This document shows positions 1-64,000 of a stretch of DNA of 64,000 nucleotides, one piece after another (within the stretch, counting starts at the first letter, position 1; each line of letters begins with the position of its first letter). The position numbers were made by a program, and so were the translations under genes. This DNA is from a virus. Under the pieces are notes generated by a model, which saw nothing but the letters and a program-made list of their open reading frames with translations, did not search any database and was not told the DNA's origin. Where the stretch lies: the IMG/VR virus record IMGVR_UViG_3300043446_005369, positions 1-64,000 of that record; one strand, 5' to 3'.

Positions 1-995
1 GCTGAGGATGCAGGAGCTGTTCCGGTTGGTGATGGGGTAGAAGCTCCTGCAGCAGGAGCTGAGGGAGTCCCTCCAGTTGGTGTTGCCGGAGCTTGAGTTC
101 CAGCTTGAGAAGGTTGAGTTGGATATGGAGTAAATTTACGATTTCCGGATTTATCGTAAACTACATATCCTCTTGCACCACCAAGAGTTTCTGGATATCC
201 CTTCCCTGGAGTAACCTTTTGACCACTTTGAGTTGTTGCACTTTGAGGTGCGGTACTACGAGTTGGTTGTCCCGGATCTTTAACTGGGGAGGCACCCGCC
301 CTTTCTCTTTCTTTATTAATAGTTGCTGGAAATTGCCATCCTTTTCCCGGAACATATATCTTGGTCTGTCCACCTCTCGTTAAGGTTGCCCAATCTTTTC
401 CTTTTTCTTTAGCCCAGTCATATGCTTCCCTTTTAATCATCGATTCTGGGGCCGTAAGGAAGGGGTTTTTAGAAGGAGCAGGCTTCGCTGTACTAGAAGA
501 TCCTCCAGACATGGCTTTTAAAGCTTGTTGAGCACCAGATCCAATTGAACCAGTAATTTTTCCTTGATTTAATAGAGCATCTAGTCCAATTAATCCGAGT
601 GCTAATCTTCTTTTTCCTCCAGTATTTTTAGCGGAAGATCCTACAGCAAGATTTTTTAAAGTTTTTGTAGTTTGTGCTCCAGATCTAGTCGCACCTTCAA
701 TACCTCTACTTACAAGAGCTTGTCTTACTGGTATGTTATATGGTAATTTAAATCCAGTTCTTAACCCAGTCTGTATAGCACTTTTAATAACAGAACCCCA
801 TCCACCTTCACTCAAATAGTATTCATATAAATCTTCATAAGTATAATCACTCAAATCATAACCTTCTTCCAAAAGACTATCTACCCATAAGTTAAAATCT
901 TCTATAATTTGTTCTTCTGTCAGATCGGTTGGCTCATAAATTGAATTATAAGCTTCCATCAAATCTTGAGCCTGATTTTTTGTAATTTTATTCAT
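1..995 (-). CDS. Hypothetical protein with acidic N-terminal EGY module and Gly/Pro/Thr-rich body (runs off left edge; missing from ORF track)
   Basis: Manual translation from ATG at 995: MNKITKNQAQDLMEAYNSIYEPTDLTEEQIIEDFNLWVDSLLEEGYDLSDYTYEDLYEYYLSEGGWGSVIKSA..., open to the window edge; ATAAATA late-promoter motif at 1020-1026; shares modules with ORFs 1039-2736 and 2811-3683. Confidence 0.85.
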   Translation of the reverse strand, partial: MNKITKNQAQDLMEAYNSIYEPTDLTEEQIIEDFNLWVDSLLEEGYDLSDYTYEDLYEYYLSEGGWGSVIKSAIQTGLRTGFKLPYNIPVRQALVSRGIEGATRSGAQTTKTLKNLAVGSSAKNTGGKRRLALGLIGLDALLNQGKITGSIGSGAQQALKAMSGGSSSTAKPAPSKNPFLTAPESMIKREAYDWAKEKGKDWATLTRGGQTKIYVPGKGWQFPATINKERERAGASPVKDPGQPTRSTAPQSATTQSGQKVTPGKGYPETLGGARGYVVYDKSGNRKFTPYPTQPSQAGTQAPATPTGGTPSAPAAGASTPSPTGTAPASS

Positions 996-1019
996 TTTAA
1001 TTACTTTATTCCTATATTT

Positions 1020-1026
1020 TATTTAT
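1020..1026 (-). promoter_or_regulatory. T4-type late promoter (ATAAATA)
   Basis: 7/8 match to TATAAATA, 24 nt upstream of ATG at 995. Confidence 0.6.
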
Positions 1027-1038
1027 TTTATATTGTAA

Positions 1039-2736
1039 TTAAGCAGGTTTAATAAGAGTACTTCCTGGAGATGCAGGTTTGGGTGCTCCAATTTTTTTAG
1101 GCCCTACAATTTTTGGTCCGACTTTTTTAGGGCCAACACCATATCCAGGAAGTTTCTGTTGAGTTGCCGATTGGGGAGTAATTCCTAGTTGTTTAGTGTA
1201 TTTTTGTGTAGATTTTAATGCGGTCTTATATTCTTGTTTTGCGGCTTTAGATTCGGCTTCTTTTGAATATCTACCAAGATTTAACGCTCTACCAACTCTG
1301 GCAGTAAGCGAAGTGTCTCTCGACTGTATAGATGGTCTTGCTAAGTAAACCGCCTTATTTCCCCTAAAAGCTAAATCTCCAACTTTTTGTTTTCCTGTTT
1401 TTGGATCACGAACTAATTGTGTTGGTGCCAGTGAGGCAGTTTTTCCTCCAGTTGTAATTGTTCGGGCTTGACGATTTACTGTTGCTGGCGTTGAAGTACC
1501 TAACAATGCGGATCCCTTTCTAGTACCATATACACCTTTTTGAGAAGCTATTTCTCTAGCTCCTCTTGTTCCTATAGTAGAACGTGCCTGTGAACTAGCC
1601 TTAAAATAATCTGGAGTACCTTTTGATGGAATAGAAGATGTTGGTTGTCCTGGATCTTTAACTGGTGGTAATCCAGCTTTTCCTCTTTCTTTATTAACAG
1701 TTGCTGGAAATTGCCAACCGATTTGAGGAACGTATATCTTTCTTTCACCACCTCTTGTCAGAGTAGCCCAATCTTTACCTTTTTCTTTAGACCAGTCATG
1801 TGCAGGTGTTGGTTTGGCTGTCCCAGATCTTTGAATTTTTTGAGTTAGATCTTCTATTTTTTTGGCGTCATTAACTCCAGTTGCTTTTGAAATTGCTTGT
1901 CTTGCTGGACGTGTTTTTTCCACTGCCCAATCATATGCAGGTTTTGCGCCAGTGGCAAAAGCTGTACCCAAAGCTAAACTGGCAGCCCCTCTATGTATTG
2001 GATTTCGTATTGGTGATGCAATTTTTGCACCCAAACCATATGCAGCGGCAGTTGTCAAAACACCTCCAGCAGCCTTAGCTTTAGATTGTCCTTCGTCTCT
2101 TCTCTGTTTATATTCCATTGCTGCAGGAATTGTAATACCAGCAGCCGTTCCAATTTTCCCTAATGTGGGTTTCCATTTTATTCCCGATTTAGGTGTCGGA
2201 GTGACTGGAGGTCTTACTGTTTGGTATCTTGCAGATGCAGAAGTTGGTCTACCCCTATATGGTCTTGGGGTTCTTCCACCTGAGGATGGATCTGAAGGAG
2301 GGGTTTCTGCACCTGAAGGCTGTCTAGGAGGTGGAGGTGGTGGAGGTGTTCCTGCTGATCTTCCGGCTCCTGGAGGTGGTGGAGGTGTTCCTGCTGATCT
2401 TCCGGCTCCTGGAGGTGGTGGAGGTGTTCCTGCTGATCTTCCGGCTCCTGGAGGTGGTGGAGGTGTTCCTGCTGATCTTCCGGCTCCTGGAGGTGGCGTT
2501 CCTGCTCCTGAAGGTCTAGCAGTAGTTCTAGCCCATTCTGGGGGCTGACCTGTTTTCTTATATGTTTTAATGAATTCTCTGGCTGCTCGATTCATCTTAT
2601 CAGTTGAATTTCTATCATAAAATATACCCCCCCTTTCATGCACGTGTGGATTATCTTTCAGCCATTTTCTCCATACTACCAAAGGTTCTTCTGGTATATT
2701 CTCGATGATAAAAACAAATTCTCTAAAAGTCTTCAT
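1039..2736 (-). CDS. Hypothetical basic Pro/Gly-rich protein with capsid-targeting-like leader (candidate internal head protein)
   Basis: 565 aa, starts MKTFREFVFIIE; tandem PPPPGAGRSAGTP repeats; C-terminal VGPK repeats; perfect TATAAATA upstream. Confidence 0.8.
   Translation of the reverse strand: MKTFREFVFIIENIPEEPLVVWRKWLKDNPHVHERGGIFYDRNSTDKMNRAAREFIKTYKKTGQPPEWARTTARPSGAGTPPPGAGRSAGTPPPPPGAGRSAGTPPPPPGAGRSAGTPPPPPGAGRSAGTPPPPPPPRQPSGAETPPSDPSSGGRTPRPYRGRPTSASARYQTVRPPVTPTPKSGIKWKPTLGKIGTAAGITIPAAMEYKQRRDEGQSKAKAAGGVLTTAAAYGLGAKIASPIRNPIHRGAASLALGTAFATGAKPAYDWAVEKTRPARQAISKATGVNDAKKIEDLTQKIQRSGTAKPTPAHDWSKEKGKDWATLTRGGERKIYVPQIGWQFPATVNKERGKAGLPPVKDPGQPTSSIPSKGTPDYFKASSQARSTIGTRGAREIASQKGVYGTRKGSALLGTSTPATVNRQARTITTGGKTASLAPTQLVRDPKTGKQKVGDLAFRGNKAVYLARPSIQSRDTSLTARVGRALNLGRYSKEAESKAAKQEYKTALKSTQKYTKQLGITPQSATQQKLPGYGVGPKKVGPKIVGPKKIGAPKPASPGSTLIKPA
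2333..2488. repeat. Coding tandem repeat, 4 perfect copies of a 39-bp unit plus a partial copy
   Basis: ggaggtggtggaggtgttcctgctgatcttccggctcct at 2333, 2372, 2411 and 2450; encodes GAGRSAGTPPPPP on the minus strand. Confidence 0.95.
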
Positions 2737-2758
2737 CTATTTTTTCTTCTTTTTTATA

Positions 2759-2766
2759 TATTTATA
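2759..2766 (-). promoter_or_regulatory. T4-type late promoter TATAAATA
   Basis: Perfect consensus 22 nt upstream of ATG at 2736. Confidence 0.85.
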
Positions 2767-2790
2767 AAAAAAGAGGGCGTTATGCCCTCT
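2766..2790 (-). terminator. Rho-independent terminator
   Basis: AGAGGGC-ataac-GCCCTCT stem-loop followed by a T tract on the minus strand, just after the stop of 2811-3683. Confidence 0.85.
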
Positions 2791-2810
2791 AAAAATTATT
2801 AGTTTTAATT

Positions 2811-3683
2811 TTATCTACCAATCGCTCTGCGTCTGCGAGCAGAGCGATTGGTGTGACTCAGACTATAGTGGCGTCTCCCATCCGAAGTGTCATCATCTCC
2901 ATAGTAACCAGAATCATAGTCACCACTATCTTCTCCAGGTTTAGCGTTTAATCTTTGAATAGATTTTTTATTTGCCTTAATTCTTTCATTTTCTCTTTTA
3001 TTTTCTGATTTCCGATTAGTTACCTCTCTTTTATCTGAGGGCAATCTACCAATAGCATCACGAATTTTTGTAATGTTTTTAGGTTCTTTGTATTTTTCCT
3101 CACCAGACTTAGAACGAACACTCAAAATCCTCTGTGCCTCGTCAAGTACATTTTCAATAATATTTTCTTTCCAATCCTCACTCATATTTGCCATGATTAT
3201 CACTGCATCCTCATAAGTATCCGCATATCCTTCATCTAGAAGATGTGAAAGAATAATATCATAATTATCTACACTTTCATGTTGCGTTGAAGATTCTCTT
3301 GTTTTTCTTGCACCTCGAAGTTCATCATCATCATATTCTGTTTCGAAACGTCTATGAGCCAATCTTACTTGTGTTTTAGTTCTTGGGTGATATTTGGGTT
3401 CATTTCTATTTTTTCTAGCTGCCCTTTTCGTCATAATTCTGTCAACTGCTCCTACACCACTGGCCTTTAATTTTTTATCCACAACATCATCAACTTTTGC
3501 TTCATAAAGATTCCACATATCATCCCAAGTATAATCACTCAAATCATAACCTTCTTCTACAAGAGAGTTTACCCATTCTTCAACTTCTTCCCAAATTTGT
3601 TCTTCAGTAATTTCTTCTGGTTCATAAACTGCACTATATGCTTCCATTAAGCCCCAAGCATCAGTTCCGGTAAGTCTAGTCAT
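2811..3683 (-). CDS. Hypothetical protein with two acidic EGY modules alternating with Arg/Lys-rich segments
   Basis: 290 aa; LMEAY...WVNSLVEEGYDLSDYTWDDM and YDIILSHLLDEGYADTYEDAVIIMANMSEDW modules; own late promoter and terminator. Confidence 0.8.
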   Translation of the reverse strand: MTRLTGTDAWGLMEAYSAVYEPEEITEEQIWEEVEEWVNSLVEEGYDLSDYTWDDMWNLYEAKVDDVVDKKLKASGVGAVDRIMTKRAARKNRNEPKYHPRTKTQVRLAHRRFETEYDDDELRGARKTRESSTQHESVDNYDIILSHLLDEGYADTYEDAVIIMANMSEDWKENIIENVLDEAQRILSVRSKSGEEKYKEPKNITKIRDAIGRLPSDKREVTNRKSENKRENERIKANKKSIQRLNAKPGEDSGDYDSGYYGDDDTSDGRRHYSLSHTNRSARRRRAIGR

Positions 3684-3708
3684 TTGATTATTTTTTTACT
3701 TTATAATT

Positions 3709-3716
3709 TATTTATA
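3709..3716 (-). promoter_or_regulatory. T4-type late promoter TATAAATA
   Basis: Perfect consensus 25 nt upstream of ATG at 3683. Confidence 0.85.
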
Positions 3717-3740
3717 AAAAAAGAGGGCCTAAAGGCCCTT
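3716..3740 (-). terminator. Rho-independent terminator of the nrd operon
   Basis: AGGGCCT-tt-AGGCCCT inverted repeat followed by CTTTTTTT on the minus strand. Confidence 0.8.
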
Positions 3741-3890
3741 CGAAGTCGTATTTCTCAACCAATCTTTTTCATAATCATAATCTCCAAAAAGATATTCATC
3801 TATGACTGCTGCTTCTTTAAAAGCATTTTGTATTTCTTCTTCACACCATTCATCATAATTTCCATCACTTTCAAGAATTTTTGGATTCAT
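3729..3890 (-). CDS. Small acidic hypothetical protein (53 aa, below ORF-track cutoff)
   Basis: MNPKILESDGNYDEWCEEEIQNAFKEAAVIDEYLFGDYDYEKDWLRNTTSKGL; ATGA overlap with the nrdB stop. Confidence 0.6.
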   Translation of the reverse strand: MNPKILESDGNYDEWCEEEIQNAFKEAAVIDEYLFGDYDYEKDWLRNTTSKGL

Positions 3891-5047
3891 AGTTTAAAAT
3901 CAGCAAATTGATTTTCAGTAATGTCGTGCTTTACTGCACCTACAAGATATGATGTTTTTTCAGTTTCCATTGGAAGTTCTTGAAGCCCCTTGCTATTTAG
4001 CCAATGGAAGGTCCAAGGTAAAGGATTGTTCTTTGCAGAAATATCAAACATAGGCTTAAGATCAATTGCTTTCATTCTAAGATTCGAAATCCATTCAACA
4101 TACATACAGAGTAGTTTATCATTTAGGCCGATTATCGATCCATCTTTAAATAAGTATTGTGCCCATCGTTTTTCTTCATTTACAGTACGTTCAAACATCT
4201 TATAAGTCCAATCCTCCTCTTCCTTAGCGATTTTAATCATATCTGGATCATCGCCATTCTTCCATTTAGTAAGAATATTTTGAGTGATTGATAGATGAAC
4301 TCCTTCGTCACGGGCAATAAGTTCAATGATTTTAGCCGAACCCTCCATCATCTTAAGTTCACCAAAAGCAAAGGAACAAGCAAAAGAAACGTAAAAACGA
4401 ATACCTTCAAGAATGTTGACATTCATAATCGCCCTGTATAGTCTTCGCTTTACTTCATATAGAATATCTTTACCTAACTCAACACCTTCATTTCTAAATT
4501 TCCACAATTCACTAGAACCATAAGATTGTGCGGAGTTAATGAAATCATCATATGATTGAGTTACCGACTTTGCTCTTTCTAGAATATTTTCATCTCCAAT
4601 AATTTTATCAAATACTTCGGATGGATTTGAATATACATTTTTGATAATATGAGTATATGAACGTGAATGAATCATTTCCATGAATTCCCATGCAGTCATA
4701 CACGATTCGAGTTCAGGAAGAGAACAATAAGGAATAAATGCTAATCCGGGACCTCTTCCCTGAACAGAATCAAGCATAATTTGATATTTTAGATTTGATG
4801 TGAAAATATGCTTTTGCTCGGGTCTTAATTGCTGATAATCTAATCGGTCTTTCTGAAGAGAAATTTCCTCTGGTCTCCAAAAAAAGCTCAACTGCTGTTG
4901 AGCTAATTTATCAAAAACTGGATATTTGAAAGTATCGTAACGTTGAACACCCAAAGGAGGACCAAAAAACATCGTTTGTTTTGTGGTATCTACATTATTA
5001 GTATTAAAAACTGTCATTCCTTTAATTTCAGATTGTACATGATTCAC
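3887..5047 (-). CDS. nrdB: Ribonucleotide reductase class Ia beta subunit
   Basis: FFWRPEEISL, EMIHSRSY (radical Tyr), ILEGIRFYVSFA, IARDEGVH diiron motifs; follows nrdA. Confidence 0.97.
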   Translation of the reverse strand: MNHVQSEIKGMTVFNTNNVDTTKQTMFFGPPLGVQRYDTFKYPVFDKLAQQQLSFFWRPEEISLQKDRLDYQQLRPEQKHIFTSNLKYQIMLDSVQGRGPGLAFIPYCSLPELESCMTAWEFMEMIHSRSYTHIIKNVYSNPSEVFDKIIGDENILERAKSVTQSYDDFINSAQSYGSSELWKFRNEGVELGKDILYEVKRRLYRAIMNVNILEGIRFYVSFACSFAFGELKMMEGSAKIIELIARDEGVHLSITQNILTKWKNGDDPDMIKIAKEEEDWTYKMFERTVNEEKRWAQYLFKDGSIIGLNDKLLCMYVEWISNLRMKAIDLKPMFDISAKNNPLPWTFHWLNSKGLQELPMETEKTSYLVGAVKHDITENQFADFKL

Positions 5048-7337
5048 AATAATCTTCTCCCTCTTTTGAGTTTATAATTTCATCGATAAGTTCTTGTACT
5101 GAATTTTGTTGAGCCGATTCTTCTACACTTTCATCTCTACCATCATAAATGTTACTATAATAGGCAGTCTTTTGACCATACTTATATACATAAAGAGCAT
5201 CTTGAATAATTACAGAAGTAGGTATTTCATTATTTGGATAGTGTTCAGGATTATAAGACCAATCGGCACTAATTGAATGATCAAAAAATTTCTGGAACAT
5301 TGCTACAATGTTAAAGTAGCTCGTGTTATTCTTCAGATCCCAGAGGATAGTATAATCATTTTTGAGAGTATTATACTGAGGAACAATTTGTTTAATTGGA
5401 CCTTTTTTTGATTTTTTGAATGAGATATATCCACGAGGAGGTTCAATGCTACTAGTAGCGTTTGAAATGATCGAGGAGCTAGCAGATGGCATTATAGTAC
5501 TCAGAGTTGAATGCCTCAAACCGTAAGTTTTAATATCTTCACGAAGAGATTCCCAATCATATTGAAGGGGATCATTACAAATTTCATCAACTTCTTTTTT
5601 ATAGGTGTCAATCGGTAGAATTCCATCTGAATACTTTGTTCGATTAAACCAATTACAAGCTCCCTTTTCTTTAGCTAGAGTGTTTGATGCCTTAAGTAGG
5701 AAATATTGAATACTTTCAGCAAGTCCATGAGCTGCGGACCAAGCTTCTTTTTGGTCATATTTTAATCCAAGTTTAGCGAGATAATGGGCAAACCCAATCA
5801 CACCGACACCAAGCATTCTTCGATTTCGAGTTGAAATTTCTGCAGCATTTACCAGATAAATTTGATTTTCAATTAACTCATCTAGAAAACGAACCACTAA
5901 TTCAGCAAGTTCATTGAGTTCTTTATCAGATTTAATCAATCCAACATTAAATGCAGACAAAGTACAAAGAGCTACCTCCCCATTCTTATCGTCTATTGAT
6001 TCTAATGGAGTTGTGGGTTCAAGGATCTCACAACACAAATTTGACATCACTACTTGATCTTTAAAAGGACCATGAGAATTGGCATGATCAATATTCATCA
6101 AATAAATACGGCCAGTTTCGAATCTTTCCTGTAGTAAAGAAATAATAAGTTCTTGTGCTTTTACTGTCTTTTTAGGAATAGAATCATCATTTTCGTATTT
6201 TACATAAAGTTCATCGAATTCTGGAAGACCAAAAACATCATAAAGTCCTGGAACATCATTGGGGCAAAACAGAGTGATATTACCATTCTGAATGAACCTC
6301 TCATAAAAAATACGAGAGAGTTGAATATTGTAATCAAGTTTGCGAACTCGATTTTCATCCGTTCCTTTATTGTTTTTTAATACAATAACACTTTCAATTT
6401 CCTTGTGCCAGATGGGAACATATACAGTAGCCATTGCGGCACGAACCCCACCCTGATGACAGGATTTAAGAGATCCTTCAAACTTCTTCAGGAATGGAAT
6501 TAATCCAGTAGAAACTACTTCACCTCCACGAATTTTACTACCAATAGCTCGGATTCTGCCCATGTTCAATCCAATTCCAGCCCGCCCTGCGATATATCGC
6601 ATCATTGCACCATCAGTAGCAATGATGCTTTCTAAAGAATCTCCACAATCTAAGAGAACACAAGATGCAGATTGTTTCATGGGTGTACGAATTCCAGCAA
6701 GAATCGGAGTAGGTACATTCAACTTATGTTTAGATATTGCATCATAATACCTTTTCACAAAAGACATTCTCGTTTCTTTGGGATATCTTGAGAATCCAAT
6801 TGCAGCGATCATCATGTACATAAACTGAGGTGTTTCATACAGTTTACCTGTACTACGATCCTGAACCAGATACTTATCGACGACTTGGCGAAGCCCAGCG
6901 TAAGTAAACAAATAATCTCGGTCATGTTTAATATATTCACCAAGATGATTGAGTTCCTCTTCAGTGTACCAATTTAGAATCTCATCATCATAAACTTTAA
7001 GTTTTACACAATTCTGAATATGTTCATAAAAACTAGGATACTCCTGCACTACCCCATATAAAGATTTTCGAATAGAAAACAGAAGAAGACGGGCTGCCAC
7101 AAATTGATAATTGGGAGCATCCAATGAAATCAGATCTGCTGCAGACTTAATTAAAATCTCTTGAATTTCTGACGTACTAATTCCATCATAAAATTGAATT
7201 CCAGATGTCATTTCAACCTGAGATGCAGAAACACCAGATAAACCTTTACATGCTTCTTCCACCATAAGATGCATTTTATCCAAATTCAATGGTTCAATTC
7301 TACCATCTCTTTTTTTAACATTTGTCCCGTTGCTCAT
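5028..7337 (-). CDS. nrdA: Ribonucleotide reductase class Ia alpha subunit
   Basis: N-terminal ATP cone (VKKRDGRIEP), SNLCCEI active site, SCVL, C-terminal CESC pair. Confidence 0.97.
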   Translation of the reverse strand: MSNGTNVKKRDGRIEPLNLDKMHLMVEEACKGLSGVSASQVEMTSGIQFYDGISTSEIQEILIKSAADLISLDAPNYQFVAARLLLFSIRKSLYGVVQEYPSFYEHIQNCVKLKVYDDEILNWYTEEELNHLGEYIKHDRDYLFTYAGLRQVVDKYLVQDRSTGKLYETPQFMYMMIAAIGFSRYPKETRMSFVKRYYDAISKHKLNVPTPILAGIRTPMKQSASCVLLDCGDSLESIIATDGAMMRYIAGRAGIGLNMGRIRAIGSKIRGGEVVSTGLIPFLKKFEGSLKSCHQGGVRAAMATVYVPIWHKEIESVIVLKNNKGTDENRVRKLDYNIQLSRIFYERFIQNGNITLFCPNDVPGLYDVFGLPEFDELYVKYENDDSIPKKTVKAQELIISLLQERFETGRIYLMNIDHANSHGPFKDQVVMSNLCCEILEPTTPLESIDDKNGEVALCTLSAFNVGLIKSDKELNELAELVVRFLDELIENQIYLVNAAEISTRNRRMLGVGVIGFAHYLAKLGLKYDQKEAWSAAHGLAESIQYFLLKASNTLAKEKGACNWFNRTKYSDGILPIDTYKKEVDEICNDPLQYDWESLREDIKTYGLRHSTLSTIMPSASSSIISNATSSIEPPRGYISFKKSKKGPIKQIVPQYNTLKNDYTILWDLKNNTSYFNIVAMFQKFFDHSISADWSYNPEHYPNNEIPTSVIIQDALYVYKYGQKTAYYSNIYDGRDESVEESAQQNSVQELIDEIINSKEGEDYCESCTI

Positions 7338-8305
7338 ACCTTTTTCCAGTGAGTAAATTTAAGTTTTGCTTCTAATCCTTGATAAGTACTAGCTTCTAGT
7401 ACTTCTTGCACATTTAAATCAGAAAGTACCATATTATTAATGTCTTTATCTTTGATATAAGAAGGCCAAATTACCACCTTATATCCTTGACCTATGACCT
7501 TAGAAATTCTGTTTACAATTTCAAGATTTCTGGGCTCATTATCATAAACGTAAACATAATCTTTCCAATTAAATTCAGAAAGATCTATATCAGAACCACA
7601 CATTGCAACTGAATTATCAATAAATGTGGAATCAAACGGACCCTCAACAACGTAAATTGTTTTTGATAAATTTACTTTATCAAGTCCATAAATTTTAGGG
7701 GCATTTTCAATAAGCATCACAGTGATGTATTTATTTGGTGATGCTTCGAGGCTTCTTCCTTGATATCCAATCAGATTTTTATCGAAATCGTACATAGGAA
7801 TCACGATACGTTTTTCATCTTTTGATATATCGTCAAAGACTTTTTTATTCGTATTTACCCATTTTTTGAATTCTTTTGCAAAATAAAATTGATCAGGATC
7901 TACTTTTCTATCTTCCAAATATTTTTTAGCTTCTGGTACATCTGAAGCTTTGGGTAAATCAATTTTGTTTCTAAAAATGGGCTTATTGAAATCAAATTTT
8001 GGAGTATCTACTACAAATCCCTTTCCAGTATGACCTTCTTTGAATTTTTCAAAGATATATTCTCGATGTAGAACACTGTCGAAAGATTTTAAAAAGTTAT
8101 TGAATGAAAAACTAACTCCACAATTATGACACTTAAAATTGGTATTGTTTTTTGTTGAGTAAAAATATCCTCTTGCTCGATTTTTATTTTTCTTGGAATC
8201 CCCACACAGAGGACATCGAAAGTTATATAAATTAACCTTAACTTTTTTGAATTTTTGTAGACGTGAAGATACTAATCCAATATACTTTGAATCGATAAAA
8301 TCCAT
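7334..8305 (-). CDS. gp61: DNA primase
   Basis: Zn finger CPLCGDS...CHNCG, TOPRIM VVEGPFDS and YDNEPRN; start moved to MDFIDSK (8305) because a promoter occupies 8328-8356. Confidence 0.95.
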   Translation of the reverse strand: MDFIDSKYIGLVSSRLQKFKKVKVNLYNFRCPLCGDSKKNKNRARGYFYSTKNNTNFKCHNCGVSFSFNNFLKSFDSVLHREYIFEKFKEGHTGKGFVVDTPKFDFNKPIFRNKIDLPKASDVPEAKKYLEDRKVDPDQFYFAKEFKKWVNTNKKVFDDISKDEKRIVIPMYDFDKNLIGYQGRSLEASPNKYITVMLIENAPKIYGLDKVNLSKTIYVVEGPFDSTFIDNSVAMCGSDIDLSEFNWKDYVYVYDNEPRNLEIVNRISKVIGQGYKVVIWPSYIKDKDINNMVLSDLNVQEVLEASTYQGLEAKLKFTHWKKV

Positions 8306-8327
8306 TCGTAAGACCGGAAGGACGAAC

Positions 8328-8356
8328 AGTCTAGCAGAGGTTCGACGCCTTGTCAA
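8328..8356 (-). promoter_or_regulatory. Sigma70-like promoter for gp61-nrdA-nrdB
   Basis: TTGACA (8356-8351), 17 nt spacer, TAGACT (8333-8328). Confidence 0.75.
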
Positions 8357-8366
8357 TCACCTTGGA

Positions 8367-8810
8367 TCACTTTTCTTCAGGGACATTTTGCTGATGTACA
8401 TGACCCTCACGTTGCATTTGCATTTCAGATGGAGTCCACCATCCAGACGCAAGCGAAGCTAGAGATGCAGTAATAATTGCTAAAACAACACCACAACCCA
8501 CAGTCATCCATTTAATTTTAACAATTTCCTTTACTTCCTGCTCTATTATGCCAACTCGATCCGACACTTCTTTATGCTCTTTTCGATTTTCTTGCTTTAA
8601 ATCGTCCAACATTTTTGCAACTAATTCGTCGCTTTTATTGCATTGTTCAATTTTTTCTTCATGAACAGCCAACATCTTGCTAATATTTTGACTGGTTTTA
8701 CCCATGATTTGAATTGCTTCGTCTATTTTTTTCATCATAATTTCATATGATGAGAGACGTTCTTCAAGCACAGCTAACTTTGTATCAGATGTAGTATTCG
8801 TATTAAACAT
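8367..8810 (-). CDS. Coiled-coil protein with C-terminal transmembrane helix
   Basis: LAVLEERL heptads, hydrophobic WMTVGCGVVLAIITASLASL; ATAAATA at 8863-8869. Confidence 0.75.
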   Translation of the reverse strand: MFNTNTTSDTKLAVLEERLSSYEIMMKKIDEAIQIMGKTSQNISKMLAVHEEKIEQCNKSDELVAKMLDDLKQENRKEHKEVSDRVGIIEQEVKEIVKIKWMTVGCGVVLAIITASLASLASGWWTPSEMQMQREGHVHQQNVPEEK

Positions 8811-8868
8811 TTTGGTGATGTGGGAAACTTATCTCTCACGAAACAAATCTAATGCTTATTAATATTTA

Positions 8869-9078
8869 TTATTTTGGGGGATTTCGTCTCATCATCCATC
8901 GAGATCTTGACCCCTTTCCTAAGTATGCGTATTTTTTTCTAACTGGTGGTGATTCTTTTTGAGGATCGAATCCAAGACCGGAAGCTCCAGCATTATTAGT
9001 AGGATGAGTTCCTGATACAGACATACCCTCTTCCTTTAAATATCTAATTAAATGAATAATTTTATCTATTTTTTTCAT
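8869..9078 (-). CDS. Small hypothetical protein
   Basis: Likely start MKKIDKIIH at 9078, overlapping the upstream stop; PTNNAG motif. Confidence 0.65.
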   Translation of the reverse strand: MKKIDKIIHLIRYLKEEGMSVSGTHPTNNAGASGLGFDPQKESPPVRKKYAYLGKGSRSRWMMRRNPPK

Positions 9079-9449
9079 TAAATTGTTTGCAATATTGACA
9101 TACAATTAGTATCTTCTAATATTTCATGTATTTTTGTTTTTGGATATTGAGGTATTCTATTTAAAAATACCAAAAAACTTTTTATACACGGCCACAAGTC
9201 TTCATCCAAACTATAAAAAAGTAAAGGAATAGCGGCATCATCAAAAACATTAAAAAGAACTATAAGATGGTTCAATATTAATTGTGTTTTTAGAATGCCA
9301 GTATTCCTATATCTTTTTAATAATCTTTTAATATATTTAATTCGTTTCAAATCATCATCAAAATCCTCTTTTGTTAATGCCTGAGGATTATTATAAAATT
9401 TTATAGCAAATAATAGATAATTATCTTTATTCAATTCATCAAATCTCAT
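9078..9449 (-). CDS. Conserved T4-like phage hypothetical protein
   Basis: MRFDELNKDNYLLFAIKFYNNP...LILNHLIVLFNVF, recognisable as a conserved T4-superfamily ORF; tight operon packing. Confidence 0.8.
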   Translation of the reverse strand: MRFDELNKDNYLLFAIKFYNNPQALTKEDFDDDLKRIKYIKRLLKRYRNTGILKTQLILNHLIVLFNVFDDAAIPLLFYSLDEDLWPCIKSFLVFLNRIPQYPKTKIHEILEDTNCMSILQTI

Positions 9450-9452
9450 ATA

Positions 9453-10211
9453 TCACTGATTCGTTGGATATAAAATACCGTTGGTTCCTGTTGTAATTCC
9501 GGACATAGCAACAAGAATTTCACTCTTGACTCTTAAGTTTCCATGAGTGTCAATATAAGTAGTCACACCTACCCATCCGGATCCACTAGTCCTAAACTCA
9601 GTAGATACATTGGAGTATGCACTTGTGCTAATACCATAAACCTGTTTATCATAACCTCCAGTATATCTCTTGAAGATTAGGGTGTCGCCAGTTGCAATTC
9701 CTACAGAAATTGTAGAACCTAAAGTAATTGTATTTGTACTAATAGAAGAAATTGCAATATCATTTCCACCATTCAGGAGAGTATCACCTTGAATAAGAGT
9801 AGAAGGAGGAATTACTGGAATTATATTCGTGCCAATTCCTGCATTTGTGGTTGCAGTTCCGGTGACTCCAAAATTTTTAAGAGATGGTGCAGAATCTTTT
9901 GCATTACTATATGATGAATCCAAAACGGTATATTTTGGAAGTTCACTTAAGTAAAAGCTAGTAGCTGCGAATGATACTGTAGAAAGACCTGCAGTAGAAT
10001 CAATAGTCAATTGCGTAGTACTAGCAATTCCAACAATTACTGCATCACCATAATATACACCTCCGTTTCCACGAACACCAAAACGAATTACATCTCCAGT
10101 TTTTGCAGCACCAACACGACCAAAGGTAGTTCCAGTTCCAGTCACAATATTATTAGAAAGTGAAACCGTGCCAGTGGCCTTTAAATTATCGTTTATTCCC
10201 CAAAGAGACAT
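9453..10211 (-). CDS. Putative virion structural protein
   Basis: MSLWG start, Thr/Gly/Ser-rich beta composition, GWVGVTTYIDTHGNLRVKSEILVAM end; perfect late promoter upstream. Confidence 0.7.
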   Translation of the reverse strand: MSLWGINDNLKATGTVSLSNNIVTGTGTTFGRVGAAKTGDVIRFGVRGNGGVYYGDAVIVGIASTTQLTIDSTAGLSTVSFAATSFYLSELPKYTVLDSSYSNAKDSAPSLKNFGVTGTATTNAGIGTNIIPVIPPSTLIQGDTLLNGGNDIAISSISTNTITLGSTISVGIATGDTLIFKRYTGGYDKQVYGISTSAYSNVSTEFRTSGSGWVGVTTYIDTHGNLRVKSEILVAMSGITTGTNGILYPTNQ

Positions 10212-10243
10212 TTGACTTACCCGATAGATTTCTTTTATATTGA

Positions 10244-10251
10244 TATTTATA
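10244..10251 (-). promoter_or_regulatory. T4-type late promoter TATAAATA
   Basis: Perfect consensus fused to the T tract of the adjacent terminator. Confidence 0.85.
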
Positions 10252-10279
10252 AAAAAAGGAGACCTTAAAAAGGTCTCCT
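10251..10279 (-). terminator. Rho-independent terminator
   Basis: AGGAGACC-N7-GGTCTCCT stem plus T tract on the minus strand. Confidence 0.85.
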
Positions 10280-10298
10280 AATAATTTATGAAATTGAT

Positions 10299-10484
10299 TC
10301 AGGGAGTTGGATCGACTGCACCCTTTTCTTTAAGTCTAGCTTGAACTTGCAATAAAACAAGTGATAAAATACCATTTGCTTTAATTTTTGGTGATGCACC
10401 AAGAACTTCAGAAAGAACAAAAAGAATAGTAGCAATCAATGCTTCATTAGCTTTTAGAAATGCGAGTAGTGCTGCGAGTGTCAT
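10299..10484 (-). CDS. Small hydrophobic (membrane) protein
   Basis: 61 aa, two hydrophobic stretches; AGGAGGA ribosome binding site and ATAAATA (10517-10523) upstream. Confidence 0.75.
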   Translation of the reverse strand: MTLAALLAFLKANEALIATILFVLSEVLGASPKIKANGILSLVLLQVQARLKEKGAVDPTP

Positions 10485-10528
10485 AATAAGTTCCTCCTAT
10501 AAAGGATATCTAATTATATTTATTCAAA

Positions 10529-11791
10529 TCACATTTTTACACCCATTGATCTTACTTTATTTTTTACTAAATTTACGGAAGTTGGAATGGATCTAGTATC
10601 TTCCTTATTCTTTTTATCATCGCAACCACATTCTTCTGATTCTTCCTTCATCGCTTCTTTGCGAATTTTGGCAAAGTAAACTTTTTTACCTTTTTCCGCT
10701 CCATACTGCTGTTGCATATTTTGCTTCATTGAGGAATCATCATATTTTTTCTTTAACTTCTTTTCTTTTCTTTTTTTAGCCGCAGTCATTTTCTTCTCTT
10801 GAAGAAGATTCAAGAATTTTTTATACCCATTCTCTTGAATCAAATCACCATTCAACTCAGTATGAGCCATGATTGAATTAGTAGGATTTACGGTTATTTT
10901 ATTTTTTTTACCTTGAAGAATATCGATTTGTTGATTTTGATTATTCGTAGGAAGTGGAGGTTCATCCATTTGTGGAAGATTTGCCATTCCTAAAACTTCA
11001 CCCATAAATTCTTCTTTCACTGAAGAGGTATCTTTACCATCAGCAGGTAATCCTTTTTTGCGTTGAATTGCATTATGAACAACTCCAGCATGTTCTTTTG
11101 CACCACTTTCAACTTTACCGTCCCCATCATAATCTTTGGATGCTCTACTTCTTCCTCTGGAAACCTCGGCAGTTTGTTCGCCTTTTTCTTTTTCTCCTTC
11201 ATATGCATCACCATATTCAGTCATTTCAACATCAAGTCCTCTCGCTCTAAGTTGACTAATTTTAGAACGAGTTGCAAATCTTACATAACTGACTCCACTT
11301 TGAGTATCTGTAACTCTTACTTTATATTTCTTACTTTCAGCACCATTTGATTTACTTTGAAAATCTTTTTTAATCTCTTCAATATATTCTTCAGTAATTT
11401 TTGGTTGATTATCTACAAAGACTTTATAAAGTGCCTTTGCCATAGTATCGGAGGCAATAGATTTCATATCAAAACTTTCGGCCTGTGTCCCACCTTCTTT
11501 ACCAAACAATCTTTTTCTAACCTCTGCCTTTTCCATTTCACTCATAGAGCTATTTTGCATATATTGGGAATATGCAGTGCGAATCGGTAGATTTTCTCTT
11601 CTTGCACGATAACGAATATCATATACCGCTTGTCTTATTTTTTGGTCAGGTGTTTTTTCTTTACCATCTCTTCCTCTTTCGGATCCGCCACCTTTTTCCG
11701 AATCTCCACGATCTGATTTTTGTGATTGTGCAGATAATTGTGCCTGTGGATGACTTCTTGCAGGAAGATCTTCAGCAATATTTTTTTTCAT
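10529..11791 (-). CDS. Hypothetical charged protein with DxDxDG motif (probable virion/internal protein)
   Basis: 420 aa; KDYDGDGKVES motif; ATAAATA at 11824-11830; starts MKKNIAE. Confidence 0.75.
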   Translation of the reverse strand: MKKNIAEDLPARSHPQAQLSAQSQKSDRGDSEKGGGSERGRDGKEKTPDQKIRQAVYDIRYRARRENLPIRTAYSQYMQNSSMSEMEKAEVRKRLFGKEGGTQAESFDMKSIASDTMAKALYKVFVDNQPKITEEYIEEIKKDFQSKSNGAESKKYKVRVTDTQSGVSYVRFATRSKISQLRARGLDVEMTEYGDAYEGEKEKGEQTAEVSRGRSRASKDYDGDGKVESGAKEHAGVVHNAIQRKKGLPADGKDTSSVKEEFMGEVLGMANLPQMDEPPLPTNNQNQQIDILQGKKNKITVNPTNSIMAHTELNGDLIQENGYKKFLNLLQEKKMTAAKKRKEKKLKKKYDDSSMKQNMQQQYGAEKGKKVYFAKIRKEAMKEESEECGCDDKKNKEDTRSIPTSVNLVKNKVRSMGVKM

Positions 11792-11806
11792 AAGAAAAAT
11801 TTACCC

Positions 11807-13123
11807 TTACTTTTTGCTATTTTTATTTATTAAATTAATGCCGTAAGGAACACCACCATATTGTAAATTTTCTTTTCCAGTTCCAATTGCTCCGGGGGTC
11901 ATCTTAGAAGCATATTTAAAATATCCCAAAGTTCCCACTAAAGTATTTGGCTTTTTTGGCATTCTCATAATTCTTGGCATGGATTTTTCAGTATAAGCTT
12001 CATTTACATCTTTAATCCAAGACTTAAACATAATTCCATCTTCAGTAACACAAATTAAGTAGTTCGTGCCTCTTCGAATAATTTTACCACTTAATCCTGT
12101 AGTGACACTTTCAACTTGTTCACCCTCTTTAAAGATATTATTAGCAATATAATTTTCTCTTAAAGATTTTAGGTCATAATCTGGAGCAATTTCCCATGTA
12201 TGATACCCTTCTTGTTGTATCTCTTGTATATTCATTCCTTGGCGAACTGAATCAAAAAGACTTAAGGCTTCCTTATTTTTAATTTCTTTTGGCAATCCTG
12301 CACGGAATGTTATAAAATCACCTTCAGCTGCTGCGAGTCGAAGTCTAGCTGAAGATAATTGATCTAGACTCTTTCCATCTGGATCTATTTCGCCTGAAGG
12401 AATAACTTCAATTGTATCGAATTGATAAAGCTGCCCATTATAACTATTTGCAAGTTTTTCGAATTCTTTTACTCGATCCGGCCCAGTTAAAATTCTAACA
12501 TTTGAATACCCATCATTATGGGCTCTTTTTAAGACATCAAAAATCGAAATTAGATTTGTATCATTAATAATTCTTTCACTATGATATGGATACATTATTC
12601 TCATAAATGAGATTTTAGTATCAGGATCTAAAGGATTTTTCTTTGCATCTTGAGATCTGGAAGGTATAATTACGTATTCATCTCCAGATTCGGCTGCCAT
12701 GTTCATGATTTCAGAGTGCCCAATAGTGGGCGGATTAAATCTGCCGAACACAATTGCCAGAGTTCCTTTGGTCTTTGGAACCGCAGGAGGAGCGATTGTG
12801 GGCTCTTCTGGAGGCATTGGAGGCTGCTCGGCAGGAATCTCTGGTTCCGTCGCCACAGGCTGTTCTGGCTGCACTGGAGGGGCTTGAGATGGAAAGGTGG
12901 ATCCCAAGGGAATATTTTTTTGAAATTCCCCTTGCTTCGGATCCTTTCCTCCGATGATCTGATTTTTATTATAAAACTTTAATTGGCCACCAACAGTTTT
13001 TGCTTCAAATTCTCCCGTAGCTCTATTATACCATCCACCATGCCCATCACCAACATAACCAAATCTTTTTGCTTGAACAGAAGCATAAGATGCTTCCTTT
13101 AAAAATTCCTTAAAGGTTTTCAT
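11807..13123 (-). CDS. Cytidyltransferase-like (HIGH-family nucleotidyltransferase) with capsid-targeting-like leader
   Basis: FGRFNPPTIGH motif, KKNPL, LSSARLR; N-terminus MKTFKEFLKEA; ATAAATA at 13165-13171. Confidence 0.85.
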   Translation of the reverse strand: MKTFKEFLKEASYASVQAKRFGYVGDGHGGWYNRATGEFEAKTVGGQLKFYNKNQIIGGKDPKQGEFQKNIPLGSTFPSQAPPVQPEQPVATEPEIPAEQPPMPPEEPTIAPPAVPKTKGTLAIVFGRFNPPTIGHSEIMNMAAESGDEYVIIPSRSQDAKKNPLDPDTKISFMRIMYPYHSERIINDTNLISIFDVLKRAHNDGYSNVRILTGPDRVKEFEKLANSYNGQLYQFDTIEVIPSGEIDPDGKSLDQLSSARLRLAAAEGDFITFRAGLPKEIKNKEALSLFDSVRQGMNIQEIQQEGYHTWEIAPDYDLKSLRENYIANNIFKEGEQVESVTTGLSGKIIRRGTNYLICVTEDGIMFKSWIKDVNEAYTEKSMPRIMRMPKKPNTLVGTLGYFKYASKMTPGAIGTGKENLQYGGVPYGINLINKNSKK

Positions 13124-13164
13124 TATTTACTTGTACTCGGCAACACTATATAATAACTTTATTA

Positions 13165-13171
13165 TATTTAT
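13165..13171 (-). promoter_or_regulatory. T4-type late promoter (ATAAATA)
   Basis: In the intergenic gap upstream of the ATG at 13123. Confidence 0.65.
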
Positions 13172-13250
13172 GTTTTTAAATAGGAACATCAAGATTTGCA
13201 CTTGAATCTATTTTTAATCGCTTTACTAATTAAGCTATGTTCCAGTTCAA

Positions 13251-13655
13251 TTATCGAATTGACATATAATTGAATAATTCCGGATGAGATTCACAATATT
13301 TTCTTATGATTTCACCTGCTTTAGCATTGGCTTCATTCTCTGAAGGACTTCCTGCTTTTGTATTTTTTTCAATTCCTTTTTCAATATGTTGTTTGTAGTG
13401 AACATATTCATGAGAAATCGTTCTTAAAATATCGACAGGATGTCTATTAATGATACTCAAATGAATTACATTATCTTTAGAGATATGACCAAATGTACGC
13501 ATGTGTGAAGCATAATCTACATCATCGATTATGACGATTGGAATGTCATATCTGAGTCGAAGTTCTCTTTTAAGATAAATTAGAAAACGTTTTAGAATTA
13601 CATTAAACTGTATTCTAGATATTGCTCTTCCTTTTGATTTACCAAGAATAGACAT
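13251..13655 (-). CDS. Putative zincin-like metallopeptidase
   Basis: ISHEYVHYKQH (HExxH) followed by ENEANA; ATAAATA at 13667-13673. Confidence 0.65.
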   Translation of the reverse strand: MSILGKSKGRAISRIQFNVILKRFLIYLKRELRLRYDIPIVIIDDVDYASHMRTFGHISKDNVIHLSIINRHPVDILRTISHEYVHYKQHIEKGIEKNTKAGSPSENEANAKAGEIIRKYCESHPELFNYMSIR

Positions 13656-13672
13656 ATTTTTGTTTTTATTTA

Positions 13673-14089
13673 TCAGAGGTCTCCCGCTTCTCTGTTTTCA
13701 GAATAAAATGAATCAAAGTAACCATCCGGGTATCTCTTCGAAAGTTTTTCCACGTTCATTGAAATAATTTCATCTAAAGAGGTATCCAAAGCAATACAAA
13801 TCTCAGCAACATACCACATTAAATCACCTAATTCACGTTTGAGATGAAACTTAGTTTCGTCATTCCAATTTTTACCCTGAAACACGAGTTTCTTTACGAT
13901 CTCCAGAAGTTCACCACTCTCAGCCGAAGCACCTATGGCTCCAGTCAAAAGTCTTTCAATATTTGCACCCTTCCCATCAAGTGAAACCAAACGATCAGAA
14001 AGAGCAAGAAAATCTTTAGATTCATCTGATGTTACTGCATCTACAAACTTAGAATAATCGTTAAAATTGATCTGCTTGTTATTTTCCAT
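13673..14089 (-). CDS. mazG: MazG-like nucleoside triphosphate pyrophosphohydrolase
   Basis: ESGELLEIVKK and KRELGDLMWY motifs, NVEKLSKRYP; position after gp41. Confidence 0.92.
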   Translation of the reverse strand: MENNKQINFNDYSKFVDAVTSDESKDFLALSDRLVSLDGKGANIERLLTGAIGASAESGELLEIVKKLVFQGKNWNDETKFHLKRELGDLMWYVAEICIALDTSLDEIISMNVEKLSKRYPDGYFDSFYSENREAGDL

Positions 14090-14121
14090 AGTTAATAATT
14101 AATTGTGAATAATTTGTTAAA

Positions 14122-14523
14122 TTAGTTTACTAAATATCTAACTTCATCAATAAAGTTAGCAGCTAATGCAGTTTTAATCATATGATCGGATGAACTGTCT
14201 TTTTTTGGATAATCCGAAAAATAAACCACATATTTAATTGAAGGATCTATAAATTTTAATAAAGCCCCGTTGCATATCGCTTTTTTTACATTATCAGTTC
14301 TTTTTGCCCCTGGTCTTTTCTTTGTACCTTGTTTTCCACCTTTAGCTTCACCATATTCAATGATTCCGTTTTTTTCTGCAATATAATCGACATCTACACC
14401 AATTTCGACAATTTTTGTAGATTTAGGTATAATAGTATAACCAATATCGGTTAAATGATTTTTAACTAAGGTTTCAAATTCCTTTCCTGTTTTTTTGCTC
14501 TCTGATTGAAAGTTTGTTTTCAT
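14122..14523 (-). CDS. Putative PD-(D/E)XK nuclease-fold protein
   Basis: GKEFE...VDVDYIAE...YGEAKGG matches the E...D...ExK pattern. Confidence 0.6.
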   Translation of the reverse strand: MKTNFQSESKKTGKEFETLVKNHLTDIGYTIIPKSTKIVEIGVDVDYIAEKNGIIEYGEAKGGKQGTKKRPGAKRTDNVKKAICNGALLKFIDPSIKYVVYFSDYPKKDSSSDHMIKTALAANFIDEVRYLVN

Positions 14524-14528
14524 AATTT

Positions 14529-15908
14529 TTAAAACTTAAATCCATCAAATGATTTTTTTATTTTTGATCCATCAGCATGATCAAAATCTTCATCTTTACC
14601 AGAACCTAAAATACCCTTTTGGGCAATTTGCTCACAATCATAAAGTCGCATTTTTGTTCTATCAATTCCCAACACGAACCTCTTATATATGTCAGTTGAA
14701 GAATAACGATTTTTTAACTGTTTTACCATAATCTGACCTAACTGTTCCAACTCTTCTGTGCTAATCAGCGCAAACATAAAATCTGCAGTAGCTGGAAGTC
14801 CGAAAGATTCCGAGGTATCAGTAAGTTCTAAATCCGATGAACCAAATCCACTTCTAGTAGTTTGTGTAGCACTAACAATAGGAACATTAAACTCAACAGC
14901 AAGACCTCTGAGTTCTTCTGCAATAGATTTAATATAAGAGTATGAATTAATTGATGAATTTCCCTTATATCTGGAAGAAGAACAAATATTTAAATAGTCA
15001 ACAAAAATAATATCTGGGTAAAATGATTTCTTAAGTGCCAATTCATTCAGTAATGATTTAAAATGTCCTGCATGTGCAGAAGCAGTCGGATACTCTTTAA
15101 TAACAAGTGATCCTTGAGTTTTTTTAGATAAATTTTGAACTTTATTTTTAAATACTTGTTGTTGCAAATCAGACAATTGTTGAATTGGCACATTCAACAA
15201 ATTTGCATCGATACGTTCTGCAATTCTTTCCTCGGCCATTTCGAGAGTAATATACAATACGTTTTTACCTTGCAATAAGGTTGATGCTGCAAAATGACAT
15301 AATGCTAAACTTTTGCCGACACCAGTACCTGCAATTATTATATTAAGCGTTTTCCTAGGTAATCCGCCTTTAGTAATCTTGTTGAAATATTCTAAATCAA
15401 ACTCAATTTTATCTTCTTTTTTAGTATAAAACTCATAACGACTTTCATAATCTCCGAGATAATCGTGACCAATATTATTATCAAAAGAAACTGATAATGC
15501 ATCTGAAAGAATGCTGGGAATGGCATCACGACTTTTCTTTTCGTTATTTCCATCTGCAATATGAATGGATTCCATAAGAGCAAGATATATCGCACGATCT
15601 CGACACCACTTTTCAGTAATATCAATTAACCACCGTTGATCTGTAAACGAATTGTTTAAAACCTTAATAATTTCATAAATTTCTTTGAGATCTGATTCGT
15701 TTAAATCAGTTCGATTATCGATTTCAATAGTCAATGCTTCTTTAGTAATCAGTGAATTATATTTACTAACAAACTTAGAAAGTTCTTCAAAGATTATTTT
15801 TTCCGTTCTTTTTTCGAAGTATTCTTTTTGTATGAATGGAATTACTTTTCTGCAATATTCTTCATTAAAAATTAAATTTCCTAGGATTGTAAATTCAAGT
15901 CTTTCCAT
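14529..15908 (-). CDS. gp41: Replicative DNA helicase
   Basis: Walker A AGTGVGKS, YITLEMAEE, IFVDYLNI, SATQTTR, KQLKNRY. Confidence 0.97.
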   Translation of the reverse strand: MERLEFTILGNLIFNEEYCRKVIPFIQKEYFEKRTEKIIFEELSKFVSKYNSLITKEALTIEIDNRTDLNESDLKEIYEIIKVLNNSFTDQRWLIDITEKWCRDRAIYLALMESIHIADGNNEKKSRDAIPSILSDALSVSFDNNIGHDYLGDYESRYEFYTKKEDKIEFDLEYFNKITKGGLPRKTLNIIIAGTGVGKSLALCHFAASTLLQGKNVLYITLEMAEERIAERIDANLLNVPIQQLSDLQQQVFKNKVQNLSKKTQGSLVIKEYPTASAHAGHFKSLLNELALKKSFYPDIIFVDYLNICSSSRYKGNSSINSYSYIKSIAEELRGLAVEFNVPIVSATQTTRSGFGSSDLELTDTSESFGLPATADFMFALISTEELEQLGQIMVKQLKNRYSSTDIYKRFVLGIDRTKMRLYDCEQIAQKGILGSGKDEDFDHADGSKIKKSFDGFKF

Positions 15909-16465
15909 TACTTATAGTGCAGATATGCAGTGAGAATATACTTTGATCCTCCAACTGGTGCTTCCCCTCGGTGAGGAAAAAGCCAAAGAGGAGGAAAGAC
16001 GACCAGTCTACCCTTTTTGGGGGAGATTGTCAAATCATGAAACACGGTGTTTCCTCCAGCAGTCACATCATTCAAATACCATAGAAAAGATAAAAATCTT
16101 CTCGATGAATCATGATCCACTACATCTACATGTGTGTCGAAGCGATCATTACCATCAGAATTATATTTTTTTATTCTAAATTGTTCAAAGGCGTGTTCAT
16201 TTGGAAAAACACGCTTATCAATAAATTCATAATAAAGATCACGATATTCAATTACTTTTTTGATGATATGATTATGAACACTTGAAATTTCTGATGATAA
16301 ATTCCGATTTTGTGTTAGATTTAATTGAGTGAAATTTGGCTTACCTTCATTATCATGCCTTTCATGTAAATTGGTATGCTGATCGAAAGTTGAAACTAAA
16401 AAATCACAAATATCAGGTTCTAGTGCGCTCTCATATATCTGAATAAATTCATTAAGTTCAGCCAT
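15908..16465 (-). CDS. 2OG-Fe(II) oxygenase (prolyl-4-hydroxylase-like)
   Basis: THVD...WYLND..GGNT...FPP.W.FPHRG...KY; likely start MAELNEF at 16465. Confidence 0.9.
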   Translation of the reverse strand: MAELNEFIQIYESALEPDICDFLVSTFDQHTNLHERHDNEGKPNFTQLNLTQNRNLSSEISSVHNHIIKKVIEYRDLYYEFIDKRVFPNEHAFEQFRIKKYNSDGNDRFDTHVDVVDHDSSRRFLSFLWYLNDVTAGGNTVFHDLTISPKKGRLVVFPPLWLFPHRGEAPVGGSKYILTAYLHYK

Positions 16466-17456
16466 ACTTGAATTCTTCTCTTGCAATTTCATCTAGTTTC
16501 TGCATAATATCATCTGTAAAATACTGTTCTGGATTTTTAAGAATTTCCTTTCCATAGATTTTTTTACCATCAATTTCATAGCGTCCTGCAGTATTTTTCC
16601 AGAGACCACCAAGCTCTCCTAATTCAAGTAGCCCATAATACCGATCAAGACCACGTTCATCATAATATAAACGAATTTCGACATCTTGATTTTCCTTACT
16701 TAATCGTGATTTGTATGTTTTAGCTTTAATGATATTACCTACAATTTCAGTACCTTCCTTTTCTTTAGATTTTGAAAGATAAATGATAGTAGAAGCTGAA
16801 TATTTAATTCCTGAGCCGCCAGACATTTCTTTAGGTGAATACAAGCTCATAGAATCATATACATGATTTGTTACTAACATTGGAATATTCGTCTGCCCAA
16901 GTTTAAGTGTAAGCATACGAAAAGCACCTTTAATTAATTGTGCTTTAGTCATGTCCCGAGAATCCTTTTCCGCTAGCGTATCACTAATTTCTTTATTTGA
17001 AGATAGCATTCCAAGAGAATCCAATACGAACATACAAGGCTTTCTTTCTTCTGCGGGTTTTTTCTGATATATATCTACAGCTTTTACAGCTTTATTTCTA
17101 AATTCTTCAATAGTAACCACATTAATTACAATGAGTCTATTAATATCGATTCCTCGACTTTCTAGAAGAGATTTAGTAATAGCAGACTCAGTGTCAAAAT
17201 AGAGACAGTAACCATCGGGATTACTTTCTAGAAAGTTTTTGACGACTGCGAGAGAGAAAAAAGTTTTCCCAGTGGAGTTTTCACCGCAAATTGCAGTAAT
17301 CTTATTTCCTGATACTCCACCATAAATGGATCCGGATACGAGAGCATTAAAAATATATGAACCTGTATCTACATATGTCTCAGATTCATCAATTTCGGAT
17401 GCTATAGAAGCATACTCAGATCCAACTTCTTTTATAATTTCTTTTAAAAAATCCAT
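16458..17456 (-). CDS. uvsX: RecA-like recombinase
   Basis: GENSTGKT Walker A, YFDTESA, VLDSLGML; between gp43 and gp41. Confidence 0.96.
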   Translation of the reverse strand: MDFLKEIIKEVGSEYASIASEIDESETYVDTGSYIFNALVSGSIYGGVSGNKITAICGENSTGKTFFSLAVVKNFLESNPDGYCLYFDTESAITKSLLESRGIDINRLIVINVVTIEEFRNKAVKAVDIYQKKPAEERKPCMFVLDSLGMLSSNKEISDTLAEKDSRDMTKAQLIKGAFRMLTLKLGQTNIPMLVTNHVYDSMSLYSPKEMSGGSGIKYSASTIIYLSKSKEKEGTEIVGNIIKAKTYKSRLSKENQDVEIRLYYDERGLDRYYGLLELGELGGLWKNTAGRYEIDGKKIYGKEILKNPEQYFTDDIMQKLDEIAREEFKYG

Positions 17457-17463
17457 AATTTTT

Positions 17464-19968
17464 CTAGATAAAAAGTGATTCTAATGTGATAGTTTTTTCG
17501 GTTTTCCATCCAATAATATCTAATATAGTTTTTAATGGATCCAGAAAACCTTTTTCAAATTGCAAATCATAATCAACATATTTTTCAAGACTAAGTTCTT
17601 TAGGAAATTCTTGAATAAAAGAGATTACGTTTTCACGAATTATATTTGGTTTTTTTAAGTAAACATATTTAATCTTTTCTCCATTATAAATCAAAGAGTA
17701 TTTGTTTGTTAACTTTTTCTCTTTGATGTAATGATTGAATAAAAGAGCCCCACGAACATGCATTGGAGTTTTGGGTGCGTAAATATTTGAAGATGAAAAA
17801 TATTTACGTATATCAGAAGCGGATCTCGGGAATGCTATTTGTTCAGGAGTCAAATTCTTAAATTCAGATCTACACTTACTGATAAATTCGATAATATCAT
17901 TTTCATTGCCACTCATGAGTATATGAAAGGCATCTTTTAACATTTTGCGACATGGTGCTGGGGTTGACGATTTGATAGCCTCGATACCCTTGATCTTCAA
18001 CTTTGGTTCAGAATACCGAACACCTTCACTATCCCAGACCTTTAGAATATATCTTTTCTTTGCTGTCCAGATTCCACGTTCCGCAATACATTCCCGCTTC
18101 ATGATCATTTTCTGATCATATGCATTTACATATTCGGCCAGCTTTTGGTAAGAACTCTCAATATATTTTTCAAGTTCCAACTTACAGATCTTATCAAGGA
18201 ACGAAACAATGCCTTCAACAGTTTTTTCTCTTCCTTTGTATATAGTTTCAACCAAAGGACCCATATTGAGATAGAGAGAATCAGTATCGGAAGCAATAAC
18301 ATAATCAACATCCTGAGTTTTAAGAAGTTTGTTCAGATAACCATTCATAGAATTCATAATCCATCTAATCGAAACTTGTCCAGAGAAGGTAATAGCTTCG
18401 GCTAAATCGAGTTTATAATATCTAAAGTATTGATTCCCCGTGGCCCCAAAGGCGGAATTTAATTGAATCTTTCTCGCCATCTGAATATTATTGCAACGAG
18501 AAATTTCCTTAATTAACTCTTTGTTTTTGGTTTTTTCATATTCTTGCTCAGCCGCAAGCATTTTCTGTTTAAAAATAACTCGTTCATTATAAATTTTTTC
18601 CATTAATTCTGGAAGAAATCCCCTTTTATCTTTTCGAAACATTGCACCATTAGCGCATATACAATTGTCTTTATATTCGGAAAAGTCAATTGATTGATTT
18701 AAAATTTTATCTACATTAACTGTTGGATGTTTTTCTTCGAGAATAGTTTCCGGGCTTAAATTGTACATCATAATTAAATGAGGATACAAGCTGTTTAAAT
18801 CGCAACTTACAACCCAATCATAAATACCAGGAATTGGTTCCTTTACATAAGCACCGCCAAATTTATCAGTTTTTTCTGAAAATTTCTTTTGCGGAATAAC
18901 AATATTTCGTTTCTTCAGGTAATTGTAGATAATAGTATCCCACATTTTAACTTGAGAAAATACATCACTATAATTAACTTTAGCATCATAAGCCATAGTG
19001 ATTGCCAGTTCGATAAGTTTCATCTTATCTTCTAACCGATCAACTAGCTTAACGTCAAGAATATTATAAGACACAAATTTTCCCCAACCCTTAGTATAAA
19101 AATCCCTAAAGGTATCGAATTCAGAGTGATCTAGCTTTTTCTGTCCAAGCTCAACCTCGGCAATGTAATCTAGACGATAAGACTCTTGAACTTTATAGGT
19201 GAACTTTTTATACAAATCTAGATAATCGAGTTGGGATATACCCATAATATTATATGAAATGTACTTTCTACCAGAAATGTAAACTTCATCCTCCTTAACT
19301 ACGTTCCAAGGAGAAAGCATATTTTTATACTTTTCTCCTAGAACAGATTCAATCCTTCTAGAAATATAAGGAATATCATACAATGTTGAATTCCAACCAC
19401 TGATAATGTCGGGAGTGTTATTTTCATCTGACCACCAATGAATAAAATCCATTAGAAGTTCATGTTCAGTATCAAAAGGTTTATACAATACATCTTGATC
19501 TGTAGTATGATATGAACCTTTACCCCAAGTGTAAATTTGTTTAGTTGAACAATCTTGAATTGTAATCAGTAGAATTTCCTCTGCTGCGGATTCAACATCA
19601 GGGAATCCGTTTTCAGATGCGACCTCAATATCAATTACGTAGATTTTGATTTGATCAATATCATACCGAATTTCATCATCTGGATACTTTTCGGAAATGT
19701 ATTGATACAAATATCTTTCATTTCCATAAATTTCAAAGTTTTCAATATCTTCGTACTGTTTATAAAATTCTCTACAATCTTTTATGGATCCAGGATTAAT
19801 AGCTTGAGCATATTCTCCAGATAAGGTTTTGTATTCAGTTGGGATATTTGATTTTACAAACAATGTGGGTGAAAATTCCTCTCTGACTTTAAATCGTACT
19901 CCTTGATTAGTTCCCCTGACTAAAATACGATTGCCATACATTTCAACATTGGTATAAAAATTCATCAA
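17464..19968 (-). CDS. gp43: Family B DNA polymerase
   Basis: Exo DIEV, DLNSLYP, KIQLNSAFG, ASDTDS, AKKRY motifs. Confidence 0.98.
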   Translation of the reverse strand: MMNFYTNVEMYGNRILVRGTNQGVRFKVREEFSPTLFVKSNIPTEYKTLSGEYAQAINPGSIKDCREFYKQYEDIENFEIYGNERYLYQYISEKYPDDEIRYDIDQIKIYVIDIEVASENGFPDVESAAEEILLITIQDCSTKQIYTWGKGSYHTTDQDVLYKPFDTEHELLMDFIHWWSDENNTPDIISGWNSTLYDIPYISRRIESVLGEKYKNMLSPWNVVKEDEVYISGRKYISYNIMGISQLDYLDLYKKFTYKVQESYRLDYIAEVELGQKKLDHSEFDTFRDFYTKGWGKFVSYNILDVKLVDRLEDKMKLIELAITMAYDAKVNYSDVFSQVKMWDTIIYNYLKKRNIVIPQKKFSEKTDKFGGAYVKEPIPGIYDWVVSCDLNSLYPHLIMMYNLSPETILEEKHPTVNVDKILNQSIDFSEYKDNCICANGAMFRKDKRGFLPELMEKIYNERVIFKQKMLAAEQEYEKTKNKELIKEISRCNNIQMARKIQLNSAFGATGNQYFRYYKLDLAEAITFSGQVSIRWIMNSMNGYLNKLLKTQDVDYVIASDTDSLYLNMGPLVETIYKGREKTVEGIVSFLDKICKLELEKYIESSYQKLAEYVNAYDQKMIMKRECIAERGIWTAKKRYILKVWDSEGVRYSEPKLKIKGIEAIKSSTPAPCRKMLKDAFHILMSGNENDIIEFISKCRSEFKNLTPEQIAFPRSASDIRKYFSSSNIYAPKTPMHVRGALLFNHYIKEKKLTNKYSLIYNGEKIKYVYLKKPNIIRENVISFIQEFPKELSLEKYVDYDLQFEKGFLDPLKTILDIIGWKTEKTITLESLFI

Positions 19969-20216
19969 CTAGTTAACTCCAAATATTTTTGAATAATTTC
20001 TGGTTTTGGATCTACCACAGTTAGTACATTATCGGAAAGAATTTTCATTTCTCTTTGATTTGTAACTTCCGGCCAAGGAGTCATATTTTCGTTGACATCA
20101 ATACGATATGGATTAATTAATTTCCAATCTGGATCACCAAGTTCTGCATCAATTTCAACAACTTCAGTAATAATTACATTATCAACATTCAGTAAAAGAC
20201 ACTTGATTGCTTTCAT
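19965..20216 (-). CDS. Conserved hypothetical protein upstream of gp43
   Basis: 83 aa, overlaps the gp43 start; ELGDPDWKLINPY. Confidence 0.75.
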   Translation of the reverse strand: MKAIKCLLLNVDNVIITEVVEIDAELGDPDWKLINPYRIDVNENMTPWPEVTNQREMKILSDNVLTVVDPKPEIIQKYLELTS

Positions 20217-20508
20217 TTATTTTTTCCTCATAAAGATTTTTAACGGATGTAATTGGGTCAACCATTGTTACGACCCAACTTGGAGTAATTACTACATCAG
20301 TATCTTCAGTAAGTAATATCCAAGGTGTTAAGGATACTTGAATCTGCGAATCGTGCAGCCTCTCTTCAGAAAGAAGAATTGGACGTTCGGTTAGAACTTT
20401 ATGTGGATTATGTAGCATATATCCACATAAAGAATTATCCTGTATAATTTCCTTTGCTTCAGAGATTATAGTCTCACCGGACTTCATTAAAATTAGTTTG
20501 ATCGTCAT
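20182..20508 (-). CDS. Conserved hypothetical protein
   Basis: Likely start MTIKLILMKSGETIIS; LTPWILL...WVVTMVDP; downstream of a sigma70-like promoter. Confidence 0.75.
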   Translation of the reverse strand: MTIKLILMKSGETIISEAKEIIQDNSLCGYMLHNPHKVLTERPILLSEERLHDSQIQVSLTPWILLTEDTDVVITPSWVVTMVDPITSVKNLYEEKINESNQVSFTEC

Positions 20509-20531
20509 TTGGCTCAATACTCTGCCTTACC

Positions 20532-20560
20532 ATCTTAGCAAAAAAATGGGGAGATGTCAA
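20532..20560 (-). promoter_or_regulatory. Sigma70-like promoter for the gp43 operon, overlapping a terminator hairpin (20540-20574)
   Basis: TTGACA (20560-20555), 17 nt, TAAGAT (20537-20532). Confidence 0.75.
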
Positions 20561-20597
20561 GCGGCATCCCCCCAAATCTCTAATTAGTTTTTAAAGC

Positions 20598-20756
20598 TCA
20601 ATCTCCGTTTCCTCCAGAACTAGAAGAAGACTTCTTTGCACAAGCCTTTCCTCCAGGAGCCATAGCATAAGGTATTACATTATAGCATTTTACTTTTTGA
20701 CCAGAAGATGAATTAATATATTGAACTTTTTCAATAAATTGTTCAAAAGATTTCAT
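20598..20756 (-). CDS. Small protein with capsid-targeting-like leader (52 aa, below ORF-track cutoff)
   Basis: MKSFEQFIEKVQYINSSSGQKVKCYNVIPYAMAPGGKACAKKSSSSSGGNGD; CTAAATA at 20771-20777; terminator downstream. Confidence 0.7.
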   Translation of the reverse strand: MKSFEQFIEKVQYINSSSGQKVKCYNVIPYAMAPGGKACAKKSSSSSGGNGD

Positions 20757-20773
20757 TTGAATTTTTATTTTAT

Positions 20774-21199
20774 TTAGAGATAATCTTTTCTCGCATGATG
20801 ATCTGGTATTGTTTTTTTCAGATAAATGCTCAATAATCCATCTTCGAAAGTTACATCTTTAATAATAACATCATCGGATAAAGTCCAAATTCTCTTAAAA
20901 GATCGAAGAGCAAGACCTTTATGAATATAATTCGTGTTAGATTCTTTATCTTCTTTTTGGCCTTCAACAAATAATTTTCCGCATTCAGTATATACCAATA
21001 ATTCTTTTCGTTTAAATCCGGCTAAAGCAAGTTCTAATTTATTTTCAACACTACTTAGCTGAATATAATTGTATGGCGGATAATTTGAAGTGGTTTCATG
21101 AATATTAAAAATTCTATCGAAATATTCTTCAATACCGATACTATTTTTTGAAATTTTATCCATCAAAGCGGAAAGATCCGCTGAAGTATATTTTGTCAT
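20774..21199 (-). CDS. hsp20: Small heat shock protein (Hsp20/alpha-crystallin)
   Basis: NYPPYN, LELALAGF, YIHKGLALRSF, FEDGLL; AAGGAG ribosome binding site. Confidence 0.95.
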   Translation of the reverse strand: MTKYTSADLSALMDKISKNSIGIEEYFDRIFNIHETTSNYPPYNYIQLSSVENKLELALAGFKRKELLVYTECGKLFVEGQKEDKESNTNYIHKGLALRSFKRIWTLSDDVIIKDVTFEDGLLSIYLKKTIPDHHARKDYL

Positions 21200-21356
21200 T
21201 TAATTCTCCTTAAAAAGCGAGTTTGAATAGAAGGATCCTTTCGGCATCCAACATTATTTAATCATAAAAAAGAAAAAAGAGGAACAGTGAAAACCGAACC
21301 TCTTTTTTGGGTGTTCCGAACTTTTCTGTAGAGACCGCACGAAAGTCTCATACTAT

Positions 21357-21797
21357 TTAGTTAAATTCTTCAGGCTTCTTTTTCTTTGCCCCGATATTAT
21401 ATTTTGTTTCTAAAATCCATTCGTCTTTTTCCTTATACGAAAGAACTTTAATTTGATTCAAGGGAGCAATGTTTTGTATTTTAGATACATCGACAATTGT
21501 AATAAGTCCCCAATCGGCCAATAGCTGTGCAATTCTATTACGGCGTTGTACATCATTTACTGTTAGATTGGCATGTTTACCATCTAAAGCAAAAAGTTCT
21601 TTAAAATGAATAATATAATAATGACCCTGCTTATGTAAAATATGACAGGATTGATACAATTTTTTTTCTTTTCTTGAAGCAACCCCAATACGAGTTAAGG
21701 TTTCTCGTACTTTTAAAAAGTCATCGGGCTCATTGAGAATCACCTCCACCATTTGATCTGGTGTCCATCTCACTTCAGGTTCTTGAACTACGCTCAT
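21357..21797 (-). CDS. regA: Translational repressor RegA
   Basis: PDDFLKVRETLTRIGVAS, QSCHILHKQG, HFKELFALDG. Confidence 0.97.
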   Translation of the reverse strand: MSVVQEPEVRWTPDQMVEVILNEPDDFLKVRETLTRIGVASRKEKKLYQSCHILHKQGHYYIIHFKELFALDGKHANLTVNDVQRRNRIAQLLADWGLITIVDVSKIQNIAPLNQIKVLSYKEKDEWILETKYNIGAKKKKPEEFN

Positions 21798-22174
21798 TTT
21801 GTTCCTCCAGTTTCAAACTTTGATTTTATATAATTAAGCTGTTCTTTATTTAGAATCATCAAAGCTTGCTTTGCCTTTTCATTACTATAGCCATAATAAC
21901 GTTTGACATAATCAAGGTCTTTGATATTATCTTTACGGAGCCAGGGAGAATATCTCTTCTTTTTCCGCAAAATATTTATATAAAAATCATACTGCATTTT
22001 TTTAGGCAAAAAATGATTTATATTCATTTCATTTGCAAACATCACACAATCGATGTGACCAGAAAGACACCGATTAATGATATATGAATTATATTCTTTT
22101 TCCAATAAAGAGTTTTCATCCATCAAATTGATTTTTGATGAATTAATTGAATTTAGCCAATCCTTAAGTTCCAT
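21794..22174 (-). CDS. gp62: Clamp loader small subunit
   Basis: YIINRCLS, ANEMN, YYGYSNEKA; between gp44 and regA. Confidence 0.93.
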   Translation of the reverse strand: MELKDWLNSINSSKINLMDENSLLEKEYNSYIINRCLSGHIDCVMFANEMNINHFLPKKMQYDFYINILRKKKRYSPWLRKDNIKDLDYVKRYYGYSNEKAKQALMILNKEQLNYIKSKFETGGTK

Positions 22175-22175
22175 A

Positions 22176-23120
22176 TTATTTAAATGAACATTCGACCATA
22201 ATTTCAGTTAAAGCAGCAAGAAGATTGATTTCCTGGTCACAAACAAAAGCACACTGATATTGATACCTTGCAATGATTAAAACTGCAGCAGGAATTGATG
22301 CTGGAATTAATGCAGTATAAAGAGCATCATAAACTCTACGAAGAAGCACAGAAGCATCATTATCTAAATTTGATACCACCCATTTACGAACTTCCGTGAA
22401 ATTCTTATCCTTTAGATTTTTAATCAATTCATTTACGGAAATATCAGAAAGTGATGCAAGAATTCCGGAGTCAATAATTCCTCCAGCAGAATATCTCTGA
22501 CATTCATTCAAAACTCGTCTAAAATCAGGAAAATACTTGGTTACAAGTTCTGCAACTACTTTTTGATCATATTTAATCCCCTCATTATCCAAGATAGTTT
22601 GAAGACGTTTGAAAAAAGCTCCAGCCAGTTGAGCTTTTTGTTTTCCTTTGATTGTAAAATCAATGACGGCACATCGGGAATGCAATGGCTCAATAATCTT
22701 GTTCTTGTAGTTGCAAGTGAAGATGAATCTACAGTTGTTATAAAATGTCTCAATATTCGCCCGTAGTAAGAGTTGAACATCTGAGGTTGTGTTGTCACTT
22801 TCGTCCACAATAATGACTTTGTGTTTAGATGTTGACGTAAGTGAGACGGTCGAAGCAAAGCTCTTTGCTTGGTTTCGGACAGTATCCAAGAAACGCCCTT
22901 CGTCGGATCCGTTAATGACATAATAATCTGCTCCTAATTCATTGCATAATGCTTTTGCGATTGTAGTTTTACCAATACCAGGTGGACCAGAGAGAAGGAG
23001 ATTTGGAATCTCTCCTTTGGCTACAAACTCCTTAAAGGTTTTTTTAGTATCTTCCGGAAGAATACAATCCTCAATAGTTTTTGGTCTATAGCGTTCCACG
23101 AAAAGGAAGTCACTTGTCAT
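22176..23120 (-). CDS. gp44: Clamp loader large subunit
   Basis: ERYRP, GPPGIGKTT, IIVDESD, LHSRC, PDFRR. Confidence 0.97.
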   Translation of the reverse strand: MTSDFLFVERYRPKTIEDCILPEDTKKTFKEFVAKGEIPNLLLSGPPGIGKTTIAKALCNELGADYYVINGSDEGRFLDTVRNQAKSFASTVSLTSTSKHKVIIVDESDNTTSDVQLLLRANIETFYNNCRFIFTCNYKNKIIEPLHSRCAVIDFTIKGKQKAQLAGAFFKRLQTILDNEGIKYDQKVVAELVTKYFPDFRRVLNECQRYSAGGIIDSGILASLSDISVNELIKNLKDKNFTEVRKWVVSNLDNDASVLLRRVYDALYTALIPASIPAAVLIIARYQYQCAFVCDQEINLLAALTEIMVECSFK

Positions 23121-23129
23121 AATTTAAAA

Positions 23130-23303
23130 TCAATCAGATCTTTTTAAAATAAAATAAGGATATTCATCCTCTTCAGCATATAATCCCATCGGGTAAAGTG
23201 CTGCAGGATATTCTTCGACAGGACCAACATAAAGAGTTACCTCCAGGTCCAACTGATCTTCAGATAATTCTTGAAGTTTTTCTATAACTTCTCTATATTT
23301 CAT
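23130..23303 (-). CDS. Small acidic hypothetical protein (57 aa, below ORF-track cutoff)
   Basis: MKYREVIEKLQELSEDQLDLEVTLYVGPVEEYP...; fills the gap between the denV-like gene and gp44. Confidence 0.6.
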   Translation of the reverse strand: MKYREVIEKLQELSEDQLDLEVTLYVGPVEEYPAALYPMGLYAEEDEYPYFILKRSD

Positions 23304-23306
23304 AAT

Positions 23307-23816
23307 TTAGATCCATTCAGGTTTTCGTTCTGGCATACGAAGATAATTAGATGCAACCCAAGGTTTGCTGCTAATGTACATCTTGTAAGCAGTAAAAGTG
23401 TCAATCCCTTCGTCAAGTTTATACTCATCTGGCATCGCCCTCACAAATGGTGTTACTTCAGTAATTTTGCCTTTAGGAAAAAGATAATATGCTTCCAGTA
23501 AAGTAGTATAACAAGAATGCACCTTACCATAACGAAGTGCATATTCGTCGCACAAATTCATACCATGTTTAATCAACCAATAAGCATTATTTGGGGATTG
23601 GCTGGTCCAGATCGTACAGGGATGATTGCGGAAAGCTCCCTTGGTGGTACTGTAAGGCGTCCCATCGGCCTTGTGAAGGGGACCATACCCATGATACCAG
23701 TCGGATGCTACGATCGCCAAGAGTTGGCAGCATTCCAAAGGCATTTTAACAATATGCTTGTCGGGAAGACAAATAGCACTTTCAGCTGGGAATTTGTTCG
23801 TTACAAAGATGTTCAT
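23307..23816 (-). CDS. Pyrimidine-dimer DNA glycosylase / endonuclease V-like protein
   Basis: MNIF...DKHIVKMPLECCQLL...NHPCTIW...LCDEYALRYGKVH...AMPDEYK. Confidence 0.8.
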   Translation of the reverse strand: MNIFVTNKFPAESAICLPDKHIVKMPLECCQLLAIVASDWYHGYGPLHKADGTPYSTTKGAFRNHPCTIWTSQSPNNAYWLIKHGMNLCDEYALRYGKVHSCYTTLLEAYYLFPKGKITEVTPFVRAMPDEYKLDEGIDTFTAYKMYISSKPWVASNYLRMPERKPEWI

Positions 23817-23822
23817 AATAAA

Positions 23823-24299
23823 TCAATCAATACAGTACTTCATAATCATTTTTTTTGTTTCAGTTGGATTGTCCTCCAACCAAAAAGCTTCGTGTTCTAC
23901 ATCTTCCGTACTCGGATTAATGACAACTGCTTGCCGTAATGAGACTAGTTTTTGCTTAGATAGTCTCATTTCACTTTTAGGAATTCCAAAAGGACTAAAA
24001 TAGTCATTACTAAAAAGTGATTTGAAGAATGAAAAAATATTTCGCTTTTCATTCCTAGATTTACATGACTGTGCATAATGAACACTTTCATGTACCAATG
24101 TTTGATTAATATTGAATCTTACATTTGGATACTGCTTAATTTTGTCCGTGCAGATCGACAATTGATTTAGTCTCGCTTCATAAAAGCCAAAAATATCATA
24201 CTGCTGACAAACCTCAGAATTTTCAACCACTTGTATCTTATTAGACATCAATTTATACATGTCCATAGATTGAGTGGAAAGATAAAGAAGAAATTCCAT
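23823..24299 (-). CDS. Putative zincin-like metallopeptidase
   Basis: TLVHESVHYAQSC (HExxH) and distal EHEAFWLE. Confidence 0.6.
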   Translation of the reverse strand: MEFLLYLSTQSMDMYKLMSNKIQVVENSEVCQQYDIFGFYEARLNQLSICTDKIKQYPNVRFNINQTLVHESVHYAQSCKSRNEKRNIFSFFKSLFSNDYFSPFGIPKSEMRLSKQKLVSLRQAVVINPSTEDVEHEAFWLEDNPTETKKMIMKYCID

Positions 24300-24967
24300 T
24301 ATTCGTTAAATTTACTATCTGGCTCTAATGCAATCCAATATGAAAGATTATACTTTTCGTTTGTAAATTTAGAGTATAGTTTAGAAGAAACTACGACATC
24401 ATATGATCCAGAGATGATTTTAATGTGTTCTATTTTAAAGTTAAACACAAATACATCATTAGTTTGGCCAACTACTATAGAATATTCATTCGAGGTATCA
24501 TTATTTTTATCACGAACCACCAAACGAATAACTCCGTTTTCTCCAATTGCAGAAAGATCTGGAAGTTGATAGATGGAAGATGCCTTAATCAATTTGTCTA
24601 AAGAACTACTATCGAGCTGAAAACAAACATCCTGAGAAGGCAATTTAATCTCTTTATCTGGAGGTGTTACAATTACATTTGGATCTGCATAAAAATATTT
24701 TGCTCGCCAGTTGCCCTCCCGAATCGTAACATACGAATCATTTGTAAAATCCAAATCAGGACTTTGATGTAGGCTTAAACCATTTAGGAATTCACTTAAA
24801 TCATAAATCGCAAATTGACGAGGGAAATCTTCCTCAATTTGTGCTTCAGCCAAAATATTTTTTGCAACTGAAATAGTTCGAAGATGATTTCCATTTTTTA
24901 CCAAAATTGAATTATTAATTTTAGAAAAATTCTTAAGAATGCTTAGTGTTTTATCAGATAATTTCAT
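24299..24967 (-). CDS. gp45: Sliding clamp
   Basis: MKLSDKTLSILKNFSKINNSI, FAIYDLSEFL, YWIALE. Confidence 0.96.
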   Translation of the reverse strand: MKLSDKTLSILKNFSKINNSILVKNGNHLRTISVAKNILAEAQIEEDFPRQFAIYDLSEFLNGLSLHQSPDLDFTNDSYVTIREGNWRAKYFYADPNVIVTPPDKEIKLPSQDVCFQLDSSSLDKLIKASSIYQLPDLSAIGENGVIRLVVRDKNNDTSNEYSIVVGQTNDVFVFNFKIEHIKIISGSYDVVVSSKLYSKFTNEKYNLSYWIALEPDSKFNE

Positions 24968-24977
24968 TTTATTTCAA

Positions 24978-25343
24978 TCAACGGAACTCATTTAGGCCAT
25001 TGTCTTTGCGAGTGTAGTGCCCATCAAAGTGAAGAAGAAGCATAGCATAATGAATTACTTTAAGAAGATCCCTTTTGTTTCTTCCATCCTTGTCACCATA
25101 ACGACTCCCATACTTTAGAATATTGGCTTGACAAAATTTTACTGCCAAATCTTTAGAAGCCATTAAATCGATTGTTTGAATATTTTTATACTCTTCATTA
25201 TGACCACAATAATGACTAGTATAAGTTTCAGTTACATAATTTTCAATATCTTTGATGATTTTATCTTCATTATACTTCCAAAGATGATTTGTTTTTTCTG
25301 ATTCGTGTGAGTTCATGCGTAAATTGTTTTCATAATTTTTCAT
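24978..25343 (-). CDS. Conserved hypothetical protein (DUF3310-like)
   Basis: FCQANILKYGSRYGDKDGRNKRDLLKVIHYA; start shifted downstream of the promoter at 25373-25401. Confidence 0.7.
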   Translation of the reverse strand: MKNYENNLRMNSHESEKTNHLWKYNEDKIIKDIENYVTETYTSHYCGHNEEYKNIQTIDLMASKDLAVKFCQANILKYGSRYGDKDGRNKRDLLKVIHYAMLLLHFDGHYTRKDNGLNEFR

Positions 25344-25372
25344 AAAGAAAGGAGAGGCGTAGATCCTCTCCA

Positions 25373-25401
25373 AGATTATCAGAATGGGATCTGGGTGTCA
25401 A
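25373..25401 (-). promoter_or_regulatory. Sigma70-like promoter for the gp45 operon
   Basis: TTGACA (25401-25396), 17 nt, TAATCT (25378-25373). Confidence 0.65.
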
Positions 25402-26509
25402 TAGGTGTGTTTTCTTTTGTTTCTGCTTGCTGATTCATTTTAAAATCAACATCAATTTTATCGTATAACTCAAGAAATGATTGTTTCGTTTCATCATCAA
25501 AACGATTAATACAAATCTGAATTGCCTTCGATTTATCTTTAAAGATACTATAAGCTTTGATAATATGAACTAGACGACGAGTACTAATGATTTCTTCAAT
25601 TCCTCCATCATAAAAGGTTTTACGAATTACATCCCCCCAATCCACCAATCTCTTGCAGAAATCTTCGTCAGTAACTTCCAATTGATTAGCAACTGCATTG
25701 AGAATTTTTTGTTCTGTGGAAACTGAAGGATACTCTTGTTCTAGAGTTACTGGAAACCTCTCTAGAAACGCTTCATTCAGAACATTAGTTCCAATAAAAC
25801 GACCATCATCAGATCCCTTACCCTTTGTATTTGCAGTTGCAATTACATTAAATCCTTGAGCAGGTTTTACGAATGTGCCAATTTTTTTGAGGAAAACACC
25901 TTTACCCTCTAAAATAGATTGAAGACATAGAATTTTATTTGATGCGAGATCAATTTCATCTAGAAGTAGAATTGCACCCCTTTTGAGAGCTTCAATTACA
26001 GGACCATCATGCCATGCAGTTTCTCCATTTACTAGACGAAACCCACCGATCAGATCATCTTCATCGGTTTCAATTGTAATATTGACTCGAATGAGTTCCC
26101 TCTTTAATTGGGCACATGCTTGCTCGACGCTAAACGTTTTTCCGTTACCGGAAAGACCAGTAATAAATGTAGGATAAAAAATACCAGATTGAATAATCTT
26201 TTTAATATAAGAAAAACTACCAAATGGCACAAATAGTTTATCTTTCGCTGGAATTAAATTTTGTTCATTCGTTGGAAGAACAGAAAGTGAATGGTATGAA
26301 CGTTCAATTTCTTCAATTTTCTCAGAAGTTACTTCAAGATTCCAACGCCCACGGTCAGTTTTATATGGTTCGAGTTTACGTGTTAGTGTGGGATAAGATA
26401 CCCCTTTAGATGCACAATATCCCCTAATGTCACCAGAAGTAATATCCGTTCCAAAAAGAGAAATGAGTTCATTTACTAGCTGATTATCATTCATTGGACT
26501 ATTGGTCAT
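25379..26509 (-). CDS. cobS: CobS-like (MoxR-type) AAA+ ATPase
   Basis: GLSGNGKT, ETDEDDLIGG, LLLDEID, TANTKG, NEAFLERF, STRRLV. Confidence 0.92.
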   Translation of the reverse strand: MTNSPMNDNQLVNELISLFGTDITSGDIRGYCASKGVSYPTLTRKLEPYKTDRGRWNLEVTSEKIEEIERSYHSLSVLPTNEQNLIPAKDKLFVPFGSFSYIKKIIQSGIFYPTFITGLSGNGKTFSVEQACAQLKRELIRVNITIETDEDDLIGGFRLVNGETAWHDGPVIEALKRGAILLLDEIDLASNKILCLQSILEGKGVFLKKIGTFVKPAQGFNVIATANTKGKGSDDGRFIGTNVLNEAFLERFPVTLEQEYPSVSTEQKILNAVANQLEVTDEDFCKRLVDWGDVIRKTFYDGGIEEIISTRRLVHIIKAYSIFKDKSKAIQICINRFDDETKQSFLELYDKIDVDFKMNQQAETKENTPIDTQIPF

Positions 26510-26549
26510 AACAAATTTAATTCATCGATTTACTTGTTGAGTATACAAC

Positions 26550-26576
26550 AAAAAAGGGACCTTATTGGTCCCTCTT
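26550..26576 (-). terminator. Rho-independent terminator overlapping the cobS promoter
   Basis: AGGGACC-aataa-GGTCCCT plus T tract; TATACT -10 at 26545-26540 immediately downstream. Confidence 0.8.
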
Positions 26577-26594
26577 GTGCCACTTTTGAAAGTG

Positions 26595-27455
26595 TCAACT
26601 TTCGAAATATTGATCATAAAGATCATACATTTCCTCCCAAGTAAAATCAGATAAATCATATCCTTCATAGATTAAATCATTTACCCAAAGTTCCACTTGT
26701 TCAGTTTTTGTTTTATTCTTAGGAAATCTCATTGTAGTTTGACGATATTTTCCAGTTACTCTTTTTGGTTTAGACCTTTTAGGGGCAGTAACTTTACCAA
26801 GTGGCTTACTTAATCTTCCTTTTGGAGTATCAAATAATGATCTCTGTCCAGATGCATCTTCGGAACCATACTTAGAGGGGGGCAATGCTCTCCCGGATGA
26901 TGACGGAGAAACTGAAGAATCTGACCTAGAGGATTTAGTTACTACTCCACCACTAGAAGCTCTTTCTTGACCAAGATTGGATAAGCGATATCTTCCTCGG
27001 GCTTCATGTTTTTTTCTATCAATCGCCCTATCTATAGACGCTGCAGCTTTATCCGCAGCACCAGCTCCTGCATCACCAATTTTAGTGAGAGTATCACCTA
27101 TTGCCCCCAATGCCCTACCAGCTTTAGATTTTCCAAATTTTTCAGTTGCCCGACTGTGCCTCTCTATACCTTTGAGAATTTGGCCAGCAATTACGTCTTG
27201 TAATCTAGCCTCATTTAATTTGTTTATACTGAAAATGTTATTAACTAAATCATCAAATTCTTCTACATTCAAATTCTCAATTATAATATCAATATGTTCG
27301 TCAGATAACCCCATTTCATAAAAATATTCCAGAGCTTGCTCCGGAATATCCTCAGGAAAGATCGTATTATTATACAAATGAGCGTATTCTCTCATTTCTG
27401 AGTCATACACCGCCTCATATAAGAGGCGGATATTTTGACAATCTTGACTATTCAT
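26595..27455 (-). CDS. Hypothetical protein with acidic N-terminus, basic Gly/Ser-rich middle and C-terminal EGY module
   Basis: 286 aa; LLYEAVY, LNEA, KGIERHS, EQVELWVNDLIYEGYDLSDFTWEEMY; ATAAATA at 27477-27483. Confidence 0.8.
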   Translation of the reverse strand: MNSQDCQNIRLLYEAVYDSEMREYAHLYNNTIFPEDIPEQALEYFYEMGLSDEHIDIIIENLNVEEFDDLVNNIFSINKLNEARLQDVIAGQILKGIERHSRATEKFGKSKAGRALGAIGDTLTKIGDAGAGAADKAAASIDRAIDRKKHEARGRYRLSNLGQERASSGGVVTKSSRSDSSVSPSSSGRALPPSKYGSEDASGQRSLFDTPKGRLSKPLGKVTAPKRSKPKRVTGKYRQTTMRFPKNKTKTEQVELWVNDLIYEGYDLSDFTWEEMYDLYDQYFES

Positions 27456-27482
27456 ATGAAAATTAATTTTTACTTATATTTA

Positions 27483-29663
27483 TTAAACAATGAGATTAAT
27501 AAATTCCGTAAGAATTTTTTTGTTTGTTTTTTTATTTTTTAGACTACTCATAAATGCATCTTTAATTTGCCTTTTAGATGCAGTATCCGAAACAACAAAA
27601 GATGTGTCTTGGAATAAAGAACTAGAAGCAATACCAAAATAAGTATGATATCCAGATGTGTCTTTAATTGAACAAGATTTATTATCTTTCCACTGCTTCA
27701 TATATTTTTTATATTCTTCTCTATTATCGGCATATCTATTAATAAAGTAAGATCCATCTCTAGAGCAAATAATTCTAAATCCAATAAAATTGGTATCAGG
27801 ATACATATCTCTTAAATTATTAAGAAATACTGAGGGTGTTTTATAATAATCTTCTGAAAATTTATAAGTATTACCAGTTTTTCGATTTCGAAGAAATGTA
27901 CTAGAAGAAACTTGATTATATCCATTACAAATATGCGTCCCATAAGGAGAAATTGAGTCGATAATATGATACTTAGGGGGAGAAGCATCCCCATCAGTTA
28001 ATATAATGCACTGAACCTTCTGTAGTTTATATTTACTCTTAAAAGTAGGAATAATTTCTTGTAATGCTATGATGGATTCATTCAAGGGGGTTCCTGATAA
28101 TCTAAGTTCAGAGGGAATGGGATAACTACTACCTACGTTATAAGCATAAGCTACCCTAAAAATATTTTTCATCATATTATTTAACGTATATGAATTCATT
28201 TGACTATTTAAAAAATTCATTAACGAAAATGTACGAGGAATTTCAACTAAACCATTCTTACTTTGATATGCAAATTTTTTGTTTCGAAGTGGATAATCAT
28301 GTGTAAATGCATATACTTCAAATGGAATAGAAACTTTCTTACAAAACCAAATAAGATTAAATAATTGCTTAATTGTGTCTAAAATTACGTTAGACATAGA
28401 TCCTGACCAATCTAAAATAAAAATCAATCCATGATTTTTACCATCAGGTAAAGTTGTAATTTTTTTAAACAAATCTTCATTGAATTTATATGTATGCAAT
28501 TTAGAACAATCTAAGATTCCAGTCCTAAAAGTTAATGCTCTAGAATAAGCATTAGCAGCTTTTTTCGATTCAAACTCTTTCACAAGAAAATTAACTTCCT
28601 TTTGGGAAGACTGTTTAAATTCTTTAAATTGCGCATCTGTTCTTTCGAACATTATGGAATCTGTTGTTTTCCAAGCAGAATCAAAAACTTTGTTTATTTC
28701 TTTACATGGAATAATAATTTGATCAATATCTAAAGTGGGCGTTTCCACATATACATTGTAGTTCAAACCTCTAGATACTAATTTTTGTATCGCTTGATTT
28801 AACTTGTCTACCGTTTTAACATCGTCGGTTGTAGATACCTGTGATCCAGTGCTACTTCCAGGACGAGATTCATTTGAGTTTTCCCCTGATTTTGATTTAT
28901 TCGAAGAATTAGTTACCTCGTTATTGTCCCCAATGTTTGAGTTCTCTTTATTGGTAGCCTCAGACGTTGATGATTCTCCACCCAGTTCTAATTGCTCTTT
29001 AGGTATTTCGGTATGCGTAGATTCTTTCCCAGCATTACTATTTTCTTGTGTATCTCCGGTGCAATTTCCAAAGACAATAGTATCTAAAGAAGTTGAATTT
29101 ACTTCTTCATGATTCTGTTTCTTATTGCAATACTCAAAAAGTATCTTAGATGCCTCTAAAACATCATCAAATGTTTCGCATTGTGCAATTAAATCTATGA
29201 TTGATTGTTCTTCAGAATTAAAATTTAATTGTAGGTGATTGCCAATTTTGAAATACAAATTTGCTCTATCTGCTAGACCATACTTGGTGATATCATTTTT
29301 ACTCAGTTCAAAGAAATCTTTTTCCGCCATTTCTTTATATCCAAGATAAAAAGTCTTAGATAAGCCCCCATATCGTCTCTTTACAAGTTTTTCAATTCTT
29401 GCATCTTCAACAATATTCACATATGAAAGGGGAATTTCATGGTCCTTACACCAATCGTCAGTAGGAGTGTACAATGCATGGGCAGCTTCATGACTCAATA
29501 GAAGATCATAAATTTCATTTGACGCCCTTTCCCACATTGGCAGCGTAAGAACCCTACTTTTTACGTCAAAACATGCGGTTTCTACGTATCGATGTTCCAC
29601 AATAATATCCTCAGTCGCCAAAAGACGTGCAAGCATTCCTTTAACTTCAAAGTTAATTCCCAT
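27483..29663 (-). CDS. CobT-like protein: N-terminal HExxH peptidase-like domain plus C-terminal vWA domain
   Basis: HEAAHALYT...NIVEDARIE; MIDAS DWSGS, SGTPL, ILTDG; near cobS. Confidence 0.85.
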   Translation of the reverse strand: MGINFEVKGMLARLLATEDIIVEHRYVETACFDVKSRVLTLPMWERASNEIYDLLLSHEAAHALYTPTDDWCKDHEIPLSYVNIVEDARIEKLVKRRYGGLSKTFYLGYKEMAEKDFFELSKNDITKYGLADRANLYFKIGNHLQLNFNSEEQSIIDLIAQCETFDDVLEASKILFEYCNKKQNHEEVNSTSLDTIVFGNCTGDTQENSNAGKESTHTEIPKEQLELGGESSTSEATNKENSNIGDNNEVTNSSNKSKSGENSNESRPGSSTGSQVSTTDDVKTVDKLNQAIQKLVSRGLNYNVYVETPTLDIDQIIIPCKEINKVFDSAWKTTDSIMFERTDAQFKEFKQSSQKEVNFLVKEFESKKAANAYSRALTFRTGILDCSKLHTYKFNEDLFKKITTLPDGKNHGLIFILDWSGSMSNVILDTIKQLFNLIWFCKKVSIPFEVYAFTHDYPLRNKKFAYQSKNGLVEIPRTFSLMNFLNSQMNSYTLNNMMKNIFRVAYAYNVGSSYPIPSELRLSGTPLNESIIALQEIIPTFKSKYKLQKVQCIILTDGDASPPKYHIIDSISPYGTHICNGYNQVSSSTFLRNRKTGNTYKFSEDYYKTPSVFLNNLRDMYPDTNFIGFRIICSRDGSYFINRYADNREEYKKYMKQWKDNKSCSIKDTSGYHTYFGIASSSLFQDTSFVVSDTASKRQIKDAFMSSLKNKKTNKKILTEFINLIV

Positions 29664-29695
29664 AAATCTGTGTGTGAAAGAATAGTATCATACAC

Positions 29696-29720
29696 AAAAA
29701 GAGGGCACATAGGCCCTCTT
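29696..29720 (-). terminator. Rho-independent terminator overlapping the promoter of the vWA gene
   Basis: AAGAGGGC-ctatgt-GCCCTCTT plus T tract. Confidence 0.8.
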
Positions 29721-29748
29721 GGTGGACGGTTTTTAAATTGGTTGAGTA

Positions 29749-31521
29749 TCAATTTGTAGATTTCAAAATTGAATACAACCACTCATCACTCATTGAATTG
29801 ATAATTTCATGTGCAGATTTTTCATCATTTGCATAACCTTCAGATAATAGAGAATACATAATATCTGAATAGAATTCCTCTTTAGCCAATTGAGTTGTAT
29901 ATTCACCACTCCCATATTTGAATGTTTTCTTACCAAATTCTCTATTTTTCCTAAATGCATCTTCAAAATCTTTTGCGGGACCAAGTGCGGCACCACCAAC
30001 AATCTTTGGGCCAACAATCTTTGAGCCAACATTCAAACGACTACGAATTGTGCCACTTGGATCTTTCGTATTATATACATCATATTTTTGCTGTTTTTTA
30101 TTCATTTGATCTGCACCAAGAATAGCACCTGCGCCAGCCACTGTTGCTGCGGCAGCACCTAAAGCTGGTTTTCTAGGAATTCCACCTTTCTTTGATGTTG
30201 CAGATTGAGATGCCAATCTTTCTAATGTTGGATTTCCACCTGAAGGACCAGTTGCCCTAAATGGAGCACGACCTCTTGAAGATGTATGACGATATGGAGA
30301 ATTTGGCTTAGTGCCCCCAAACGTAGGTTGTGTTATTCCACCAGAAGGTTTAGGTGTACCTTTAGGAGCTTTGGCTATATTCTGTGAATTGGATCTAGCC
30401 ATCGATTTGCCTGTCGTGCCCCCAAAAGTAGGTTGTGTTATTCCACCAGAAGGTCTAGGTGTACCTTTAGGCATCTTGGCTAAAGTTTGCGTATTAGATG
30501 ATGCCATTGATTTACCTACCGATCCAAATTCCGGTTGAGATATATTGCCAGAAGGTTTAGTGGCACCTTTAGGCATCTTGGCTAAAGATTGTGTATTAGA
30601 TGATGCCATTGACTTTCCTGCAGTATTTTTTGCTGCAGGAAGTAATCCTTTTGGTTCTGGTGATGGTTTTGGTAAAAATCTACCAGGAAGTGGACTAGAA
30701 GGACCTTCTCTCGGTAATCCATATTGTTTTGGCTTAGAGCCTTTCATAAATTGCATCCAAGGATCTGCAGCTGCTCCAGCTACTTTTCTAGCTGCAGGGG
30801 CGACTTTTTGACCAACATTTTTAACTGTACTTGCAATCGGCGCTGCAGCTCTAGATACCCCGGATATTGCTTTTGATACTGGCAATCCGGCCATTTGTGC
30901 TACCCCAAGCATAGTAGCTAAAATTGTAGGATCCGCAGCAGCTCTTTGCGCAATTTTCTGAGGACTAGGACCACCTGCAGCAGTATGTCTCTCCCATCCC
31001 TTTTGCACAAAAGATCCTCCACTGGAAGAAGCTCTCTTCTGGGCAAGCATATCTGCATACTTATTTGGAGCTTCTGGTGCAGGTGGTTTTCTTGCAGCTC
31101 TTGCTTGTTGAATTGCTCTAGTTTGAGTTGCTCTTGCTTGAGGATTTAGAATTTTACCTGTCTTTCCGAATCCACCAGGAGTATATCCTTTTTTGGCTAA
31201 AGTTTTTGCAGACATTCCTCTAACTGCGGGAGTCACCTTTTTAAGTACTCCGCCGGCAGCCTTTAATCCAGCTTTTATAAGTCCTGTACTTACTTCTGCA
31301 ATATAAGATTCATCTAACAATTGTTCTTGATTACAATATTCCAGAATATCATCAATAAATGTATCCGAAAGATCATTTTCAATAATCAGACTTGCGAAGT
31401 ACTCAGATTCTTCTACGTGTTCAAATATATTGAGTTCTTCACAAAAATTTACTATATCCCCGTAAAAACTACTTTCATCATAACAATATACATCTTGATA
31501 CGCTTCGTAAAGTGATTTCAT
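29749..31521 (-). CDS. Hypothetical protein with acidic termini (EGY module) and long basic Gly/Ala/Pro-rich repeat body
   Basis: 590 aa; MKSLYEAY...YIAE, KGWERH, VGPKIVG, YSLLSEGYANDEKSAHEIINSMSDEW; perfect late promoter upstream. Confidence 0.8.
   Translation of the reverse strand: MKSLYEAYQDVYCYDESSFYGDIVNFCEELNIFEHVEESEYFASLIIENDLSDTFIDDILEYCNQEQLLDESYIAEVSTGLIKAGLKAAGGVLKKVTPAVRGMSAKTLAKKGYTPGGFGKTGKILNPQARATQTRAIQQARAARKPPAPEAPNKYADMLAQKRASSSGGSFVQKGWERHTAAGGPSPQKIAQRAAADPTILATMLGVAQMAGLPVSKAISGVSRAAAPIASTVKNVGQKVAPAARKVAGAAADPWMQFMKGSKPKQYGLPREGPSSPLPGRFLPKPSPEPKGLLPAAKNTAGKSMASSNTQSLAKMPKGATKPSGNISQPEFGSVGKSMASSNTQTLAKMPKGTPRPSGGITQPTFGGTTGKSMARSNSQNIAKAPKGTPKPSGGITQPTFGGTKPNSPYRHTSSRGRAPFRATGPSGGNPTLERLASQSATSKKGGIPRKPALGAAAATVAGAGAILGADQMNKKQQKYDVYNTKDPSGTIRSRLNVGSKIVGPKIVGGAALGPAKDFEDAFRKNREFGKKTFKYGSGEYTTQLAKEEFYSDIMYSLLSEGYANDEKSAHEIINSMSDEWLYSILKSTN
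30312..30619. repeat. Coding tandem repeat, 3 imperfect copies of about 100 bp (33-34 aa)
   Basis: GKSMAxSNxQxxAKxPKGxxxPSGxIxQPxFG repeated three times in ORF 29749-31521. Confidence 0.9.
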
Positions 31522-31541
31522 CTTTAATATCTATTTTTAGA

Positions 31542-31549
31542 TATTTATA
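31542..31549 (-). promoter_or_regulatory. T4-type late promoter TATAAATA
   Basis: Perfect consensus 20 nt upstream of ATG at 31521, fused to terminator T tract. Confidence 0.85.
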
Positions 31550-31578
31550 AAAAAAGCACCCTTTTCGGAGTGCTTTTT
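31549..31578 (-). terminator. Rho-independent terminator after the gp46 operon
   Basis: AAAAAGCACTC-cgaaaa-GGGTGCTTTTT (one G-U pair). Confidence 0.8.
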
Positions 31579-31628
31579 CTTTAGTGCTTGTCGGCGTGCT
31601 TTTTCTTTAGTGCTTGTCGGCGTGCTTT
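31570..31628. repeat. 26-bp perfect tandem duplication
   Basis: gtgctttttctttagtgcttgtcggc at 31570 and 31596, then gtgcttt. Confidence 0.95.
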
Positions 31629-31706
31629 AGCTTGTCGAAGTGCTTGTGGTTTAAGTTTTCGTTTTTGTTCCTTTTTGGAATGTTTTTGCCAATTTGGAAG
31701 ATTCAT
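31581..31706 (-). CDS. Small highly basic protein (41 aa) overlapping the gp46 3' end
   Basis: MNLPNWQKHSKKEQKRKLKPQALRQAKARRQALKKKHADKH; resembles the small ORF that follows gp46 in cyanomyoviruses (from memory). Confidence 0.55.
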   Translation of the reverse strand: MNLPNWQKHSKKEQKRKLKPQALRQAKARRQALKKKHADKH

Positions 31707-33438
31707 CTGAATTTGTGGATTCTACTGAACTAATTATACGAGAAAATCCTTTGATCTTCTCAAACTGTATGACACTTCCAAATTTGTCATACAAGTCAGC
31801 TTTATGAGAAATAACAAAAATATTAGAATCTTTAATCACATACCGAATAATCTTCAGGAATTCATCCGTTCCAAAGCTATCAAGAGATCCGTCAAAAACC
31901 TCATCGAACAAAAGAATATTACAATTTGCTGAATTTTTAATTCTCGCCAATTCTCTCCAGGCAAATATAAGTGCAAGATTAATCTTTGCTCTTTCCCCTT
32001 CAGAAAAAGAAGAATAGGAAAAATCCTCATGTATAGGAGATTTAATTTTTTCATTAAACTCAGAATCTAATTCAAAGTTAATATAAAAATCCATCATTCG
32101 TAAATATCGATTCACTTGTTGATTAATGAAAGGAAGATACTTTTGAATAATTTTAGTTTTTACTCCATCATCTTTTAATAAAGAATTTATAAATTCATAA
32201 TATTTTATATTTTCTTTTTTTGTTAAAAGATCATCATATAACTCTTGAAGTTTTTGTTTAAAATTTTCTAACTTTTCATGTTCAATATTTCGATTTTTAA
32301 GTTGCTCGGTAATTTTTTGAATTTCTTTTTCAAAATCTCGGATCTGTCTTTGATTGGATGATATCCGAGTATTATTTTGAGAAATCTCATGATTTAATTT
32401 TGTAATTTCCTTTGAAAGATTTAAAAATTTTCCTTCTCTTTCTTGTTCGAGTTTTATTGTATCCTCAAGTTCTTTAAAACTTGTTTGAAGCTCTTTTGCT
32501 TTATTTTGTGAAGTTTCAATTCTATTTAATCTAAAATTTTCATCAATTTCTTGAGTGCATGTAGGGCATACCGAATTTTCTGTAAAAAATTTATATTCTT
32601 TTGTAATCGTTGTTACTTTTTGTGAAATTTTACCTTTTAAATTTAATAACTTAGAGAGTCTATTAGATGAATTCGAATATTCTTCTTGTTGTTGTATTAA
32701 TTTAAGAGATTCCGCTTCTAAACTCACATTATTAGAAAGATATTGGGAAACTTCTTGATCGAGTATTTTAATTTTGGAATAATTTAATTTTATATTTTCG
32801 TTTCCTCTATTTTCTATTTCTTCAATAAAGTTTTTTTGCATCTCAATTTTATCTTTGAGATTTTCTTTATTATTTTCAAGCAACTTAATTTGTTCACGCT
32901 CAAATCGAATTTTTTCTTTTACAAGTCCATTCATTGTGGAAAAAATTCGAATATCTAAAAGATCTTCTATAACTTCTCTTCGATTTGCAGCAGTAAGTTG
33001 CATAAACGGAACAAAATTACTGCTACCTAAAATTACAATTTGCGTAAAAGATTTATAGTTTAATTTTAAAATATTCTCTTCAAGCAATTTTTGATTAGCT
33101 TTATCATCAGATTCTCGATTTAATCGATTTCCATCTATCTCTATGTCAAATATGCTGGGTTTAATTCCTCTACGAACTAGATAATTTTTATTATTTACAG
33201 AAAAATCTATTTCTACTAAACAATCTTTTTCATTTGTACTATTAATTAGTTGATTTTTATTTACTTTTCTAAAACTTTTATTAAAAAGTACAAATGTCAA
33301 TGCATCCAAAAATGTCGATTTTCCTGATCCATTTACGCCTATAATTAAATTAGTATTGTGTTTTTGAAAATCTATTTCAGTGAACTGATTTCCTGTAGAA
33401 AGAAAGTTGCGATATCTAATTTTTTTAAATGTAATCAT
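31651..33438 (-). CDS. gp46: Recombination endonuclease subunit (Rad50/SbcC-like)
   Basis: RNFLSTGN, GVNGSGKST, Zn hook CPTC, FSEGE, LFDEVFD, VISH; likely start MITFKK. Confidence 0.96.
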   Translation of the reverse strand: MITFKKIRYRNFLSTGNQFTEIDFQKHNTNLIIGVNGSGKSTFLDALTFVLFNKSFRKVNKNQLINSTNEKDCLVEIDFSVNNKNYLVRRGIKPSIFDIEIDGNRLNRESDDKANQKLLEENILKLNYKSFTQIVILGSSNFVPFMQLTAANRREVIEDLLDIRIFSTMNGLVKEKIRFEREQIKLLENNKENLKDKIEMQKNFIEEIENRGNENIKLNYSKIKILDQEVSQYLSNNVSLEAESLKLIQQQEEYSNSSNRLSKLLNLKGKISQKVTTITKEYKFFTENSVCPTCTQEIDENFRLNRIETSQNKAKELQTSFKELEDTIKLEQEREGKFLNLSKEITKLNHEISQNNTRISSNQRQIRDFEKEIQKITEQLKNRNIEHEKLENFKQKLQELYDDLLTKKENIKYYEFINSLLKDDGVKTKIIQKYLPFINQQVNRYLRMMDFYINFELDSEFNEKIKSPIHEDFSYSSFSEGERAKINLALIFAWRELARIKNSANCNILLFDEVFDGSLDSFGTDEFLKIIRYVIKDSNIFVISHKADLYDKFGSVIQFEKIKGFSRIISSVESTNSDESSKLAKTFQKGTKTKT

Positions 33439-33439
33439 A

Positions 33440-33709
33440 TTAATTAATAACAATATTTTTAGGTGGTACTACAATATCATCTGGAGTAATTACAACATAA
33501 TTATAATTATTCATTTTACATGAATTTATAACTAATTCATCATCAACATCTACAACTTCCATTTCTATATTTTCCTGATCCTCTAGCATTAAAGCATAAC
33601 GGCTCGCATCATCTTCTTCTTCGAAAAGAAATAAAACTTTTTGGCCATATTGATTTTGTACTGCATATGCACCTTCTTCTTTTTTATCCTTCAATGCTAG
33701 TATAAACAT
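33440..33709 (-). CDS. Conserved hypothetical protein between gp47 and gp46
   Basis: MFILALKDKKEEGAYAV...FEEEDDASRYA...ITPDDIVVPP. Confidence 0.75.
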   Translation of the reverse strand: MFILALKDKKEEGAYAVQNQYGQKVLFLFEEEDDASRYALMLEDQENIEMEVVDVDDELVINSCKMNNYNYVVITPDDIVVPPKNIVIN

Positions 33710-34746
33710 TACTCCACTTCGCAAGACTGTTGATAAAGATCCTGAAAAAGATTTTTAATCGTATTTTTATTTAAATCAATTTCAGCATCGTCAATATATC
33801 TATTTAAGATTGAAAGTGTATTTTCTTCTTCATAAATTTCAAAATTTTCACTTTCTTGAATTTGGAAATTTTCAATAATTTTAAGTTCTTGAACTTTTGA
33901 ACTATAAAGTTTGTCTATAAATTTTTCAAAAGCTTTAGGATTTGTTTTTTTCTTAACGATAACCTTTACGATTTTATTTTCATACTCAGATGTATTGAGC
34001 ATTTGATGAGGAGTATCTTCGTAATAAAGAATATAAAAAAGTTTGTAAGGATTATTAACTGGAGTATGCTTTAGTGTTTCTGTATCAAAAATATGAAATC
34101 CTCTAGGATCATTCAAATCACTCCAATACATTTCATATGGATTTCCGAGATAATATATCTTACCATCATTTGAACGAGTGTGATAATGACCTGAATATAC
34201 TCTTTCAAATTTATCAAAAATAGATGGGCTTAATCCATGCTCATCCATTACCATATTATGATTTATTTTAAATCCCTGAAGTTCCAAATGACCCAATACA
34301 ACTTTTGCTTTTGTATTTTGAATTGCATTCATTGTTTGATTATAATTATTTTCACAAATCCAAGGAATTAATAATACATCTAAATTTTCAATTCGAGTTG
34401 TTGTTGGCGAATCATAAACTTTTATATTTGGATAATCCTTAAGTAAAAGAGAAGGAGAATTAATATCGGTAGAATTTCGAAGAAAAATATCATGATTACC
34501 AACAATCATATGAACATCATACTTAGAAAGCGGATCTAGTACAACTCTTCGAGTCCAATCTAGTCCCCAAAAATCAATACCTTTACGATTATCAAATGCA
34601 TCCCCCATATGAATAATTGTATCGATTCCTTCTTTTTCTAAAGTTGGAAAGAAAATATTTTTGTAAAAAAGTTCAAAATGATCATGCAAATGTCTTGATG
34701 ATTTTTTTGCCGACCAGTGAGTATCGCTGACCAAACCTATACGCAT
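33709..34746 (-). CDS. gp47: Recombination endonuclease subunit (Mre11/SbcD-like)
   Basis: Metallophosphoesterase motifs SDTH, MGDAFD, GNHD, GHLE, SGHYH. Confidence 0.96.
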   Translation of the reverse strand: MRIGLVSDTHWSAKKSSRHLHDHFELFYKNIFFPTLEKEGIDTIIHMGDAFDNRKGIDFWGLDWTRRVVLDPLSKYDVHMIVGNHDIFLRNSTDINSPSLLLKDYPNIKVYDSPTTTRIENLDVLLIPWICENNYNQTMNAIQNTKAKVVLGHLELQGFKINHNMVMDEHGLSPSIFDKFERVYSGHYHTRSNDGKIYYLGNPYEMYWSDLNDPRGFHIFDTETLKHTPVNNPYKLFYILYYEDTPHQMLNTSEYENKIVKVIVKKKTNPKAFEKFIDKLYSSKVQELKIIENFQIQESENFEIYEEENTLSILNRYIDDAEIDLNKNTIKNLFQDLYQQSCEVE

Positions 34747-34755
34747 AATATATCC

Positions 34756-36183
34756 TCAACGATTTCCTCGATATTGAATAGCATCCTTAATGCTGTTATA
34801 TTCTGCACTACTTCCTGACAAATGACCATCATCGACTACCATAACTTCATCATACCCACTTCTTTCGATTAACTTCGTTTTTACTTCTAATTGTTTCTTT
34901 TCTTTTTGTATTCTTCTTAAGAATGCATAATGTATGATTTGTGTAAAATATGCAAAGGGGTTTCTAGATTTTTCTGGATCAAAATTATGAATGTATTGTA
35001 TACAATTTCCAGTAAGAAGACCATTACCCAAAACAAAAGAATTAGTTTCTGGTTCTTCTAAACAAAATACCTCATCTTCACCATACTCTTTGATGTATCT
35101 CACCTTTGGTTGATAGTGTTCGGGTTTCGCTAAAGTAATTACATTTAAAGGTTTTCCATTTTTGAATGAGTCATCATTTTCTGTTCTTTCAATAATTCTA
35201 TGACTAATTATATGAAAACCAGCATAAGATGAATAATAAACTAACCATTCTGCAGCATCGGAATTACTAGTACTAATTTGTAATCTATTTGTTGAGGTTG
35301 TTTTATATCCATCAGCTAACCACCATCCATATATAAATCCAGCGATATATTCTGGGTCAGTTGTAAATGGCAGATCTTTAACTAGAGGGTATTTTCCAAT
35401 ATAAAAACAAGGATCACCATTAGCATGTTTTGGGTATGTGGAAGTATATCCAAAATCTGTTAATAATGCAACTATTTCATCCTTAACCGAATCTTGTTTA
35501 CATACCCGGATTCGTGCATATTTATTACCCTGCGATACTACCAAAGGATCCCCATAGGTTACGGATTTATGTCCAGAACCATCACCGTAAAGAATCCCGT
35601 GCAAAACTGCATTCTTATCATAAGTATTTTCTATAGGAGCATTCTGAAGACAATCACCTATTTTTAAATTAGTAATGACTTCATTTTTATAATATAAACA
35701 CCTATTTTTATTTCTCCTAGAGGAAACAAACCATCGATGATTCTCTGTGCATATAACTTTTTGATATACATCTTTCTCAGGAACATTGAATGATGAAAAT
35801 CCATATTCATAAAGCATTTGAGTTCCATAAGATTTAACTAATGCTTCTCTCCATTTACCGTCAATACACCTAATTGTAACTTTCTTATTTACTATCTTTT
35901 CGATTTCTATTGGCCCATATTCAATTGTAGGAATAATTGTGGATCTATGAAAACAGTTTTCAACTCCATCAGAAATCATATCATCCCTAAACATGTAATT
36001 CACAAAATTTGGCTTATAGGACAAATGAGTTGCAATCTTTAAAAAACATTCTCCAAGATAATTCGTAATCTTTGGCTTAGGTAATTTCTTTTCTTTTGCT
36101 TCTTGTAGCTTTGATCTATAAACAATTAATGCTTCTAGTAGCTCTTTATTGTTCACATAATGTTCTGATTTTTTCTTGGTCAT
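34756..36183 (-). CDS. gp55: Late transcription sigma factor, intein-containing
   Basis: HYVNNKEL, YLGECFLKIATHLS, DDMISDGVEN|CIQYIHNFDPEKSRNPFAYFTQI; likely start MTKKK at 36183; exteins total about 158 aa. Confidence 0.95.
   Translation of the reverse strand: MTKKKSEHYVNNKELLEALIVYRSKLQEAKEKKLPKPKITNYLGECFLKIATHLSYKPNFVNYMFRDDMISDGVENCFHRSTIIPTIEYGPIEIEKIVNKKVTIRCIDGKWREALVKSYGTQMLYEYGFSSFNVPEKDVYQKVICTENHRWFVSSRRNKNRCLYYKNEVITNLKIGDCLQNAPIENTYDKNAVLHGILYGDGSGHKSVTYGDPLVVSQGNKYARIRVCKQDSVKDEIVALLTDFGYTSTYPKHANGDPCFYIGKYPLVKDLPFTTDPEYIAGFIYGWWLADGYKTTSTNRLQISTSNSDAAEWLVYYSSYAGFHIISHRIIERTENDDSFKNGKPLNVITLAKPEHYQPKVRYIKEYGEDEVFCLEEPETNSFVLGNGLLTGNCIQYIHNFDPEKSRNPFAYFTQIIHYAFLRRIQKEKKQLEVKTKLIERSGYDEVMVVDDGHLSGSSAEYNSIKDAIQYRGNR
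35005..35955 (-). mobile_element. Intein in gp55 (317 aa) with LAGLIDADG-type homing endonuclease
   Basis: Begins CFHRST, block B CTENHRW, HE motifs GILYGDG and GWWLADG, ends EVFCL...LLTGN followed by Cys+1. Confidence 0.92.
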
Positions 36184-36216
36184 TGAACCTATTACTCTAC
36201 GCCTGAATGTCCGTAA

Positions 36217-36245
36217 ATTGTAGCACATTTAAAGGGGGTTGACAA
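36217..36245 (-). promoter_or_regulatory. Sigma70-like promoter for gp55-47-46
   Basis: TTGTCA (36245-36240), 17 nt, extended -10 TGc-TACAAT (36222-36217). Confidence 0.7.
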
Positions 36246-36267
36246 GACCCCCGAATCCATGTAGACT
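36239..36267 (+). promoter_or_regulatory. Divergent (antisense) sigma70-like promoter
   Basis: TTGACA (36239-36244), 17 nt, TAGACT (36262-36267); same hexamers as the gp61 promoter. Confidence 0.55.
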
Positions 36268-36300
36268 AGCTTTGTCATCGATGAAGGGTGGGTTGTGTCT

Positions 36301-36705
36301 TTAAGTTTCTTTAAGACCTTTAAAGATCTTTTCAAGATTCTTTCTAGCTTCTTCTACAGATCCTAAGTATCCCATCTTAGAAGTAATCTTGTTAGAATCA
36401 TTATGAATATCAGTTGTATCTGAACTGTCTCTTAAATAAGAATTATAAAGATCTATTAGTTTTTTATCTTTAATTTCAGTCATAGTAATGACTTTATTAA
36501 GAGTAATAATAAAGAAATCATCAGTAGAGAATTCTATCCAAGGTTTTATTTTAATATGAGTTCCATACTGATTTGTTAAAAGTTTTAAGATAACAGGATC
36601 TTGTAAAACAATAAATGTATCATCTTCTGTTTCATCTATCATAATTAATGATAGTATCTCTTCTCCTGAAATTAGTTTAAGTAAACAGTAAAATTCCTCT
36701 CCCAT
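36301..36705 (-). CDS. Conserved hypothetical protein downstream of uvsW
   Basis: LLKLISGEEI...IKPW...KMGYLGSVEEARKNLEKIF; conserved position in cyanomyoviruses. Confidence 0.8.
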   Translation of the reverse strand: MGEEFYCLLKLISGEEILSLIMIDETEDDTFIVLQDPVILKLLTNQYGTHIKIKPWIEFSTDDFFIITLNKVITMTEIKDKKLIDLYNSYLRDSSDTTDIHNDSNKITSKMGYLGSVEEARKNLEKIFKGLKET

Positions 36706-36714
36706 AGTTAATAA

Positions 36715-38178
36715 TTATTTTTGAAATGGTATATTGACAATATCATAGTTGAAGTTTTCTTCTGAATATATTTTAATTCGTTCTATTAAATGATTTAATG
36801 TGTAATTTCTTTTAGATTTATAAGTAATATCATCAGCTATATCATATAAAGTTGCTTTTGTTTTTTGATCACTTTTTCTTAAAACTCTACCGATTGATTG
36901 TAAATTGCGAATTCTAGATTTAGATGGAGAAGCAAAAATTACATTATGTAAATTTTTAATATTAATACCTGTAGAGAATGTTCCATAAGATGCAACAATA
37001 ATTGCATTATTTTCTCTTTCAGTAATTTCTCTTACTTTTTCACGATTCTCAGTATCTACTCCACCATGAACAAAAAATATTTGACGATTATTAATTTTGT
37101 TCTTATTTATTAATTCATATAAAGGTTGCCCATGAGTTTCTACTCTTGAGTATAGAATTAATGTATTACCCTTTAAATCTAGTGCAAGATTTTTGATAAA
37201 TGAATTTCTTTTCTTATGATTAATAAGATACTGAACTTCCTCTTCGTAGTTATTAAATTGTTGAGCTGAATGTTTTAACAGAAGAATATTAATATCCAAT
37301 TTGGCTAGATGACCTTTTTGCATGAGTTCATCAGTTTTTATTACTTTATATGATGGGCCAAAAAGACCTTCTAATACTAGTTTATGCACTTCTATGTCAT
37401 CTAGAGTTCCAGTAAAACCAAATCTGTATTTTGCGTCCTTCAATTTTGAAAGTATAGTTGTAAGTGACTTAGCTTTTGCTGCATGACATTCATCTACAAT
37501 TACACATTGAAATTTTTCAAAATAAGAATTAGGTAACTTAATTAATGATTGCCAAGTAGATATATAAACATTTTTATCACTAATTTTTTCTCTTCCGGAA
37601 TAAATCATATGACAATGTTGATTTGCATCCCAGCCATAATCATCGAAGTCCTTATATAGCTGAGATACTAGAGATGTTGTTGGAACTATGATTAAGATAT
37701 TATTATTTTTACTTATATAATATCTGGTAAGAGCATAAATCATCATACTCTTTCCACTTCCAGTAGGAGAAACTATAACTTTACGATTATATTTTAATGC
37801 TTCTACGATACCATTAATTTGATAGTCTCTTGGTTTGATATGAGTAATTGAATTTAAGTAATCTTTAACACCTTCAATTGTGATATTTTGATTTGCCTCG
37901 AAAGGAAGGCCATAAAATTTATTATCAACAAATTCGTAAGTGTAATTATAATCTCTACAAAATTGAACAATTCGATCTAGCAGTCCAACGTAAATTTCAT
38001 GTGTGGTTACGTTAAACATATAAATGATTCCATCCCACCATCGATTTCGATATGCTGGGGAAAATTTTGCATTTGGAACCTCAAATTTAAATGCGTCTCT
38101 TAACTCATAGTAAACATGAGGTTCTGCTTTGATTTGAAGATAAACTTCGTTCTTCTTTGAAATAATCAAGTGAGACAT
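36715..38178 (-). CDS. uvsW: SF2 RNA-DNA/DNA helicase
   Basis: PRDYQ, SPTGSGKS, VDECH, GFTGT, FSTGINI, QSIGRVLR. Confidence 0.96.
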   Translation of the reverse strand: MSHLIISKKNEVYLQIKAEPHVYYELRDAFKFEVPNAKFSPAYRNRWWDGIIYMFNVTTHEIYVGLLDRIVQFCRDYNYTYEFVDNKFYGLPFEANQNITIEGVKDYLNSITHIKPRDYQINGIVEALKYNRKVIVSPTGSGKSMMIYALTRYYISKNNNILIIVPTTSLVSQLYKDFDDYGWDANQHCHMIYSGREKISDKNVYISTWQSLIKLPNSYFEKFQCVIVDECHAAKAKSLTTILSKLKDAKYRFGFTGTLDDIEVHKLVLEGLFGPSYKVIKTDELMQKGHLAKLDINILLLKHSAQQFNNYEEEVQYLINHKKRNSFIKNLALDLKGNTLILYSRVETHGQPLYELINKNKINNRQIFFVHGGVDTENREKVREITERENNAIIVASYGTFSTGINIKNLHNVIFASPSKSRIRNLQSIGRVLRKSDQKTKATLYDIADDITYKSKRNYTLNHLIERIKIYSEENFNYDIVNIPFQK

Positions 38179-38203
38179 TCATAAAATAATCAGCTGCGAT
38201 TAT

Positions 38204-38611
38204 TTATTTGTCCATATAAACAGGTTTTCCTTGATATGTCCCGGTTTTAACTCTTCCTGATGCAGTTGGTCTGGATTTCATTGTCAGATATGCAGCTCCA
38301 ACGGGTCCTGCCCCTCTCAAATATGGAGCTGCAATTGAAGCTGCTGGAGCTAGAGTTTTGATTGCACCTCCCACAGCACCACCAACTGCTTTTCCTGTAA
38401 TATTTGTTAAAGTATTTGCAACATCACCTGCAGCACCAGTTATAGGATTAAAAGCAGATCCTATACCCTTAATAATATTCCTCGAAACATTTGCTGGATT
38501 TTGTCCACTTACACTTGGAAGACGATTCCAAATATTTCGAGCAACTTGACCTGCTTTAGGTGATAAAGAATTTGCTTGAACTTCTAAAATAAATTCTTGA
38601 AATGTCTTCAT
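38204..38611 (-). CDS. Gly/Ala-rich protein with capsid-targeting-like leader
   Basis: Starts MKTFQEFILE; CTAAATA at 38621-38627; inserted between uvsY and uvsW. Confidence 0.8.
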   Translation of the reverse strand: MKTFQEFILEVQANSLSPKAGQVARNIWNRLPSVSGQNPANVSRNIIKGIGSAFNPITGAAGDVANTLTNITGKAVGGAVGGAIKTLAPAASIAAPYLRGAGPVGAAYLTMKSRPTASGRVKTGTYQGKPVYMDK

Positions 38612-38623
38612 TTTTAATTTTAT

Positions 38624-39055
38624 TTAGTTATATCCAGCAATAAATTTAGACCACTCAATGCTGTTTTTAATCTGAAAAGATCTGTTAGAAACGGTCTTTA
38701 TGATCTCTTCTAGGAACTTCAGCATGGTGTCATAGTAGCGAACCTTCATCTCCGCTTTGGAAAGCCTCTCATCGGCCTCTAGATGCCTCTGTAAGGCGTC
38801 TTTATCCCTCACCTTGTAGGGGAATGGCTCTTGGGCATAAACCTCTGCTGCAGCCTTTCCTGAGTAGTAGTTGTAGCGTTCCAGTTTGATTCTACTTAGA
38901 GTCTCTTTTGCACGTTCTCTGAGTAGAGTTGTGGTATTATATACAGTATAATATTTTGCATGTAGTTGTGGAATTTTTAAAGATTCTTCATGCAGATTAT
39001 CGGGATCAATCACCGAATCTTTTTTCCACATTTCTTCAATATCTTCAAGTGTCAT
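38624..39055 (-). CDS. uvsY: Recombination mediator protein
   Basis: DSVID...ESLKIPQLHAKY...YYSGKA...RSFQIKNSIEW..F.AG. Confidence 0.93.
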   Translation of the reverse strand: MTLEDIEEMWKKDSVIDPDNLHEESLKIPQLHAKYYTVYNTTTLLRERAKETLSRIKLERYNYYSGKAAAEVYAQEPFPYKVRDKDALQRHLEADERLSKAEMKVRYYDTMLKFLEEIIKTVSNRSFQIKNSIEWSKFIAGYN

Positions 39056-39597
39056 AGGGGCTTGTTGTTTTTGTCAAGTATGTTGTAGATAGTATACTTG
39101 AACACTGCCTCTGTTGTAAAGTACTGTATGTCCGATTTTGTCGAATCAAACTCCAATGCAGAAAGTGAAATTGGATATAAATCTTTAAATTTAATCACAA
39201 TATTAGTATTGAAATTACTATCTAAAATTGATAGTGATCCATCACTAAACCCTTTTAATGAATCTTGATTTCCAGCATCATCTGTAATTAAATTTTTATA
39301 TTGTTGCGCAGTTTCTGGAAATCCAAGACCAGTAATCCAATTATGAATAGCACTATAATTTACAAAATCTTCATCTACTAGAAATTTAATGCTAAAATCT
39401 CCATATGAAATTTTATCTCCAGGTACATCAATATCCTTTAAATAGGTGGATTGCGTTTCTGTTGATAAAGTAATATCTGGAATTTTTGCAGAATTACAAA
39501 AGAAAGCTATTTTTGGATTTTTACTAATTGTAAATTTAAATCCTATTGGAGATAAAAAATTCCGATTTGAAATTTGATTCGCAAAAGCGTTTGTCAT
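39052..39597 (-). CDS. gp3: Tail tube terminator / tail completion protein
   Basis: NFLSPIGFKF, VPGDKISY, FLVDED, FKDLYPISLS; follows gp23 as in cyanomyoviruses. Confidence 0.88.
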   Translation of the reverse strand: MTNAFANQISNRNFLSPIGFKFTISKNPKIAFFCNSAKIPDITLSTETQSTYLKDIDVPGDKISYGDFSIKFLVDEDFVNYSAIHNWITGLGFPETAQQYKNLITDDAGNQDSLKGFSDGSLSILDSNFNTNIVIKFKDLYPISLSALEFDSTKSDIQYFTTEAVFKYTIYNILDKNNKPL

Positions 39598-39779
39598 GGA
39601 TTTTTAATTGGAACCAATCTAAATGGAGTATGAGTAACACCTCTTGCTCTAGGACCCATTTGTCCTCTTTTTGCTTTATTTAAATTATCTTGTTCTACTG
39701 ACCCAAGAGGTATTATATTATCTTTTGATATTCTTCTATTATTTGAAGCGTCTTCCAAAAATTGTTGAAAAGATTTCAT
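39594..39779 (-). CDS. Small basic protein with capsid-targeting-like leader
   Basis: 61 aa, starts MKSFQQFLED; CTAAATA at 39795-39801. Confidence 0.7.
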   Translation of the reverse strand: MKSFQQFLEDASNNRRISKDNIIPLGSVEQDNLNKAKRGQMGPRARGVTHTPFRLVPIKNP

Positions 39780-39803
39780 TTTACTTTTTATTTGTATTTA
39801 GAT

Positions 39804-39829
39804 AAAAAAAGAGCCCCTCTCGGGGCTCT
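39804..39829 (-). terminator. Rho-independent terminator of gp23
   Basis: AGAGCCCC-gaga-GGGGCTCT plus T tract, followed by CTAAATA. Confidence 0.9.
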
Positions 39830-39846
39830 AAGATTTGTGAGATTGC

Positions 39847-41259
39847 TCACATTAGATTTTGTACTTTAACTCTTCTGTAGTATACGTTAGAGTTTGCAGT
39901 AATGTTATCAGGTGAAGTAGCAGCAGTAGCACCCTTCGCAAATGGATTCGCAACAATACCATAACGAGTCTTAAATCCAATTTTTGGTTGGAAGGTTTGC
40001 TCACCAACTGCACGTACCATCTGTAGAGGTACGTATGGGCAATAGAAGAGACCTGCATCATAAGGAGAGGCACCCTTATAACCCATTACATAGAATTGAT
40101 TAGCAGAAACGTTTGCGGAATATGGGTCAATGTATACACGATACTTACCCTGAAGAATTCCAGCAAAAGTATTGCCAGTATCATCTACTTGAAGATTTGA
40201 GTTTAGAGCTGGGGTATAATCCAGAACTCCGGCCATAGTTAGTGCAGAAGCAACGTCGGCAGAGCAAAGGATCATATTACCCTTTCCTCTACGAGTTTGC
40301 TGAGCGATAGCGTTGGCATCACGCTCAATCTGGAAAATTAGACCTTTAAACTTCTCAACAGACCAACGGCCATTGGAGTCAACATCAAGGTCAAAAGTAC
40401 CAGCAGTTGCGGTATTAACTTGAGCACCAGGAACAGCAATCTTATAAATGGTACGAATGATCTCACGGTTAATCTCAGCAAGAATCTCAGTGGAGAGAAT
40501 ATTTGCGAGTTCCGCTTCAGCATTCAGACCATGAATAGCCTTTAGGTCCTGAGCAAGCTCAAGTGAGTACTCAGCTTTTAAAGCACGGCTCCTTGCAGTA
40601 ACGGTAAGCTTCTCGATTGAGAAAGCCATTTCGTTAAAGTAAGTTCCAGAACCACCATCACCGAGAGCTTCAGAATCGGCAGTAACCATGCCTTCACCAA
40701 CATTATAAGCCTGTTGATTAGCATTGGTTGCATCAAGAATTGAAGGATTGCTGCCTGAAACTGGTGATGTAGTACCAAGACCAACAGCACCGTCAATAAA
40801 TCCACGATCAAGATTACGTCCTTTATTTTGACCGGAGAAGGAAGAATCAGCTTCATTATAGAAAGCTTCAGTTCCAGTCATGTTATTATAACGGGAACGC
40901 ATTGCAAAAATTAGACCTGTGGGGCCGTTCATTGGCTGAACACCACAAAGATCATATGCAATGAGATTAGGCATTGAACGGCGAATCAGAGAGATTAGCA
41001 CTGGATCAAAACCTGCAACTGGAGTTCCAGTTGTATTTGAAGCACTACCAGTATATCCACCAGTTACACCAGCGGAACTAAAGCTTTGAGTAGGAGCTTC
41101 ATATAGGAAAGAGCGTTCTTCACGTAGTTCTCTTTCTTGGTTCTCTAACAGGATAGCGGTTACGGCTCTACGGTGTGAGTCTGAAATGCGATCCATTCCT
41201 TGATAATCAAGAATTGGTGCCCACTTCTCCTGCAGATACTCTGCGTTATACATCTGCAT
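39847..41259 (-). CDS. gp23: Major capsid protein
   Basis: LQEKWAPIL, DPVLISLIRR, GVQPMNGPTGLIFAMR, ALKAEYS, FYCPYVPL, FQPKIGFKTRYG. Confidence 0.99.
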   Translation of the reverse strand: MQMYNAEYLQEKWAPILDYQGMDRISDSHRRAVTAILLENQERELREERSFLYEAPTQSFSSAGVTGGYTGSASNTTGTPVAGFDPVLISLIRRSMPNLIAYDLCGVQPMNGPTGLIFAMRSRYNNMTGTEAFYNEADSSFSGQNKGRNLDRGFIDGAVGLGTTSPVSGSNPSILDATNANQQAYNVGEGMVTADSEALGDGGSGTYFNEMAFSIEKLTVTARSRALKAEYSLELAQDLKAIHGLNAEAELANILSTEILAEINREIIRTIYKIAVPGAQVNTATAGTFDLDVDSNGRWSVEKFKGLIFQIERDANAIAQQTRRGKGNMILCSADVASALTMAGVLDYTPALNSNLQVDDTGNTFAGILQGKYRVYIDPYSANVSANQFYVMGYKGASPYDAGLFYCPYVPLQMVRAVGEQTFQPKIGFKTRYGIVANPFAKGATAATSPDNITANSNVYYRRVKVQNLM

Positions 41260-41303
41260 TGAATTTACCTCTTAAAAGTTTTGTTTGATTTATGATTTAG
41301 AAA

Positions 41304-42473
41304 TCACTTTCTAGCGACTCTACTAAGAGTTTCTAAGTAAGCTTCCATTGCAGGAGATACTGAGGAATACTCGGTATCCCCATCATAGTAAACTTCTTCT
41401 GAAAGAATCTCTGTAGTTTCTCTTTGAGTACTAGTAGTTGAAGGGAAATAAGATTCTCTTAGTGTTACTAGCTTCTCACGATAGTTTTCTTCACCATCAA
41501 ACTCAACATTTTCGGCAAGAGAAGCGAGTTTGTCTTTTTGAGAAAGTGCAAGACCTTCTGCGACATCTGCAAAAATTACATCAGCAACTGACTCGGCTAA
41601 TCTTCTATTAAGAGCAACATTTCTTTCAATTTGCTCGTTGAGTTTTTCTTCCATTTCATCAAGTTTATCTACCATACTCTCGACAACATCATATTTATCT
41701 TCAGGTATTGATACATAATGTTCTTCAAAAAGTTGTCTCATTCCATAAAGAAATGATTCTGTCATTTGATTTTTGATACCCATTTCGACTGCAAGAGCAT
41801 TTTCTTGCATCCATTCGTCTGCAGCATATTCTAGATAAGTATCCAGACGATCTGTGAGTTCTTCTTTAATAACTTCAATTTCTTCTACGAGTGCATTCTC
41901 GTAGGTTTCTTGAAGTTGCTCTTTAATTTCTGAAACTTTAGAACGAATCGCAGCTTCAAAAATAGTGCGAGCCTTTTCTTGAAATTCTTCAGAAAGATCT
42001 TCACCATCTAGAAGAGCACTGACATCTTCATCGATATCAAATTCCTCTTCCATTTTCTTTTCTTCAGTCTCTTCGTCTTCGTCTTCTTCGTCGTCTTCGG
42101 CTTCTTCAGAAACTACGTCTTCGTCCTCATCATCTTCTAGATATTCGTCTTCATCTTCAACTTCTTCTTTCATTCCTTGACCTGGAAGTCCAACAGGAGT
42201 TGCTGAAGTACGTGGACCTTCGGCAGCTTGAGCCCTAGCATTGACTACATTTCGTACCTGTGCTAAAGTTGCTCCAGGTGTTCTGAGAACAGCTGAATCA
42301 TCATCAGGACGATAATTTTCGGGAGTAGGGCCACCTAAATCTTCCCAAGCTCCAGTTTGTCCAGGAATCATAACTCCTGATGCATTCTGTGCAATGCCTT
42401 GCATTGGATCGGCAGCTGAAGCCCCTTTGGTTACTACGTTTTCCATTTCTTGTAAATTTCTACCAACGGACAT
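41304..42473 (-). CDS. gp22: Prohead core scaffolding protein
   Basis: Highly acidic, LSEEFQEKARTIFEAA, YLEYAADEW; between gp21 and gp23. Confidence 0.95.
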   Translation of the reverse strand: MSVGRNLQEMENVVTKGASAADPMQGIAQNASGVMIPGQTGAWEDLGGPTPENYRPDDDSAVLRTPGATLAQVRNVVNARAQAAEGPRTSATPVGLPGQGMKEEVEDEDEYLEDDEDEDVVSEEAEDDEEDEDEETEEKKMEEEFDIDEDVSALLDGEDLSEEFQEKARTIFEAAIRSKVSEIKEQLQETYENALVEEIEVIKEELTDRLDTYLEYAADEWMQENALAVEMGIKNQMTESFLYGMRQLFEEHYVSIPEDKYDVVESMVDKLDEMEEKLNEQIERNVALNRRLAESVADVIFADVAEGLALSQKDKLASLAENVEFDGEENYREKLVTLRESYFPSTTSTQRETTEILSEEVYYDGDTEYSSVSPAMEAYLETLSRVARK

Positions 42474-42500
42474 TTTAGATTTCTGTTTTTAATCTATATT

Positions 42501-42508
42501 TATTTATA
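42501..42508 (-). promoter_or_regulatory. T4-type late promoter TATAAATA
   Basis: Perfect consensus upstream of gp22. Confidence 0.85.
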
Positions 42509-42510
42509 AA

Positions 42511-43161
42511 TTATAAATTTGAAAGAAACTCTTGGAACAATTTTACTTTATGTTCTTGAAGTGTTCTTTCATCAACAAGTGTATTAATTCTCTTTTTTGT
42601 GGATTCTACAAGTTTTTCCTGAAGAATACCTCCACTCCACACCCACTCTTTTCCTTCCATAATACCCTGAACAAATGCGTCAGGGGCAGAAGGATCCGCT
42701 ACAATGTCTGCAGCAGTAGCCAACATAAAATCTTCTCCAACAATTTTATGACCTTCATTAGTCATTTTTAATGATCCGACACCACGAGAAGAAACTCCCA
42801 AACATACACCTTCATGAATAAGAGATTTTGCAATCTTACCCATTGGAGTTTCAAGAAGTTGAGCCTTACCTACAAAATTTCTACCTTCTTGACGAAGAGA
42901 TACAATTTTATGTGAAACTCGATCTAAATTTACAGTAGGTCCATCAGGATGTCCTAATTCGCCAAGAGCACGACCTTTATTGATAAATGATTCTGAATAA
43001 CGATTTACTTCACGGCGAAGTGTTTCTAATGGATACATTCTTCCATTACGATTACAAATGTCTCCTTGAAGGAAAATACCTTCAATAAACATTTTTTTCT
43101 CAGATCCCTTACCTTCGGTAATGAATTTTACTTTTTGAGCTTCTTCTGTGATGAGTTTCAT
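42511..43161 (-). CDS. gp21: Prohead maturation protease
   Basis: MKLITE, NRNGRMY, ALGELGHP, GVSSRGVGS, DIVADPSAPDAFV. Confidence 0.97.
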   Translation of the reverse strand: MKLITEEAQKVKFITEGKGSEKKMFIEGIFLQGDICNRNGRMYPLETLRREVNRYSESFINKGRALGELGHPDGPTVNLDRVSHKIVSLRQEGRNFVGKAQLLETPMGKIAKSLIHEGVCLGVSSRGVGSLKMTNEGHKIVGEDFMLATAADIVADPSAPDAFVQGIMEGKEWVWSGGILQEKLVESTKKRINTLVDERTLQEHKVKLFQEFLSNL

Positions 43162-43163
43162 TT

Positions 43164-43706
43164 TTATTCTGAGACTAGGGTTACTACTTCTGCAATATTA
43201 AAGAAAGTATTTGGTTCATAAGATAAGCATGAAACCTTAACGCTTCTTGCAACTGTCGCTCCCGCAACTACTGGAGAAACTATTGATGAACTATTAAAAT
43301 CAATGGTAATTGATGAATCTGTAGACGATATAACTGGCTTATGCGTTGTGTTTATTCCAACTGTTTGAGCATTTTCAATTGTTACATAATCACCAACTTC
43401 AAATGGATTTCCTGCATTATTTCCAAAAATTAATGTAGTTGAAGTGCCAGTAGTGATACCTGAAATAACTTGTCTTTTTAGTGTTTCCTTAAGAATATCA
43501 ACACTATAGGAAGTGATATGATAGTTATTTTGTGTTGCAACTGGATTATTTCCAATTGCAATATAGCCTCCAGCACTTCCTGTAGTTGAACCAATAGTAA
43601 TTCTCAAATAACCACTCTTTAATGCAATAGGCACACTAGTTGCTGCAACTCCTACTGACGGAGTAAGCCTTGGTATATTTGTATCTTGAACTATTTTTGT
43701 GGCCAT
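43164..43706 (-). CDS. Hypothetical (probable virion) protein in head gene cluster
   Basis: 180 aa Thr/Ser/Val-rich, PFEVGDYVTI; translationally coupled between gp67-like ORF and gp21. Confidence 0.75.
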   Translation of the reverse strand: MATKIVQDTNIPRLTPSVGVAATSVPIALKSGYLRITIGSTTGSAGGYIAIGNNPVATQNNYHITSYSVDILKETLKRQVISGITTGTSTTLIFGNNAGNPFEVGDYVTIENAQTVGINTTHKPVISSTDSSITIDFNSSSIVSPVVAGATVARSVKVSCLSYEPNTFFNIAEVVTLVSE

Positions 43707-43870
43707 TATTCGTTTTCTCCGGATTCATAATCATCAAACATTGATGCTGTAACTTCTGGAACAACACTATCAATTTTTTCACCAGCTTTTGCGTATAATA
43801 ATTCTTTGATTTTATCAGTAATATCTGATGGTTTTCCATCAGTTGCAATCAAATCGACGAGATCTTCCAT
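43706..43870 (-). CDS. Small acidic prohead core protein (gp67-like; 54 aa, below ORF-track cutoff)
   Basis: MEDLVDLIATDGKPSDITDKIKELLYAKAGEKIDSVVPEVTASMFDDYESGENE; directly after gp20 with TATAAATA at 43895-43902. Confidence 0.75.
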   Translation of the reverse strand: MEDLVDLIATDGKPSDITDKIKELLYAKAGEKIDSVVPEVTASMFDDYESGENE

Positions 43871-43894
43871 AAAATTTAAACTATGTTATAGAGT

Positions 43895-43902
43895 TATTTA
43901 TA
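43895..43902 (-). promoter_or_regulatory. T4-type late promoter TATAAATA
   Basis: Perfect consensus overlapping the gp20 stop codon. Confidence 0.8.
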
Positions 43903-46846
43903 TTTTTCCACCTTTAGGATTGGGAATTTCCACCGCAGAGGTATTCATAGATGGTTCAATTGGTGTTTCTCCGGTTGGGGATTGTTCTACTCCTTGAGGG
44001 ACACCACCTTGTTGATCCGTCGCAATGGGGTTTCCAAATTCATCTACTGGTTGATTTGGATTTGGTAAAATACCTTTATTAATTTCATCTTCAATTTGCA
44101 TATCAATTTCAATGATTTCGGAATCAGTTTGACGCAGAATTTTTTTACGAATGTATTCTGTGGAATAATATTTCCCGATATATGGCTCAATTGTAGTTGC
44201 AAGTGTTAAACGATTTGTCATCAATTCTGCTTCCTTTAATTCGGCAAAATGATTATCATAAAGAAAATCATACTGAATATGATCTGCCATTTTCTCCCAA
44301 TCTTCAGGAGAAACGATGTTTTTAAGAATTAGTTGACTTCTCAGAATATCATTAAAAACATTTGCGAATTTTTTTCTTAATCTTCCAACAAATTTGGAGA
44401 ACATTAATTCGTCACGAAGAATTTCTGAAGATCTACCTAGATTAAATCCATCTCCACTACCAGCAATTCTAGATTCAGGAACTCCAAGTGCTCTATAAAG
44501 TTTTTTCTGAAAATATTGAATATCGCTGAGTTCACCTAAGTTTTGACCGCCTGGAAGAGTTGTAATTTCTGTTCCTCTTCCACCTTCTCTTCTAGGAAGC
44601 CAGAAATCTTCTAGCATACTCATGAATTTGCGATCATCTCTTATTTCACCTGTGTTTGCGTCATATACCAATTTATTCCTATAACGAGACATAACTTCTT
44701 TTAAGTATTGCTCAGCTTTTACTTTAGGAAGATTGCCGACATCAATGTAAAAAATTCTACGTTCAGGAGCCCTCGAATTATGAACTACAATACCGTTCGC
44801 CACAAAATTATGCTTTTCATGAGAAACTTCAATATCATAAACATCCTCGACTTCTGCAGTTTCCACAGAAATAATTTTTTCAAATTTTGGAAGTTCATAT
44901 TCACTTAAATACAATTCCCAGCATTGAGTTTCTGGAATTAATCTTGTCTTATTTTCCTCACCTATAATTCTTGTTTGTTCTGGTCGGATTCTATGGCGAA
45001 TTTGTCCGGAACAAAGGCCAATTGAAGTCCAGATTTCTTTAATATCTTCAATAAGCTGTTTATTTGCTAAAGAAATTTCACATGAAAATCCATTTACTAG
45101 ATCTCTATAATGTCCATCTGCATCTAGAAGTCCAAGAATAAATTCTCTTTTAATGTTATTTGGGGATGTAAATACCCAATCTGGAATTCTCTTAATTTTA
45201 GCTCCATTTTTAAATCCAAGCTTTTGCAGAAGTTCCGAAGCAAGCGTGTTGCTTGAATGGTAATTACTATATTTTCTATTAGATTTTGACCTCGTACAAT
45301 TACCAAAAAACTTTTCCATCAACTTACTATAATATAAGTTTTGAATCTCATCTTCACCTTCTGCGAATGTTACACCATATTTTGTAATACATCCATCACC
45401 AATTAAAAATCCAAATAGTCTTGCAAATTCTTCATCGATATATTCTGGAAGATTTAGTTGATTTGTACCCCAACCATATAGTTTTTCCTCGAATTTTGCA
45501 TCTTTAAGTACTTCAATTTCTTCTTGAAGTACTGCAACATCAGAAGATTCTAATGACTGAGATCCATATAAGAAATTTTGAATACTACTCCTATTGATAT
45601 TAGTTTTTTCTGAAATTTGTTGTATAACTTTTTCTTTATTGTCAATTTTATAGGAGGACCACAAGAAAGTATCTTTTAGTTTATAGCATTTTTCTCGAAC
45701 TTCTGGAAATGCAGTTTGAGTAGAGCATTCTTCTGGTCTAATGTAAGTTAAACTATGTCTTTTTGGTTGAAGATCTTTGATAGGAACGTACTTCACGTCT
45801 TTAGTCTCATTATCATAAACGAGAACTGGGTGAGTATCGGTTCCTACAACACTATGATGCTTAGACTGAACTCTAAAAGACTGTTTAGTTCCAGTTAACC
45901 ACTTATTAGATACAGTTGTTTCAACTAATTTATCAACACGATTATCATAACTATAAACTTTATCTCCAACTTGAATATCTTTAATGTATGAATAACCTTT
46001 GTCTGTTTTTACTCGGGTATCTCCAATTAAGCAAAGGCGATAAATTACCAAAGAATCTTCAATCATTCTAAGTTGATTGAGAGCCTTAATTGCTTTATGT
46101 AAATAAGATAAAATAGTTCCTTTATTGCGATCTACAAGCCCCGAAGTGCAATATGTAATAGAGTCTTTTGCAATTTTAACTCCCTTTTTGGATCCTCCGG
46201 AAATAGTTCCACTTGGAAAATTAGGAGTCGGAGTATACACAAAATACTCTTCAATTTCAGGAAAGTTATATTGTTGAGCATCAGTTCCATCATTTAGTCT
46301 AAAATTCTTATACTTATCCGCACCATTCGAAGTTCTTTTCTCTTGACGCACATGCTTCATTTTCATTGGATCAATATATCTCAATTCCTGAATTCCTTTC
46401 TCAGGATTTTTTTGATCAATGACTTTTAAATAGAATAATCTTCCATCCACATACCAATTCCTAAAAATTTCATGGCATTTTTTATCAAAATCCATGATTT
46501 CTTTAATATATTTAAATTCTATTCGAATTAGTTCTTTTAATCTATCACTCGCATTTAAATTTGATAGTTCAATTTCAACTGGAGAATCATATAGGTCACT
46601 GACAATAGCTTCATTGACTACACTTTCAATTGCACCTTCACATTCTGGATGTAAAGCCATTTCTCGGTATCTTCGAATCAAGTCGTACTCAGTTCGATAA
46701 ACACCTTCAATATCTACATATTGACCATAAAATCCAGATTGAATAAAATGATCAACCCCGTCCTCATTATTTGCGGGAACGGGGGAAACTATAGATTTAG
46801 ATTTTTTATCATTATCATCAATTGAAAAACCAAAAAGTTTTGCCAT
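43898..46846 (-). CDS. gp20: Portal protein, intein-containing
   Basis: MAKLFGFS, WYVDGR, SYLHKAIK, EDSLVIYRL|SRAPERRIFYIDVGNLP, EDFWLPRREGGRGTEI; exteins total 563 aa. Confidence 0.97.
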   Translation of the reverse strand: MAKLFGFSIDDNDKKSKSIVSPVPANNEDGVDHFIQSGFYGQYVDIEGVYRTEYDLIRRYREMALHPECEGAIESVVNEAIVSDLYDSPVEIELSNLNASDRLKELIRIEFKYIKEIMDFDKKCHEIFRNWYVDGRLFYLKVIDQKNPEKGIQELRYIDPMKMKHVRQEKRTSNGADKYKNFRLNDGTDAQQYNFPEIEEYFVYTPTPNFPSGTISGGSKKGVKIAKDSITYCTSGLVDRNKGTILSYLHKAIKALNQLRMIEDSLVIYRLCLIGDTRVKTDKGYSYIKDIQVGDKVYSYDNRVDKLVETTVSNKWLTGTKQSFRVQSKHHSVVGTDTHPVLVYDNETKDVKYVPIKDLQPKRHSLTYIRPEECSTQTAFPEVREKCYKLKDTFLWSSYKIDNKEKVIQQISEKTNINRSSIQNFLYGSQSLESSDVAVLQEEIEVLKDAKFEEKLYGWGTNQLNLPEYIDEEFARLFGFLIGDGCITKYGVTFAEGEDEIQNLYYSKLMEKFFGNCTRSKSNRKYSNYHSSNTLASELLQKLGFKNGAKIKRIPDWVFTSPNNIKREFILGLLDADGHYRDLVNGFSCEISLANKQLIEDIKEIWTSIGLCSGQIRHRIRPEQTRIIGEENKTRLIPETQCWELYLSEYELPKFEKIISVETAEVEDVYDIEVSHEKHNFVANGIVVHNSRAPERRIFYIDVGNLPKVKAEQYLKEVMSRYRNKLVYDANTGEIRDDRKFMSMLEDFWLPRREGGRGTEITTLPGGQNLGELSDIQYFQKKLYRALGVPESRIAGSGDGFNLGRSSEILRDELMFSKFVGRLRKKFANVFNDILRSQLILKNIVSPEDWEKMADHIQYDFLYDNHFAELKEAELMTNRLTLATTIEPYIGKYYSTEYIRKKILRQTDSEIIEIDMQIEDEINKGILPNPNQPVDEFGNPIATDQQGGVPQGVEQSPTGETPIEPSMNTSAVEIPNPKGGKI
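44777..46033 (-). mobile_element. Intein in gp20 (419 aa) with LAGLIDADG homing endonuclease
   Basis: Begins CLIGDTRV, block B GTDTHPV, GFLIGDG and GLLDADG, ends DVYDIEV...VVHN followed by Ser+1. Confidence 0.95.
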
Positions 46847-46877
46847 TTTATAAATTTAAAATTGTAACGTATTTTAT

Positions 46878-47468
46878 TTAGTTAATGTCTACACCACCAG
46901 CCGCAGGAGAATTACCCTTAACAGCTTCCCACCAGAGAATTTGGAATTCCACAGGAAATTCTTCAATTGAACTTGTACTATAATCTAACTGAATTGCGCC
47001 AACTTGAGTTGGAAATATGTCATAAAAATGATATGCTCTTAGAGTTGATCCGTCACGATCTAACTGATAAACAAATGCATCTGCGGTATATGCAGATGGA
47101 TCAGTAACACCAGTATTGTCAGATACTCGATTAACTTTATTCATCCAATTTTCAAAGGCAGAACGAATTGCAAAGTCAGTATCATTTAAAACAGTTACTG
47201 TCCAACTATCAAATGTGCGATCTCCTGCAACTTTAAGAGTTCTACCTCTAAAATTTACATCGATTGGGGCAATATTTGATCCAGGGAGATTTGCACCCTT
47301 TACCAAAAATCTTGCTTTGTCTAAAACGTTTGTATCTGCGGGTGCAATAGAAGGAAATGAAAGAACTACCTCAAAAAGATTAGAGCGAGTACCACCACCA
47401 GTAAGTTTACTTTTGAAGTCAGTAATCTTTCTTAGTGGAGGTGGATTGAATTGGGTTCTAGTTGTCAT
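46878..47468 (-). CDS. gp19: Tail tube protein
   Basis: GGGTRSNLFEV, FRGRTLKVAGDRTFDSWTVTVLND, QLDRDG, IFPT. Confidence 0.95.
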   Translation of the reverse strand: MTTRTQFNPPPLRKITDFKSKLTGGGTRSNLFEVVLSFPSIAPADTNVLDKARFLVKGANLPGSNIAPIDVNFRGRTLKVAGDRTFDSWTVTVLNDTDFAIRSAFENWMNKVNRVSDNTGVTDPSAYTADAFVYQLDRDGSTLRAYHFYDIFPTQVGAIQLDYSTSSIEEFPVEFQILWWEAVKGNSPAAGGVDIN

Positions 47469-47486
47469 AGTAGTTTAACCTCTAAA

Positions 47487-50123
47487 TTAAAAGTTTCCGA
47501 TTACTTCTTCAAAATCAACGCCAGTCTTGGTGGCAATAAAGTTCAGTCCAATAAAGTTGATAGATCTTGATGGTTTAATGTAAATATCAGCAATAAATTC
47601 ATTATTATCAATAACTGCACCTGTATTATTTGTTTCATCACAAATTACAATATAATCAAAGATACCTCTCTTTGCCTGAATATCACGAAGGAAAGGTTCG
47701 ATAGTATTCACAAAATTAGTTCTTGTAACTTCATCATTAAATTCAAATAGAACATCTTTTGCTGCTTGAGAAATTGCATTTTCAATATAAACAAACAGGC
47801 GACGAACATTAATTCTGTCAAATGCAGATGCTCTTGAGAGACCTGTTTTATCACCAAAAAGAATAATTCCCGAGCCAGGAGAAGAAATTACTGGATTAAT
47901 TCGGTTTGAATATAGTCTATCTCTTTGGGATTTAGTTGGATTATATGCAAGTTTAACTGCATTTAGAATAGTTCCTCTTGCAGTCCCTGCAGGTGAATAC
48001 CAAGGGAAATTATTAATATCATTTCTTGCACAAGTACCAGCAATATCCCCATTTAATGGTACATATCTAAAGGTATTCGAGAAACGATCATACATGTACT
48101 TATAACCACTATCGAAAACTGCATAAGATGAAGAAGTTATAGGTGAATAGAAAGAAATTAGATTTTCTGTAATATCTGCGGCAGATCTTACAGTAACTTC
48201 AGATGGAACTGAAGTATCACTAATTGATGCTCCTCTATATGGAGAAATAAATGCGATTGAATCTTTTCTTAATTCCGCAATAGAAATTAACTTGTTTGCA
48301 AGTGCTTGAGTGGTTTCCATATCATATGCTGCAGATCCCATGATCAAGAAATCTACCTGATGATTTTCTGTTGATTCAAATAAGTCATAACCATCCGAAA
48401 GCTTTGCTAAAGTTGCAGTTAATGCACCAGTCGAAAAATCGGTTTCTCCTCTATAATTTTGTCCACCAGTCATAATTTCATTTACTGTACCACAGCATGA
48501 GAAAATAATCCCATCTGCATTTTGGTCCCAATCATCGTCAGAAACGAGATTGAAATCTGTGGTATAACCAGTCGTAGCTGTAGCATTTGGCTGACCCAAT
48601 CCAAAAACATATTTTGAATTATATGCTAAATATTTTCTCCAATAAGAAGTACTTCCAGCAGAAAACTCCGCATCTTTTGCTTTAGATAACCCAAGATGCT
48701 TTTCTAAAATTGTACCAGCATTTCCGGAAATGGATCCATTTGCATCAATTATAACAACATGAATCTCATCAAATCTTGAATTTCTTGCTGCCGCATATCC
48801 AGATGTTCCTGGTCGTGGAGCAATATTATTCCAATTAATACTAGTGGTCTCAGTAATTTTTATATCTTGTGCATCAAACCAATCATAACTGGAACTATAG
48901 GATAGTGAAGTGTTTGAAGTAGTCTGACCATTTTTATAAAAATTGAATTCTCCACCACTTGGATCAAATTGATATATACCAGATTGCTGATAATCTACTT
49001 GTTCTTCAACACCATTCGGTGCAATATAACTTAAAACTTTAACACTAATTGTATCACCAATAACTCTAGTAACAATACCCTTTAGATCTCCTCTAAGAGT
49101 TGTTTTATTACCTACTCCAGGATTTATTTTACCGGATAATGACTGCCTAATACCATCACCAAGATTAATTGCAGTAAATCCAACAGAAATTGTACCGAAA
49201 TCAAAAGTAGAAAAAATGTCATTTCTTCTTACTGAAGCAGTAGATAATCCAATAACACCTGATCCTATTGAAACTACTGTGGCAATTCCAGGTAGTACTC
49301 CAAGGGTATTACAACGTACTCTCTGACCAAGAGAAATATTATCTGTGGAAATTGCTACAGTGGATGCACCACCTACAATAAGACCACCCTTAGGATCTGA
49401 AATTATACTAAAATCAAATGTGGAATTAATATTACCAGTATCTTGTGAAGCCTTAGATAGGGTAATGATTCCTGATCCAACTGAGACTACTGTTGTATTT
49501 TCAGGAAGAACATTGGGCGTATCGCATCTTACGATTTGACCAGCAAGAATTCCGGTTGTGGTAATTGCTACAGTAGATGCACTACCAACAAGAACACCTT
49601 GTCTATTTGAAACTATTGAAATTTCGGCAGGAGTAAAAATACTTGCGGCTTGAGTATCAATACCATCCAATACTTGATCTGCTCTACTATCGATAAATGC
49701 AACTCTAACTCCATTTGACCAAGTTCCTGGATTTTTTGCTGCAAAAACAACCTGGGGAAGAGTATTTTCATCATATCCCAGCTCTTCATAGTGTTGTAAA
49801 CTATTAATTCTAACTGATGTTGCAACTCCCACAAATCCATTTTGAAGTTCATCATCATTTGCTCTTACTACTTTTAGTGATCCACCATAAGCAAGGTAAG
49901 AAGATGCGACCAACCAATGTTCATAATGATTATCCGTAGAATATGGTTGCCCGAAATTAACTAGTAAATCGTTTTCATTTTCTACAAGTGTTGGTACGTC
50001 TACAGGACCTTTCGCAAAAGGTGCTACAATTGCTCCAATCTTATTTGATGATGGAGTGACTCTGCCAAGCGTTAAGTCAAATTCTTTTACTAAAATTCCA
50101 GGAGATGCTAAATTTAGCGGCAT
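47487..50123 (-). CDS. gp18: Tail sheath protein
   Basis: LASPGILVKE, FAKGP, PWYSPAG, GDKT...FDRINVRRLF, FEFND, IKPSRSINFI. Confidence 0.97.
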   Translation of the reverse strand: MPLNLASPGILVKEFDLTLGRVTPSSNKIGAIVAPFAKGPVDVPTLVENENDLLVNFGQPYSTDNHYEHWLVASSYLAYGGSLKVVRANDDELQNGFVGVATSVRINSLQHYEELGYDENTLPQVVFAAKNPGTWSNGVRVAFIDSRADQVLDGIDTQAASIFTPAEISIVSNRQGVLVGSASTVAITTTGILAGQIVRCDTPNVLPENTTVVSVGSGIITLSKASQDTGNINSTFDFSIISDPKGGLIVGGASTVAISTDNISLGQRVRCNTLGVLPGIATVVSIGSGVIGLSTASVRRNDIFSTFDFGTISVGFTAINLGDGIRQSLSGKINPGVGNKTTLRGDLKGIVTRVIGDTISVKVLSYIAPNGVEEQVDYQQSGIYQFDPSGGEFNFYKNGQTTSNTSLSYSSSYDWFDAQDIKITETTSINWNNIAPRPGTSGYAAARNSRFDEIHVVIIDANGSISGNAGTILEKHLGLSKAKDAEFSAGSTSYWRKYLAYNSKYVFGLGQPNATATTGYTTDFNLVSDDDWDQNADGIIFSCCGTVNEIMTGGQNYRGETDFSTGALTATLAKLSDGYDLFESTENHQVDFLIMGSAAYDMETTQALANKLISIAELRKDSIAFISPYRGASISDTSVPSEVTVRSAADITENLISFYSPITSSSYAVFDSGYKYMYDRFSNTFRYVPLNGDIAGTCARNDINNFPWYSPAGTARGTILNAVKLAYNPTKSQRDRLYSNRINPVISSPGSGIILFGDKTGLSRASAFDRINVRRLFVYIENAISQAAKDVLFEFNDEVTRTNFVNTIEPFLRDIQAKRGIFDYIVICDETNNTGAVIDNNEFIADIYIKPSRSINFIGLNFIATKTGVDFEEVIGNF

Positions 50124-50157
50124 TTTTTATTCTCCATGTCCAGAATTATTCTAAAAG

Positions 50158-50165
50158 TATTTATA
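50158..50165 (-). promoter_or_regulatory. T4-type late promoter TATAAATA
   Basis: Perfect consensus upstream of gp18. Confidence 0.85.
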
Positions 50166-50191
50166 AATTCCTAGTGTTTATAAATTATACT

Positions 50192-52915
50192 TTATTGATA
50201 TTCCCACATGTAGCTCCATTCGGAAGAAACATCACCATATTCATCTAAATTCCATACTTCCAGTGATCCTTTTTGATTATTTTGATTTGCAAAAACCCAC
50301 ATGTCTCCAGTTTCTTTTTCAATATCAATTCCAGATAGTTCTTCTAGACCATCAGAAATAAATCCAAAAGGAGACATGTCTTGATCAATTTGGTTTTTTT
50401 GTTCCTCATAAATTCTTTTTCTGACATCATTATCTGTCATTTCTTTGAAATATTCTTGAGCAACAAGCCAAGCAAATATCACAAGACACATTGCTAGATC
50501 ATCATTACAACCTTCTTCAGCTTCAAATGAATTATGTTTTTGAATAAATGTGGTTAACTCTGCAATGATGTCATAATCATTAATCATTAATTTATCATCT
50601 TCAATCAGCAATTTTAAGTTAGAGCAACCTAACTTTTTAACTGCAGATGTCATTCTTACACCCATTTGCGATTTTTTCCCACTAAAACCTGAACCAACAA
50701 TCTGCCCAGCTCGACCTCTCATAGAGCACATAAGCATATTATCATATTCAAGATCATAATGCAAAATACTAGCAACTTGCTCACCAATATCATTAACTTC
50801 TGCTAAGACCCAAGCATTGTTATAACCTTTTGCTACTTTTTCAATAATACTTGGAAAAAGCATAGGTTTGATTTCATTATTTTTATATTTTGCTACTACT
50901 TTATATGGAAAATTGGTAATATCAAATACAATAAATGAAGAATAGTCATTTCCAATTCCTCTCGCAACATCGACAGTAATTAGATAATTATTTTCTTCTT
51001 TTGGATTTTCATATACATCTAATCCCTTTTCCCCTCTTTTAACTGGATCATCATAAGTTAAAATTTTAAGTTTACTTGGATTGATTAATGTTCCTACAGA
51101 TCCCAGGAATTCGCAAAGGTGCTCAGCCCTAAACTGTTCTTCACTAGTATTTGCAATTGTCTCTGCTTTCCACTTTTCATCTCTACCTGGAACTTCTGAC
51201 CAATGAACTTCAGTAGCAACAAATTGATTTTTATTTCTTTCAGCATCGTGCCACATTCTATAGAAGTGGTTCATGCCTTTTGGTGTTGAAACGACAATAA
51301 CTTTTGTTGATTTACCTGAAGAAATTGTAGGATATACAGAAGCAAAGAAATCGTCTGCAATGTGATTCGGAACGAATGCAAATTCGTCAAGGAAGATAAT
51401 ATTAAATGTCATACCACGAACTGCAGATGCAGAAGTAGATGCTGCAATAATCTTAGAACCGTTTTCTAATTCTAGAGATCCTTTGTTCCACGATATAATA
51501 CCCTGTTGCATCCATTTTGGTAGATTCTCATAAGATAATTGAAGTCTACTTAAAAGTTCTCTGGAAGTAGATGCCTTGTTTGCCAAAATTCCAATGTTTA
51601 CGTTGTCATTAAAAACAACATAATGCAATAGATAAGATACTACGGTAGTTGAATTGTGAGTAGGTATAAATGTTTTTCCGCACAAAAATAAATGATCATC
51701 ACTATCTACTTGGAGGCAACAAACTGGAACACTTTCAACTTTTTCTATTTTATGTATATAAATTCGTTTATTTTGTGGCCTTTCGTTTTTATTAAAATTA
51801 ATTAATTTTATTTTTCTAGGAAGATTAAATATTTTTTCTTTACTCGCAAAACGAATCGTATAATACCAACAATTATTAATTAATTTCCTAGATACTCTAG
51901 ATTTTATTCCCAATGAAGAGAGTAATTCTATAACTTGAATAATGAGTTCGTAGTTTTTTTGATAAAATTCAAATGATTGTGTTTTTGTTATTGACCCATC
52001 AGTGTCCATCAAACCACGAAGTAATTCCATTCTTTGTTCGACCGATGAACGAAGATATAATTCTGGAATATGCTTGTGTTTTAATAAATTATTATCTTTT
52101 AATTTTTTTTGCAAATTTTTACACTTAAATGTAATACAATTATTATTTTCTCTTTCATATTCAACATCAATTTTAGTTTTATAAAATTCATAATCATCTT
52201 TATGTGAAATAATTCTTCCATCCGAAGAAAATCCATCACCTAACCAAACACCAAGGAGGTATGGATCAATCGGAAGATTTTTATTTTCTCCCACAAAAGG
52301 ATTTGTATAATCGATATATAATGATCCGATTACGCCCCTTCCTCTTTTATTGTTTATTTTTTTTAAATATTTTGAATAAATCTCATTTGTTGTTAATATT
52401 TTTTTTCCAGTTCTCCAATATACCGAATTTACTTCCCATAAATGATCACCATCAGCAATAATTTCTTCCCCATTATCAAAATATATTTTATAACATTGAT
52501 GATTAAACATCGTTTCTGTTTTAAAAGTAACAGAAACAGGATTGCCGCTTGGTGATAGTATTTTATCTCCAACTTTAACTTCCTCCATTGTTGTCCAACC
52601 AGCTGGAGTTGGAATAGGAGTATCCAATGCCAAAGCCTTTCCAACCTGTCTAGGCATCTTGCAAATATTAAATCTGTTTTTATGGAAATTTGTAATCAGT
52701 TTTTCTTGAAATGGCCATAAGTTAAATTTAACTAAGCCATCATCTACGTTTACGATTTTAATATAATTTTTAGCAAAATATACAGGATCTTCCTTACACT
52801 TCAAAAATTCAATGACTTGCTCTTCAGTCCATTGAATAGGGGTATTTGCTCTCTTTAAATTTGGATTGGAGAGATAAGCATCACCTTGTTTTAATTGGAT
52901 ATCTTCAATTGCCAT
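50192..52915 (-). CDS. gp17: Terminase large subunit, intein-containing
   Basis: YLSNPNLK, MPRQVGK|STT Walker A, IFLDEFAF, VSTPKG, VDVARG, NDDLAM; exteins total 579 aa. Confidence 0.97.
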   Translation of the reverse strand: MAIEDIQLKQGDAYLSNPNLKRANTPIQWTEEQVIEFLKCKEDPVYFAKNYIKIVNVDDGLVKFNLWPFQEKLITNFHKNRFNICKMPRQVGKALALDTPIPTPAGWTTMEEVKVGDKILSPSGNPVSVTFKTETMFNHQCYKIYFDNGEEIIADGDHLWEVNSVYWRTGKKILTTNEIYSKYLKKINNKRGRGVIGSLYIDYTNPFVGENKNLPIDPYLLGVWLGDGFSSDGRIISHKDDYEFYKTKIDVEYERENNNCITFKCKNLQKKLKDNNLLKHKHIPELYLRSSVEQRMELLRGLMDTDGSITKTQSFEFYQKNYELIIQVIELLSSLGIKSRVSRKLINNCWYYTIRFASKEKIFNLPRKIKLINFNKNERPQNKRIYIHKIEKVESVPVCCLQVDSDDHLFLCGKTFIPTHNSTTVVSYLLHYVVFNDNVNIGILANKASTSRELLSRLQLSYENLPKWMQQGIISWNKGSLELENGSKIIAASTSASAVRGMTFNIIFLDEFAFVPNHIADDFFASVYPTISSGKSTKVIVVSTPKGMNHFYRMWHDAERNKNQFVATEVHWSEVPGRDEKWKAETIANTSEEQFRAEHLCEFLGSVGTLINPSKLKILTYDDPVKRGEKGLDVYENPKEENNYLITVDVARGIGNDYSSFIVFDITNFPYKVVAKYKNNEIKPMLFPSIIEKVAKGYNNAWVLAEVNDIGEQVASILHYDLEYDNMLMCSMRGRAGQIVGSGFSGKKSQMGVRMTSAVKKLGCSNLKLLIEDDKLMINDYDIIAELTTFIQKHNSFEAEEGCNDDLAMCLVIFAWLVAQEYFKEMTDNDVRKRIYEEQKNQIDQDMSPFGFISDGLEELSGIDIEKETGDMWVFANQNNQKGSLEVWNLDEYGDVSSEWSYMWEYQ
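51653..52636 (-). mobile_element. Intein in gp17 (328 aa), Ala1 class-3 type, with LAGLIDADG homing endonuclease
   Basis: Begins ALALDTPIPT, DGDHLW, GVWLGDG and GLMDTDG, PVCCLQVD, ends IPTHN followed by Ser+1. Confidence 0.93.
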
Positions 52916-52916
52916 A

Positions 52917-54161
52917 TTATGTTAAATCTAAAAATTGTATAGAACCGATAAAATTAGTTGACGTGCCTTCGACAACTCTTGCTGCAAGTGTATAAATATC
53001 ACTAACTTTCGATTGAGTTCTTCCTAATTGTAGATCCCAATTATAGGTTGTTTCAATGTTAATAGGATTTGTTACTTTATTTGCAGCAGAAACATAATCA
53101 TTTAGAACTATAGTTCCTCCAGTTACAATTCCAACCGAATCATAGTTTTGTTGGACATTAGGTGATGATGTATTCACCCAATTTGTGGCTGAAATTTGAC
53201 CATTTTTAATAAGTACTACTTCTACAATAGACCCACCGCCACTGGAATCCGCAGAAAATGAAAATGCTTTAGGTAAAATAATTGCATCTTCCCTGCCAGG
53301 AGCCAAACGAATACTCACAATAGGAGTAAAATTACTACTACTTGCAATTCCAGTAACTAACGATGGTCTTCTTGCAATATCCCTTGCAACTACTTTTTCG
53401 TATCCACCATTAGATTGAACTGAAACACAAATCTGTTTCATAGTAGATGGTGATGTTGTAATTCCAGTATTTAAAATTTCATATCTAACAGGAAGAGATG
53501 CAGTTGTCATATATACACTATCAATAATATTAGCATGTTCAAATCTATGAGCTATATGAAAATTGCCTTCTTCATGAGCAAATCCACAACGTACTGCCCC
53601 CACTCCCAACCATTCATATTCAGTAAACATTAATTGAGCTTTGGTTAAATCTAAAATATGACCAGTAACACCTTCGCCATCGAATTTGTCTACATTCCAT
53701 TCAGATTGGGGAACACGGATTTCTGTAGTAATTCCAGATTTAGCAGTCCTCATCATCCAATATGTAGTAGTAATTCCAGATTCCGAAGTAATTTGTTCTA
53801 GAAATACTCCATTTTGCGATGATCCATAACCAACTCTCTGTGTGAGATTTGGTTTTGGTAGATTCATTACAAATGTTTGTAAAACTTGCAATGCTTTTCC
53901 GGACTGATATGAAAAAACTCTTTTACTTTCTCTTATAAAAGAACATCCTGCAGTTGTCCCCACTCCAAGAGTTGCAGTACTTTGATGAGTAATAATTCCT
54001 ACAGTGGATCCAGTTCCAACTATAACATCATCGAAATCACCATCTTGACTATATCTATGTGTACTATCAAAAAGTGTATATGGTGTAGATACCTTTAATC
54101 TTCCAAATAAATCTCCGCTAAATCCTTTTCCAAGTGGTGACTGATCATATAAATGAGACAT
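52917..54161 (-). CDS. Hypothetical beta-rich protein (probable virion component)
   Basis: Likely start MSHLYDQ overlapping upstream stop; DLFGRLKVS, EWLGVGAVRCGF, TASLPVRYEI. Confidence 0.7.
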   Translation of the reverse strand: MSHLYDQSPLGKGFSGDLFGRLKVSTPYTLFDSTHRYSQDGDFDDVIVGTGSTVGIITHQSTATLGVGTTAGCSFIRESKRVFSYQSGKALQVLQTFVMNLPKPNLTQRVGYGSSQNGVFLEQITSESGITTTYWMMRTAKSGITTEIRVPQSEWNVDKFDGEGVTGHILDLTKAQLMFTEYEWLGVGAVRCGFAHEEGNFHIAHRFEHANIIDSVYMTTASLPVRYEILNTGITTSPSTMKQICVSVQSNGGYEKVVARDIARRPSLVTGIASSSNFTPIVSIRLAPGREDAIILPKAFSFSADSSGGGSIVEVVLIKNGQISATNWVNTSSPNVQQNYDSVGIVTGGTIVLNDYVSAANKVTNPINIETTYNWDLQLGRTQSKVSDIYTLAARVVEGTSTNFIGSIQFLDLT

Positions 54162-54874
54162 TAGATTACCCTCCAAGAATTACCTTTCCATATAAATGTT
54201 AAACTACCATAATCATAAGCAAGAATTGCACGATCTCTACCATCAATCAAATCATCCCCTGAAGGTAGTATTGTAATATATCTATTCGTTCCTTTGGATG
54301 CTTCTCCTAACTCATCTTTAACTACAAATATCTTTCCTTGCCTATCTGCTTTTGGAAGTCTAATTGATACTGCACCTGAATAATTAACTCCAATATAATA
54401 ATCTCTAGGTGTAATTGTATAGAATGATGTAGTTACCGAAGTAACTGGCACATCCATAAATGCGAGATTTGTTTCACCACCTCCACCAAGAGTAGAAAGT
54501 TGTTGTTGAATTCTCTCCAAAAATAACTTATAATGTTTTTGCAAATCTTCATGTGTTGCAAAATTTTGATTTATTGGAGTGATTGGATCTTCTTTTTGTT
54601 TAATATTTGATGGTTCAGATAAAAGTCCCAAAGATTTTTCTATCAATGTCTCTTCCTTCAAGGGAGGAGGAGAAATATTACTTAAATTACCAAAATCATC
54701 AGGAGGATCTGGTAATTTAATTTTTTTATCTTTTAATTTTTTCTTTACTTTGTTATCTGGATATATAAAATTTTCAAATTCTTTTAGAATTTTCTTATCC
54801 TTTTCAATTTCTTCATTTTTTTGTCGTCTTTCTTGAGCTATTAATTTAAAAAAATCAGATAATTCGTTGCTCAT
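54161..54874 (-). CDS. Hypothetical protein with C-terminal fibre-type beta domain
   Basis: Charged N-half, GGGGE linker, DYYIGVNYSGAVSIRLP...GKIFVVKDE...W. Confidence 0.7.
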   Translation of the reverse strand: MSNELSDFFKLIAQERRQKNEEIEKDKKILKEFENFIYPDNKVKKKLKDKKIKLPDPPDDFGNLSNISPPPLKEETLIEKSLGLLSEPSNIKQKEDPITPINQNFATHEDLQKHYKLFLERIQQQLSTLGGGGETNLAFMDVPVTSVTTSFYTITPRDYYIGVNYSGAVSIRLPKADRQGKIFVVKDELGEASKGTNRYITILPSGDDLIDGRDRAILAYDYGSLTFIWKGNSWRVI

Positions 54875-54875
54875 A

Positions 54876-56237
54876 TCAGCAATTCCAGGATCTTAAGGAT
54901 TTATTGATCCTCGAATTTGGATCTCTTGCTGTTTTCGCTGAAGTTAATTTTTTCTTCATTCCAGTCATACGTGAGCAAAAGCTCTTTCTTCTATTCCAGG
55001 CTTTTTCTCCTTTTTTGAGTTTTGAAGGATCTTTAGTTACTGCAGTTTTTAACTTTGAGCCGGGATTTTCTTTTCTATAAGATTCAACACCAGCTTTATT
55101 CAATCCTCCGGATTCCCTTTTCCCTTCTTTACGTTGCCAAGCTGCGGTTTTAGCTTCAAGTACAAATTGCTCAAAAGTTTTAAGTTTTGAAGGATGTATA
55201 GAAGCAGCTTGTTTTCGATCAAATTTTTCTTGTTCAGCATCTTCTCCAATATAATTGCCATCAGGATCATAATGTGCTACATCTAATTTTCTAGATTTAT
55301 TTTTAGCTAAAGGAAATAGTTTAGCTCCAGTTGGTTTTGGCTCTTGATCTTTTGGATAAATTCTTTTTCCTTTTTCGCCTTTAAGGCCAGGGGCATTTGG
55401 CAATACTGGACCACGTTCTACGTTCTCTTTCATTTCACCACTATCTACATAATCCGCAGCAGAATCTAGATAGTCGGCAGCTTTTGTGATTTTTGATTGC
55501 ACCCACGCCTCGATATTTCCTTCTCCCTTCATTTTTTTACGAAGTCTTTTTACAGCAGATGAAATTGTGTAAAGTTCTGATCTTGCCATAGAATGCTCAT
55601 GATCAACTGCTTCTGGCATATTTCCGGGATGTGGTGTATTTGGAGTGTATTTATTTCCCAAACGTATTGGCTGGGAAAACATATCCCAAACTCGTTCTCC
55701 ATATTTACACTCATTTCTGGTTTCATTTTTATTGCATTTAGGGCAATATCTGACACCATTCGATTCGGCCACTGGCACACAATTCGGAACTTCTTTGCCA
55801 TTTTTTATTTTTGTGCGTGGAGTTCCTAATTTTTTTCCTGACCAACATTTGCTTGCTCCAACATTTTTTCTAGCTTGTTTAATTCCCTCATCAATCTTTA
55901 AGGTTTTGGGGTATCCTTTTTCACCTTTTTTTGCTGGACGTTCACCACGGGCTCTCTTTGCATGAATGTTATCCCATAAGCCCATTTTTTCTTCATTTAC
56001 ATCCTTAAATTTTTTATGGTTTTTAATTGCAGATTTTTCCATTTTTTTAAGTCTTGTGTAATAATCGGGAATTTCGTCCAAATGTTGAAGAGCAATATCA
56101 GTAGCTAAATCTTTATCTTTAGTATGTTCATGTTCAATTTGAACTCCCATCTTGAGTTGATTTTGAACAAATGAAACATCTAAACGATGTTTTTTTGCTA
56201 TGCTTTCTACTGTGCTATGAGATTTTATTTGAGTCAC
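54876..56237 (-). CDS. Modular basic hypothetical protein (candidate protease-processed polyprotein)
   Basis: 453 aa, GTG start; IEHEHT...HLDEIPDYY, CW...NCV, CPKC, EAWVQSKITKA, internal LKTFEQFVLE, RRKSFCSRM...WNC; CTAAATA at 56258-56264. Confidence 0.8.
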   Translation of the reverse strand: MTQIKSHSTVESIAKKHRLDVSFVQNQLKMGVQIEHEHTKDKDLATDIALQHLDEIPDYYTRLKKMEKSAIKNHKKFKDVNEEKMGLWDNIHAKRARGERPAKKGEKGYPKTLKIDEGIKQARKNVGASKCWSGKKLGTPRTKIKNGKEVPNCVPVAESNGVRYCPKCNKNETRNECKYGERVWDMFSQPIRLGNKYTPNTPHPGNMPEAVDHEHSMARSELYTISSAVKRLRKKMKGEGNIEAWVQSKITKAADYLDSAADYVDSGEMKENVERGPVLPNAPGLKGEKGKRIYPKDQEPKPTGAKLFPLAKNKSRKLDVAHYDPDGNYIGEDAEQEKFDRKQAASIHPSKLKTFEQFVLEAKTAAWQRKEGKRESGGLNKAGVESYRKENPGSKLKTAVTKDPSKLKKGEKAWNRRKSFCSRMTGMKKKLTSAKTARDPNSRINKSLRSWNC

Positions 56238-56246
56238 AATAATATG

Positions 56247-56672
56247 TTATTCTTTATTATTTAGAAAACCTTGTTTTAGAATTTTAGATAGTTCTGATGT
56301 TGATCCTACAAAGATTGCATTATTCATAGTGTTATTTGTAGTTTTAATATTCTTATCATCATCAATTTCTTTGAGTTTTTTCTGAAGATCTATCAATTTA
56401 TCTGTAACATCACCCACACTTTTAATTAATTGACCTGCAACTTCATATGCTCTAGCTTGCCCACCCTCATTTGCAATTTCTAATATTCCATTAATTGCTT
56501 CCTGTCCTTTTTCAATTAATGAATATAAATTCGCTCTTGTATATTCATAATCTTTATCAACATCATCTATTTTAATTGGGGATACTTCAATACTTTCCTT
56601 TACCTTTTCAACATCGGCAAATTTACTTTCAATATTTAATGCTGAATCTAAATTTTCAAATTGATTTTTCAT
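56247..56672 (-). CDS. gp16: Terminase small subunit
   Basis: DYEYTRANLY, ARAYEVAGQLIK, FVGSTSEL. Confidence 0.93.
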   Translation of the reverse strand: MKNQFENLDSALNIESKFADVEKVKESIEVSPIKIDDVDKDYEYTRANLYSLIEKGQEAINGILEIANEGGQARAYEVAGQLIKSVGDVTDKLIDLQKKLKEIDDDKNIKTTNNTMNNAIFVGSTSELSKILKQGFLNNKE

Positions 56673-56677
56673 GGTCT

Positions 56678-57475
56678 TTAAATATCAGATTGTTGGGTTG
56701 GACTATATGATTTACCGTCAAAAAACATTTCCAATGATTCATTGAATCCATAGTCATCAGTAGGTTCTGCATCAATTGGATCAGGTGTTACTGTGTATCT
56801 CATTTCCCTCTTTGCGGTTTGAGTATCGCTTCCACTATAATAATCAACTTGGACTTTTCGAATAAGACCTTCTGCGGTGTCTGAAATTGGACCAAAAAGA
56901 TATATTTTTGCGGTAAAGTTAAAAGTATATATTAAAATTCTTCTTGTTGAAAAATCTCCTTCATAATCGTCAGTAAAACTAACACTATCCAATACAATTG
57001 GTATATCTTTTTTTTCTCCTATCGAATCTACAAGATCTAAAGTTAGATTAAATGATGGTTGAAAATAAGGTAAAATTTGCTCAACAACTTGTAATGCATC
57101 ATCTTGCAATTTACTAATCAAGTTTACTTGAAATCCTATATTATAGGGCACCGGCATAAAAACTTTTTTCAAATTTGCCCCATCAGAAGCCTTAAATGAT
57201 TGCGTCACACCAGCTTTTCTTGACGGATCATATTCTATCGATACCATTTCATAAGCCAATCTAGGCAATGTCATTGCAATTGGTTTATTTAATTCTGGTT
57301 GTTGTTCAATTCTGGCAAGAAATTTTTGAATTGGACCGTAAGCGATTGGTACTTTAATTTGACTTATACTATCACCATCAGAATTTTTATGACGAATATC
57401 GATGTCATTAAATAATGTACCAAAAGCTATGATTGTTTTTCTAATAATTTGATGATAGAAATATGAGGATAACAT
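56678..57475 (-). CDS. gp15: Tail sheath stabiliser / tail completion protein
   Basis: YFYHQIIRK, FGTLFN, VPIAYGP, LPRL, EQILPYFQP, DDYEGD. Confidence 0.95.
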   Translation of the reverse strand: MLSSYFYHQIIRKTIIAFGTLFNDIDIRHKNSDGDSISQIKVPIAYGPIQKFLARIEQQPELNKPIAMTLPRLAYEMVSIEYDPSRKAGVTQSFKASDGANLKKVFMPVPYNIGFQVNLISKLQDDALQVVEQILPYFQPSFNLTLDLVDSIGEKKDIPIVLDSVSFTDDYEGDFSTRRILIYTFNFTAKIYLFGPISDTAEGLIRKVQVDYYSGSDTQTAKREMRYTVTPDPIDAEPTDDYGFNESLEMFFDGKSYSPTQQSDI

Positions 57476-58872
57476 TAGTAAAAACCGAAAGGATTTGTTT
57501 CTGAAAAATCTATAATTTCATTAGCTTCTGTTTGAATTATTTCATTATCACCATATTTATCTTGTTTATCCCATAAATCAAAAGGTGCTATCGCATACGT
57601 TGCGGAAGATATTGATCCAACAATAGTTTCTCCCGGTTGAAATCCAAGTGTATTATTACTAATATTCATATATGATACTTTAAGAATCTTTGATGGAGAA
57701 TCCCATGATTTAACTCTCGCAGTAGTACCAGAAATCGAACCCGTTACAATTTCATTAAATATATAAGTTCCAAATCCACTAATAATAGAAGGAGGATCAA
57801 TAATTATATTTGGTGATTGATTGTATCCGATTCCCGGACTCGAAATTGCAATTGAAACAACTTCTCCATTTCCATTGATGTTTGTAACGGCTAAAGCTGT
57901 TTGGCCAACACCAGATGGCCCAGAAATGGAGATATTCGGTCTATTAATATATCCGGAACCGGAATTATTTACTAAAATTTGAACTACACCACTTTGATTT
58001 TTTTCTATTTCACATGTTGCTGCTGCGTTTGTCCCTCCACCTCCAGTAATAGTAACGGAGGGGGCTATAGTATATCCAATACCAGCATGTGTTAATAAAA
58101 TATTCTTTATGGATCTTGTAGAGCCATTCAATGAGGACATAACAGCAACTGCGCTTGCGTTAGTTCCTCCGGGTGGTGCAGGAGTTATGTTTATTTGAGG
58201 TGTAGTAGTATATCCAAACCCATCGTTAATTAAATATATATTTTTGACGTAACCAGTACCGATTGTTGCTGTTGCCGTAGCAGTAGATCCAAGTGATACC
58301 AAATTTAAATCTACAATATATCCTTCCTCTTTAATACTATGATCCACATCAGGTATAGTGGTATCAATGATTTCATCTTCATATTCAAATAGTTCACATT
58401 TTAGTTGATAAACATAAAGTTTACCTAATTGATAAAATGGATTTTCATGTTCAACAAATTTAACTTCGAATAATCTTTTTCCTAATGGAAAAAAGATTAA
58501 GTCTCCTTCTCTGGGTCTATTTGATAATTCTATTTCAGAAGGATTTTTATTATTTAAAAATTGGACTATAAAATTTTCAAATCTTTCTCTAGATATAACT
58601 AAACTTACTTCATCCTTTAAGGATACACCGAATTTCGATAGTATATCTCCTTGACCAGTATATCCATCATAATTTTCTAGGTATGCTTCAATTGAGAAAG
58701 AATCATTAAATTTTGAAGAAGAAACTTCTTTTAAAATTGTTTCTTTTCTTACAAATTTTCTAGGTATGTATATGATTTCAACGCCAAACATTCGAATTTG
58801 TTCGTTAATTAAATCTTGCAATAACCCTTGTTCACCCAGACTACTATTTAAAAAAAATGAATTAAGTGTCAT
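57475..58872 (-). CDS. gp14: Neck protein
   Basis: EQGLLQDLINEQI, YIPRK, RPREGDLIFFP, FVEHENPFYQLG, DFSETNPFG; central GxGY-repeat insertion. Confidence 0.93.
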   Translation of the reverse strand: MTLNSFFLNSSLGEQGLLQDLINEQIRMFGVEIIYIPRKFVRKETILKEVSSSKFNDSFSIEAYLENYDGYTGQGDILSKFGVSLKDEVSLVISRERFENFIVQFLNNKNPSEIELSNRPREGDLIFFPLGKRLFEVKFVEHENPFYQLGKLYVYQLKCELFEYEDEIIDTTIPDVDHSIKEEGYIVDLNLVSLGSTATATATIGTGYVKNIYLINDGFGYTTTPQINITPAPPGGTNASAVAVMSSLNGSTRSIKNILLTHAGIGYTIAPSVTITGGGGTNAAATCEIEKNQSGVVQILVNNSGSGYINRPNISISGPSGVGQTALAVTNINGNGEVVSIAISSPGIGYNQSPNIIIDPPSIISGFGTYIFNEIVTGSISGTTARVKSWDSPSKILKVSYMNISNNTLGFQPGETIVGSISSATYAIAPFDLWDKQDKYGDNEIIQTEANEIIDFSETNPFGFY

Positions 58873-59714
58873 TATCCAATAAAATCGTAAGGTGGTAATT
58901 CGTATTCTTGGGTCATTCTAGATTTAATATCCTCTAGTTCCTTTACCCCTTCGTCATATAGCTCTCTGGCATTAAATTCCAATCCACCGGGGAGTTTGAC
59001 ACCTCTATATTTAATTAAATTCCAGCCCCACTGCTTTTTCATTAAAGCAGTAAGGTATTTTTTTAAGAAACTATCATTATATACTTTAGTAAAATTATTT
59101 GGATCTAAAATTCTATAACAATCAATAATAATAAAAGTATCTTTAGATTTTGCTCCCCAATCTATATCTAAATAAAGCCTATTTTGTCTTTTATTGAATC
59201 TAATTTGTTTATCTGGAGATAATAGAAAATCAATATCTTCTAGATAACTTTTTACCATTGCATATTGTAATAATTCAACTGAATTAAAATAATATAAATC
59301 ATTTAAAAATAATTGATATTTAATGCTCCACATTCCACCAGAAATAGAGCTAGTATCAAATTTAAAAACTTTTTCTATACCAATTACGGTGTCTGGAACT
59401 TGTATAAAATTAGAGTTTTCATAAAAATTATAATTAATATTACCAATACCAGGAACTTCAGCGGACGCAGTAGTGGTTACAATTCCAATTCCATCAGTAT
59501 TTTTTGCTTTACCTCTATCTATATCTTCTTGCGTAATTTTATATTTTAAGAACATTCGTTCGACACCATCGAAATGTCTTTCATAAAAATATTGAAGAGC
59601 ATCATCCACTAGATCATCGATCTGTTCTTCATCTAAATTAATTTCTAGAACTGGTGCCCCCAATTTTCGGAGGCAATAATCTATTAGCTCTTGTCTACTT
59701 GTAGGTTTTGACAT
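58872..59714 (-). CDS. gp13: Neck protein
   Basis: LIDYCLRKLGAPVLEIN, KKQWG.NL.KY.GV.LPGG. Confidence 0.95.
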   Translation of the reverse strand: MSKPTSRQELIDYCLRKLGAPVLEINLDEEQIDDLVDDALQYFYERHFDGVERMFLKYKITQEDIDRGKAKNTDGIGIVTTTASAEVPGIGNINYNFYENSNFIQVPDTVIGIEKVFKFDTSSISGGMWSIKYQLFLNDLYYFNSVELLQYAMVKSYLEDIDFLLSPDKQIRFNKRQNRLYLDIDWGAKSKDTFIIIDCYRILDPNNFTKVYNDSFLKKYLTALMKKQWGWNLIKYRGVKLPGGLEFNARELYDEGVKELEDIKSRMTQEYELPPYDFIG

Positions 59715-59740
59715 TCAAGTATTTAATTAGTTATTTGTAT

Positions 59741-59914
59741 TTAGGAATTAATATGAATAGCTGCTAAAGTTTCCTGTTGTGCAAGATATAATCTACAAAA
59801 TAATTTTGCATATTTTTGAGAATCACTCAAAGATAAACTATCAATTGTTCTGGCAACTTTTTCATATTCAAATAATTTATTAATTGACTTAAGTTCAATA
59901 TCATTTGGATCCAT
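59741..59914 (-). CDS. Small helical hypothetical protein (57 aa, below ORF-track cutoff)
   Basis: MDPNDIELKSINKLFEYEKVARTIDSLSLSDSQKYAKLFCRLYLAQQETLAAIHINS; AGGAG ribosome binding site; fills gap before gp13. Confidence 0.7.
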   Translation of the reverse strand: MDPNDIELKSINKLFEYEKVARTIDSLSLSDSQKYAKLFCRLYLAQQETLAAIHINS

Positions 59915-60101
59915 TTAGTAACTCCTTTAATAAACATTTAATTTCATGAATATCCTTTTTCATATCTTCAATTTCTTTCTTTTGATTTTTTCTATTTTCT
60001 AAAGAATTTATATATTGATTATATGAGATATTATCAGTGTTAATTATCGCTCCAGAATATTCATCCCGAAACAGATTTGGGTGCCCTTTTACTGGTATCA
60101 T
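59901..60101 (-). CDS. Small conserved hypothetical protein
   Basis: MIPVKGHPNLFRDEYSGAIIN, C-terminal coiled coil; overlaps upstream stop. Confidence 0.75.
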   Translation of the reverse strand: MIPVKGHPNLFRDEYSGAIINTDNISYNQYINSLENRKNQKKEIEDMKKDIHEIKCLLKELLNGSK

Positions 60102-63100
60102 TATCGAATAGCAATTGTTCTAAGATCTTTAATTTTTGGAGGATATGCTTGATTTGTCGAGGACATCACAATTTTAATTATATATCCACTAAATTGGGAA
60201 AGATTATTTGCAGTAAATTCGTATTCTAAGTATTCATTTTCTCTACTTGGTCGAACATACATGTCTGGTAATCCACTATTATTTCCTCCAGCTAGTTTAT
60301 CATAACCAGGGAATAATTCAAATGAAGTAGCAATTTCACTAGAATCTGGAGTAATCAAACTATACAAAACTCTAAAATCTGAATCTGCATGGCGATATGC
60401 AGACATTATAACCTTTAGTGATGTTGCATTTTGCGCTAAAATGACTGTGTTAGAAACATATATCGCAGAATGAGGATCACTAATTAGAGAATTTACTCTA
60501 TTATCTTTAATATAATTAAAAATTGGTGAATTAATTCTATAACTATGAAAATCCGTAAAACAATTATCTAAGAAAATTTGAGGAGAAAGATTTTTATCAC
60601 TTGTAGAAAGTGTTAATGCAGTTGTAAATGATTTATTTCTTGGCAAATCATTTAAGTATTGATCTTCATTAACTTTTGAACAAATGAGTCTAGTAGATGA
60701 TAATTTGTTAGGGGTATTAATCTGAATTTCCTCATATCCAAGATCCACAAAAGAGCTTTCGTCCCCACTCACACTAGTTCCACTGACTGTTCTGATTTTA
60801 CCAGAGATTGAAGTATCCGCTGATGGCATTGATACATTATACAGAGGAATGATAGTATCGAACTGAATATTCTCTGAGGCAAAAACTTGAGAACCACCAA
60901 ATGATCCTTCAGAATCAAATGAAAGTTGAGGAGTATTGCTCAAAGACCCATCGGAAGATCTATTTGTGCCATTACTATTTCTTAAAAATTTAATATAATA
61001 TTCATCCATATCGATACTAGAATCAAAAATATCATGAGTTTTATTGATTCTTCTTAATGACACTCCATTTAATTGATAACTATAAACAAATGCGTTTATA
61101 TCATGCGTAATTATTTTTGTTGAATCTTGCCCTCTTGTTATTGTTCCAAGTGAATTATTCCCAACACTTTCATATCTAATAATTTCATTTTCAATTAAAA
61201 CATATCCAGGATTTGTATTACTTACTGGGATACCTTCAAAGGATGCGAATTGGGCAGTGCTCGCAACAGATATAATAACCGAAGAATTAGTTAAACTTTG
61301 TGTGAGTGTAGTAGGAGATGAATTTGGAGTAATGCCAGATAATTTTATTTTGTTATTAGGTGCATACATTCCATGATTAAAATGATTAACTTTAAAATAA
61401 TCTCCACTTGAATAATCCCCACTCAATGAGGAACTATAAATGTATGTAGTATCGAGTGTTATTGCAGCATTTGAGTTATTATAATATACCAACTTTGCAG
61501 TACCATCATTTGTAAATGATTGTCCTTTTACATTACTTAGATAAAGAGTATCAATTCCATTATTATTTCCAGTGATTGTGATTAAGGCTCCCGCACCACT
61601 ATTAGACGAAATAGATGAGGTAACTATACCAACAATATCTCCCACCGAATATCCTTTTCCAGGATTTACGATAGAAACCGCAGTTACAATCCCTGCAGTT
61701 GCTTCTATATTTAAAATTAATCCAGATCCATTCCCACTGATATTATAGGTTAAAACGCCAGTATTATCGGTAACATAATTCTTACCACCAGTAGTTATTC
61801 CGACTGATGAAACTGAACACCCAGTACCGACAATATGACCAGTAACATAAGTTTTAGTTGTTTCACTTATTTTTCTTCCGGGTGTCAGAACATCAATAAT
61901 ATTACTGTCCGTTGTGGTAGTGATACCTATTGTTAGTTTTCTTGGAAGTGTAGTAATTGGATTACCTAGAAGATTTTTAACATATCCATTACTTTCATTT
62001 AATGTTGGATTATAAAAATAAGCAGTTCCTGGCGTATTAGTTACAAATTCTGCCTTATATAATATAAATTTCATATCTTGATATTGATTTGCAGTCCAAA
62101 TCGATCCATTTTGAGATTTGAATAGACTACCTAGAGCAAATTGTTGAGTGTAAGATACGCTTTGAGAATCTGGAAGATTTCTAGATTGTATAGTCTTTTC
62201 TCCCATTTCTGCGATAAACACTTCATATTCATTGCTTTCCGGGGCTAGAAGTACAATACAATATTCGAGAGCGGGTTCTAAAAAGATTGGATAATCAAAA
62301 GTAACTGTTGTTGCTATTGATCCATCATCAGATATATTGATTTGATCTGGCTTTAATGTTACTGAATTACCTAAAATTGTTCTTGTGGGAGTTCCCAATT
62401 CGACTGTTCTAAGTTCTACTGTCAATGGGCTATTATTCGAATCCTTTTTATAGAAAAATAGATCAACTGAAGTGATAAATACGCCATTTTCATCATCATT
62501 TACAGTGTTACTTCCACCCACACTAAAAGATTGTGCAAGTGGATCAAAATATGTTGCAGTTGTTCTTGTTAATGTAGTAGTTGTAGTTTTAGTAGTTGTA
62601 ACTGTAGATTGATTGGTAATCACTGTTTCATAAAGTTCTAATACTCCTTCTGAGGTATAATTAGTTTCCGCTGAAGAAATAGTAGTACTACCAGGAGCCG
62701 CTGTTTGATTTGTGGAACTAGAAGATACTTTATATGTTTTATTACCAGTATTAATTCTAACTGAAGGTGGAGGATTGGTATTTGGATCACGAATAAAAAA
62801 TGATCCAATCAAATCGCCATAATTATCAGATATAAGTTTTAGATCCTTAACATAAGCTATTGCCCCACTAGTCTCACCAATTAAACGAGTCCCTTTTACC
62901 AAATATCCAGAATATAAGCCCTGAGCTTCCTCCGAAAGAGAATACGTATCAATATTTAAAACTTTAGAAGATTGATTATAAAAATTAGATAAAGATTCAG
63001 TTTTAATATAAGGATTAATATTAAAGATTTCACTTGGGGCATTATATGGACCATACTTATGATTCGGGGCTGCTAATCTAAAAGTAATTATTGGAACGTA

Positions 63101-64000
63101 TAGACCTGATCCGGAATTTATCCAACCTGTTACAGTTTCTCCAGTAATGAATGAACCAGAAGAACCATAGTTTTCCAAAGAAGAATCAACAGCAATTTCT
63201 AATAATTTTGGAATAAAATCAACTGAACCATTTCCATCTAGGAAATGATAATACTGTGTTAGTGGTTTTAAATTAACAATAGAGAATTCAGTATTTCTAG
63301 ATCTCATATATTCTTCAGATCTAGATTCAATTAAATTGGTTGTACTAGAAGAACTTGTTATTGTATTTGTGCTTGTTGTGACATTTTGGGATGCACTTAT
63401 ACCTAAATCTGCAGTCGTACCTCTTCTATTTGGATCTGCGATACTAATGGATCTATTTTCTAAAAGAACTCGATCAGTTTCCAATAAAACATAATCAGTT
63501 ACTGAAATTGTTTTATTTGGCAATTGAACAGTTCTTACCCAATTATCTCTACTTGGAGACAATTTAATATTTCCTCTATAGGATACTATATTAAATGGAT
63601 TTACATTTTCAACTCTAGTTGCAAAAGGTTGTTCGATCCATTTTTTGGAGATATACTTTAATGTAACTGTTTTTCCTGTCTTTTGGACATTAGAATCAAT
63701 TAAGTCATAATTTGTAGATAAATCTATTTCTTCATCTATAATATTTGCAGCTGGAGCCAAATAATTTTTTAAGCTATTCCTAGAAACAATTGGAGTTAAT
63801 TCTTGATTATTTTTATCTATTTCAATAAAAGACACATTCGAATTTAATCTAGAAGTATCTTTAAAATCGTCAACAAAAAATCCAGTTTTAAATCTATCGA
63901 ATCCCTCAGCATCTTGTATCTGAAGAGTTTGGGTACTTAGTTCTAATAGTGACAAGGAAGTAACTCTTTCTAGATTCTTTACTCTATTTTCGATTGATCC
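60101..64000 (-). CDS. Large VrlC-like virion structural protein (N-terminus outside window)
   Basis: Frame stays open from 63955 to the edge; DRFKTGFFVDDF, NVNPF, DPLAQSF, GSLFKSQNGSIW, PKIKDLRTIA; typical position before gp13. Confidence 0.85.
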   Translation of the reverse strand, partial: GSIENRVKNLERVTSLSLLELSTQTLQIQDAEGFDRFKTGFFVDDFKDTSRLNSNVSFIEIDKNNQELTPIVSRNSLKNYLAPAANIIDEEIDLSTNYDLIDSNVQKTGKTVTLKYISKKWIEQPFATRVENVNPFNIVSYRGNIKLSPSRDNWVRTVQLPNKTISVTDYVLLETDRVLLENRSISIADPNRRGTTADLGISASQNVTTSTNTITSSSSTTNLIESRSEEYMRSRNTEFSIVNLKPLTQYYHFLDGNGSVDFIPKLLEIAVDSSLENYGSSGSFITGETVTGWINSGSGLYVPIITFRLAAPNHKYGPYNAPSEIFNINPYIKTESLSNFYNQSSKVLNIDTYSLSEEAQGLYSGYLVKGTRLIGETSGAIAYVKDLKLISDNYGDLIGSFFIRDPNTNPPPSVRINTGNKTYKVSSSSTNQTAAPGSTTISSAETNYTSEGVLELYETVITNQSTVTTTKTTTTTLTRTTATYFDPLAQSFSVGGSNTVNDDENGVFITSVDLFFYKKDSNNSPLTVELRTVELGTPTRTILGNSVTLKPDQINISDDGSIATTVTFDYPIFLEPALEYCIVLLAPESNEYEVFIAEMGEKTIQSRNLPDSQSVSYTQQFALGSLFKSQNGSIWTANQYQDMKFILYKAEFVTNTPGTAYFYNPTLNESNGYVKNLLGNPITTLPRKLTIGITTTTDSNIIDVLTPGRKISETTKTYVTGHIVGTGCSVSSVGITTGGKNYVTDNTGVLTYNISGNGSGLILNIEATAGIVTAVSIVNPGKGYSVGDIVGIVTSSISSNSGAGALITITGNNNGIDTLYLSNVKGQSFTNDGTAKLVYYNNSNAAITLDTTYIYSSSLSGDYSSGDYFKVNHFNHGMYAPNNKIKLSGITPNSSPTTLTQSLTNSSVIISVASTAQFASFEGIPVSNTNPGYVLIENEIIRYESVGNNSLGTITRGQDSTKIITHDINAFVYSYQLNGVSLRRINKTHDIFDSSIDMDEYYIKFLRNSNGTNRSSDGSLSNTPQLSFDSEGSFGGSQVFASENIQFDTIIPLYNVSMPSADTSISGKIRTVSGTSVSGDESSFVDLGYEEIQINTPNKLSSTRLICSKVNEDQYLNDLPRNKSFTTALTLSTSDKNLSPQIFLDNCFTDFHSYRINSPIFNYIKDNRVNSLISDPHSAIYVSNTVILAQNATSLKVIMSAYRHADSDFRVLYSLITPDSSEIATSFELFPGYDKLAGGNNSGLPDMYVRPSRENEYLEYEFTANNLSQFSGYIIKIVMSSTNQAYPPKIKDLRTIAIR

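Follow-up and report, generated by a model that had tools for sequence, protein, structure and literature searches.

Five open reading frames (ORFs) scattered along the DNA of an uncultured phage begin with nearly the same short peptide, which raises the question of what this peptide does. The window, that is, the whole stretch of DNA analysed, is 64,000 nucleotides long and belongs to a contig of 84,375 bp, an 84-kb piece of a freshwater T4-like cyanophage of the Kyanoviridae. A sequence-only reading had taken the peptide for a T4-type capsid-targeting leader used as a plug-in tag on otherwise unrelated cargo, and had held that a frequency no higher than at random ORF starts would speak against it. 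We found all five N-termini as it had described them (MK[TS]F.[EQ]F..E, all on the minus strand; Table 1), and a six-frame scan of the entire contig returned the motif 6 times with no other copies; a looser form of the motif gave one extra match, KKTFKEFVAKGE, within ORF 22176-23120. Among 74 genes, chance would yield 0.0003 such N-termini by overall composition and 0.0007 by position-specific composition, and the Poisson probability of at least five was < 1e-17.

All-against-all BLASTP revealed no match among the five cargoes or between them and other contig proteins, except for a 127-aa stretch common to the 565-aa protein and ORF 3-995; the cargoes are unrelated to one another, as had been claimed. 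The leader is acidic and amphipathic. Three of the copies end in ILE, LKE or IIE and two in FLE or FIE; these last two are the shortest (9 residues) and carry Phe three positions before the presumed cut, where the T4 rule is Leu or Ile, so that cleavage there is uncertain. The codons of the conserved leader residues differ from copy to copy, indicating selection on the peptide rather than on the RNA. The pI of the mature cargo is 9.6-11.4 in four of the five, compared with a proteome median of 5.9, and searches of Pfam, PHROG and NCBIfam revealed no enzyme domain in these four.

In T4, ipII and ipIII begin with MKTYQEFIAE and ipI with MKTFKEF, just as the earlier reading had quoted them, and a back-translated pattern picked out only ipI, ipII, ipIII and gp61.1 in the 168,903-bp T4 genome (reversed control, 0). 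The capsid targeting sequence (CTS) was reportedly defined by Mullaney and Black in 1996. Mutagenesis of the T4 CTS assigned targeting mainly to residues 4 and 7 and processing to residues 8 and 10 (PMC9026906). Since the head-loading peptide of T4 stands at the start of five late genes here, their products are most likely packaged, and we consider it quite probable that the five ORFs encode T4-type head-internal cargo proteins with the leader as CTS. In the proposed mechanism, the first 9-12 residues (M-K-x-F-x-x-F-hydrophobic-x-E) would act as the CTS and, late in infection, attach the protein to the gp22 scaffolding core while the prohead is being assembled; a gp21-family protease would then cut after the Glu of the leader, the mature, mostly very basic proteins would remain in the head beside the DNA, and the cargo would probably exit with the DNA at the next infection. 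The leader would be a portable address that this aquatic T4-like clade has put on many mutually unrelated proteins, enzymes among them.

Profile matches identified the head genes gp20, gp21 protease (Peptidase_S77), gp22 scaffold and gp23 on the contig. The gp21-type protease is presumed to be the enzyme that takes off the leader, the gp22-type protein is its putative docking partner, and gp23 has a candidate maturation site, FLYE/A, at residue 54. The phage also encodes the late sigma factor gp55, in a gene split by an intein. The likeness to T4 IPI, IPII and IPIII covers a near-identical N-terminal leader, Glu at the presumed cut, the gp21 and gp22 homologues, small basic mature proteins, and variable bodies behind a constant leader. 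In T4, however, the ip genes lie in two small loci, whereas single cassettes are scattered here; the host and phage family are different (Kyanoviridae, freshwater), none of the cargo bodies shows homology to IPI, IPII or IPIII, two leaders have 9 residues with Phe three before Glu, and one cargo is a 438-aa enzyme.

Table 1. Leader genes, their upstream elements and head-assembly genes in the window.
Feature	Position	Strand	Evidence and remarks
565-aa cargo, leader MKTFREFVFIIE	1039..2736	-	Pro-rich repeats, Gly/Ala-rich hydrophobic stretch, conserved basic C-terminal domain
Terminator-like hairpin and T-run (2766-2789), then TATAAATA (2759-2766)	2759..2789	-	Upstream of 565-aa gene (start 2736); read from the sequence
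438-aa cargo, leader MKTFKEFLKE	11807..13123	-	PF01467 28.2 bits (cut-off 21); phrog_395 4e-87
CATAAATA, late-promoter-like 8-mer	13165..13172	-	41 nt before ATG at 13123
52-aa cargo, leader MKSFEQFIE	20598..20756	-	51-59-aa two-Cys peptide family; cluster of 6; S-SRM01 157606
TCTAAATA	20771-20778		Before 52-aa ORF (start 20756)
135-aa Gly/Ala-rich basic cargo, leader MKTFQEFILE	38204..38611	-	Between uvsY and uvsW; insertion relative to S-SRM01
ACTAAATA	38621-38628		Before 135-aa ORF (start 38611); ends 9 nt from ATG
61-aa basic cargo, leader MKSFQQFLE	39594..39779	-	Directly downstream of gp23
Terminator-like hairpin; TCTAAATA	39804-39829; 39795-39802		Before 61-aa ORF (start 39779)
gp23 major capsid protein	39847..41259	-	PF07068 3e-150
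gp22-type scaffolding core protein	41304..42473	-	PF25623 T4_CASP 1.6e-79, 267 bits; phrog_237
gp21-type prohead protease	42511..43161	-	PF03420 Peptidase_S77 1.5e-35, 122.9 bits (cut-off 27); phrog_207 9e-82
gp20 portal protein, intein-interrupted	43898..46846	-	PF07230 1e-182 in two stretches; Intein_splicing and LAGLIDADG_3
453-aa multi-module basic protein	54876..56237	-	DUF5661 N-terminal, DUF6321 C-terminal

Behind its leader, the 438-aa protein has three domains: a small, conserved one with GDGHGGWY, then, after a Pro/Glu linker, a nucleotidyltransferase domain with the HIGH motif, and a small one rich in beta structure. The protein is 53.9% identical to PSSM2_194 of P-SSM2 (T4-GC190) and, judged by sequence, is a direct orthologue of cyanophage T4-GC190. 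Foldseek with the AF2 model returned NaMN/NMN and phosphopantetheine adenylyltransferases as the nearest structures (E ~1e-6), and the NCBIfam NMNAT models scored far under their cut-offs. The Rossmann-like fold typical of HIGH-motif nucleotidyltransferases is thus matched, and the (T/H)xGH motif is present as GRFNPPTIGH, in which Gly, Arg, Phe, Asn, Pro, Pro and His are invariant in an alignment of 14 sequences (the window protein and 13 of 30 homologues). The leader was found at the start of 30/30 cytidylyltransferase homologues; in the alignment, its only invariant positions are M1, K2, F4 and F7, the last two of which are the T4 targeting positions; position 8 is hydrophobic, and a Glu falls at position 10 or close to it. 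The same catalytic domain occurs without the leader, as bare proteins of 178-190 aa, in RaK2, PA5oct, CBB and MED4-213, and the S-CRM01 version carries it.

T4-GC190 is listed as a cyanophage core gene, 'cytitidyltransferase', and its peptides were detected by mass spectrometry in purified S-SM1 virions (PMC3037559). The S-SM1 protein begins with MKKFSAFLNE and is thus a leader-bearing orthologue of the 438-aa protein; the section reporting this detection does not tie its presence in virions to an N-terminal targeting leader, and our literature searches found no published link between the two. That purified cyanophage particles should contain a nucleotidyltransferase was an oddity in the published record, for which the leader would offer a simple explanation.

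Homologues of the other cargoes also carry the leader. It was present on 65/69 homologues of the 565-aa protein, with 3 of the remaining 4 resembling truncated gene calls; the mature part of this protein has a pI of 10.8 and matched nothing in Pfam, PHROG or NCBIfam. Among 1.84 billion representatives, the 135-aa cargo had only 3 distant relatives, and both small ones begin with the leader, although the alignments begin at residue 42. The cultured relative S-SRM01 has 9 leader ORFs; its orthologues of both the 52-aa and the 61-aa protein keep the leader, and a 56-aa leader ORF occupies the same place as the 61-aa gene. Gene callers often miss or truncate such genes, as with the very short 52-aa ORF and with the 565-aa ORF, whose public call is shortened to 359 aa (P0002).

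Clustering of 90 leader ORFs (85 from IMG/VR and the 5 of the window) gave 54 cargo clusters, 42 of them singletons. Pfam cut-offs were passed by 3/20 cargo proteins scanned (ART-PolyVal, GNAT and DUF5661), and the ART-PolyVal domain lies behind the leader in one IMG/VR locus, L050. The earlier reading had also proposed scanning related genomes; by BLASTX to T4-like references, 108/120 loci with the pattern were T4-like, compared with 32/113 control IMG/VR loci matched by the reversed pattern (P = 3e-23), and 12/120 pattern loci had no T4-like gene within the locus DNA examined. The catalytic domain that is bare in RaK2, PA5oct, CBB and MED4-213, together with DUF6321, which is mostly leaderless, marks the leader as an add-on. 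The proposal of a plug-in tag on diverse cargo is supported in that the leader is kept on orthologues, cargo families vary and the same enzyme occurs leaderless elsewhere. Syn9 carries the leader on its cytidylyltransferase only, and the genome scan of S-PM2 found no leader ORF, suggesting that the expansion is clade-specific and could partly reflect ancestry.

Each leader ORF had further been credited with its own late-promoter motif. An xxTAAATA 8-mer precedes 5/5 leader ORFs, its end 9-41 nt from the ATG. TAAATA was found 11-50 nt upstream of 5/5 leader ORFs and 18/69 other ORFs (Fisher P = 0.002), and its strand-wide density predicts ~3/74 genes with the motif in this span. For the ORF starting at 38611, the motif leaves almost no 5' UTR, so that a promoter of its own is doubtful.

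It is possible, but in our judgement rather unlikely, that the leader-packaged proteins are structural or physical head contents, which neutralise or organise DNA or help ejection, and not host-directed effectors. T4 IPII and IPIII are often assumed to be DNA-organising or ejection-aiding head contents, and the four basic mature proteins here are low-complexity and without an enzyme domain. The position of the 61-aa gene, fixed after gp23 in S-SRM01 too, likewise suggests a conserved structural role. The 135-aa cargo, however, is a near-orphan inserted relative to S-SRM01 and so looks more like a fast-evolving accessory gene than a core structural one; moreover, one cargo is a nucleotidyltransferase, and leader-bearing proteins of related phages include an ADP-ribosyltransferase and a GNAT acetyltransferase. 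T4 Alt is a packaged, gp21-processed ADP-ribosyltransferase (PMC9026906); it resembles the 438-aa cytidylyltransferase and the ART-PolyVal cargo of L050 as enzyme-as-cargo and differs from the 438-aa nucleotidyltransferase in enzyme class.

A non-capsid role of the N-terminus, for example as a translation-enhancing start, a tag for regulation or degradation, or a signal for the membrane or for secretion, is very improbable. Well-expressed genes often have AAA as their second codon and early codons rich in A/T, but the conserved positions are amino acids with varying codons, and they match those needed for T4 targeting and processing (PMC9026906). An acidic, amphipathic leader is also unlike a hydrophobic signal peptide, the motif occurs chiefly in T4-like contigs, and leader-bearing T4-GC190 is among the S-SM1 virion proteins (PMC3037559). 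In favour of such a role, T4 gp61.1 has the leader, and the portions of literature and annotation consulted describe no virion role for it, so the leader alone is no proof of packaging. We give hardly any credence to a single paralogous family by descent, with bodies diverged past recognition and no portable tag. Some leader genes are true paralogues (e.g., S-SRM01 82315 and 83142), and low-complexity modules are common to several cargoes; against descent alone stand the leaderless occurrences of the catalytic domain and of DUF6321, the 54 clusters among 90 ORFs, and two proteins, P0060 and P0062, that are 94% identical over 391 aa with different N-terminal modules.

Read as CTS-bearing cargo, the five ORFs add a new group of phages to those with a known T4 mechanism; the mechanism itself is not new. 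Two papers already describe the CTS as a modular address shared by diverse internal proteins of T-even phages (PMC3012670, PMC9026906), so the novelty had been rated too high; our literature searches found no paper on CTS-type leaders in cyanophages. Giant phages such as SPN3US and phiKZ similarly have many head-internal proteins cut after Glu by a T4-related prohead protease, but no such short N-terminal leader is reported for them. The leader may serve as a predictor, from sequence only, of capsid-carried proteins in uncultured T4-like cyanophages. Such proteins would reach the host before phage gene expression, and anti-defence and host-takeover factors are expected among them. With its nine leader ORFs in a cultured phage, S-SRM01 is a ready system for the packaging prediction.

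The sixth, internal copy that had been noticed, LKTFEQFVLE, is present at 55155-55184, at residue 352 of the 453-aa ORF and right before DUF6321; its Leu codon is CTT, so that it is no hidden start. Elsewhere, in L036 and its cluster, leader plus DUF6321 make up a protein of their own, DUF6321 being usually without a leader, and a fusion junction is the best reading of the internal copy. The polyvalent proteins that phages and conjugative elements encode, reportedly treated by Iyer et al. in 2017, are comparable in the small modules strung together in the 453-aa ORF and in the ART-PolyVal domain behind the leader in L050; they differ in that the modules here are mostly separate leader-bearing genes and not one giant protein.

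The near-identical bodies and unlike N-terminal modules of P0060 and P0062 indicate recent exchange at the junction. On this cargo, the leader is swapped for an alternative acidic N-terminal module of ~65 residues ('LMEAY...EEGYDLSDYTW') that ends at a hydrophobic-x-Glu site. Tentatively, aquatic T4-like phages might use combinatorial packaging signals, namely the CTS leader (9-12 residues), the ~65-residue acidic module and leader-like internal junctions; if all three steer proteins to the prohead and mark where they are cut, the complete injected proteome of these abundant phages could be read from sequence, and nucleotidyltransferases, ADP-ribosyltransferases and acetyltransferases would be part of it. 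The acidic module heads two further late ORFs in the window, 3-995 and 2811-3683, and pieces related to it were found at 26595-27455 and 29749-31521.

The leader resembling the T4 capsid targeting sequence (CTS), an N-terminal segment of 9-12 residues with the pattern MK[TS]F.[EQ]F..E, was confirmed by sequence and translation at exactly the five N-termini and the one internal site named by the sequence-only reading. A six-frame scan of the entire contig returned 6 copies of the motif, on the coding strand every time, and the relaxed form added one match, internal to ORF 22176-23120. The expectation from amino-acid composition was 0.0003 to 0.0007 such N-termini per 74 genes. The protein bodies behind the leader (cargo) are unrelated, as had been claimed, with no BLASTP match among the five; BLASTP revealed a 127-aa stretch common to the 565-aa protein and ORF 3-995. 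An xxTAAATA 8-mer was found upstream of each leader gene, ending 9-41 nt before the start. TAAATA lay 11-50 nt upstream of all five leader genes compared with 18 of the 69 other genes (P = 0.002), bearing out the proposed enrichment. The claim that each leader ORF has its own late promoter stands for the presence of the motif, whereas for gene 38611 it is uncertain because the motif-to-start spacing is so short. Since a terminator-like hairpin directly precedes genes 2736 and 39779, these two look like self-contained cassettes.

The contig (84,375 bp, 33% G+C; the window is its first 64 kb) is a partial genome of a T4-like myovirus. The minus strand carries 74 of the 76 picked ORFs, and tail sheath, tail tube, terminase, UvsY and UvsW are encoded along with the other head and late genes tabulated below. 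The closest cultured relatives are Kyanoviridae, with the freshwater Synechococcus phage S-SRM01 first and the Prochlorococcus phage P-SSM2 next, and the sequencing runs containing contig DNA carry freshwater-metagenome labels; the contig may derive from one of these runs. Intein or LAGLIDADG matches were observed in three oversized late or packaging genes (gp55, gp20 and gp17), and the structural region contains two giant ORFs, 60101-67357 (2418 aa) and 68951-80395 (3814 aa), partly outside the window.

Head and late genes of the contig, and leader-bearing loci on other T4-like contigs
Feature	Coordinates	Strand	Description	Domain evidence
gp23	39847-41259	minus		PF07068, 3e-150
gp22-type scaffold	41304-42473	minus		PF25623
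gp21-type protease	42511-43161	minus		PF03420 (Peptidase_S77)
gp20 portal	43898-46846	minus	982 aa	Intein_splicing and LAGLIDADG_3 above cut-off; Portal_T4 match in two pieces
gp17 terminase	50192-52915	minus	oversized, 907 aa	LAGLIDADG_3
gp55	34756-36228	minus	oversized, 490 aa	weak intein/LAGLIDADG matches
Locus L050	6037-6813		leader-bearing ADP-ribosyltransferase	ART-PolyVal, 1e-23
Locus L081	3231-4265		leader-bearing GNAT acetyltransferase	Pfam
Locus L074	6423-6971		leader-bearing, GGYKPPTKGH motif	no Pfam match

Conservation of the leader does not depend on which cargo it heads. The 438-aa protein corresponds to the cyanophage core gene T4-GC190, labelled cytidyltransferase, and the leader was present at the start of all 30 IMG/VR homologues, which were retrieved with peptides taken from the enzyme part. 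When the window protein was aligned with 13 of these 30 homologues, leader positions M1, K2, F4 and F7 were invariant, and these include the positions marked for targeting by T4 genetics. As cargo it carries a HIGH-motif nucleotidyltransferase, for which an AF2 model of moderate quality (mean pLDDT 63.8; disordered termini and linker) predicted a fold nearest to NaMN/NMN and phosphopantetheine adenylyltransferases. Assignment of a substrate was rejected on three counts: all PDB sequence matches had E values of 0.16 or worse, scores for the NCBIfam NMNAT models were far under the cut-offs, and NMNAT and PPAT were not separable by Foldseek.

For the 565-aa protein, 65 of 69 homologues start with the leader; among the other four, three resemble truncated gene calls, the public call for the window gene being one of them, and one has a different N-terminal module. 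The public call for gene 1039-2736 on the minus strand (P0002) is 359 aa and begins at an internal Met, and homologues covering 97-100% of the protein support the full 565-aa, leader-bearing reading. A short repeat, VGPKIVGPK, was seen near the C-termini of this family (P0003-P0064) and also in the 590-aa ORF 29749-31521. Compared with S-SRM01, the contig has the 135-aa gene inserted between uvsY and uvsW; the 52-aa and 61-aa proteins have leader-bearing counterparts in that phage, and the 61-aa gene directly follows gp23 in both. Searches with the 135-aa and 61-aa proteins by tblastn against phages and by word-based methods returned only the proteins themselves, and distant relatives emerged from local tblastn and an exhaustive HMMER search. 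The latter yielded just three distant relatives of the 135-aa protein among 1.84 billion representatives; each of the two small relatives has the leader at its start, although the aligned region reaches no further upstream than residue 42.

A bare, leaderless version of the nucleotidyltransferase's catalytic domain (178-190 aa) is encoded by three jumbo phages (RaK2, PA5oct and CBB) and by Prochlorococcus phage MED4-213, and in S-CRM01 the leader stands immediately before the nucleotidyltransferase. Judged by sequence arrangement, the leader is an add-on to cargo proteins. The sixth copy (LKTFEQFVLE, 55155-55184) was considered as an internal start and rejected, its Leu codon being CTT. It sits in ORF 54876-56237 where a leader-DUF6321 protein would join other modules, and stand-alone proteins of this composition do occur (locus L036 and its cluster). 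We read the internal copy as a probable fusion junction, which may still be a cleavage site. DUF6321 as an obligate follower of the leader was discarded: among its 80 best IMG/VR relatives, the MK-type leader was found in none and an ML or leader-like form in 4. The 453-aa product of this minus-strand ORF, located between a gp16-like gene and structural genes, reads as small basic modules in series (DUF5661, Cys-rich pieces, DUF6321), pieces that are combined differently in S-SRM01, P-SSM2 and Syn9 and are also found as stand-alone genes.

To sample the leader in IMG/VR, we scanned one narrow DNA form of it, ATGAAAAC..GAR, so that the counts represent a sample and not a census. At least 126 matches were obtained in at least 120 loci. 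Among the 126 matches listed, 108 contained the full motif, 101 had an upstream stop no more than 15 codons away, and 57 had TAAATA within 70 nt. BLASTX matches to T4-like reference genomes were found for 108 of the 120 loci among the matches listed, compared with 32 of 113 reversed-pattern loci (P = 3e-23); counting matches of at least 150 bits, the numbers were 93/120 and 16/113. After trimming of the first 12 residues, 85 listed IMG/VR ORFs together with the 5 window ORFs formed 54 cargo clusters, including 42 singletons. A Pfam scan of 20 cargo proteins placed 3 above the curated cut-off (ART-PolyVal, GNAT and DUF5661) and 2 below it, and 15 gave no match. The motif in the cargo of locus L074 suggests another nucleotidyltransferase. 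Across complete genomes, the strict motif gave counts of 8 in S-SRM01 (9 if the looser form is admitted), 2-3 in P-SSM2 and 4 in T4, and it was absent from S-PM2; Syn9 has a loose motif only, on the cytidylyltransferase, and HTVC008M shows between one and three matches, all loose. Expansion of the leader is therefore a feature of a single clade.

In the complete T4 record, the back-translated pattern matched four times (ipI, ipII, ipIII and gp61.1) and the reversed control not at all; translation of the ip genes verified the T4 leaders quoted previously. Passages of PMC9026906 report that the first 10 residues of IPIII are enough for packaging, that residues 4 and 7 of the T4 CTS dominate targeting while 8 and 10 serve processing, and that T4-like phages may load a range of proteins by way of the CTS. 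A passage of PMC3012670 describes T-even internal proteins as diverse, with the CTS as their sole common feature. The CTS concept is therefore already established for T-even phages. No paper connecting the CTS or internal head proteins to cyanophages was found in the full-text literature, subscription journals aside, and Petrov 2010 (PMC2993671) makes no mention of internal proteins, CTS, capsid targeting or IPI. Within the same literature, MKTFKEF and MKTFQEF had no match and MKTYQEFIAE occurred in a T4 vaccine-platform preprint only; no full-text paper was found for the label 'cytitidyltransferase'. T4 gp61.1 (NC_000866 18966-19130, locus L126) is a 54-aa hypothetical protein adjoining the primase gene; it starts with MKTFKEFIKE, a full CTS-like leader, and has no TATAAATA within 70 nt upstream. 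Its orthology to the 52-aa family was unconvincing, as aligned similarity was confined to the leader and a GD.G stretch.

In section 26 of their paper, Sullivan et al. 2010 (PMC3037559) report that the putative cytidylyltransferase T4-GC190 was detected when purified S-SM1 virions were analysed by mass spectrometry, and this section draws no link to any targeting leader. The N-terminus of the S-SM1 product is MKKFSAFLNE. Packaging is supported for one orthologue, by data of others. In the proposed sequence of events, leader genes would be transcribed late, the leader-bearing protein would dock on the gp22 core, and the Peptidase_S77 protease would cleave behind the leader's Glu; the mature cargo would be retained with the DNA and probably exit with it at infection. 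Of these events, only those at the level of sequence are demonstrated here; cleavage and injection we infer from T4.

The motif itself is real, and an address tag on diverse cargo is the best available interpretation of it. A function of the leader unrelated to the capsid is very unlikely, given that its codons vary, that it matches the functional positions of T4, that it is largely confined to T4-like contigs and that T4-GC190 was detected in virions. Descent of the leader genes from one diverged paralogous family is highly improbable: leaderless homologues exist, and the N-terminus is swapped between two homologues of the 565-aa protein, P0062 carrying an acidic N-terminal module in place of the CTS leader and its cargo being 94% identical to that of P0060 over 391 aa. 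The suggested range of cargo (an enzyme, short and low-complexity proteins) was found as one nucleotidyltransferase and four low-complexity proteins, all strongly basic when mature (pI between 9.6 and 11.4, with 5.9 as the median of the proteome). For the basic proteins, it is possible, though we consider it the less likely reading, that the cargo is packaged in a physical, DNA-associated role and not as an effector. With the address tag preferred, these results describe a known T-even-type system, here broadened to include cyanomyoviruses from fresh water and the sea.

The acidic module, of about 60 aa (LMEAY..VY...EEGYDLSDYTW), forms the N-termini of ORFs 3-995 and 2811-3683 (minus) and recurs at the C-terminus of 26595-27455 (minus). 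ORFs 26595-27455 and 29749-31521 (minus) share a related L-Y-E-A start, and a related EGYA...MSE.W module is common to 2811-3683 and 29749-31521; TAAATA lies 26-31 nt upstream of all four. In several proteins the acidic module ends at a hydrophobic-x-Glu site beside a basic body, and from its sequence it could be a candidate second kind of propeptide. Two acidic-module proteins flank the 726-aa ORF 27483-29663 (minus), which matched phrog_459 'peptidase' (3e-246) and had no Pfam match.
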